Positions 1 to 17,903 of a DNA stretch of 17,903 nt are shown here, one piece after another. How positions within the stretch are numbered: position 1 is the first letter of the stretch; every line of letters begins with the position of its first letter. The notes beneath the pieces are model-generated. The model searched no databases. It saw only the letters and a list, made by a program, of their open reading frames with translations, and was not told the DNA's origin. The stretch is from a virus. The translations under genes and the position numbers were made by a program. Where the stretch lies: UHGV virus genome UHGV-1371914; one strand, given 5' to 3'.

Positions 1-123
1 GTGTCTGTGCCCCCCTATCATGTGACAAAGATCACCCCCATTTTGGTCTATTTGTGTGGTACATCACATGAATTCGCTTGACAATGTTCACCTAATGTGG
101 TAGGTCGGCGGTAGGGCACATTA

Positions 124-161
124 ATAAGCGGTCCTATTGTCAGTACAATAGGGCCGCTTAT
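124..161. repeat. Imperfect 16-bp-arm palindrome inside the ITR (ataagcggtcctattg / tcagta / caatagggccgcttat)
   Basis: Arms 124-139 and 146-161 are reverse complements except for one t/c position, which would be a G-U wobble as RNA. The loop is 6 nt. It lies upstream of the candidate ITR promoter. Confidence 0.6.
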
Positions 162-204
162 GTTAGGACATATGTTGCTGTGTTTTAGTTCACACGTTTT
201 CGGG

Positions 205-236
205 TTGACTGTCGGAGAACTGCGGTGCATTATTAA
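205..236 (+). promoter_or_regulatory. Candidate early promoter inside the left ITR (-35 TTGACT 205-210, 17-nt spacer, -10 CATTAT 228-233 / TATTAAT 231-237)
   Basis: Sigma-70-like hexamers with 17-nt spacing, about 45 nt upstream of the GGAAGGA RBS at 271-277. A perfect TTGACA also sits at 78-83 but without a good -10. Confidence 0.3.
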
Positions 237-283
237 TACACGAACGGGGCGGGGTTAGCCCGCTGGGAATGGAAGGAACTGAG

Positions 284-586
284 ATGACATCACAAAGGGC
301 TAAGGAGACACTGAATAGGTTTCACTATGCATCTCTTTCTCAACAATCGTCATATATTAATCCGAGAATTGTATACAAACTCAAGATTCTTAATGCTACA
401 ATTACACCTAAGTTGCACACATTTCGGGCTTCAGTTCCCGGATATTATGTGGAATGGTTTTACAACTCGGCCACTGCCACATACATGTATATTTCAGGAG
501 CAATTAATGGGGTGGTATTCATGGATCAAGGCGACCTTGATTCATTGTGTGACGAATTAGAACGAATGTTTAGCTACAATATTTAG
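284..586 (+). CDS. Hypothetical early protein (100 aa; alternative start ATG 269 gives 105 aa)
   Basis: ORF track 269..586. ATG 284 has a GGAAGGA RBS at 271-277 with 6-nt spacing. The region is AT-rich. No motif recognised. Confidence 0.45.
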   Translation: MTSQRAKETLNRFHYASLSQQSSYINPRIVYKLKILNATITPKLHTFRASVPGYYVEWFYNSATATYMYISGAINGVVFMDQGDLDSLCDELERMFSYNI

Positions 587-594
587 GACATATC

Positions 595-852
595 ATGTGG
601 GAAAACATTAATGGCGAACTGATTTGGATTGACAAGGAAATGGGGTATGAGGAGTATGAACGACACAATGTTGTTGGTAATAACAAAAATTGCACTTGTG
701 GCAACATCCGGCGTCATGGTGATAGGCTTACTTCGGGCGGGGTTGCTGTCGGTGTGGCTGGCGGCATGATTGCTGCGAAGGCGGCGAGTAGGATCGGGAG
801 TTGGATGTTGTGGATTGCATGCCTCATTTTTATTGCGATGGTCATGTTGTAA
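595..852 (+). CDS. Small early membrane-anchored protein (85 aa). C-terminal hydrophobic helix WMLWIACLIFIAMVML preceded by glycine-zipper GGVAVGVAGGMIAA
   Basis: ORF track. AGGA RBS 6 nt upstream of ATG 595. Hydrophobic C-terminus seen directly in the translation. Confidence 0.45.
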   Translation: MWENINGELIWIDKEMGYEEYERHNVVGNNKNCTCGNIRRHGDRLTSGGVAVGVAGGMIAAKAASRIGSWMLWIACLIFIAMVML

Positions 853-1163
853 GTTTTCCGCAAACTTTTAGGGTTAGGAAATACAATAACGCCCTAGGTT
901 ATAGAACACACAATGTGCTTCGATACGAAACAACTGATACACACACATTTGTTTATCGGATGATGCGAAGTATTGAAGAGGTTGTTATTAGAGTAACAGA
1001 CTCAGATATTGTTGCACAAAACGATCGACTAGGGGCCTTTAAGTACAAGCATTTCCCTTCACACATTCCGATCCATAAAGTTGTGTGCGAGATGCTCACT
1101 AAACCGAATTCATTGGTTGTCCTAGACGACAATCCTGAATCGGTTGAGCAACCACTATTTTAG
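801..1163 (+). CDS. Hypothetical early protein (120 aa as called; start uncertain, overlaps previous ORF by 52 nt)
   Basis: ORF track. GGGAG 793-797 is close to ATG 801. No internal ATG with an SD was found. No motif recognised. Confidence 0.3.
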   Translation: MDVVDCMPHFYCDGHVVSFPQTFRVRKYNNALGYRTHNVLRYETTDTHTFVYRMMRSIEEVVIRVTDSDIVAQNDRLGAFKYKHFPSHIPIHKVVCEMLTKPNSLVVLDDNPESVEQPLF

Positions 1164-1229
1164 ATTCCCGGCTGGACGGGTAATACCAGAACTGAAATGA
1201 AATCTAGCCATACACGAAAGGAAACTATC

Positions 1230-1595
1230 ATGGCTGTTGTTTATTCTTCTCTTTCTGACGATTTCGCTGGCAAGAAGGCTTTTTTCACTGCTCAGAATTC
1301 TGCTGTTTCTTTCAAGGAACTGCGTGGCAAGACGATTGAGATCAAGGACATCGTCATTACTGAGGATGATGTGGTCGACACGGACACTGGTGAGGTTGAG
1401 ACGCGGCGTGCGATCACGGTGATTGACAAGGACGGAAAGGCTTATGGCACTTCGTCTCAGACGGTGGGTGCTCAGATTCAGCGGCTTGTGGATATTCTGG
1501 GTGACGTTAAGTCGTGGTCCGAGCCCGTGGTTGTTGAGATCGGTACTGCCAAGTCCGGGCGTGGTCGCGAGTACACGACGGTGACTCTGGCCTGA
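1230..1595 (+). CDS. Single-stranded DNA-binding protein, phi29 p5-like (121 aa from ATG 1230; track ORF begins 1197)
   Basis: AAGGAAA RBS before ATG 1230. From my memory of phi29 p5, blocks FFTAQNSAVSFKEL, AITVIDKDGKAYGTSSQTV and VVVEIGTAKSGRGREYTTVTL resemble p5 blocks IFNAQTGGGQSFKNL, TTIFAADGSLYSAISKTV and VKVVQGTSSKGNVFFSLQL. It lies immediately upstream of the TP and pol genes, as gene 5 does in phi29. Confidence 0.55.
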   Translation: MAVVYSSLSDDFAGKKAFFTAQNSAVSFKELRGKTIEIKDIVITEDDVVDTDTGEVETRRAITVIDKDGKAYGTSSQTVGAQIQRLVDILGDVKSWSEPVVVEIGTAKSGRGREYTTVTLA

Positions 1596-1618
1596 GTGTC
1601 CTTGTAGGATAGTGATTG

Positions 1619-1654
1619 CCCCCTGCCCCTTAGGGGGCAGGGGGTGTCTGTTTT
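1619..1654 (+). terminator. Rho-independent terminator / attenuator after SSB gene (stem ccccctgcccc / ggggcaggggg, loop ttag, then tgtctgtttt)
   Basis: Perfect 11-bp GC-rich stem 1619-1629 / 1634-1644 followed by a U-rich tract 1645-1654. Confidence 0.65.
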
Positions 1655-2720
1655 GGTTAAGTCTCATTGGGGTAAGCATTATCGTTCGTTTAAGCGTGGC
1701 GCTAAACATGCTCGGAATACGGCGAGTGAGATTAGGTCTTTTGTTGGTGGCCTTGATTTTAATCCGCTCCCTGATACTTTATCTGAGGAACAGGGTAAGG
1801 TTAAGGTTAAGTCGGCGAAGACTAGCGCCCGTGAGAAGCATCGTTCGGACCTGGATACTGCGCGTGAGATGCTTCAGGTTGAGCGCGATAGGGCGATTCG
1901 GAAGATGCGTCGGATGGCGACTAGTGACGATGGTGCTGACATTCGTGGTACTAAGTTTGATCCTTTGGGGAAATCGGCTGTTGGAAGGGTGACTTTGAAG
2001 AATGCTGCGCGGGAACTTGAGCGCCTTAGTGAGTTTAATAATTCTAATAGTGTTTGGTACTATAGTGACCGTAAAGGTAATCCCATTTCTGCTAAAGACG
2101 TTCGTCGTTATCGTGATGCTGTGCGACGCTATAATGAGGACATAGAAGCATACGAACGCTCTGTGGCGGGGACTAAGTTGCCTTATATGGGTGACGTTAC
2201 CGTGGGTGATTGGATTAGAGATTTTCGCCCCTCACGATCTTATTTGCCTGGCGGTTCACATTATGCACTTGAGAGAATGAATCCCGATAAGCGAACTGTG
2301 AATTTCGAGTCTGCTGAAGCAATGCGAGAAAAGACTAATAAGGTTCTTGATAGCCTAAGTAAAGCGGCGAAGCAAGAGAAACTTACGGCTGCAAAGCAAC
2401 AGATCGCGGACATGCTTGACGTCATTGGTGACCCAGAACTTTTCGATATTCTTACAGACATTCCTGACGATGTTTTGTGGCTTATGTGGACCGTTAACGG
2501 TGATTTCGCTAATCAGTTGTCTTTGATGTATGAGGCAGCAAAGGAAGGATATTATGATCGCAAGCGGGCAGGTCAGGATATTTGGTATGATGATGTAGAA
2601 GAAGCAAATTCTAGTATTAAGTCTTTGCTTAAAGACTTAAAGGAAGTTAAGATTAAACCGGAGGATGATTTTAGTGGTTCGCCAATCAATAAGCGAAAGG
2701 CCCGGAAGGGCCGTCGCTAG
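1644..2720 (+). CDS. Putative terminal protein (TP) for protein-primed replication (358 aa from GTG 1644; TTG 1653 is a plausible alternative start)
   Basis: Gene immediately upstream of, and overlapping, the protein-primed DNA polymerase gene (the TP-pol arrangement of phi29/Cp-1). Very basic N-terminal region. Third-codon-position bias matches neighbouring genes from 1644 onward. No sequence-level similarity to a known TP could be confirmed by eye. Confidence 0.5.
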   Translation: MSVLVKSHWGKHYRSFKRGAKHARNTASEIRSFVGGLDFNPLPDTLSEEQGKVKVKSAKTSAREKHRSDLDTAREMLQVERDRAIRKMRRMATSDDGADIRGTKFDPLGKSAVGRVTLKNAARELERLSEFNNSNSVWYYSDRKGNPISAKDVRRYRDAVRRYNEDIEAYERSVAGTKLPYMGDVTVGDWIRDFRPSRSYLPGGSHYALERMNPDKRTVNFESAEAMREKTNKVLDSLSKAAKQEKLTAAKQQIADMLDVIGDPELFDILTDIPDDVLWLMWTVNGDFANQLSLMYEAAKEGYYDRKRAGQDIWYDDVEEANSSIKSLLKDLKEVKIKPEDDFSGSPINKRKARKGRR

Positions 2721-4374
2721 GCGTAGCCATAAAAAGGTTCCTTCGTTTTGTGCGGACTTTGAGACGACTACGGTTGAGGATGATTGTCGCGTGTGGTCTT
2801 GGGGTATTATTCAGGTAGGTAAACTGCAGAATTATGTTGACGGCATTTCGATTGATGGCTTTATGTCTCACATTGCCGAAAGAGCCGCACACATTTATTT
2901 CCACAACCTAGCATTTGATGGCACGTTTATTTTGGATTGGCTGCTTAAACACGGATATTGCTGGGTTAAGGAAAATCCTGGGGTAAAAGAATTTACCTCA
3001 CTCATTTCTCGCATGGGAAAGTATTATTCAATTACAGTAGTGTTTGAGACAGGATATCGGGTAGAATTTCGAGACTCATTTAAGAAGCTACCTATGTCCG
3101 TTTCAGCAATCGCCAAGACATTCAATTTACATGACCAGAAACTAGAGATTGATTATGAGAAACCACGCCCAATAGGATATATCCCTACAGAGCAAGAGAA
3201 ACGATATCAGCGGAACGACGTTGCAATTGTTGCTCAAGCGCTCGAAGTTCAGTTTGAAGAGAAGATGACTAAGTTGACGGCGGGTAGTGATTCGCTGGCA
3301 ACATATAAGAAGATGTCTGGAAAACTGTTTATTAGACGGTTTCCGATTCTTTCACCGGAAATAGATACTGAAATTCGGAAAGCATATCGCGGCGGTTTTA
3401 CATATGCTGACCCGCGCTATTCAAAGAAACTGAACGGACAAGGCAGTGTGTATGACGTCAACTCACTTTATCCATCGGTAATGCGAACAGCACTACTCCC
3501 CTATGGTGACCCGATCTATTCTGAAGGGGCACCGAAGACTGATCGACCGCTTTATATTGCTTCTATAACGTTTACAGCGAAACTAAAACCTAATCATATT
3601 CCATGTATCCAAATTAAGAAAAATCTTTCTTTTAATCCCACACAGTATCTTGAAGAAGTAAATGAACCAACTACTGTTGTGGCAACAAATATTGATATTG
3701 AATTATGGAAAAAGCATTATGACTTTAAGATTTATTCATGGAATGGAACGTTTGAGTTTCGGGGATCACATGGTTTTTTCGACACTTATGTCGACCATTT
3801 TATGGAGATTAAGAAAAATAGTACCGGTGGACTAAGGCAAATTGCTAAGTTGCATTTGAACAGCCTTTATGGAAAATTCGCCACTAACCCGGACATCACA
3901 GGAAAACATCCCACACTTAAAGACAATCGCGTTTCACTAGTAATGAATGAACCTGAAATGCGTGATCCTGTTTACACGCCAATGGGCGTGTTTATCACAG
4001 CCTATGCTCGTAAGAAAACTATTAGTGCGGCACAAGATAATTATGAGACATTTGCATATGCTGATACAGACTCACTGCATCTGATTGGGCCTACCACTCC
4101 CCCAGAATCGTTGTGGGTCGATCCGGTAGAACTGGGTGCCTGGAAGCATGAGAGTTCCTTCACAAATTCTGTCTACATTAGGGCGAAGCAATATGCGGAG
4201 GAAATTGATGGTAAACTAGATGTACACATTGCAGGGATGCCGCGCAACGTGGCCGCCACATTGACATTGGGTGACATGTTGACGGGTGGCACTTGGAATG
4301 GTAAACTGATTCCTGTAAGGGTTCCTGGAGGAATAGTCCTCAAGGACACAACATTCACACTCAAGATTGATTAA
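2665..4374 (+). CDS. Protein-primed family-B DNA polymerase, phi29-type (569 aa; alternative start GTG 2674)
   Basis: Exo I FCADFETTT, Exo II YFHNLAFDG, Exo III YQRNDVAIV, motif A YDVNSLYPS, motif B KLHLNSLYGKF, motif C FAYADTDSLHL. Long blocks are near-identical to phi29 pol (RDPVYTPMGVFITAYAR, VRVPGGIVLKDTTFTLK). GGAGG 2660-2664 lies upstream. Confidence 0.95.
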   Translation: MILVVRQSISERPGRAVARRSHKKVPSFCADFETTTVEDDCRVWSWGIIQVGKLQNYVDGISIDGFMSHIAERAAHIYFHNLAFDGTFILDWLLKHGYCWVKENPGVKEFTSLISRMGKYYSITVVFETGYRVEFRDSFKKLPMSVSAIAKTFNLHDQKLEIDYEKPRPIGYIPTEQEKRYQRNDVAIVAQALEVQFEEKMTKLTAGSDSLATYKKMSGKLFIRRFPILSPEIDTEIRKAYRGGFTYADPRYSKKLNGQGSVYDVNSLYPSVMRTALLPYGDPIYSEGAPKTDRPLYIASITFTAKLKPNHIPCIQIKKNLSFNPTQYLEEVNEPTTVVATNIDIELWKKHYDFKIYSWNGTFEFRGSHGFFDTYVDHFMEIKKNSTGGLRQIAKLHLNSLYGKFATNPDITGKHPTLKDNRVSLVMNEPEMRDPVYTPMGVFITAYARKKTISAAQDNYETFAYADTDSLHLIGPTTPPESLWVDPVELGAWKHESSFTNSVYIRAKQYAEEIDGKLDVHIAGMPRNVAATLTLGDMLTGGTWNGKLIPVRVPGGIVLKDTTFTLKID

Positions 4375-4385
4375 GGTTGGTAATC

Positions 4386-4553
4386 ATGGCACGTCCCGTT
4401 TCTACTCATGCGACCACTAAGTTCCGTCTCAGCAAGGCTGTTCTCGCGGACCTTGAGGAGATGCACTGGACTCTCCGCAAGGATGTTTCGCAGATTGTTG
4501 AGGAAGCCCTTGTCGACTATATCGCTAAGAATGCTCCCAAGTCTGGTAAGTAA
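4386..4553 (+). CDS. Small ribbon-helix-helix (Arc/CopG-like) DNA-binding protein, putative transcriptional regulator (55 aa; below the ORF-track size cutoff)
   Basis: ATG 4386 to TAA 4551-4553. Translation MARPVSTHATTKFRLSKAVLADLEEMHWTLRKDVSQIVEEALVDYIAKNAPKSGK fits the RHH pattern: a beta-strand with alternating residues (KFRLS) followed by two helices. Compare Arc FNLRWPREVLDLVRKVAEENGRSVNSEIYQRVMESF. Confidence 0.45.
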   Translation: MARPVSTHATTKFRLSKAVLADLEEMHWTLRKDVSQIVEEALVDYIAKNAPKSGK

Positions 4554-4651
4554 TTCTTGACCGAATGCGAGGAAGCATCCTAATGAACTGGGCCTTGCTC
4601 GGTTGGGCAGCAACCCTCAGGATTGCTTTCAGATAATTGGGTATTGTGGTA

Positions 4652-4684
4652 GGCTAGGGGCGTAGGCCCCTAGCCACCATTTTA
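4652..4684 (+). terminator. Hairpin at the early/late junction (stem ggctaggggc / gcccctagcc, loop gtag, then accatttt); terminator-like
   Basis: Perfect 10-bp stem 4652-4661 / 4666-4675 followed by a T-run 4680-4683. Located 15 nt upstream of the scaffold-gene RBS. Confidence 0.5.
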
Positions 4685-4698
4685 TGATTGGAGGAAAT

Positions 4699-5541
4699 AT
4701 GGCACTTTCTGACGCTGAGAAGAATGCGCTTAAAGGGCTGAACCCAGATGGTTCCCTGATGAATGAGTCGCAGCGCAAGGCCAATAAGGCTAAGGTCGAC
4801 GCGAAGAATGCCGAGTCCGCTAAGAAGGACAAGGCCGAGCATGGCGGGCGCTCTCTGACCGAGCGGCGCACCGAGGGTGACCCGCAACAGTCTATGGATG
4901 ACGCTCAGACACGAAATAAGGCGGCCCAGAACCTCACGCCGCAGCAGCGCGAGGAATCCGGGATGACCGGTAATGATGTTTTCGATCCGGGCGATTCCGA
5001 CGGAGACAAAAAGGCTGTTTCCCCCGATGACGGGAACATGCTGGAAGGCGCCCCTAAGGACCCTGCGGACGTAGATCATTTCAAGGATACTAAGGCGGCT
5101 TGGAAGCATCTCACGGACGTGTTTGGTGAAAAGGTTTCTGCCTTACAGGCGGAACTTGAGAATCGGCTTGGCGACCAACTTACTCCGACGGACAGGGAGA
5201 CGGGGAATCCGTTTGCTGGGGGCGACGTTCCGGCGTCGAAGGAGATGACGCTGGATGATGTTAAGGAAGCCGCTCAGAGCACGAAGGATGATGCTAAGGC
5301 GGTGCTCAAGGGCGTTGGCGATGTTGGCGGCGCCGCTGTCGAACTAGGTGGCACCGCAGCGAAGGATGCGGGTAATGCTATAGTGGATGGTATGGGGATC
5401 GACCGTAAGGCGGCCGCTAGCACCGGGAAGACGTTGGCAGGTCTTTCGGGACTATTCTCTAGTAGTGACTCAGGGAATGATAAGGTTCCTGATTCTAATT
5501 GGAAACCTAAGTCAATTAACGAACTTTTTAAGGGGAACTGA
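4699..5541 (+). CDS. Putative head scaffolding protein (280 aa from ATG 4699; track ORF from 4684)
   Basis: GGAGGA RBS 4690-4695. Acidic, low-complexity, predicted-helical Ala/Asp/Lys/Glu-rich protein encoded directly upstream of the major capsid gene. Confidence 0.45.
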   Translation: MALSDAEKNALKGLNPDGSLMNESQRKANKAKVDAKNAESAKKDKAEHGGRSLTERRTEGDPQQSMDDAQTRNKAAQNLTPQQREESGMTGNDVFDPGDSDGDKKAVSPDDGNMLEGAPKDPADVDHFKDTKAAWKHLTDVFGEKVSALQAELENRLGDQLTPTDRETGNPFAGGDVPASKEMTLDDVKEAAQSTKDDAKAVLKGVGDVGGAAVELGGTAAKDAGNAIVDGMGIDRKAAASTGKTLAGLSGLFSSSDSGNDKVPDSNWKPKSINELFKGN

Positions 5542-5543
5542 TT

Positions 5544-6911
5544 ATGCCACAGTTGCAAGACGATACTTCAAACATTGATATTCTTAACGCCATTCGTTCT
5601 GATGCGCGCTACGATTATCAGAACATGGTTCCCGAGGCCACTAAGGCCAATATTCAGGAAACCATTTCGGGCATCATGTCTGACAACATTACTCGAAACG
5701 AATTCATGTCTGCCCTGATTAACCGAATCGGTTCTATCATTGTTCGGGATATTTCCTGGAAGAATCCGCTTGCGGTATTCAAGCAGGGCATGATGTCTTT
5801 CGGTGACACTATCGAGGAAGTGCACCTCGACTTTATTAAGCCCACCATTTATGAGGAGCATCGCGACTATCTTGAGCGTGACGTGTTTGGGCAGGCCCCT
5901 CCCCCGGCTAAGAGTGCTTTCCATACTCTTAACCGTAAGGAGAAGTTTAAGATCACGGTTAACCGTGATGTTATTCGTAGGGCATTCCTTTCGGACAACG
6001 GTCTTTCTGAGATGGTTTCTCAGATTATGTCTGTTGCTGCTTCTTCCGATGAGTGGTCTGAGTTCCTTTACATGACTCGGCTGCTTAAGACTTTCGATGA
6101 TTCGTTCGGATTTTTCCGTATGCAGATCGCGGATCTTAATCAGTTTGAGGTCAATAAGGATAAGGTCGACACAGCGCTTAAGGCTCTGAGGGTTGCCGCG
6201 AACAAAATGATGTATCCGACACCTGCATTTAATTCCGCGGGCGTGCATTCGTTTGCTCGGCCTGAGGACCTGGTGCTTATTGCCACGCCCGAGTTTAAAG
6301 CGAATGTTGACGTGACTTCCCTGGCCGCTGCGTTTAATCGCAGTGACGCCGAGGCCCCGTCGCACATTATCACCGTTCCGGGCGAGGTTATGGGGATGGA
6401 TGACACGTCCGCTATTCTCACTAGCAAGCAATTCTTCGTTATCAAGGACTTGCTGCTTGAGAATCGGAATATTTCCAACCCTGAGGGCCTTTATGATAAC
6501 TACTGGCTGCATCACTGGTCTATTCTGAGCGCCTCACCGTTCACCCCTGCGATTGCGTTCGGCACTAAGCCGAACACGATTGTTGTGACGCCTAAGGATG
6601 AGACGAACGCTGAGATTAATGATATTACGGTGAGTAAGCGAGACGGGTCTAAGTCGTCAATCATGCCTCCCGGCGCCATTCGTCAGGCTGATATTGTGTG
6701 GAAGACTAAGCCTGCCAATAATGGTTATGCTACGGATTGGTATCTTAAGAATTCTAAGTCTAAGGCAACTAAGGTTAGCAACGATGGTGTTATCACTATC
6801 GGCGCTGATGAGCCCGAGGGATATCTTACTCTTGGTGTGAATGTCGACACTAAGGGACCGAACGGCAATAAGCCGGTGAATAAGGAGATCACTATTCAGA
6901 TTAAGAAGTGA
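5544..6911 (+). CDS. Major capsid protein (455 aa) with C-terminal Ig-like (Big_2-type) domain
   Basis: AAGGGGA RBS. Size close to phi29 gp8 (448 aa). Position between the scaffold and the tail/portal genes. C-terminal ~100 aa (about nt 6600-6908) has the beta-rich Ig-like pattern VVTPKD...ITVSKRDGS...VWKTKP...ITIGADEPEGYLTLGVNV. Confidence 0.6.
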   Translation: MPQLQDDTSNIDILNAIRSDARYDYQNMVPEATKANIQETISGIMSDNITRNEFMSALINRIGSIIVRDISWKNPLAVFKQGMMSFGDTIEEVHLDFIKPTIYEEHRDYLERDVFGQAPPPAKSAFHTLNRKEKFKITVNRDVIRRAFLSDNGLSEMVSQIMSVAASSDEWSEFLYMTRLLKTFDDSFGFFRMQIADLNQFEVNKDKVDTALKALRVAANKMMYPTPAFNSAGVHSFARPEDLVLIATPEFKANVDVTSLAAAFNRSDAEAPSHIITVPGEVMGMDDTSAILTSKQFFVIKDLLLENRNISNPEGLYDNYWLHHWSILSASPFTPAIAFGTKPNTIVVTPKDETNAEINDITVSKRDGSKSSIMPPGAIRQADIVWKTKPANNGYATDWYLKNSKSKATKVSNDGVITIGADEPEGYLTLGVNVDTKGPNGNKPVNKEITIQIKK

Positions 6912-6923
6912 TTTAATCAGTGT

Positions 6924-6955
6924 AGAACCGGGCGCCTCATTAGGTGCCCGGTTCT
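6924..6955 (+). terminator. Intergenic hairpin after capsid gene (13-bp stem with one G-U, loop tcatta); weak U-tract, probably a partial terminator or RNA stabiliser
   Basis: Arms 6924-6936 / 6943-6955 seen directly. Downstream is tgctatactt, not a strong U-run. Confidence 0.35.
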
Positions 6956-6970
6956 GCTATACTTGAGACC

Positions 6971-9175
6971 ATGGAGGATGCTATGTCTGAGATTTATTCT
7001 ATGCCCCCTGAGACGCGCGCGGGTTTGTCATTTGATTATTCTGTATGGTCTGCTGGCAGTGTCATTACGATGGTTAATGTTCCTTTTGACAATTCATATC
7101 GGGATATTGTTGATTGGGAGGCGTATGGTCACACTCCGTATGCTTATGTCAAGTCTTTTAACAACCTGCATAAGGTTGAGATTAATCAGATGACCTACCT
7201 TGCACAGGGTAAGCCGATTCGTATTCCTACGCCTTTCACTAAGGCGAATCAATATAACTATGTGATGGTTGAAAATCCTGGCAGGCCCGTTAATTCGGTT
7301 GCCTTCGAGGGTTATACTCCGTCGGTGTTTTTCTATTTCATTACGAGCATTGACTACATTGCGCCCAACACTACACAGTTGACACTTCAACTTGATGTTT
7401 GGACAACGTATTATCAGAAAATCAATTTCGGTCGTAGTTACCTTGAGCGTGGGCATATGGGTATTTGCGCAACCGACTCATTTGACAACTACGGAAAGAA
7501 TTGGTTGACGCAGCCAGAGGGCCTAGACCTTGGTTCTGAGCACCAGATTATGCGTACGTATCGTCGAATGCTTGCGGACGTAAATAATTTTGATTTTGTT
7601 GTAGTAATCACTTCAACCACAAACCTGGATAATGTAAATGGGTATGGAAGTGCCGATGACCCTAAGGTGTCAATGGCCGATTCATCTAAGGTTGAAGGCC
7701 TCCCTAACGGAACCAATATTTATGCATGCACTAGCCTTGAGTTTAGGAAGGGTATGGGGGGCCTAAGGTTTGTTCCGTGGGTTGCTCAAGGGATTGGGTC
7801 GATCACTATTGTACCTAAAGACGTGGTTGACTTAAATGCTGGCAATAAGGTTAATGTTGGTCAAGGAGCGGAAACGGGTAAGTGGACATATCTTTCTGAA
7901 AATAGTGTTTATATTAATCGCGACTACTCTCTGAATGATGCTAATTTTAGAAATGAATTGCTTTCCCTGCTTCCGGCAGAGTATCGTCAGTTGAAGAAAT
8001 TCGTTACATCACCGTATTGCATTGTTGAGTTGACTACCTATGCAGGGAATCCTGTTGAGTTTCGTCCTGAGTCTATTCGGACGGCCGGCATTAACATTCA
8101 GCAGTATGTGCATATTGCTCCGCCTAACCCTTCACTATTCTTCACGATTAAGGACTATAACACGATTACTGAGTCTGTTATTGTTGAGCGACGTTCAGGC
8201 AAGGTGACTAATGAATATGGTGAAGGCTGGGATATGTGTACTGGCTACACCTCGCTACCCACATTCTCGGCAGTAAACAATGCTGCGCTAAACGCCCTTG
8301 CCGGTTCGGCGCATACAACGGCGGCACAGATTAACAACGCGAAGTGGCAGCAACAGCGCGCGCAGCGCGCGGCGTCGTCGGCGCGTGACGTTGCTAATGC
8401 GGGGATTGCTGCCACTCAGGCTGGTGCCGAGAATAGTATGTGGGGGAATTCTGCGATGGCAGATTCTCAGTCGCGATACAATAATATGCGGGCGACCGTT
8501 CAGGCCGCGCAGGGCGGGATTACTGCGCTGGGTGGTGTGATGGGGCTTAACGGGCAGGCGGCGGGCGCCGGGATTGCTCAGGCGGCTACGGCTGGCGTTA
8601 ATGCTATGATTTCTAATTCTCAGGCTCAGTCTACTGCGAATATTCAGAATCAGTTGGCTAGTGGCGCGTCTCAGATTTCTCAGCAACAGCAAAGGACCGT
8701 TCGTGATACGAACTATGAGATGGCTCAGTTTGCTGCAAACGGGGACTATGAGGCGGCTATTGCCTCGATTAATGGTCAGCGTCAGGATATGCAGGTTATT
8801 CCGCCGTCTGTCGTTGGTCAGACGTCTGGGTACGTGTCTGCGATGGTTTCTCAGGGGCTTGTGATTGATGGGAGGATTAGGTTTCTTTCACCTAACGCGA
8901 TGCGTTCGGTTGGCGATTTCTGGTTGCGCTACGGTTATTTGATGAATGTTTGGATTAAGATGCCCAATAAACTTTCATTGATGACTGAGTTCACGTATTG
9001 GAAATTGGTTGAGTGCTACTTGGTTGACACGTTTATCCCTGAGGGATTCAAGTCAACTGTTCGTGGTATTTTTGAAAAGGGTGTTACTGTGTGGCGTTCT
9101 CCGCAGAGAATTGGTAACACTAACATTAGAAACAATAAGATCGACAAAACGGTTAGGGTGACCCTTGGTGGCTAA
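6971..9175 (+). CDS. Putative tail knob / distal tail tube protein (phi29 gp9-like by position), about 735 aa; start ATG 6971 or 6983
   Basis: Track ORF 6944..9175, but 6944 lies inside the hairpin. GGAGGA 6973-6978 precedes ATG 6983. Large structural ORF immediately upstream of the portal gene, as gene 9 is in phi29. Contains an Ala/Gln/Gly-rich insertion at nt ~8280-8700. Confidence 0.45.
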   Translation: MEDAMSEIYSMPPETRAGLSFDYSVWSAGSVITMVNVPFDNSYRDIVDWEAYGHTPYAYVKSFNNLHKVEINQMTYLAQGKPIRIPTPFTKANQYNYVMVENPGRPVNSVAFEGYTPSVFFYFITSIDYIAPNTTQLTLQLDVWTTYYQKINFGRSYLERGHMGICATDSFDNYGKNWLTQPEGLDLGSEHQIMRTYRRMLADVNNFDFVVVITSTTNLDNVNGYGSADDPKVSMADSSKVEGLPNGTNIYACTSLEFRKGMGGLRFVPWVAQGIGSITIVPKDVVDLNAGNKVNVGQGAETGKWTYLSENSVYINRDYSLNDANFRNELLSLLPAEYRQLKKFVTSPYCIVELTTYAGNPVEFRPESIRTAGINIQQYVHIAPPNPSLFFTIKDYNTITESVIVERRSGKVTNEYGEGWDMCTGYTSLPTFSAVNNAALNALAGSAHTTAAQINNAKWQQQRAQRAASSARDVANAGIAATQAGAENSMWGNSAMADSQSRYNNMRATVQAAQGGITALGGVMGLNGQAAGAGIAQAATAGVNAMISNSQAQSTANIQNQLASGASQISQQQQRTVRDTNYEMAQFAANGDYEAAIASINGQRQDMQVIPPSVVGQTSGYVSAMVSQGLVIDGRIRFLSPNAMRSVGDFWLRYGYLMNVWIKMPNKLSLMTEFTYWKLVECYLVDTFIPEGFKSTVRGIFEKGVTVWRSPQRIGNTNIRNNKIDKTVRVTLGG

Positions 9176-10139
9176 AAGAGATTTTGTTAAGCACGGCATT
9201 TACAATAAAGTCATGCTTGCGCCGGCCTCTTCGTCGGAGGCGCGGCAAATGCAGTTGGAGCATATGTACCGAAAGCAATTGATGGGAAAGTGTCTATCTC
9301 GGTTTACTTGGGAGGGACTGCCTAATGGGATTGACCCCCGGTTTATTGAAGCAACCATTTTCAATAACGGATACTCAGTTTTCTATTACGATAGTTTCTT
9401 CGAGTTATTCATGGCGATGCCCGCCACAATTTCCGGTCCGCTGGACATTCAAGATAACCCTACTGGATATCGCATCTCGAGGAATGGTGTCTATTCTCGT
9501 GAGGTGAAGGCATCGGAAAGTGTGTGCATTTGGGGCAATCAGATTCGTGAGCCAGAGATCGACGTTGTTCTATCATATGCTGCCAGACTTGCGCAAATTG
9601 ACAGAACAATTGAGATCGACTTACTTAACGAACGCAACCCGATGATCGTTGCTTGCACGCAGGATCAACGCCTCACCATTCAGAACCTCATTTCCAAGAT
9701 TTATGATGGTGAGCCTGTCGTCTGGGGAACTGAGAATCTGAGCATGGATAATCTCGCTAACACCATTGGAGTGTTTCCGCTCAATCAGAACGCTGGAACG
9801 GGCGCTGTGTCTTCCATTAAGCATATGGAATCCAAGGCCAAGGTTTGGGGTGAGGCGCTTACAATGCTTGGGATTATGAATGTCAATTCTGAGAAGCGTG
9901 AGCGCATGGTGGTTGAGGAAGCCGCCGCAAATTCCGGTCAGGTGCTTGCGTCTCGTGAGTCTTTCATGAAGCCGCGTGAACTTGCGTGCGAACAGATTAA
10001 TGATATGTTTGGTTTGCAGGTTTCGTGTTCCTGGGCCGTCGATGATAACGCAACGCCTAATCTTAATGACTATCTCACTACTTCAAATCTAACAACTTAT
10101 GGAGGGGAAGATGGCACTAACAACGATAATGCTTCGTGA
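9165..10139 (+). CDS. Portal (head-tail connector) protein, phi29 gp10-like (324 aa, GTG start)
   Basis: From memory of phi29 gp10: FTWEGLPNGIDPRFIEATIFNNGYSVFYYD resembles [30 protein letters not shown], and VWGEALTMLGIMNVNSEKRERMVVEEAAANSGQ...PRELACEQINDMFGLQV resembles [33 protein letters not shown]...SREEACEKINELYGLNV. Confidence 0.85.
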   Translation: MVAKRDFVKHGIYNKVMLAPASSSEARQMQLEHMYRKQLMGKCLSRFTWEGLPNGIDPRFIEATIFNNGYSVFYYDSFFELFMAMPATISGPLDIQDNPTGYRISRNGVYSREVKASESVCIWGNQIREPEIDVVLSYAARLAQIDRTIEIDLLNERNPMIVACTQDQRLTIQNLISKIYDGEPVVWGTENLSMDNLANTIGVFPLNQNAGTGAVSSIKHMESKAKVWGEALTMLGIMNVNSEKRERMVVEEAAANSGQVLASRESFMKPRELACEQINDMFGLQVSCSWAVDDNATPNLNDYLTTSNLTTYGGEDGTNNDNAS

Positions 10140-10827
10140 TGTTGTCAAGTTAACTGGTGACCATATCGGACTTGATGACTATCCGATATTTGATGAGGCA
10201 TATCGACAGATTCTTAATGATAAAATCAAGAAGACCTATTGGCTTCAAGAGATTGCTCATGAGACAGTAGATATCTTTATCTGGCGACTTTCGCTTAAAA
10301 TGTCTCTGATTATGCCCCGGTATAACCGGATGTATCTCGCCGAACTGCAAAACACCGACCCTTTGGACGGCAATCGCCACTACAGCCGCACCGGCCAGGA
10401 CGGTAGGAGCCAGAATTCTGGGGTCAATCACCAGACTGGTAGTGGTAGTGGTACCAATAAGTCTAAGGGCCGTACGGTGGGTTCCGACACTCCTCAGACG
10501 CGGCTTGCGGGTGATGGGGACTATGCTACGAGTATCAGTGATGCGTCGACGTCCGGTGACACAACGTCGCGTAATGAGTCGGATAGCACGTCATCGTCTA
10601 CGAGTAATTACACGAATAATCAGAATTCTGAGTCGTGGGGTTACTCTGGCTCTAAGGCGCGGGCTATTGCTGACTATCGCAGCACGCTACTGAATGTTGA
10701 TGACTTGGTTATTGCCGAACTGAGTGAGTTGTTTATGGGGATTTGGGACGGAGACGCTCCGCATACGCCGGGCGGGCTTTATAATGGATACAGTTTTGGA
10801 ATCGGAGGATATTATGGCTACTGGTGA
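10111..10827 (+). CDS. Putative lower collar / tail adaptor protein (238 aa from ATG 10111; track ORF from 10099)
   Basis: GGAGGGG RBS 10101-10107. Position between portal and appendage genes, as gp11 in phi29. Contains a Ser/Thr/Asn/Gly-rich disordered segment. No motif-level confirmation. Confidence 0.35.
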   Translation: MALTTIMLRDVVKLTGDHIGLDDYPIFDEAYRQILNDKIKKTYWLQEIAHETVDIFIWRLSLKMSLIMPRYNRMYLAELQNTDPLDGNRHYSRTGQDGRSQNSGVNHQTGSGSGTNKSKGRTVGSDTPQTRLAGDGDYATSISDASTSGDTTSRNESDSTSSSTSNYTNNQNSESWGYSGSKARAIADYRSTLLNVDDLVIAELSELFMGIWDGDAPHTPGGLYNGYSFGIGGYYGYW

Positions 10828-12289
10828 CGACATTATCGGCTCCATTGATCGCGCTCTATGGCGCGTTCAGTCTAGGAACATTAACAATGTAACCCCGTTT
10901 ACGTATCGCGATGGGCTTACGTATACTGACGTGCTTGAGCGGATTCGCGGCAGCGTCATTGACGTCATTGAATTCGTTAGCAAGTTCGGTGATGAGCAAG
11001 ACAAGATTATTGCCAAACTTAATGAGACGGTAAACAACTTCATTACTGAGGTTGAGAAGACACACTCAGGTTGGAATAAGGAACTGGACACAAAGAAGAC
11101 CGCGCTCGAGTCGCTAATCGAAGACTTCAAGCGCCGCCTTATTGATGCCGAATTCCGTGAGGTTGACGGCAACTATATTGAAGCGCCACTTAAGTCGCCT
11201 GCCGGTAAGCGGGTTACGCTCACAACTAAGGCGTGGGGAGATGCGCTAAATGCCCAGAATTCTCAGTTTCAGACAGAGATTCAGGAGAAACTGGCCCAGC
11301 AGCGTAGGGACTTCGACAATCGTTTCCCGGCCTACTACACGAAGGTCGAGGCTAACGACATCTTCCTCGAGGACCCTAAACTCACTGAGGGCGTAGTCAT
11401 TGGGTCATCTAATGCCACGATTGAAGCAAGCCGCTGGACCGAGACTCTGTGTCGTGAGTTGGGACTTAACCCTAATGTGTACGCAATTGGTGGTGGCGGG
11501 TTTACTTCAACGTCCGATAATAATTTCCTGACACAGTTGGATAATGCTAAGCAAGGAATGTCTGAGGATAAGCGCCGCAGAACTAAATACCTATTCGTGA
11601 TCGACCTACTGAACGATATTCGAGCACAGAATTCTGTGGGAGACAAGGCGGCAACCTTTTTCAGGCTTGCCCGCCAGTACTTCCCTAACGCGGATATTCG
11701 CGTGCTTCCGGTCATCTTTAATGAGTCCTCACTGAATGAGTATGTTCAGATGGCGCGGTCCTGTGTATCTCGCACATTCGAGGTCGTTAATGCCGGCAAG
11801 CCCTATGGGGCCGTTGTCTGCGAAGGTTCTCGCGGTTGGGTGCATTGGGGTGACGAGCAAGCCAAGTCCTGGGACCAAGGGCCGGATAATGTTCATATGA
11901 CCGCATCGGGGTATACGCATATTAAGGAACTGTTTGAGGTTTGGCTCAAGGGCGGCTCGAGTTGGTTTAACCCTCCGGCGATGGCACTGCATACACTATC
12001 TGACGGTACTGTGGCGAAGGACTATAACTATCTCACGTGCGAACGCGACAGAGATTGGGTTTATATTCAAGGAACATTCAAAATTGGAACAAATAACGTA
12101 GGATACGATGGTCGACTAATGAGCATCCCCGGATGGGCGCGCCCCTACGACGGTGTTATGTCTCCCATTATTGGAAATGACAGAACATACAAATATCTAT
12201 ATGTCGCTAAGACTGGAGGAATTTACGCAGGAGACATTCTCTCCGCAAACCAGACCTACCAAGTGAACATGACCTACAAAATCTGGTGA
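10814..12289 (+). CDS. Tail appendage / fibre protein with N-terminal coiled-coil and central SGNH (GDSL-like) esterase domain (491 aa from ATG 10814; track ORF from 10724)
   Basis: GGAGGA RBS 10804-10809. SGNH blocks in order: I VVIGSSNA (Ser), II YAIGGGGF (Gly), III VIDLLND (Asn), V DNVH (Asp-x-x-His), spanning about nt 11380-11960. Position corresponds to phi29 gene 12. Confidence 0.55.
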   Translation: MATGDDIIGSIDRALWRVQSRNINNVTPFTYRDGLTYTDVLERIRGSVIDVIEFVSKFGDEQDKIIAKLNETVNNFITEVEKTHSGWNKELDTKKTALESLIEDFKRRLIDAEFREVDGNYIEAPLKSPAGKRVTLTTKAWGDALNAQNSQFQTEIQEKLAQQRRDFDNRFPAYYTKVEANDIFLEDPKLTEGVVIGSSNATIEASRWTETLCRELGLNPNVYAIGGGGFTSTSDNNFLTQLDNAKQGMSEDKRRRTKYLFVIDLLNDIRAQNSVGDKAATFFRLARQYFPNADIRVLPVIFNESSLNEYVQMARSCVSRTFEVVNAGKPYGAVVCEGSRGWVHWGDEQAKSWDQGPDNVHMTASGYTHIKELFEVWLKGGSSWFNPPAMALHTLSDGTVAKDYNYLTCERDRDWVYIQGTFKIGTNNVGYDGRLMSIPGWARPYDGVMSPIIGNDRTYKYLYVAKTGGIYAGDILSANQTYQVNMTYKIW

Positions 12290-12299
12290 GTAGACAGGA

Positions 12300-12342
12300 A
12301 TAGCCTGCCCCGATAGAATTGGGGCAGGCTATTTCTGTGTGG
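12300..12342 (+). terminator. Hairpin terminator/attenuator between fibre and tail-lysin genes (stem atagcctgcccc / ggggcaggctat, loop gatagaatt, then ttctgtgt)
   Basis: Perfect 12-bp stem 12300-12311 / 12321-12332 followed by a U-rich tract. Confidence 0.5.
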
Positions 12343-12349
12343 AGGAACT

Positions 12350-13654
12350 ATGGCGTGGGACGCAACAGCAAAGAAAGTTGCGATTAAGGCTATTGGTCAG
12401 GTTGAGTCATCTATGGACTACTCGGCAATCAACTACAATGACCCGATTACTGTGGGGATTGCTCAGTGGTATGGCACTCGTGCGGCGGCAATTCTTAACA
12501 GAATGCGTGGAGCACACTCTGCGGAATACGCGCGTGTCGATAGTGGGTTTAGGTCCCGACTTGAATCTGTTCCCGAGTCTGATTCGTCCTGGAACACCTA
12601 CTATCTTTCTCGCGGCGTTGGCGATAGTCTTAAGCCATTGCTTAATGCGAGCAAGGATATTCAGGGTGACCAGATTGTCAAGGACCTTGAAAACTATTTC
12701 ACTGTCGCTAAACAATATGGGATTAATCCTGACACGGACACCGACGCCTTTATCTTATGGTGTGTTGCTTACCATCAAGGCCCGCGATATGCATTGCAGG
12801 CGGCAAACCACTATTCCGGTAGCGGTCTTGAAGAGATGTATTCTGACATCATGGCTAACGGCGTTCTAGGCAGATACGGCAATAGGTATTCTCAAGCTAA
12901 AAACATCATTGCCGGCAAAGACACTAGCGGCGTTGGCGAAGGCGGCATTAGTGCAAACACTCCCGGTAATGGTGGGAGCGTTGGACAGAATGGTCAGGCA
13001 GTAAACGTGTCTGGCGGAAAACTAATTATCAGTGCTGACGACTCAGGAATTCTCACTCTAAGGTCAAAATTTGGTAATTACCAAATGTACTCCCACGGGC
13101 ACAATCTGTGGGAAGTAAACCTCAAAGACATCCAAGAGAAAATCGTCGGACAAAGCCCGCAAGCGAACGCCGGTGGGGGAGGCGGCGGAGGCGGCGCCCC
13201 TGCCCCAGGCGGCTCGGGTAAAGGTGCGGCAGCACTCGCATGGGTAATGTCCCGGTTGGGTAAATTTGCCTACTGCCAGTGTCCTGGCAGGCAGGACCCT
13301 GACAACTCGGGTATCACTGATTGTTCGGGGTTGATGTACGCAGCCTACATGGCCACTTCAAACACGTTCGTAGGCACTTGGACAGGTGACCAGTACTTCC
13401 GTGGGGCTGAGCCGTTCCCTCGCCGTGGCGGGGCTATGACGGCCGCTGAGCGCTCCCAGTTGCGGCCAGGGGACATGATCGTCATGGCCTGGAAGTCAAC
13501 GGGCAGTTACTATCCTGAAACTGACCATGTAGAAATGGTTGTGGACTCGAATACACTTGTAGGACATGGTGGTAATCCCCACTATGGGCCCGTCACAAAA
13601 TCTATTGATATTCTCGCCGGCACGCGTTGGTGGACAGTAAGGCGTCATGAATGA
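12350..13654 (+). CDS. Tail-associated peptidoglycan hydrolase, phi29 gp13-like: N-terminal lysozyme-like domain + Gly-rich linker + C-terminal NlpC/P60 endopeptidase (434 aa)
   Basis: GGAGGA RBS 12341-12346. From memory of gp13: N-terminal GQVESSMDYSAINYNDPITVGIAQW resembles the gp13 N-domain GNMQSESTINPG...GLVQW. Linker GGGGGGGGAPAPGGSGKG. C-terminal NlpC/P60 signature ITDCSGLMYAAY (Cys) with downstream His in TDHVEM / GHGGNPH. Confidence 0.7.
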   Translation: MAWDATAKKVAIKAIGQVESSMDYSAINYNDPITVGIAQWYGTRAAAILNRMRGAHSAEYARVDSGFRSRLESVPESDSSWNTYYLSRGVGDSLKPLLNASKDIQGDQIVKDLENYFTVAKQYGINPDTDTDAFILWCVAYHQGPRYALQAANHYSGSGLEEMYSDIMANGVLGRYGNRYSQAKNIIAGKDTSGVGEGGISANTPGNGGSVGQNGQAVNVSGGKLIISADDSGILTLRSKFGNYQMYSHGHNLWEVNLKDIQEKIVGQSPQANAGGGGGGGGAPAPGGSGKGAAALAWVMSRLGKFAYCQCPGRQDPDNSGITDCSGLMYAAYMATSNTFVGTWTGDQYFRGAEPFPRRGGAMTAAERSQLRPGDMIVMAWKSTGSYYPETDHVEMVVDSNTLVGHGGNPHYGPVTKSIDILAGTRWWTVRRHE

Positions 13655-14646
13655 AAAAGAAATTCTCATACTATAGTTTCTCTAAGGTTCTATCTTATGC
13701 TGGTGTCTTTAATATGATTATGGGCGCCCGTGGCCTTGGTAAAACTTATGGTGCCAAAAAGATTGTGATTAAGAATGCAATCAATAAGGGGCAGCAATTC
13801 ATTTATCTCCGTCGATACAAGACAGAACTCAAGGGCCGCAACAGTTTCTTTGCTGATATTCAGCACGAATTCCCTGATGAGGAATTCCGCGTTGAAGGGC
13901 AGTATGCGCAGCGTAAGGTTGGGAAGAAATGGGAGACCATCGGATATTTTATTCCGCTTTCTACGGCGCAAGCAAATAAGTCTATTGCGTATCCGAATGT
14001 TTATACAATCATTTTTGATGAATTCATTATCGACAAGGGTTCACTCCGGTATCTCCCTGATGAGGCGAAAGTATTTATGGACTTTTACTCAACAGTAGAC
14101 CGTTACCAAGATAGAGTGCGTTGCCTAATGCTTTCCAATGCGGTCAGCATTATGAACCCCTATTTCATTCGATTCCACATAGAACCTAAGGAAGGAATTA
14201 GCCGTCACGCTGATGGATTTATCGTTACCGATTTCGTCAACAGTGAGCAATTCCAATCGGAAGTGGCACACACTCGATTTGGTTCATTCGTCACAAACTA
14301 TGCTGAGGACTACGCTGACTACTCTATCTCAAACAAATTCGCCGACAACTATGACGACTTTGTCATGAAAAAGACAGGAAAAGCAAAATACGCATTCTCC
14401 CTCCGGTGCCCCGAGGGCGAGGTCTCTATCTGGATCGACGGCGGCACGTGGTTCGCCCAGCGTCGCCAGCCCCGCGGGGATAGGGTAAGATGGGCCTATA
14501 GGGTCACAGACCTGAGAGAAGGTGAGCGGCTCCTCGTGTACGGGGACAAAGTACTCAGCATCATGCGGAGCACCTACCGGAAAGGTCGACTTTTCTCTGA
14601 CTCTCCTGAGACTCGAAACATGTTCGCTGAAATCTTTGTCCGATAA
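13651..14646 (+). CDS. DNA encapsidation (packaging) ATPase, phi29 gp16-like (331 aa)
   Basis: Walker A GARGLGKT near the N-terminus. Walker B hhhhDE as TIIFDEF. Size matches phi29 gp16 (332 aa) and the gene sits at the end of the late operon. ATGAATGA overlap with the upstream gene. Confidence 0.8.
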   Translation: MKKKFSYYSFSKVLSYAGVFNMIMGARGLGKTYGAKKIVIKNAINKGQQFIYLRRYKTELKGRNSFFADIQHEFPDEEFRVEGQYAQRKVGKKWETIGYFIPLSTAQANKSIAYPNVYTIIFDEFIIDKGSLRYLPDEAKVFMDFYSTVDRYQDRVRCLMLSNAVSIMNPYFIRFHIEPKEGISRHADGFIVTDFVNSEQFQSEVAHTRFGSFVTNYAEDYADYSISNKFADNYDDFVMKKTGKAKYAFSLRCPEGEVSIWIDGGTWFAQRRQPRGDRVRWAYRVTDLREGERLLVYGDKVLSIMRSTYRKGRLFSDSPETRNMFAEIFVR

Positions 14647-14951
14647 TGATACACATTAACCCCACCACAATTGACGTTGCCCTAATCCTTGCCATCGTAT
14701 CCCTGGTAACAATTGCAGGGAGATTCATTTATCGTGCCACACGATTCATGGATCACCTAGCAACAATGCTAGACGCGTGGGACGGAAAAGACGGGACACC
14801 TGGCGTCCTGGACCGGCTTGAAGATATTGAAAACAAACTAAAAGACGTGCAATATCACGTCAAACCAAACCACGGCGGCTCAAGCGTTGACGCACAGAAC
14901 CGCCAACTACGAGAAATCATTTCCTATCTTAAGGAGAAAAACAATGGGTGA
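14646..14951 (+). CDS. Small membrane protein in the lysis cassette (101 aa; one N-terminal TM helix IDVALILAIVSLVTIAG, helical C-terminus); holin-like or antiholin candidate
   Basis: TAATG overlap with the ATPase stop. Hydrophobic segment seen in the translation. Sits immediately upstream of the holin and endolysin genes. Confidence 0.45.
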   Translation: MIHINPTTIDVALILAIVSLVTIAGRFIYRATRFMDHLATMLDAWDGKDGTPGVLDRLEDIENKLKDVQYHVKPNHGGSSVDAQNRQLREIISYLKEKNNG

Positions 14952-15144
14952 GCACGAGTCCCTCAAGCCTCCCTTTATTCCCGACGCATACCGGCTGTGG
15001 GCTTACATCGTCAGTGTTGGCGTCCTCGTATGTCTTGGTGTATGGGGCGTTATTGACGGTGACAAGATTTCCGCCCTTAATTTCCTGTTCGCCGCATTCT
15101 TCGGAGTCGCCGCAAACAATGTCCCCCGAGGAAAGGCATCCTAA
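14944..15144 (+). CDS. Holin, class II-like (66 aa, two TM segments LWAYIVSVGVLVCLGVWGVI and ISALNFLFAAFFGVAA)
   Basis: AAGGAG RBS 14931-14936 with 7-nt spacer to ATG 14944 (track ORF from 14887). Two hydrophobic helices. Immediately upstream of the endolysin gene with a TAATG overlap. Confidence 0.6.
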   Translation: MGEHESLKPPFIPDAYRLWAYIVSVGVLVCLGVWGVIDGDKISALNFLFAAFFGVAANNVPRGKAS

Positions 15145-15959
15145 TGGTAGTTCGCGCAGAGATCATCTCCGCCGCACAATCCGAGATCGGGTACTCCCGA
15201 TGGGCCGATGATGGTACGGGGACAAAGTATGGGCGCTGGTACGCCCAAGCGACCGGCTCACCCAGTTTCGGTGCCTCGGGTGTTCCCTACTGCGATATGT
15301 TCGTTAGTTATGTTCTATCGAAAGTCGGAATTAACTGGCTAAGCGCCTACGTCCCCGGACGTGAAGCCCAAGCCAGGCAGCGCGGCGTCCTCATTAACAA
15401 ATGGGACGTTCGCCCCGGCGATCTAGTCACCTTCGACTGGCAGGGCGACGGAGAGTCCGACCATATCGGTTTTGCCACGAGTGCCCCCTACGGAACCAAT
15501 ATCGACACCATTGAAGGCAATACTTCCTGGGGATATTCCGGTTCGCAGGGAAATGGTGGCGTCGTCACAAATAAGCAGCGCAGTATGGATGACGTTGTGT
15601 GGGGTATTCGCGTAGTTGACGACAATTCCGCGATTTCCAGTGGCGGCAATATCAAGGACATTCAGCGAATTCTCGGCGCTATCCAGGACAACATTCTTGG
15701 CGTCGACACTGAGAAGCGAATGTGCGCCGTAATCAAAGCCAGCAATTGGGGTGGTCGCGAGTTCCCGTGGGGTGTTGCCTACACCCAAAGCGTCGTAGGC
15801 ACCACTCCCGACGGCGTATGGGGCGACGCCAGCGAGGCTGCGCATGATCGCGTCATCGAGTCCCTACAGGGCGCCCTAGGTGTCACCATCGACGGTGTAT
15901 GGGGTCCCGAGACCTGGGCTGCATGGGAGCGACTGGCCCGCACCGCAGAACGCCCATAA
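15144..15959 (+). CDS. Endolysin: N-terminal CHAP peptidase/amidase domain + C-terminal PG_binding_1 peptidoglycan-binding repeats (271 aa)
   Basis: GAGGAAAGG RBS. CHAP catalytic Cys in GVPYCDMFVSY and His in ESDHIGF. C-terminal DGVWG..xxW repeats (TPDGVWGDASEAAHDRV, IDGVWGPETWAAWERL) typical of the PG_binding_1 domain. Confidence 0.85.
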   Translation: MVVRAEIISAAQSEIGYSRWADDGTGTKYGRWYAQATGSPSFGASGVPYCDMFVSYVLSKVGINWLSAYVPGREAQARQRGVLINKWDVRPGDLVTFDWQGDGESDHIGFATSAPYGTNIDTIEGNTSWGYSGSQGNGGVVTNKQRSMDDVVWGIRVVDDNSAISSGGNIKDIQRILGAIQDNILGVDTEKRMCAVIKASNWGGREFPWGVAYTQSVVGTTPDGVWGDASEAAHDRVIESLQGALGVTIDGVWGPETWAAWERLARTAERP

Positions 15960-15964
15960 TAAAC

Positions 15965-16006
15965 AGTTAATCCCCGGAAGGAACCAACCACTTCCGGGGA
16001 TTAACT
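15965..16006. terminator. Convergent (bidirectional) terminator: perfect 16-bp stem agttaatccccggaag / cttccggggattaact with 10-nt loop
   Basis: Arms 15965-15980 / 15991-16006. An A-tract upstream on + gives a U-tract for the - strand transcript. Sits between the end of the + late operon (15959) and the end of the - right-arm operon (16013). Confidence 0.6.
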
Positions 16007-16012
16007 ATGTCC

Positions 16013-16288
16013 TCACATATCAAGTGCTGTCAAATCAACTCCAATCGACTCGAGACATTCATAATAGAATTCGCGGCATTTCTCTCCGCCGTTGTGTCCG
16101 AAACGCTTAATAGTGTTTTGTCCTGTCAACTTATCTGAAAATATCACGCGGTTATCCGGCCAGCCATAAACGTCAAGACGATAATCGTCACCGTCAATCA
16201 GAATGCGAGTACACCTAACCACGATATTATATCCTGGGAGTTGGTCTACCAGATTAAGTTTCTTAGCGAATTCGCTGAAATGATACAT
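16013..16288 (-). CDS. Hypothetical right-arm early protein (91 aa)
   Basis: ORF track. GGGGGT SD upstream. TAATG overlap with the upstream gene, consistent with translational coupling. AT-rich. No motif recognised. Confidence 0.45.
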   Translation of the reverse strand: MYHFSEFAKKLNLVDQLPGYNIVVRCTRILIDGDDYRLDVYGWPDNRVIFSDKLTGQNTIKRFGHNGGEKCREFYYECLESIGVDLTALDM

Positions 16289-16575
16289 TAAATTACCCCC
16301 ATGCTTTCCAGGCCCAGAAACAGTAGTGTTAGATTTCGTTCCGCAAGACTATTGAAGTAAACAATCGTTCCACTTTCTGTTTTATGTGGATTCCAGGCTT
16401 CCAGGCAGTAATCATTAATTAAACGAAATGCTGTATTGTTGCAATAAATAATGTTTGCGCCGCCTGGCGTGTAACATTCTTTCATTCCATGTGAGCGAAG
16501 TTTACGTTTAACTCCTGCTATGTTCGTGTAATAACGATGGTAATTGTGTGCATTAATACTATTCATCGCTATCAC
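16288..16575 (-). CDS. Hypothetical right-arm early protein (95 aa; GTG 16575 or ATG 16566 start), Cys/His-containing
   Basis: ORF track. Start uncertain. AT-rich. No confident motif. Confidence 0.4.
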   Translation of the reverse strand: MIAMNSINAHNYHRYYTNIAGVKRKLRSHGMKECYTPGGANIIYCNNTAFRLINDYCLEAWNPHKTESGTIVYFNSLAERNLTLLFLGLESMGVI

Positions 16576-16636
16576 ACTTCAGCGACTTAACCCACAACGC
16601 CGACCGTTCAGGAGTATCATTAAGGTTCGTATGCTT

Positions 16637-16646
16637 AATATACCAA
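16637..16646 (-). promoter_or_regulatory. Candidate internal promoter on - strand with extended -10 (TGgTATATT)
   Basis: Reverse complement of 16637-16646 is ttggtatatt, matching the TGnTATAAT extended -10 at 8/9 positions. It lies about 60 nt upstream of the 16575/16566 start. Confidence 0.2.
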
Positions 16647-16677
16647 TTGCTATCGCCCGTGCGCTCAAGAATTACCA

Positions 16678-16845
16678 TTATTTGAAGTTCCTATCTGTCT
16701 CAATGATGACCTGGAAAATGGTGGTATTAAGTGTGTCGAAATCTCCTGGATTTGTTTTTACTGAAAATTTCTCTCCCCGATAAATAACAGATGTTGAGAC
16801 AAGTGGTCCGACTACACACGATACAATTAGAAGGTCTGAAAGCAT
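16678..16845 (-). CDS. Possible small ORF (55 aa) in the 345-bp gap of the right-arm operon; alternatively a remnant of a decayed gene
   Basis: ATG from the reverse complement of 16843-16845 through TAA at the reverse complement of 16678-16680. Below the track cutoff. Two shorter ORFs (18 and 10 aa) lie in other frames just upstream. Confidence 0.15.
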   Translation of the reverse strand: MLSDLLIVSCVVGPLVSTSVIYRGEKFSVKTNPGDFDTLNTTIFQVIIETDRNFK

Positions 16846-16921
16846 GACCGCAAGTTCATTTCCACCTGATATGTGTTCGATCGTATCTTGTAGAAAATTT
16901 TTGTTGATTCATCGATAATTG

Positions 16922-17161
16922 TCATTTTTCTTCCTCATCTATGTCATTGATGAAACTAGTAATTGAACTAAATATGTAATCTGTCTCGCCAATCTCACCA
17001 ATAATATGAAATTTCTTTTTCTTATAAATCACAATCCAAGACACAAATGATTCAATCAGCCTAACACTTAGTACAATACTAGGTGTCTTGACTATGATGT
17101 CATTTCCTTCACTCGCATATCCAATTATGTCGTTAATTAACCATTTAAGCGCATTATTCAC
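16922..17161 (-). CDS. Hypothetical right-arm early protein (79 aa, acidic C-terminus DIDEEEK)
   Basis: ORF track. 8-nt overlap with the upstream gene. AT-rich. Confidence 0.4.
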   Translation of the reverse strand: MNNALKWLINDIIGYASEGNDIIVKTPSIVLSVRLIESFVSWIVIYKKKKFHIIGEIGETDYIFSSITSFINDIDEEEK

Positions 17162-17390
17162 GGTTTCTTACCACACTGTTTTCAATTCCTGTTTTGCTTG
17201 AAATTATATTATCAATCGAAATTATGTGATACTCATTCGTGACATTCTTAAAATAATGGATGCGATTAGTGTCGGAATAATAGGCGATTTGATATCCCTT
17301 CAATAATACATTAGCGATAAAATTAGAAACTTTCCAATAGGTGAGGGTGACAAAACCGTCACCCTCACCATGATGCGACCTACGCCTCAC
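17154..17390 (-). CDS. Hypothetical right-arm early protein (78 aa, basic N-terminus)
   Basis: ORF track. ATGA start/stop overlap with 17387..17620. AT-rich. Confidence 0.4.
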   Translation of the reverse strand: MRRRSHHGEGDGFVTLTYWKVSNFIANVLLKGYQIAYYSDTNRIHYFKNVTNEYHIISIDNIISSKTGIENSVVRNRE

Positions 17391-17620
17391 AACCGATCAC
17401 CAAACCAAGCCAACAACTCCCACTGAGAACCAAACCAAAACGAATCGCCATCCGTATCACGCACCTCCCACTTCCGAGAACCACGACGAAAAACATAAAT
17501 CTTATCACCACCATAAGACACCAAGCCCCTCTGACCTGCCGCCCAAGTCTGAACGCTGTACCCTGCCTCCTCGTAGAACTTGCTCGCCCCTGCCCCAAGC
17601 AGTGTCTTGATTGCTTCCAT
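17387..17620 (-). CDS. Hypothetical right-arm early protein (77 aa from the ATG at 17620; the alternative ATG 17635 gives 82 aa); first gene driven from the right ITR
   Basis: Identical ITR-encoded GGAAGGA RBS and 6-nt spacer as the left-end gene. GC-rich, unlike the downstream right-arm genes. Confidence 0.5.
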   Translation of the reverse strand: MEAIKTLLGAGASKFYEEAGYSVQTWAAGQRGLVSYGGDKIYVFRRGSRKWEVRDTDGDSFWFGSQWELLAWFGDRL

Positions 17621-17667
17621 TTCAGTTCCTTCCATTCCCAGCGGGCTAACCCCGCCCCGTTCGTGTA

Positions 17668-17699
17668 TTAATAATGCACCGCAGTTCTCCGACAGTCAA
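17668..17699 (-). promoter_or_regulatory. Mirror copy of the candidate ITR promoter, driving right-arm early genes inward on the - strand
   Basis: ITR mirror of 205-236. The first gene (17387..17620) follows an identical UTR and RBS. Confidence 0.3.
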
Positions 17700-17742
17700 C
17701 CCGAAAACGTGTGAACTAAAACACAGCAACATATGTCCTAAC

Positions 17743-17780
17743 ATAAGCGGCCCTATTGTACTGACAATAGGACCGCTTAT
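17743..17780. repeat. Mirror copy of the ITR palindrome
   Basis: ITR mirror of 124-161. Confidence 0.6.
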
Positions 17781-17903
17781 TAATGTGCCCTACCGCCGAC
17801 CTACCACATTAGGTGAACATTGTCAAGCGAATTCATGTGATGTACCACACAAATAGACCAAAATGGGGGTGATCTTTGTCACATGATAGGGGGGCACAGA
17901 CAC

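Follow-up and report, generated by a model that had tools for sequence, protein, structure and literature searches.

Probable complete genome of an uncultivated human oral podophage related to Av-1, with a candidate prohead RNA at the early/late boundary

The phi29-like podophages are characterized by inverted terminal repeats (ITRs), a protein-primed family-B DNA polymerase, a terminal protein that is encoded beside it and becomes covalently attached to the 5' ends, a prohead RNA, and phi29-type capsid, portal, collar and tail knob proteins together with a gp16-type packaging ATPase. In Bacillus phage phi29 itself, the ITR comprises only 6 bp, the left early genes read outward, and the prohead RNA (pRNA) gene is located at the genome end, downstream of the polymerase gene on the early strand. 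To date, pRNAs are not known outside the Bacillus phi29-type phages. The gp16-type ATPase of phi29 requires its pRNA (PMC5066667). Streptococcus phage Cp-1 (Cepunavirus, Salasmaviridae), whose host is a Firmicute, has a long ITR of 236 bp and, about 35 nt inside the genome end, a CCCCCA motif. Its genome starts on the left with inward-reading early genes and continues with a terminator, the late genes and, on the opposite strand, a short right arm. Related phages, the phi29-like actinophages, have also been described from soil or plant bacteria: Arthrobacter Anjalivirus, Curtobacterium phages Ayka, Brave, Reje, Pize and Mantle, Glutamicibacter phage Voltaire and the 'Rhizobium' phage RHph_N3_8, some of which have outward-reading genes in the left arm. 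Among Actinomyces phages, Av-1 (Dybvigvirus Av1, NC_009643, 17,171 bp), the nearest isolate to the sequence described here, infects Actinomyces naeslundii.

We analyzed the virus genome UHGV-1371914 over its whole length of 17,903 nucleotides, referred to as the window. Its closest described relative is Av-1, with which gene order is collinear; 18 of the 24 window ORFs match Av-1, and all Av-1 core genes were found. Core proteins are 72–97% identical (packaging ATPase 97%, SSB 95%, DNA polymerase 94.5%, terminal protein 88%, major capsid protein and portal 87% each). Among the 18 matched proteins, 17 fall between 61 and 97%, while the homologue of Av-1 ORF13 reaches 39%. No relationship to Av-1 was seen for ORF1, ORF3 and four ORFs of the right arm, and the window is 732 bases longer. 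By megablast, 71% of the window was covered at 78% nucleotide identity. The aligned blocks are 74–83% identical, below the 95% species criterion for Dybvigvirus Av1. A collinear genome sharing its core proteins is what the genus Dybvigvirus would lead one to expect. The ICTV guideline for a genus is 70% nucleotide similarity over the genome. Overall similarity to Av-1 is about 62% (blastn identity × coverage, which approximates VIRIDIC and is borderline) and thus under this line of at least 70%, so that one could argue for a separate genus name. The nearest genome in IMG/VR has a similarity of about 82%.

Direct comparison of the two ends demonstrated that positions 1–286 are the reverse complement of 17618–17903 except for one mismatch, as the first-pass annotation had reported. 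The mismatch falls at position 283, where the left end has G and the right end A. A separate repeat search of the window returned the same 286-nt arms. The two ends are unrelated inward from position 287. An inverted repeat of this length lying exactly at the termini of an 18-kb sequence rules out chance. The sequence at the window's ends is GTGTCTGTG. When aligned with the Av-1 record, the ends are offset by 1 nt, the window starting at Av-1 base 2. As the Av-1 record has an extra 5' T, the true terminal base is uncertain, and the genome is complete, possibly give or take one terminal nucleotide per end.

Alignment of 38 homologous ITRs revealed a conserved anatomy. The left ITR (1–286, plus strand) contains a terminal origin region at 1–45 (GTGTCTGTGCCCCCC...CACCCCCATTTT) and invariant ATCACA and TTGACA boxes. 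In a promoter-like site at 78–106, TTGACA (78–83) is separated by a 17-nt spacer from TG-G-TAGGTC (98–106). TTGACAA is invariant in all relatives, and sequence and conservation lead us to infer that the site may act as a promoter. A 16-bp hairpin follows at 124–161. In an alignment of 44 homologues, eight of its pairs carried compensatory changes, and T·G wobbles were confined to the inward-reading strand; possible roles are an attenuator, a small RNA or a displaced-strand structure. Next come the predicted early promoter, TTGACT-17-CATTAT (205–233), at the same offsets as the annotated −35/−10 boxes of Av-1, a 5'UTR hairpin (249–263), the ribosome-binding site GGAAGGA (271–277) and the ATG that ends the ITR (284–286). 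The right ITR (17618–17903, minus strand) contains the same cassette, with its one mismatch opposite position 283, and drives the right-arm early genes. The ITR of the window is long because this cassette, from origin to ATG, is present at both ends. In Av-1, the right end carries a different promoter and UTR past the −35 box, and for this reason its ITR is limited to about 204 bp with 12 mismatches. ITRs of 171–286 bp occur in relatives assembled to both ends. Thus, the first-pass description of the ITRs as unusually long is valid relative to phi29, while long ITRs are normal for the clade and are matched in kind by that of Cp-1.

The first ORF of the left early operon (284–586, 100 aa) is part of a variable cassette and has no family match and no Av-1 homologue; it is followed by a small protein with a hydrophobic C-terminus (595–852, 85 aa; 65% identical to Av-1 ORF2), which is retained in 39/39 fully assembled relatives, and by a variable ORF without an Av-1 homologue (801–1163, 120 aa). 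The replication genes comprise a phi29 p5-type single-stranded DNA-binding protein (1197–1595; Pfam Phi29_Phage_SSB, 9e-14) and a protein-primed family-B DNA polymerase (2665–4374; Pfam DNA_pol_B_2, 3.5e-70). Between them lies the gene for a putative terminal protein (TP; 1644–2720, 358 aa), assigned by this position and by homology to the annotated TPs of Av-1 and of Curtobacterium phage Brave (24% identity, E 6e-13). No Pfam, PHROG or PDB match was obtained for this protein, nor any sequence similarity to the TPs of Cp-1 or phi29, and its AF2 model (pLDDT 49) gives no fold support. The last gene, ORF7 (4386–4553, 55 aa), displays a weak ribbon-helix-helix (RHH) signal, and the gene at the syntenic position of phage Mendel carries an RHH annotation, suggesting that ORF7 may be a transcription regulator. 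All genes mentioned are on the plus strand.

The late genes, also on the plus strand, begin at 4699–5541 with an ORF in the position that the scaffolding-protein gene occupies in Cp-1 and phage Ayka; its product is 63% identical to Av-1 ORF8 in the C-terminal part. It is followed by genes for the phi29-type major capsid protein (5544–6911; Phi29_MCP, 3.6e-97), a gp9-like tail knob protein (6944–9175; gp9 tail-knob C-terminal domain, 6.7e-9; 72% identical to Av-1), the gp10-like portal or upper collar connector (9165–10139; Pfam Phage_connector, 2e-43) and a gp11-like lower collar or adaptor protein (10099–10827; lower collar PHROG, 2e-13; 88%). The most divergent structural protein, the ORF13 homologue (10814–12289), has a weak SGNH/GDSL esterase signal and is likely a receptor-binding appendage. 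Next are a gp13-like tail-associated peptidoglycan hydrolase (12350–13654; 74% identical to Av-1) with a lysozyme-like N-terminus (weak phage-lysozyme match) and a C-terminal NlpC/P60 domain, and the gp16-type DNA packaging ATPase (13651–14646; Pfam Podovirus_Gp16, 1.6e-65). The Av-1 homologue of the hydrolase is labelled 'antireceptor'. A lysis cassette at 14646–15959 encodes HolA (14646–14951), HolB (14944–15144) and a CHAP/PG-binding endolysin (15144–15959). A bidirectional terminator formed by a perfect 16-bp inverted repeat (15965–16006) separates the late operon from the converging right-arm early genes (16013–17620, minus strand). The latter include homologues of Av-1 ORF C (16013–16288) and ORF B (16288–16575); the ORFs at 16678–16845, 16922–17161, 17154–17390 and 17387–17620 have no Av-1 homologue, and the stretch 16700–16900 was found in none of the 39 fully assembled relatives. 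All modules of a complete phi29-type repertoire were detected by Pfam or PHROG. The repertoire listed by the first-pass annotation was recovered for polymerase, SSB, portal, ATPase and the gp13-like protein by Pfam, and for the TP by homology to annotated TPs only. Its statement that no structural protein except the portal is close to phi29 did not hold, as capsid, tail knob and lower collar proteins match phi29 families as well. The Cp-1/Av-1-like layout, which had been proposed from the inward-facing left arm, was corroborated; the right arm is short and located on the opposite strand.

Two alternative views of this genome have to be considered. The window is a metagenome contig, a second assembly of the same phage in ENA (human oral metagenome, 99.97% identity) ends symmetrically 155 nt short on both sides, and the Av-1 record has one additional terminal base; the ends might thus be assembly artefacts and the genome incomplete. 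Against this, the ENA assembly is an independent one that is shortened to an equal extent on both sides, both ends match those of an isolate genome within 1 nt, five further, independent IMG/VR contigs share the start base, the terminal 45 nt are almost invariant throughout the clade, and no Av-1 core gene is absent, making an artefact most improbable. A divergent lineage with long ITRs as a special trait, as originally suggested, would be in line with the similarity to Av-1 below the genus line, the terminal early genes unrelated to those of Av-1 and the low conservation of the putative receptor-binding protein. We regard this as very unlikely as well: the polymerase exceeds the 90% identity to a described phage which the earlier annotation itself had named as evidence to the contrary, ATPase, SSB, capsid and portal are similarly close to Av-1, more than 138 IMG/VR contigs form a continuum between the window phage and Av-1, and long ITRs occur clade-wide. 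Based on these sequence comparisons, whose values already point to a place within the Av-1 cluster, we concluded that the phage is no divergent lineage, but a relative of the known Av-1 from the human mouth that is so far uncultivated. An actinobacterial host, as proposed before, is still the best guess, and the host of the nearest isolate together with the oral metagenome contig points to an oral Actinomyces. No Actinomyces genome was found to carry the phage; the two matches in genomes were contigs of the entire phage that had been binned into MAGs of Saccharibacteria and Atopobium. Taken together, the window very probably contains in full the linear genome of a podophage of the human mouth that is uncultivated, Av-1-like and Dybvigvirus-related, and that most likely infects oral Actinomyces. 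The layout is as described above, and the mode of propagation would be as follows.

The gene content is that found in the window, and the mechanism is modelled on the phi29/Cp-1 paradigm. The TP would prime the family-B polymerase at either end. As each ITR contains the origin together with the same early promoter, 5'UTR, ribosome-binding site and ATG, transcription would proceed inward from both ends. The predicted left early operon would comprise the small ORFs, SSB, TP, polymerase and the small RHH-like protein, and would end in a structured RNA and an intrinsic terminator. The late operon would proceed from the scaffold-position gene through capsid, tail knob, portal, lower collar, receptor-binding protein, gp13-like hydrolase and gp16 ATPase to holins and endolysin, and would be set apart from the short right-arm early operon by the bidirectional terminator.

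The structured RNA is located between the polymerase gene/ORF7 and the late genes (plus strand). Its first part, a candidate pRNA domain I of 106 nt (4536–4641), folds into a three-way junction. Helix A (19 bp, with two 3-nt bulges), into which the ORF7 stop codon falls, leads to a long arm with a 6-nt 5'-side bulge (AAGCAU), a 3-bp helix and an 8-nt loop (AAUGAACU), and to a short hairpin arm, GGG-CAGCAA-CCC. A GC-rich intrinsic terminator hairpin with a U run (4648–4683), equivalent to pRNA domain II, ends both the RNA and the left early operon. In the alignment, 99% of cells were paired, compared to 28–55% in slid controls. Compensatory, double-sided changes occurred in 17 of 47 pairs, compared to 8.3±1.5 in shuffled alignments (0/500), and the SCI was 0.96 on the plus strand versus 0.01–0.26 for coding controls. 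The site annotated as "packaging RNA" in the Av-1 record displayed no conserved structure.

The consensus structure agrees element by element with phi29 pRNA (RF00044; PMC5066667) in order and junction lengths, including the 1/3/0 junctions: helix A with a 3-nt bulge, a 1-nt junction, helix C, the 5'-side bulge loop, helix E with a UGA-containing loop, a 3-nt junction, hairpin D, a linker and a second-domain hairpin. This pRNA-type fold is supported by covariation. As in phi29, the RNA gene is on the early strand downstream of pol, and the order of pol, small ORF(s), RNA and terminator is common to the window, phi29 and GA-1. The window also shares protein families with phi29 (p5 SSB, PolB, MCP, gp9, gp10, gp11, gp16), and it shares with Cp-1 the long ITR, the CCCCCA motif and the overall arrangement, although protein similarity to Cp-1 is distant (polymerase <60%). 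The RNA of the window differs from phi29 pRNA by its internal position and the lack of sequence or CM similarity. The Rfam Phage_pRNA model gave no match on 4500–4700, neither at its gathering score nor even at E≤10; this test is low in power, since the model also misses the genuine pRNAs of GA-1 and B103. In the phi29-like actinophages, which share the SSB–TP–pol–small ORF order (polymerase about 50% identical, TP 24%), a gap of about 100–210 nt separating annotated genes, before the capsid genes, contains a 110–120-nt branched RNA fold and a strong terminator. Alignments of these RNAs to that of the window were below significance, as was a clade-specific RNA model applied to distant actinophage RNAs (Mendel, E = 2.1). 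The CE and D loops share four complementary bases in phi29 and two in the window. Complementarity between CE bulge and D loop is limited to GC/GC in the window clade, no better than chance (P about 0.5) in a test that gives P = 0.12 for phi29 itself; it extends to 4–5 bp in a divergent Av-1-like clade, 5 bp in Mendel and 2–4 bp in others.

This chance-level loop–loop complementarity would also be in accordance with a cis-acting device at 4536–4683, which might attenuate transcription, serve in antitermination, bind the RHH-like ORF7 product or stabilize the 3' end of the early mRNA. The element is positioned between the early and late operons with the terminator and the first late ribosome-binding site directly following, leaving no space for a late promoter downstream of the terminator; the mapped late promoters of Cp-1 occupy the equivalent gap, and a conserved motif, TGTGGTAGG, overlaps the 5' arm of the terminator. 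However, no alternative antiterminator pairing was seen by eye in the aligned sequences, and the match to the phi29 pRNA topology with its junctions, 5'-side bulge and UGA-containing E loop, the gene order shared with the real pRNAs of phi29 and GA-1, and the dependence of the phi29 gp16-type ATPase on such an RNA (PMC5066667) all speak against this explanation, which we consider rather unlikely. The RNA at 4536–4641 is probably a real pRNA, and with about the same probability it would dock the gp16 ATPase on the portal. By a narrow balance, we favor the view that 4536–4683 constitutes a genuine pRNA, encoded internally at the early/late boundary; no earlier one would then be known beyond the Bacillus phi29 group.

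If so, the 'packaging RNA' annotation of the Av-1 record would be misplaced. Moreover, if this RNA and its equivalents in the phages of Arthrobacter, Curtobacterium, Glutamicibacter and related phages are indeed prohead RNAs, pRNA-dependent packaging would be ancestral to a far wider group of podophages with gp16-type ATPases.

The nucleotide sequence of the window contains no N and has a G+C content of 47.6%. Coding regions make up 94% of it in the ORF set of this analysis, with nearly all genes at 284–15959 on the + strand and the genes at 16013–17620 on the − strand. Among 50,697 phage records, megablast returned Actinomyces phage Av-1 (Dybvigvirus Av1; 17,171 bp; host A. naeslundii) as the sole match, at 78% identity over 71% of the query. 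With the more sensitive blastn, the blocks matching Av-1 were collinear and had identities of 83% (1153–4687), 74% (5086–11010), 75% (12341–16651) and 80% (both inverted terminal repeats, ITRs). Protein identities to Av-1 were highest for the packaging ATPase (97%), the SSB (95%) and the DNA polymerase (94.5%), followed by the terminal protein (TP) and the lower collar protein (88% each), the major capsid protein (MCP) and the portal (87% each), HolA and HolB (84% and 85%), ORF7 (80%), the endolysin (78%), the gp13-like hydrolase (74%), the tail knob (72%), ORFs C and B (71% and 61%), ORF2 (65%) and ORF13 (39%). Six terminal ORFs (284–586, 801–1163, 16678–16845, 16922–17161, 17154–17390, and 17387–17620) had no Av-1 counterpart. 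Searches against Pfam and PHROG yielded matches to PolB_2, Phi29_MCP (3.6e-97), the gp9 C-terminal domain, the gp10 connector, the lower collar, the gp16 ATPase, the phi29 SSB, a CHAP endolysin, and an NlpC/P60 tail hydrolase. The first-pass annotation was therefore right about the phi29-type modules, but not in stating that the portal alone among the structural proteins resembles phi29, since the MCP, the gp9 C-terminal domain and the lower collar do so as well. Its proposal of a divergent lineage also has to be given up: it had set the limit at 90% polymerase identity to a described phage, a value exceeded in the comparison to Av-1. We concluded that the window represents an oral Av-1-like phage with the long ITRs usual for its clade.

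Relatives of this phage are abundant. In IMG/VR, at least 138 contigs encode relatives of the polymerase (83–97% amino acid identity), and at least 149 encode relatives of the ATPase; most of these contigs have a length of 17–18 kb. By merging overlapping loci with a length filter, 39 full relative contigs were rebuilt, the closest of which had a similarity to the window (identity x coverage) of ~82%, compared to ~62% for Av-1. In public metagenomes, the TP family amounts to 240 clusters (90% identity). Records of the proteins encoded by the window exist in JGI, Logan, and ENA. ENA also contains an independently obtained assembly of human oral metagenome origin (ERR589468, PRJEB6997), which was 99.97% identical to the window over 10.4 kb and shorter by exactly 155 nt at each end. 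These data make the phage a new species of a well-populated oral group; with the 70% rule applied to sequence similarity, it would be placed at the border of the genus Dybvigvirus or just beyond it. Its host is inferred from Av-1 together with the habitat. In bacterial genome assemblies, the only matches were whole-phage contigs, namely two Av-1-like genomes of 16.8 and 17.4 kb (L188 and L189) in MAGs carrying the labels Candidatus Saccharibacteria and Atopobium; this placement is almost certainly due to mis-binning and carries no reliable host information. With this genome, a common group of human oral phages, known from a single isolate, gains a further species, which is useful for annotating the oral phageome, yet unsurprising.

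Several single genes and sites deserve mention. The most divergent structural gene (10814–12289), corresponding to ORF13 of Av-1, gave a weak SGNH/GDSL esterase signal and likely encodes a receptor-binding appendage, which would also determine the host range. At 12294–12338, 3' of this gene, a hairpin of 21 bp occurs. For the TP, neither a sequence search against the PDB nor a Foldseek search with an AlphaFold2 model (22-sequence alignment; pLDDT 49) revealed a relative, the latter giving no match below E = 2.7 and, with such a model, carrying no information on the fold. At the left end, a single gene (595–852) is kept in all relatives, while those on either side of it are swapped cassettes. 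It encodes an early protein of 85 aa with a hydrophobic C-terminus, in size and tail presumably resembling p1 of phi29. The right arm has a G+C content of 38–40%, compared to 47.6% overall; its AT-rich section at 16700–16900, with the small ORFs 16678–16845 and 16827–16925, had a homologue in none of the 39 fully assembled relatives. Between the SSB and TP genes, a GC-rich 13-bp hairpin (TGCCCCCTGCCCC/GGGGCAGGGGGTG) occurs at 1617–1646. Several IMG/VR contigs, e.g. L041 and L057, break exactly at this position, indicating that the hairpin disrupts assembly.

Comparison of both genome ends bore out the 286-nt ITR with one mismatch reported in the first-pass annotation: the ends are reverse complements up to this length, identity stops at 287, and the only difference is at position 283 (G left, A right). 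The repeats are, however, unusually long only when compared to phi29 (6 bp) and the C. perfringens phages (25–30 bp; PMC3362512). Cp-1 has an ITR of 236 bp, Av-1 one of about 204 bp with 12 mismatches, and three relatives assembled to both ends have ITRs of 171, 247, and 285(+2) bp. The window starts with GTGTCTGTGCCCCCC and the Av-1 record, at both ends, with TGTGTCTGTGCCCCCC. As five independent IMG/VR contigs begin at the same G as the window (GTGTC), the window ends are real genome ends, to within one possible T, which the Av-1 record has as an extra 5' nucleotide (TGTGTC). With or without this T, the terminus forms a repeat of the dinucleotide GT/TG, in line with what initiation by a sliding-back or jumping-back mechanism predicts.

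An alignment of 38 homologues revealed a fixed anatomy of the ITR. A nearly invariant terminus (1–45) is followed by invariant ATCACA (64–69) and TTGACAA (78–84) motifs, an early promoter TTGACT-17-CATTAT (205–233) at offsets equal to those of the annotated −35/−10 boxes of Av-1, a small covarying 5'UTR hairpin (249–263), the RBS GGAAGGA (271–277), and the ATG (284–286). The whole cassette is present at both ends, and the window repeat therefore reaches exactly the first start codon of each arm. In contrast, the right end of Av-1 and some relatives changes to another promoter/UTR directly past the −35 box, so that their ITRs stop near 205. The anatomy thus accounts for the length variation in the clade, the repeat ending where the two early cassettes cease to match. 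A YCCCCA(T/A)T motif is located 25–45 nt from the genome end, at 33–44 in the window and within the first 45 nt of L173 (Cp-1) and of the records L174, L176, L179, and L180. Av-1 and several actinobacterial phi29-like phages share it with the window and Cp-1, and it may be a conserved origin element. The 9-mer TGTGGTAGG occurs twice, at 96–104 after the invariant TTGACA of the ITR, and at 4645–4653, where it overlaps the 5' arm of the terminator of the early genes. Its sequence has the form of an extended −10 (TG-n-TAGGYY); the repetition of a 9-mer could be due to chance, but relatives conserve both copies.

Each ITR further contains a 16-bp hairpin (124–161 and 17743–17780), which is computationally well supported as a structure. 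In 44 sequences, compensatory double changes occurred in 8 of the 16 pairs. U.G wobbles were restricted to the inward-reading strand, which argues for a single-stranded structure, either RNA or displaced strand, rather than a protein-binding palindrome. A U-rich, non-canonical tail follows the hairpin.

A second structure, equally well supported by computation, is the RNA at 4536–4683. The region that separates ORF7 from the first late gene is strongly conserved and forms a branched fold, for which 99.0% of the cells of 47 predicted pairs were paired among 53 distinct sequences, compared to just 28–55% in slid-partner controls. Two-sided changes occurred in 17 of the 47 pairs, a number reached by none of 500 column shuffles (8.3±1.5). 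The structure conservation index (SCI) was 0.96 for the + strand and 0.73 for the − strand, with coding controls at 0.01–0.26, and many G.U pairs assign the RNA to the + strand. Helix A, 19 bp with two 3-nt bulges, includes the stop codon of ORF7 (TAA/TGA), which covaries with its partner. A 1-nt junction leads to an 8-bp helix, past which a 6-nt bulge on the 5' side (AAGCAU) and a 3-bp helix with the cap AAUGAACU are located; a 3-nt junction and the short hairpin GGG-CAGCAA-CCC complete the fold. The terminator, a GC-rich hairpin with a U run (4648–4683), starts 8 nt past this element, directly followed by the RBS and the ATG (4699) of the first late gene. Searching Rfam with the whole window and with 4500–4700 gave no meaningful match, and the RNA is absent from this database. 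A Bp1_781 match (4913–4994, − strand, 26 bits) was dismissed, as it is situated within a coding region and far below the gathering score.

By analogy to phi29, this RNA is a probable candidate for a prohead RNA (pRNA); the homologous region of Av-1 is 4453–4600. The Rfam consensus structure of phi29 pRNA agrees with it in the kind and order of the elements and in the junction lengths (1/3/0), consisting of helix A with a 3-nt bulge, helix C, the 5'-side CE bulge loop, helix E with the loop UUGAGU, the UUU junction, and hairpin D. A linker and the hairpin of a second domain are further parts of phi29 pRNA (PMC5066667). In both phi29 and GA-1, the pRNA is encoded on the early strand downstream of the polymerase gene and a few small ORFs and followed by a terminator, as in the window. 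The order differs solely in the inversion of the early block of the window with respect to its late genes, by which the RNA comes to lie inside the genome. We consider it rather unlikely that the RNA instead acts as a cis-regulatory element at the early/late switch, a role with which two features agree: the terminator leaves no space for a late promoter, and its 5' arm is overlapped by the conserved TGTGGTAGG that also occurs at ITR positions 96–104. Complementarity between bulge and loop of neighbouring molecules, a weak test in which phi29 itself reaches P = 0.12, amounted to GC/GC only in the window clade and to 4–5 bp in a divergent Av-1-like clade and in phage Mendel.

No family model supports the assignment as pRNA. 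At the gathering threshold, the pRNA model RF00044 identified that of phi29 only and neither the annotated one of GA-1 nor anything in B103 (L186 1719–1879, L187), indicating that it is too narrow as a test for pRNA elsewhere. When R1, a covariance model built from the RNA of the window clade, was applied to distant actinophages, the window alone scored, and the syntenic RNA of Mendel stayed short of significance at E = 2.1; the model thus lends no support to homology across genera. The GenBank record of Av-1 annotates a 'packaging RNA' at L001 16295–16402 (about 16197–16305 in the window), which lies within ORFs C and B (16013–16288 and 16288–16575). This site has an MFE z-score of +0.6, an SCI of 0.15–0.18 like that of coding controls, and neither a stable nor a conserved fold, and was rejected as a structured RNA; the annotation is probably misplaced.

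The equivalent gap of several other phages, namely Arthrobacter phages Mendel and Tillums, Curtobacterium phages Brave, Reje, Ayka, Pize, and Mantle, and RHph_N3_8, contains a fold of 110–120 nt that has the same architecture and the E loop YUGAAN, together with a strong terminator. MFE z-scores were −3 to −5 in the three phages for which they were calculated (Brave, Mendel, and RHph_N3_8). In Glutamicibacter phage Voltaire, this spot holds a terminator and a stable fold with branches, the domain boundaries of which are not definable, while the fold was not found at the syntenic spot of Microbacterium phage PineapplePizza. In Cp-1, a stable fold (z about −4.7) with the hairpin loop CCUUGA is likewise present in the interval from the early terminator to the first late gene (L173 4685–4800). 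This interval, however, holds experimentally mapped late promoters, and its MFE fold is without a clear three-way junction.

Two reviews, published in 2016 and 2024, restrict the known occurrence of pRNA to Bacillus phi29-like phages (PMC5066667, PMC11476376), with roughly 2,100 phi29-related genomes being listed in PMC11476376, and a full-text literature search retrieved no report of an actinophage pRNA. The RNA at 4536–4683 provides new three-way-junction scaffolds. With an RNA of the same topology in actinobacterial relatives, the question whether all gp16-type motors use RNA is now directly testable.

Follow-up and report, generated by a model that had tools for sequence, protein, structure and literature searches.

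The two ends of the linear phage genome analysed here, a stretch of 17,903 bp which is referred to throughout as the window, are perfect inverted copies of one another over their outer 282 nt, and both copies carry a conserved cassette of predicted initiation signals that leads up to the start codons of two genes without detectable relationship. We consider it likely that the window represents a phi29-type linear genome of the Av-1 kind, in which two inward-facing early cassettes occupy the termini and in which the ends are kept alike by sequence exchange that goes no further than the start codon. The feature is real and can be explained, and it is a modest variant of the arrangement found in the phages Cp-1 and Av-1 rather than a new kind of system.

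The genome and its terminal repeat

The window is the complete genome of a phi29-like, protein-primed podovirus akin to Actinomyces phage Av-1. Its polymerase belongs to the protein-primed family B (PF03175, DNA_pol_B_2, E=3.5e-70), which marks the genome as a protein-primed one, and a phi29-type major capsid protein, a tail knob, a connector and a gp16-type packaging ATPase are also encoded. The nearest catalogued relative is the Actinomyces naeslundii phage Av-1 (Dybvigvirus Av1, DQ123818.2), with 78.4% nucleotide identity at 71% coverage; the match spans positions 1149-16316, and both ends of the window lie outside it. The two phages agree in gene order and share the full set of structural and replication genes. 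From the left end of the window, small ORFs, ssb, the putative terminal protein gene and the polymerase gene follow one another on the + strand with the late genes after them, and the right end carries a short block of small ORFs on the - strand. The ORF at 1644-2720, which has no Pfam hit itself, lies inside the DNA match and is syntenic with the Av-1 'terminal protein' gene. Taken over the whole genome, identity with Av-1 amounts to ~56% (78.4% x 71%, from a megablast comparison whose coverage a more sensitive aligner might raise), and the ICTV convention for a genus is ~70% nucleotide identity with the type species over the full genome length. The same phage is present in an independent human oral metagenome assembly (ENA ERZ964592), and Av-1-like phages are abundant in the human mouth. 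The relatives considered below derive from 160 IMG/VR loci anchored on the polymerase and the packaging ATPase, with the promoter region located by a landmark search at about 45 genome ends; about 60 related ends were considered in all.

Alignment of positions 1-400 to the reverse complement of the right end revealed uninterrupted identity, at 282 of 282 positions, between a left inverted terminal repeat (ITR) at 1-282 (+ strand) and a right ITR at 17622-17903 (- strand). The repeat is located at the extreme ends of the linear genome, and it is well beyond chance; its terminal GTGTCTGTGCCCCCC is common to the window, the Av-1 isolate and the IMG/VR relatives. The first difference between the ends falls at position 283, which is G on the left and A at the mirror position 17621. 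An identical G/A difference is seen in a relative (054192), and family-wide this base, which immediately precedes the start codon, is G in 53, A in 9 and C in 3 of 65 leaders. The ATG itself matches at 284-286, and beyond it identity is about 22% (20%, or 12/60, over 287-346). An initial annotation of this DNA had stated that the identity runs through the ATG and stops at the very next base; it is correct that the ATG matches at both ends, but the mismatch at 283 precedes it, and the arms of 1-286 at 100% given by the repeat finder are a rounding of 285/286. The three matching bases of the ATG are a consequence of the two start codons being equidistant from a shared Shine-Dalgarno site. Assembly ERZ964592, built with k=127, ends at window position 156, exactly 127 nt outside the divergence point, as is expected if the 127-mer at 156-282 is truly common to both ends.

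The left first gene (284-586, + strand) encodes a protein of 100 aa that begins MTSQRAKETLNRF... (MTSQ...), and it was recovered from 13 loci and 22 database clusters. The right first gene (17387-17620, - strand) encodes a protein of 77 aa that begins MEAIKTLLGAGA... (MEAIK...); it is near-universal in the family (52 loci, 75 clusters) and is on the right arm in every one of its 52 loci. As judged by BLASTP (E=2.3) and by profile-profile comparison (hhalign probability 0.1%), the two proteins are unrelated. Neither gene has a Pfam or PHROG match, a PDB search with the AF2 models of both proteins (pLDDT 89.5 for the left and 87.1 for the right) returned nothing below E=0.07, and their fold matches in BFVD were to uncharacterised small phage proteins only. 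Homologues of the first genes occur only on phage contigs of ~17 kb. As a separate observation, both proteins show the same order of secondary-structure elements, which raises the idea that they may be distant paralogues, to be read beside the hhalign probability given above.

Predicted initiation signals within the repeat

A consensus scan places a predicted -35 box of an inward early promoter, TTGACT, at 205-210 (+ strand; mirror 17694-17699, - strand), while spacing and conservation identify a -10/start-site block, gTGCATTATTAATACAyGAAC, at 225-246 (+ strand; mirror 17658-17679, - strand). The best -10 hexamer in the consensus scan is CATTAT at 228-233, separated from the -35 box by a spacer of 17 nt. 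This hexamer agrees with the consensus at only 4 of 6 positions, and a promoter scan of positions 1-1300 found 3 candidates against 2.9 expected from shuffles, which is not above the shuffles. Among the relatives, TTGAC (205-209) is present in 68/68 distinct contexts, though by construction of the search, and base 210 is variable; the distance from TTGAC to ATTATTAAT is 19 nt in all 65 of the contexts that have the latter motif. When the contexts are anchored on the -35 box, the box is fixed, the spacer varies in sequence at constant length and the -10/start block is near-invariant, and we regard this conservation profile as the signature of a real promoter and the promoter itself as credible. 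The Av-1 record annotates a -35 signal at the homologous place, with -35 and -10 signals mirrored at both ends, and in the window likewise the inward -35/-10 pairs are mirrored within the left/right homology, as is characteristic of terminal promoters of the Cp-1 type. From this conservation, the signals predicted in the Av-1 record and the analogy with Cp-1, we infer that the promoter is active and that it is used early, with transcription starting at about 240-246 and at the mirror position. The 282-nt identity covers the predicted promoter, the leader and the Shine-Dalgarno sequence, in agreement with the initial annotation, which had both terminal operons behind identical inward initiation signals and which placed the promoter, the hairpin, GGAAGGA, the ATG at 284 and the mirror ATG at 17618-17620 correctly.

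The leader contains a hairpin, GCGGG-GTTAG-CCCGC, at 249-263 (+ strand; mirror 17641-17655, - strand), which is found in both the MFE and the centroid structures and in which G249-G253 pair with C259-C263, with an optional extra G248-U264 wobble. Its folding energy is ordinary for its composition (z = -0.08, not significant), and the claim for the hairpin is based on covariation for that reason. Across 44 distinct leaders, 90.5% of the hairpin cells are paired as against 34-48% in slid controls; there are 11 double-sided changes, and the observed covariation score was reached in 0/500 shuffles. Both the loop and the stem vary among relatives, and the pairing is kept. A function of the hairpin as an intrinsic terminator or attenuator was considered and discarded, as the stem at 249-263 is followed by TGGGAATGG, without a T-run, and a terminator scan of the window did not flag it. 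A second type of leader, which lacks the hairpin, is present at the right end of Av-1 and of several relatives.

Other structured elements were sought in the same region and elsewhere. When the entire window was compared with Rfam at E<=1, neither pRNA nor a known leader element was matched, the covariance model of the phi29-type packaging RNA finding no counterpart anywhere in the window at this threshold; the sole match was a sub-threshold one to a Burkholderia sRNA model within a coding region. The ITR was also entertained as the source of the family's pRNA and was rejected in this capacity, as the consensus fold of positions 1-210 backs a single 17-bp hairpin only. That hairpin, which covaries, lies deeper in the ITR. 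As for the 'packaging RNA' annotated in the Av-1 record, a conserved structure was absent across 9 relatives.

The remainder of the leader is occupied by a conserved ribosome-site block, GGAATGGAAGGAACTGA, at 266-282 (+ strand; mirror 17622-17638, - strand), recognised by its family-wide conservation, within which the Shine-Dalgarno sequence GGAAGGA is situated at 271-277, 6 nt before the ATG at 284. When 61 distinct contexts are anchored on this ATG, mean pairwise identity is 0.79-1.00 from -18 to -2 (with 0.73 at -14), 0.69 at -1 and 0.38 over the 30 nt past the ATG. The block is present in two copies only within the window, and a search of the window for internal copies of the cassette found none; the start of the ssb gene, by way of a side observation, shares merely GAACTGAAATG with the cassette.

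An in-frame ATG at 269, missed by the initial annotation, lies inside the repeat on both sides (mirror 17635). If translation began at this codon, both proteins would have their initial five codons (MEGTE) in the repeat, whose boundary would lie within coding sequence. On each side the codon shares its frame with ATG 284, the G and A at 283 would with such a start give synonymous codons (GAG/GAA), an in-frame ATG at the equivalent position is kept in 55/65 leaders, and one JGI gene call (P0076, 105 aa) does start at ATG 269. We nonetheless think it quite unlikely that this codon is the one used: GGAAGGA (271-277) overlaps ATG 269 and lies downstream, sitting 6 nt before ATG 284 instead; ACG replaces ATG 269 in at least six leaders, and one further leader has a 1-nt frame-breaking deletion; the base at -1 can also be C, and one leader has TGC before the ATG, so that the amino acid would change; and the majority of database gene calls correspond to the 77-aa and 100-aa forms. 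For the purposes of annotation, the first genes should be taken to start at the ATG 6 nt past GGAAGGA, and not at the upstream ATG picked by some pipelines.

Variable repeat edges and exchange between the ends

The cassette recurs at left and right ends throughout the family in the form TTGACt-N17-gTGCATTATTAATACAtGAAC-GGrGCGG[loop]CCGC-GGGAATGGAAGGAAcTGAgATG, of which 65 distinct leaders were collected, and its end is always the ATG. Five unrelated first-gene families are preceded by it, one of them at either end of the genome: the family of the window's right gene (28 instances, all at right ends), a family with MREITIL/MEESIL starts (17 instances, all at left ends), the family of the window's left gene (8 left, 2 right) and two smaller families at left ends. 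Some relatives possess a second, internal cassette ~450-600 nt from the right end, ahead of an MEAIK-type gene.

Left-versus-right alignment of the 16 genomes in which both ends reach the promoter demonstrates that the inner edge of the repeat is variable, and that the recurrent breakpoints of identity all fall at the edges of conserved blocks. The break comes just after the -35 box in Av-1 (12 mismatches in 210 nt, then divergence) and in 08745, and at the start of the hairpin in 054192, 08433, 06461 and 06333, the ends of 054192 being perfectly matched over 1-249 and then differing at 9 positions in 250-267 and by the G/A at 283. Identity continues to the ATG in the window (1-282), in 08341 (with 2 mismatches before the ATG) and in 7000000652_000075. 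Wherever both ends carry the hairpin-type leader, 17-21 of the last 21 nt to the ATG are identical whether the rest of the ends match or not; that homology extends to the start codon is thus a feature of the ribosome-site block and not of the ITR as such. The start codon is the furthest reach of end-to-end copying, which cannot pass this point because the homology ends there; it is not a specially selected boundary.

Several elements of the initial annotation need to be recast in this light. It had coupled the ITR boundary to the start codon, but the conserved cassette is found at both termini also in genomes whose ends differ, and, although some of the relatives do have ITRs that end at the ATG, those of Av-1, 08745, 054192, 08433 and 06461 end elsewhere. 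Its description of the boundary as one imposed by selection on the coding bodies is better replaced by one in which the end of pre-existing homology sets the limit. As to the guaranteed synchronous expression of the two operons that was proposed, Av-1 and others use a different right-end leader, exact identity is unneeded for an early programme at both ends, and synchrony is a by-product rather than a demonstrated function. Its proposal that the ITRs are homogenised, on the other hand, is supported, as the ends evolve in concert. Over the 60 nt upstream of the -35 box, left and right ends have a median identity of 96.7% within a genome as compared to 76.4% between genomes (Mann-Whitney p=1e-6); over the 80-nt cassette the difference is a weak one (81.6% within as compared to 65.1% between, p=0.016, n=12). 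On the evidence of these alignments, the exchange between ends is real: two ends that belong to one genome resemble each other more closely than do ends taken from different genomes. The first genes, too, have moved between ends, to judge from their distribution. The family of the window's left gene supplies the first gene at the right end in three loci (L143, L153 and L122), and at the right end of L143 the left-type gene stands behind a full cassette, and the MEAIK-type gene that it displaced retains the ribosome-site block in degenerate form, GGAATGGAATGAACCGAGATG.

It is reasonable to envisage the following sequence of events. The genome would be replicated from both ends by protein priming, and host RNA polymerase would transcribe inward from both termini once the DNA has entered the cell. 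Read inward, each end would present first a promoter of the sigma-A type, with its -35 element at 205-210 and its -10 element at 228-233, and then a leader of ~40 nt, the Shine-Dalgarno block and the start codon at 284. The leader would form a stem of 5-6 bp at ~6-9 nt from its 5' end, and ribosomes recruited by GGAAGGA would initiate at ATG 284 on the left and at 17620 on the right. Both early operons, left and right, would in this way use one set of initiation signals to produce their unrelated small first proteins. End-to-end sequence exchange would keep the outer ~200 bp alike. It could proceed through one crossover that joins the left cassette or ITR of one genome copy to the inverted right one of another and replaces all sequence terminal to the exchange point, or through the repair of heteroduplex DNA within a panhandle of the displaced strand, which would have the same outcome; our results fit crossover and panhandle repair alike. 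The exchange could traverse the cassette, which is homologous at both ends, and would stop at the start codon. The perfect repeat would then have its inner edge at the last exchange point, which is 282 in the window and lies at earlier block edges in the relatives. Breakpoints that recur at block edges are accounted for by a last exchange point that is bounded by the end of homology.

Other explanations of the same identity have to be weighed against this one. In the version put forward by the initial annotation, active homogenisation of the ITR runs as far as the start codon, where selection maintains the boundary so that the operons are expressed synchronously from identical signals. Promoter, leader and Shine-Dalgarno sequence are identical in the window, and near-identity extends to the ATG in two more genomes (08341 and 7000000652_000075), which speaks for this version; however, spacers, hairpins or leader type differ between the ends in most relatives for which both ends are available (Av-1, 08745, 054192, 08433, 06461, 06292 and 09956), so that exact identity is dispensable and the boundary is independent of the start codon, and strong concerted evolution is confined to the sequence upstream of the promoter. 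We judge selection for the boundary to be unlikely. It is exceedingly improbable that no exchange takes place at all and that the cassette copies are identical through strong purifying selection at every position. The -35, -10/start and Shine-Dalgarno blocks are indeed near-invariant across the family, yet the block just before the -35 box (-20 to -1), the spacer of the promoter and the loop and stem of the hairpin are free to differ between genomes and are identical at the two ends of the window, and similarity within genomes exceeds that between genomes; constraint alone is inadequate, given that parts which normally vary are identical at the window's two ends.

A different objection is that the perfect identity is an artefact, the ends being similar and short-read assembly having collapsed the repeat to one consensus. 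The window is a JGI metagenomic contig, in which the assembler could have merged differences between left and right in the interior of the repeat, truncation within the ITR is common among related contigs, which implies that assemblers struggle there, and the genome of an isolate, Av-1, does have mismatches between its ends. Nevertheless, comparable metagenomic contigs keep left/right differences in the repeat (10 in 054192, 11 plus gaps in 06333 and 20 in 09956), the k=127 assembly stops precisely where a genuine repeat would halt it, and the homology to the ATG would hold even if interior SNPs had been collapsed. This objection, too, we regard as improbable, and an exchange that reaches as far as the start codon is the explanation that we retain.

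It is possible, although we offer this only tentatively and think it on balance doubtful, that the cassette acts as a recombination adaptor at both termini, the ends being a site at which small early genes are shuffled; genes shuffled in this manner would probably be ones of host takeover or anti-defence. As the cassette is inverted at the ends and is present population-wide, crossovers inside its conserved blocks could move terminal segments and occasionally whole first genes. The occurrence of five first-gene families per cassette with one family at either end, the single insertion with a duplicated Shine-Dalgarno block at its junction and the position of breakpoints at conserved-block edges are all compatible with such a role. 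If it is true, the length of the ITR would be a by-product of the place of the last crossover, and genes would move between ends and between phages.

Relation to known terminal systems

The analogue that has been characterised best is the Streptococcus pneumoniae phage Cp-1 (Salasmaviridae, Cepunavirus), like the window a protein-primed phi29-like podovirus with inward early genes at both ends. Its annotated ITR is 236 bp long, and a direct comparison of its ends finds that left/right homology goes on to ~352 with 8 mismatches and covers two inward early promoters, a -35 box at 222-227 being inside the annotated ITR. In the Cp-1 record the left start sites, PE1 and PE2, are at 351 and 357 and the right ones, PE4 and PE5, at mirror positions 351 and 257, with the first genes beginning at 376 and mirror 375. 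As this homology covers promoters with mapped start sites and comes to its end at such sites, the sharing of inward early promoters by both ends was already established. The two systems nevertheless differ in several respects. In Cp-1 the homology goes no further than the transcription start, and the two ends have different leaders and ribosome sites, whereas that of the window extends ~40 nt beyond this point, across a structured leader and the Shine-Dalgarno sequence, and breaks off 1 nt short of the ATG; each end of Cp-1 carries two tandem promoters and each end of the window one clear predicted promoter; and there is no sequence similarity between their termini.

Av-1, the closest isolate, has the same terminal sequence and the same ITR hairpin, and its left leader is homologous to both leaders of the window. 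Unlike that of the window, its ITR is imperfect and ends just after the -35 box, and its right end carries a different, hairpin-less leader followed by a different first gene, ORF A, with its start at mirror 270. A search of the papers available found no description of the Av-1 termini. Adenovirus and PRD1 are likewise linear terminal-protein genomes with ITRs that are kept identical, and panhandle models in which homology is restored, which explain co-evolving ends, are summarised for both in PMC11886824, citing Savilahti & Bamford 1993 and Wang et al. 1991; the same paper notes that direct evidence for panhandles is lacking even in these two systems. The ITRs of adenovirus and PRD1 are described mainly as replication origins, while that of the window also spans an expression cassette and has an edge that varies among relatives. 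With phi29 itself the window has in common the families of its virion and replication modules. The phi29 ITR is only 6 bp, AAAGTA (PMC11476376), and the ends of phi29 therefore share no promoter or leader.

The practical consequences of these observations are modest, and current understanding is not overturned. The cassette appears to be a compact, portable expression unit, found ahead of at least five unrelated genes, and could as such serve Actinomyces genetics. The differing inner ITR edges of close relatives naturally record the exchange of sequence between the ends of a protein-primed replicon. The more interesting residue of this work lies in the evidence for the termini as an exchange zone for small early genes, and in the covarying 17-bp hairpin of the ITR.

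A covarying hairpin and promoter-like elements in the terminal repeat

The inverted terminal repeat (ITR) of the window carries a hairpin at 124-161, mirrored at 17743-17780, which consists of a 17-bp stem and a four-base loop (ATAAGCGGTCCTATTGT-cagt-ACAATAGGGCCGCTTAT) and which displays strong covariation among the relatives. Pairing was observed in 96% of cells, as compared with 30-52% in slid controls, in which the partner positions were shifted, and double-sided changes were found at 7 pairs, in 27 cells. In a consensus fold of 1-210 this hairpin was the sole ITR element with covariation support. Consideration of T-G wobbles favoured the strand that reads inward from the terminus (261 of 272 paired, versus 249 of 272), and no T-run follows the hairpin in either direction. 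The element could act as an RNA, or it could be a structure formed in the displaced DNA strand.

A second TTGACAA motif lies nearer the terminus, at 78-84. Across 17 diverse ITRs this heptamer is invariant and is followed by a sequence-variable spacer and then by a semi-conserved TGGTAGGTC, such that the region 78-106 resembles a promoter in its pattern of conservation; no good -10 hexamer was found downstream of the motif. The region might be a putative promoter whose transcript would include the ITR hairpin.

The -10 block of the conserved inward cassette (TGCATTATTAATACA; 226-240, mirrored at 17664-17678) is nearly palindromic, differing from its own reverse complement at only 3 positions. 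As its conservation exceeds that which a -10 hexamer requires, the block may double as a candidate operator at which a regulator of phage or host origin acts.

The first genes and rearrangement at the right end

The products of the two first genes, at 284-586 (+) and 17387-17620 (-), are unrelated in sequence, and their confident AF2 models predict the same order of elements in both, namely two N-terminal helices, five strands and one C-terminal helix. The modelled fold of the right protein matches several small uncharacterised phage proteins (TM 0.71-0.80), two of which come from a single podovirus genome. Public gene calls disagree on the length of both products, with 77, 82 or 92-93 aa given for the right and 100 or 105 aa for the left; some pipelines take as the start an in-frame ATG that lies upstream, within the repeat, in the stretches 269-283 and 17621-17635.

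In four relatives' loci (L094, L097, L115 and L133) a second promoter-leader cassette is located internally, before the MEAIK-type gene and approximately 450-600 nt from the right end, and outside it lie an additional gene and a leader of a different kind. Another relative's locus, L143 (right end, 560-625), has an inserted left-type gene there, and the junction carries a second, degenerate copy of the ribosome-site block.

An annotated packaging RNA, an Rfam match and the genome termini

The GenBank record of the Actinomyces phage isolate Av-1 annotates a 'packaging RNA' (16295-16402), the homologue of which falls at 16191-16311 (+) in the window. In 9 relatives no conserved secondary structure was found in this region, the consensus fold having an energy of -4.15 kcal/mol and containing 0 compensatory pairs. 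Minus-strand ORFs overlap the region, and Rfam identified no pRNA anywhere in the window. Rfam did give a hit below threshold at 4913-4994 (-), inside a plus-strand ORF, with the model of a Burkholderia sRNA (26 bits against a gathering score of 80, E=0.0032); this is probably a chance G+C-rich hairpin.

Terminal sequences were compared at 1-10 and 17894-17903 of the window and at 1-10 of a relative's locus, L001. The Av-1 isolate begins with TGTGTCTGTG, whereas the window has GTGTCTGTG at both ends; one terminal T per end is probably missing from the window. Initiation with a sliding-back step would be well served by the TGTGT repeat at the true end of the genome.

Follow-up and report, generated by a model that had tools for sequence, protein, structure and literature searches.

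A conserved RNA hairpin carrying the terminal protein Shine-Dalgarno sequence downstream of ssb in an Av-1-like phage: a candidate leaky terminator and translational throttle

Gene organization at the ssb-terminal protein junction

The window, which is the whole stretch of DNA analysed here (17,903 nucleotides, UHGV-1371914), is a complete phi29-like phage genome of 17.9 kb with ITRs of 286 bp and is 78% identical to Actinomyces phage Av-1. The junction between the genes for the single-stranded DNA-binding protein (SSB) and the terminal protein (TP) was compared with that of Av-1 and of about 150 metagenomic relatives, whose TP identity is 71-97%. Scans of IMG/VR and of metagenomes for more distant relatives that could inform covariation analysis returned only TPs of this same 71-97% identity. 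The genes and elements considered below, all on the + strand, are as follows.

1230-1595, + strand: ssb gene, encoding a phi29-type SSB, with its stop codon TGA at 1593-1595
1582-1586, + strand: GTGAC, a weak -35-like element within the final ssb codons (Val-Thr), at a distance of 18 nt from the hexamer
1605-1610, + strand: the hexamer TAGGAT, candidate -10 promoter element (family pattern TAnnAT), with a predicted transcription start at G1618, the first hairpin nucleotide
1618-1645, + strand: RNA hairpin, composed of a 5' arm G-CCCCCUGCCCC (1618-1629), a loop UUAG (1630-1633) and a 3' arm GGGGCAGGGGG-U (1634-1645)
1639-1646, + strand: TP Shine-Dalgarno (SD) sequence AGGGGGUG, within the hairpin 3' arm, ending 6 nt before TTG 1653
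1645-1660, + strand: T-rich tail (UGUCUGUUUUGGUUAA), an imperfect terminator U-tract and at the same time the SD-to-start spacer
1653-2720, + strand: terminal protein gene, with start codon TTG 1653; annotated as TP in Av-1
2665-4374, + strand: protein-primed family B DNA polymerase gene (pol), overlapping the 3' end of the TP gene

The product of ssb matches the Pfam family Phi29_Phage_SSB (52 bits) and PHROG 6243, and is on these matches a homologue of phi29 p5. Its start codon is assigned by comparison to ATG 1230 and not to ATG 1197; ATG 1230 and its SD sequence GAAAGGAAA are kept in relatives, and ATG 1197 is not. The pol product matches Pfam DNA_pol_B_2 (238 bits) and PHROG 1907, and searches of Pfam and PHROG with TP returned no match. 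A scan of the whole window against Rfam 15 (E <= 1) gave no match at 1596-1660, and the sole Rfam match in the window, at 4913-4994, is far under its gathering score. No transcript map of Av-1-like phages was found in the literature searched.

An extremely stable and conserved hairpin follows ssb

The GC-rich stem of 11 bp that a preliminary description had placed after the SSB stop codon is borne out. The stem is perfect and C/G-rich (1619-1629 with 1634-1644) and is closed by the loop TTAG; the wobble pairs G1618-U1645 and U1617-G1646 lengthen it to 12-13 bp. Its 10-11 G:C pairs and 4-nt loop begin 22 nt past the ssb stop codon, and the folding energy of the core is -29.2 kcal/mol. In its 81-nt context the energy reaches -37.9 kcal/mol (z = -3.5), and none of 200 shuffled sequences folds as well. 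The hairpin is the top terminator-like match genome-wide, and a perfect stem of at least 11 bp with a loop of 3-8 nt was found in just 2 of 200 Markov-simulated genomes.

The hairpin is kept with identical sequence in Av-1 and is also found in the approximately 150 metagenomic relatives, while the flanks vary. Over 71 haplotypes, 99.2% of the cells of the alignment are paired, and all of the one-sided changes in the stem generate G-U wobbles on the + strand, without a single A-C mismatch. These changes include a 3'-arm A-to-G substitution in 11 haplotypes across clades, a C-to-U substitution in the contig L082 and a C-to-U substitution in the 5' arm. A compensatory change, from G-C to A-U, was found at one pair in four haplotypes; the covariation evidence is thin, consisting of this one pair, because the stem is almost invariant. 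The wobbles confined to the + strand, together with the compensatory pair, therefore point to selection on pairing in the + strand RNA, and the conserved hairpin is, on this comparison of sequences, a + strand RNA structure. The loop is free to vary and among relatives comprises TTAG, CTAG, TTGG, TCTA, TATA and TTATCA, with lengths from 3 to 7 nt. The consensus fold is a single helix, of which just the 12-13 bp core is kept; in Av-1 the helix can be extended to 19 bp via G-U-rich pairs, an extension confined to the Av-1 clade. One contig, L086, is devoid of most of the 3' arm, which may be an assembly error. At least 17 nt separate the ssb stop codon from the stem that follows it, and therefore ribosomes terminating on ssb would not melt it.

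The pattern of substitutions bears on the idea that the element acts as DNA, either as the operator of a dimeric protein over a promoter or as a cruciform or ssDNA hairpin in replication. The palindrome is perfect and lies directly 3' of a -10-like hexamer, and strand-displacement replication exposes ssDNA. However, the 3'-arm A changes to G in 11 haplotypes and the symmetric 5'-arm T never changes, which fits wobble pairing in RNA and not equivalent half-sites; moreover, the genome-end motif GTGTCTGT, of which a second copy occupies 1644-1651, fails to co-vary with the terminus in Av-1. A role as DNA is thus considered highly improbable. A link to replication via the two copies of GTGTCTGT (terminus 1-8 and 1644-1651) was rejected, since Av-1 has the same terminus with a different tail and the repetition of an 8-mer is expected by chance. 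Mimicry of a host element was also rejected: a pattern search for hairpin copies in 185,000 genomes gave 114 matches, all of which represent an unrelated palindromic repeat, located almost entirely in Thermoanaerobaculia MAGs with single Pirellula and Blastococcus records and none in Actinomyces.

Replication proteins of other phages autoregulate via RNA operators, and the hairpin could be a translational operator bound by the phage SSB, TP or pol, in an autogenous control like that of T4 gp43, T4 gp32 or the MS2 coat protein. The stem is nearly invariant beyond the needs of pairing and the TP SD lies inside the hairpin; the loop, which is the usual recognition site, nevertheless varies in both sequence and length, and the invariance of the stem is explainable by selection for all-C:G stability, in that just the non-C:G pairs vary. 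We regard an operator as quite improbable. An element for RNA processing or stability without termination, functioning as a 3'-exonuclease barrier for a cleaved ssb segment or as an RNase III site that frees the SD, would agree with the intercistronic position and great stability of the hairpin and with the 19-bp helix available to Av-1. The conserved helix is, however, below a typical RNase III substrate (about two turns, around 20 bp) and contains no conserved internal loop or cleavage motif, and a processing element has no need of a T-rich tail. This alternative, too, appears improbable.

The TP gene starts in the tail and its SD sequence is buried in the 3' arm

The codon at position 1653 is TTG in the window and ATG, TTG or GTG in relatives, and the TP N-terminus that follows, MVKSHWGKHYRSFKR, is kept among them. 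In the clades with ATG, there is no start codon from the in-frame TAG in the loop up to this ATG. Of the two starts proposed previously for the TP frame, TTG 1653 is thus upheld by the interchange of start codons at its position, whereas GTG 1644 in the 3' arm is not conserved. The true TP start is, as judged from these relatives, TTG 1653 rather than GTG 1644; the start codon is therefore located in the T-rich tail, 8 nt past the stem, and not inside the stem. Two other readings of the frames at this junction were rejected. An upstream open reading frame crossing the hairpin (GTG 1612-1992) lacks its start in Av-1. An SSB-TP fusion made by read-through would profit from the shared frame of the two genes in the window, but two in-frame stop codons, TGA 1593 and TAG 1605, stand between them, and relatives differ in the spacing.

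The preliminary description recognized aggggg at 1639-1644 as the 3' arm of the hairpin, and these nucleotides indeed form part of the longer SD-like sequence at 1639-1646. It is not the only SD-like element at the junction, as had been stated, because a second AGGGGG is present at 1632-1637. The duplex between AGGGGGUG and the 16S rRNA 3' end amounts to -16.1 kcal/mol, the best SD:anti-SD pairing of any gene in the genome. In the computed ensemble, 1639-1646 is unpaired with a probability of about 1e-10, and opening the SD takes a computed 13.8 kcal/mol, compared with 0.9-7.0 kcal/mol for the SDs of the other genes. When the ribosome-binding site from -16 to +4 is considered, the computed opening cost is 20.5 kcal/mol, far above that of every other gene. 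The TP gene has the strongest SD in the genome, and this SD is also the most occluded.

The T-rich tail and transcription termination

The preliminary description also invoked a U-tract after the stem. A T-rich tail is present in every clade despite its differing sequence, with an overall composition among relatives of 58% T, 27% G, 12% A and 3% C; in the window the tract is imperfect (TGTCTGTTTTGG). With a GC-rich stem placed right behind ssb and this tail, the element is built like an intrinsic terminator, a build that is kept throughout the family. In ssb, orf8 and the antireceptor gene, an A-rich spacer separates SD and start codon, unlike the T-rich spacer of TP. The form of the tail depends on the clade. 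In clade 2, TTTTGTT or TTTTTTT directly follows the stem, and this canonical arrangement was scored as terminator-like. In the window and the Av-1 clade, G, C or A residues break up the tail (UGUCUGUU, UGAUUGGU); the terminator scan accepts the window tail UGUCUGUUUU, and the full hairpin of Av-1 with UGAUUGGU fails a simple cut-off by which 5 or more of 8 nucleotides must be T. Termination in the Av-1 clade could consequently be weak, and its tail may have been selected for an extension of the SD (GGUGAU) rather than for a U-tract. Actinobacterial RNA polymerases, those of mycobacteria included, terminate at GC hairpins with imperfect U-tracts, with the help of NusG (PMC3993855).

A promoter-like hexamer upstream of the hairpin

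The interval between the ssb stop codon and the stem contains the hexamer TAGGAT (1605-1610), whose positions 1, 2, 5 and 6 are invariant in 73 haplotypes (2.0 bits) in flanks of only 0.1-1.1 bits. The variants observed are TAGGAT, TAGAAT, TATAAT, TAAAAT and TAAGAT. The hexamer always stands 7-8 nt before the C-run of the stem, across 28 different spacer sequences, and the nucleotide preceding the C-run, which is the 7th or 8th after the hexamer, is always a purine (G, rarely A). The actinobacterial -10 motif is TANNNT, often with no -35 element (PMC6614810, PMC3890552), and TAGGAT fits this motif. Further upstream, GTGAC (1582-1586) agrees with NTGAC, a motif known from Streptomyces at a spacing of 18-19 nt. 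GTGAC(T/G) is found at 18 nt in the window and the Av-1 clade, at 15 nt in clade 2 and not at all in clade 3; its significance as a -35 element is doubtful because clade 2 departs from this spacing. A consensus promoter scan requiring at least 9 of 12 matches detected nothing at the junction in three representatives.

Several other explanations for the hexamer were considered and rejected. It does not take part in a larger RNA helix, since the consensus fold is the core hairpin alone and pairings between the hexamer and the start region differ between clades. A function as a tandem in-frame stop is excluded by the frame, which is not kept between clades, and a function as an upstream SD or standby site is at odds with the identity of the invariant positions, which are T, A, A and T and not the G's. 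Ahead of the antireceptor gene, a freely covarying hairpin carries a conserved hexamer of this kind in its loop (TAGAAT, TACAAT, TATAAT or TATACT); with TAGACA or TTGCAT standing 17-18 nt before it, this hexamer constitutes the best + strand sigma-70-like match. These comparisons make it plausible that an internal promoter initiates RNA at the base of the hairpin, because the invariant TAnnAT stands 7-8 nt before the stem and a similar hexamer exists at the antireceptor hairpin. The earlier argument that there is no room for a separate promoter does not hold up in view of the conserved -10-like TAGGAT with GTGAC 18 nt upstream, and with the invariant hexamer before the stem, the corollary that TP and pol must be made only by read-through from a single ITR promoter loses its support.

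The hairpin may alternatively be mainly a 5'-leader element rather than a terminator. An internal sigma-A-type promoter (-10 TAGGAT, weak -35 GTGAC) would start the TP-pol mRNA at G1618, so that a blunt 5'-terminal hairpin shields the mRNA from 5'-end-dependent decay and the buried SD throttles translation. Invariance at positions 1, 2, 5 and 6 with variation at 3 and 4 is the conservation profile of a -10 element, the distance of 7-8 nt to the stem is fixed, and the purine that always precedes the C-run corresponds to the preference for purines at start sites. TANNNT without a good -35 element is the norm in Actinobacteria, and the like hexamer conserved in the antireceptor-hairpin loop, with its sigma-70-like match, also accords with this proposal. 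Against it, no -35 element is kept across clades, the spacing of GTGAC being 15 nt in clade 2, and the consensus scan of the three representatives is devoid of a promoter at the junction. In addition, the T-rich tail in all clades is left unexplained, and internal transcripts would themselves meet the hairpin and the U-tail. We consider a leader function of this kind unlikely overall, although it retains an appreciable probability.

Proposed role of the hairpin

The reading that we favour, with a confidence somewhat above even, is that the hairpin is a leaky intrinsic terminator after ssb and, in addition, a throttle on TP translation. RNA polymerase arriving from upstream promoters would synthesize the -29 kcal/mol hairpin and then the U-rich tail. 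Many transcripts would end near 1652-1656, yielding abundant ssb mRNA protected by a 3' hairpin, and a minority would read through into TP-pol. In every RNA running past the hairpin, the 3' arm would serve as the TP SD AGGGGGUG, followed by the weak start codon TTG 1653 in the tail. With the SD in the 3' arm and the start codon in the tail, TP initiation would therefore need partial opening of the stem; as the long SD offsets the opening cost only roughly, TP output is expected to be low, and probably that of pol too. The -10-like hexamer at 1605-1610 probably adds a weak internal promoter, whose RNAs, initiated at the first nucleotide of the stem, would carry the same hairpin. A pure terminator model would leave the conserved hexamer unexplained, and a start at the hairpin base would suit a 5'-leader role.

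A broader arrangement, less likely than not, would be that this phage family uses compact promoter-plus-terminator cassettes, the register of the hexamer relative to the hairpin deciding whether transcripts from the promoter carry the hairpin. If this is true, the internal transcript at the ssb/TP junction starts at the first stem nucleotide and inherits a blunt 5' hairpin, which would stabilize and attenuate it and hide the SD, resulting in low TP and pol. Where the hexamer instead falls inside the hairpin, as it does between orf13 and the antireceptor gene and perhaps between orf7 and orf8, transcription would be initiated in the stem itself, and the resulting RNAs would avoid termination and keep their SD accessible. 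Read-through RNA from upstream would be terminated at all three hairpins. The orf7/orf8 junction was anchored by tblastn in divergent clades, and few loci were recovered.

The mechanism proposed for the SSB/TP junction is ordinary in kind and not new, and it is neat in its compaction. If correct, one cassette of 50 nt sets the ratio of SSB to TP and pol in a minimal protein-primed phage via transcription termination, occlusion of the ribosome-binding site and a weak start codon. It would also mirror the internal early terminator of phi29, implying a strategy conserved between widely separated hosts (Bacillota and Actinomycetota). The analysis corrects the TP and ssb starts for Av-1-type annotations, supplies about 150 natural variants of the hairpin element and flags a promoter-hairpin arrangement in abundant human oral phages.

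Comparison with known systems

The 5' hairpins of the ompA and ermC type are 5'-terminal stabilizers of mRNA. If TAGGAT is a -10 element, the predicted transcript of the TP gene starts at the first paired nucleotide, which is the geometry needed for protection from 5' RNases; in the ompA/ermC-type hairpins, by contrast, the gene's own SD is not enclosed in a -29 kcal/mol stem, and no U-tract comes after the hairpin. SD-sequestering hairpins of riboswitch and attenuator expression platforms, in which terminator stem and RBS overlap, and the structure-limited initiation model of de Smit and van Duin resemble the present case in that a stable local helix holds the SD, a strong SD being combined with strong occlusion; under that model, the level of translation should follow the opening energy. 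In contrast to riboswitches and attenuators, the present hairpin shows no sign of an anti-terminator fold, a ligand-binding domain or a leader peptide. The consensus fold contains a single helix, and the ssb/TP hairpin therefore looks constitutive rather than switchable.

Attenuating terminators inside operons include T1, located between rpsU and dnaG in the rpsU-dnaG-rpoD operon of E. coli, and the terminator after gene VIII of the filamentous phage f1. As at the ssb/TP junction, a GC hairpin with a U-rich tail is placed between a highly expressed gene and a low-abundance replication gene, and partial read-through sets the ratio of the two. The downstream ribosome-binding site is separate in both of those systems, whereas here the SD is formed by the 3' arm, and the U-tail provides the spacer and contains the start codon.

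The closest counterpart by position is found in phi29. Its left early operon contains a Rho-independent terminator in gene 4, placed after the SSB gene and ahead of those for TP and pol (Barthelemy, Salas and Mellado 1987, as cited in PMC11476376), and this terminator is thought to favour abundant DNA-binding proteins over replication enzymes (PMC11476376). The likeness, so far as that account describes the phi29 element, consists in the placement of a terminator after the SSB gene and before TP and pol in a protein-primed phage, with an SSB in the present genome that is a Phi29_Phage_SSB homologue. The phi29 terminator lies inside gene 4, whereas the hairpin described here is intergenic, and no equivalent of gene 4 or gene 6 exists here between ssb and TP. 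The phi29 terminator is not reported in that account to hold the ribosome-binding site of the next gene, while here the 3' arm is the TP SD. By analogy with phi29 as summarized there, the logic of high SSB and low TP-pol output that we propose for the Av-1-like phages has a direct precedent.

Genome organization

The phage genome is complete and linear, with perfect inverted terminal repeats (ITRs) of 286 bp, and it is related to Actinomyces phage Av-1, a phi29-like podovirus of the genus Dybvigvirus (78% identity across 71% of the window length). On the + strand, orf1-3 are followed by ssb, the terminal protein (TP) gene, the polymerase gene (pol) and orf7, with the structural and lysis genes coming next; the right end has a few early genes on the - strand. 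The product of ssb, directly before the hairpin, is homologous to the phi29 SSB p5 (Pfam Phi29_Phage_SSB, 52 bits), and pol, the next gene after TP, encodes a protein-primed family B polymerase (DNA_pol_B_2, 238 bits). The TP gene had no family match in the protein-family search, and its label rests on the Av-1 annotation and on gene position.

Several gene boundaries can be refined. The ITR encloses the first orf1 ATG, at 269 (window 269-286 and 17618-17635), and ATG 284, preceded by the conserved Shine-Dalgarno (SD) sequence GGAAGGAA, agrees with the Av-1 orf1 start at 285. The ssb start chosen by analogy with Av-1, ATG 1197, is CCG, TTG, TAG or ACG in relatives and is thus not conserved, whereas ATG 1230 with its SD GAAAGGAAA is (window 1197-1230); therefore, SSB probably comprises 121 aa. 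The annotated pol start, ATG 2665, immediately adjoins its SD (GGAGGATG; window 2660-2676), the alternative GTG 2674 would give a spacing of 9 nt, and residue 18 is the first that the family-profile match covers; pol may truly start further downstream than 2665. The gap separating the lysA end from the convergent - strand genes holds a perfect 16-bp inverted repeat with a 10-nt loop (15965-16006, AGTTAATCCCCGGAAG / CTTCCGGGGATTAACT), likely a bidirectional terminator analogous to phi29 TD1. Within the right-end early gene block, a 12-bp perfect - strand hairpin (17340-17369, GGTGAGGGTGAC-GGTTTT-GTCACCCTCACC), reported as the longest of the genome's perfect stems, may attenuate the right early operon. 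A packaging RNA is annotated in Av-1 (16295-16402), and the Rfam 15 search of the whole window gave no match to it even at E <= 1; should this lineage have one, it escapes the current Rfam model.

Hairpin at the ssb/TP junction

The junction contains the following elements.

1605-1610, + strand: candidate -10 hexamer, TAGGAT, between the ssb stop and the stem
1618-1645, + strand: RNA hairpin between ssb and TP
1639-1646, + strand: SD of TP, AGGGGGUG, the lower half of the 3' arm
1653, + strand: TTG, start codon of TP

The hairpin lies where the preliminary description had placed it, with perfect pairing of C1619-C1629 to G1634-G1644 around a UUAG loop and a helix lengthened by the pairs G1618-U1645 and U1617-G1646. 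Its start lies 22 nt past the ssb stop codon. Its core folds with -29.2 kcal/mol and its 81-nt context with -37.9 kcal/mol (z = -3.5), and it ranks first among the terminator-like sites of the genome. Perfect stems of at least 11 bp with a loop of 3-8 nt arose only twice in 200 Markov-1 simulated genomes.

The 32-nt core is identical in Av-1 despite differing flanks. A wider comparison used 160 loci from IMG/VR and metagenome assembly scans, whose TP is 71-97% identical to that of the window; 149 of them were parsed into hexamer, spacer, 5' arm, loop, 3' arm, tail and start, yielding 69 distinct versions. Among 71 distinct haplotypes, standard pairs fill 99.2% of stem cells and 7 of the 12 pairs are invariant. 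One-sided variation occurs at four pairs, always producing a G-U wobble on the + strand, including A-to-G opposite U (11 haplotypes, across all clades), C-to-U opposite G in the closest relative of the window (locus L082) and C-to-U within the 5' arm. In four haplotypes, one pair is A-U instead of G-C, no A-C mismatch from substitution occurs in the stem of the 71 haplotypes, and the 5'-arm T symmetric to the variable 3'-arm A is never altered. This asymmetry argues for a + strand RNA helix, and against a DNA palindrome, as the target of selection, making a DNA-level role one of the less likely explanations. A protein operator and a processing site are also less likely; loop sequence and loop length both vary (TTAG, CTAG, TTGG, TCTA, TATA, TTATCA), which counts against a loop-reading protein. 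Little strict covariation can be seen in a stem that hardly varies: it is almost entirely C:G, already at maximal stability, and its only two non-C:G pairs are those that drift. Most of the 3' arm is missing from one short contig (L086), through either a real deletion or assembly collapse of G-runs.

The degenerate pattern CCCCCTGCCCC-N4-GGGGCAGGGGG also matched loci L242-L321, which belong to a palindromic repeat dispersed, in dozens of copies per genome, through several Thermoanaerobaculia MAGs and unrelated to the phage.

Start codon and ribosome-binding site of TP

Regarding the TP start, the codon at position 1653 is TTG, ATG or GTG depending on the relative and is always followed by the conserved VKSHWGKHYRSFKR. 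In the ATG clades, no start codon occurs in frame between the loop TAG and the ATG, and the equivalent of GTG 1644 is GGT or GTT. Because the codon at 1653 interchanges among start codons and the ATG clades lack an earlier in-frame start, the comparison places the beginning of TP at 1653. GTG 1644, the first alternative proposed in the preliminary description, is three codons too long, as is the Av-1 annotation. The start had been assigned to the 3' arm or U-tract of the hairpin; it lies in the T-rich tail, 8 nt past the last G of the stem, and not within the stem itself.

The SD does reside in the 3' arm, as proposed, and ends 6 nt before the start codon. With the 3' end of actinobacterial 16S rRNA taken as GAUCACCUCCUUUCU, its duplex reaches -16.1 kcal/mol, the strongest among all genes of the genome under this assumed end, and in the Av-1 clade the tail UGAU extends it to about 10 bp. 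G-run SDs are found at the major capsid gene and orfD as well. Occlusion is far greater at the TP ribosome-binding site than at any other, with a computed opening cost of 20.5 kcal/mol for -16..+4; for the SD alone, the cost is 13.8 kcal/mol, as against 0.9-7.0 at 13 other genes. On thermodynamic grounds, having the strongest SD together with the most buried site and a weak TTG start would be expected of a deliberately throttled gene.

Candidate internal promoter

The preliminary description held that TP and pol must derive from read-through of a single ITR promoter, which is unjustified given the conserved -10-like hexamer upstream of the stem. In relatives the hexamer is TAGAAT, TATAAT, TAAAAT or TAAGAT; across 73 haplotypes, positions 1, 2, 5 and 6 are invariant (2.0 bits), positions 3 and 4 carry 1.7 and 0.9 bits, and the flanks (12 nt upstream and the downstream spacer) carry 0.1-1.1 bits. 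The distance from its end to the C-run is always 7-8 nt, though there are 28 spacer sequences, and the nucleotide directly 5' of the C-run is a purine in every case. Such a profile is that of a bacterial -10 element, and the hexamer matches the actinobacterial TANNNT, which marks 91-97% of the start sites mapped in Streptomyces and Corynebacterium; there the -35 is weak or missing, its common form being NTGAC with a spacer of 18-19 nt, and +1 favours purines (PMC6614810; PMC3890552). GTGAC occurs 18 nt upstream of the window hexamer, in the final ssb codons; clade 2 lacks that spacing. The hexamer has no pairing partner in the consensus fold, the frame of its TAG relative to ssb is inconsistent, and a scan for consensus-type promoters (at least 9/12 matches) found none at this junction. 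An internal promoter here is plausible, with the chances close to even.

The ITR holds TTGACT-17-CATTAT (205-233), inward-facing at both ends. Upstream of ssb by 35-65 nt, a block of ~30 nt (1161-1192, TAGATTCCCGGCTGGRCGGGTAATACCAG) is near-invariant in most clades and replaced by a different inverted repeat in clade 3; it may be an ssb-specific promoter or regulatory element, in which case the single-promoter idea would be weakened further.

Comparable junctions

The orf13/antireceptor junction carries a 21-bp hairpin (12294-12338; loci L162-L241) that lies some 85 nt 5' of the antireceptor start and whose arms covary freely among 64 haplotypes (GCCTGCCCCGA/TTGGGGCAGGC, GCTACTCTTGA/TCAAGAGTAGC, GGTCCTCCCTGG/CCAGGGAGGACC, GCGCCTACCTTAA/TTAAGGTGGGCGC) while the loop region retains TAGAAT, TACAAT, TATAAT or TATACT. 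In the window's clade, TAGACA, TTGCAT, TTGCAC or TGGACA lies 17-18 nt 5' of this hexamer. The promoter-like match is the best on the + strand of the genome (10/12), and the Av-1 annotators likewise marked a -10 there. After the hairpin come a T-rich tail and then a free GGAGGA SD; the arrangement resembles a terminator in which a promoter is embedded, whose transcripts would start inside the 3' arm. In the Av-1 clade, the orf7-orf8 intergenic region (4554-4698, about 145 nt) is highly conserved; it may combine an early terminator with a late promoter region. Its 14-bp hairpin (4648-4677) shows compensatory changes in the upper stem (GGAAC/GTTCC, GGGGC/GCCCC, AAGC/GCTT) and an invariant lower stem that includes TAGGCT; a short T-run, the SD GGAGGA and ATG 4699 follow, and orf8 probably starts at 4699 rather than 4684.

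A + strand hairpin with a T-rich tail is thus coupled to a -10-like hexamer at two, perhaps three, module boundaries. The register is not the same at each, which may be of interest: at the antireceptor, a start 7 nt past the hexamer would fall within the 3' arm, giving RNA without the hairpin, and at ssb/TP it would hit the first stem nucleotide, giving RNA that keeps the whole hairpin, the occluded SD and the U-tail. The hairpin could then be chiefly the 5' leader of a TP-pol mRNA begun at the internal promoter. The conserved hexamer speaks for this main rival and the T-rich tail for termination; we consider this rival rather unlikely.

Termination and comparison with phi29

The 8 nt past the stem are T-rich (T 58%, G 27%, A 12%, C 3%; 106 haplotypes). 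Several clades have TTTTGTT, TTTTGCT or ATTTTTTT right after the stem, which the scan scored as terminator-like, and the window tail UGUCUGUUUU also passes; with the Av-1-clade tail UGAUUGGUUUGG, the full hairpin fails a simple T-count. Since other genes of the phage family have A-rich SD-to-start spacers, the T-rich tail is a conserved peculiarity of TP that fits a U-tract. The RNA polymerase of mycobacteria depends on a U-tract yet accepts imperfect ones, and mycobacterial NusG makes suboptimal terminators more efficient (PMC3993855). In every clade, 17 nt or more separate the ssb stop from the stem, and a ribosome ending translation there would thus not keep the hairpin from folding. A leaky terminator is thus plausible from the sequence, and probably leakier in the window and the Av-1 clade than in clade 2.

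Folding and comparison establish the hairpin structure, its nature as + strand RNA, the TP start codon and, on thermodynamic grounds, the burial of the SD. From the anatomy, the family-wide conservation and the phi29 precedent, we infer termination, read-through and reduced translation. The reading we slightly favour overall is a leaky terminator that would also mask the TP ribosome-binding site, with a weak internal promoter probably supplementing read-through. An account of phi29 (PMC11476376) places a Rho-independent terminator in gene 4, at a position 3' of the SSB gene and 5' of the TP and polymerase genes; the function first proposed for the hairpin is therefore the known phi29 arrangement, in an actinobacterial relative. 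Intra-operon terminators, SD-sequestering hairpins and the phi29 terminator separating SSB from TP/pol are already known. The feature added here relative to phi29 is the fusion of the terminator to the TP ribosome-binding site, unusual in its compactness, with the stem containing the SD and the U-tail containing the spacer and the start codon.
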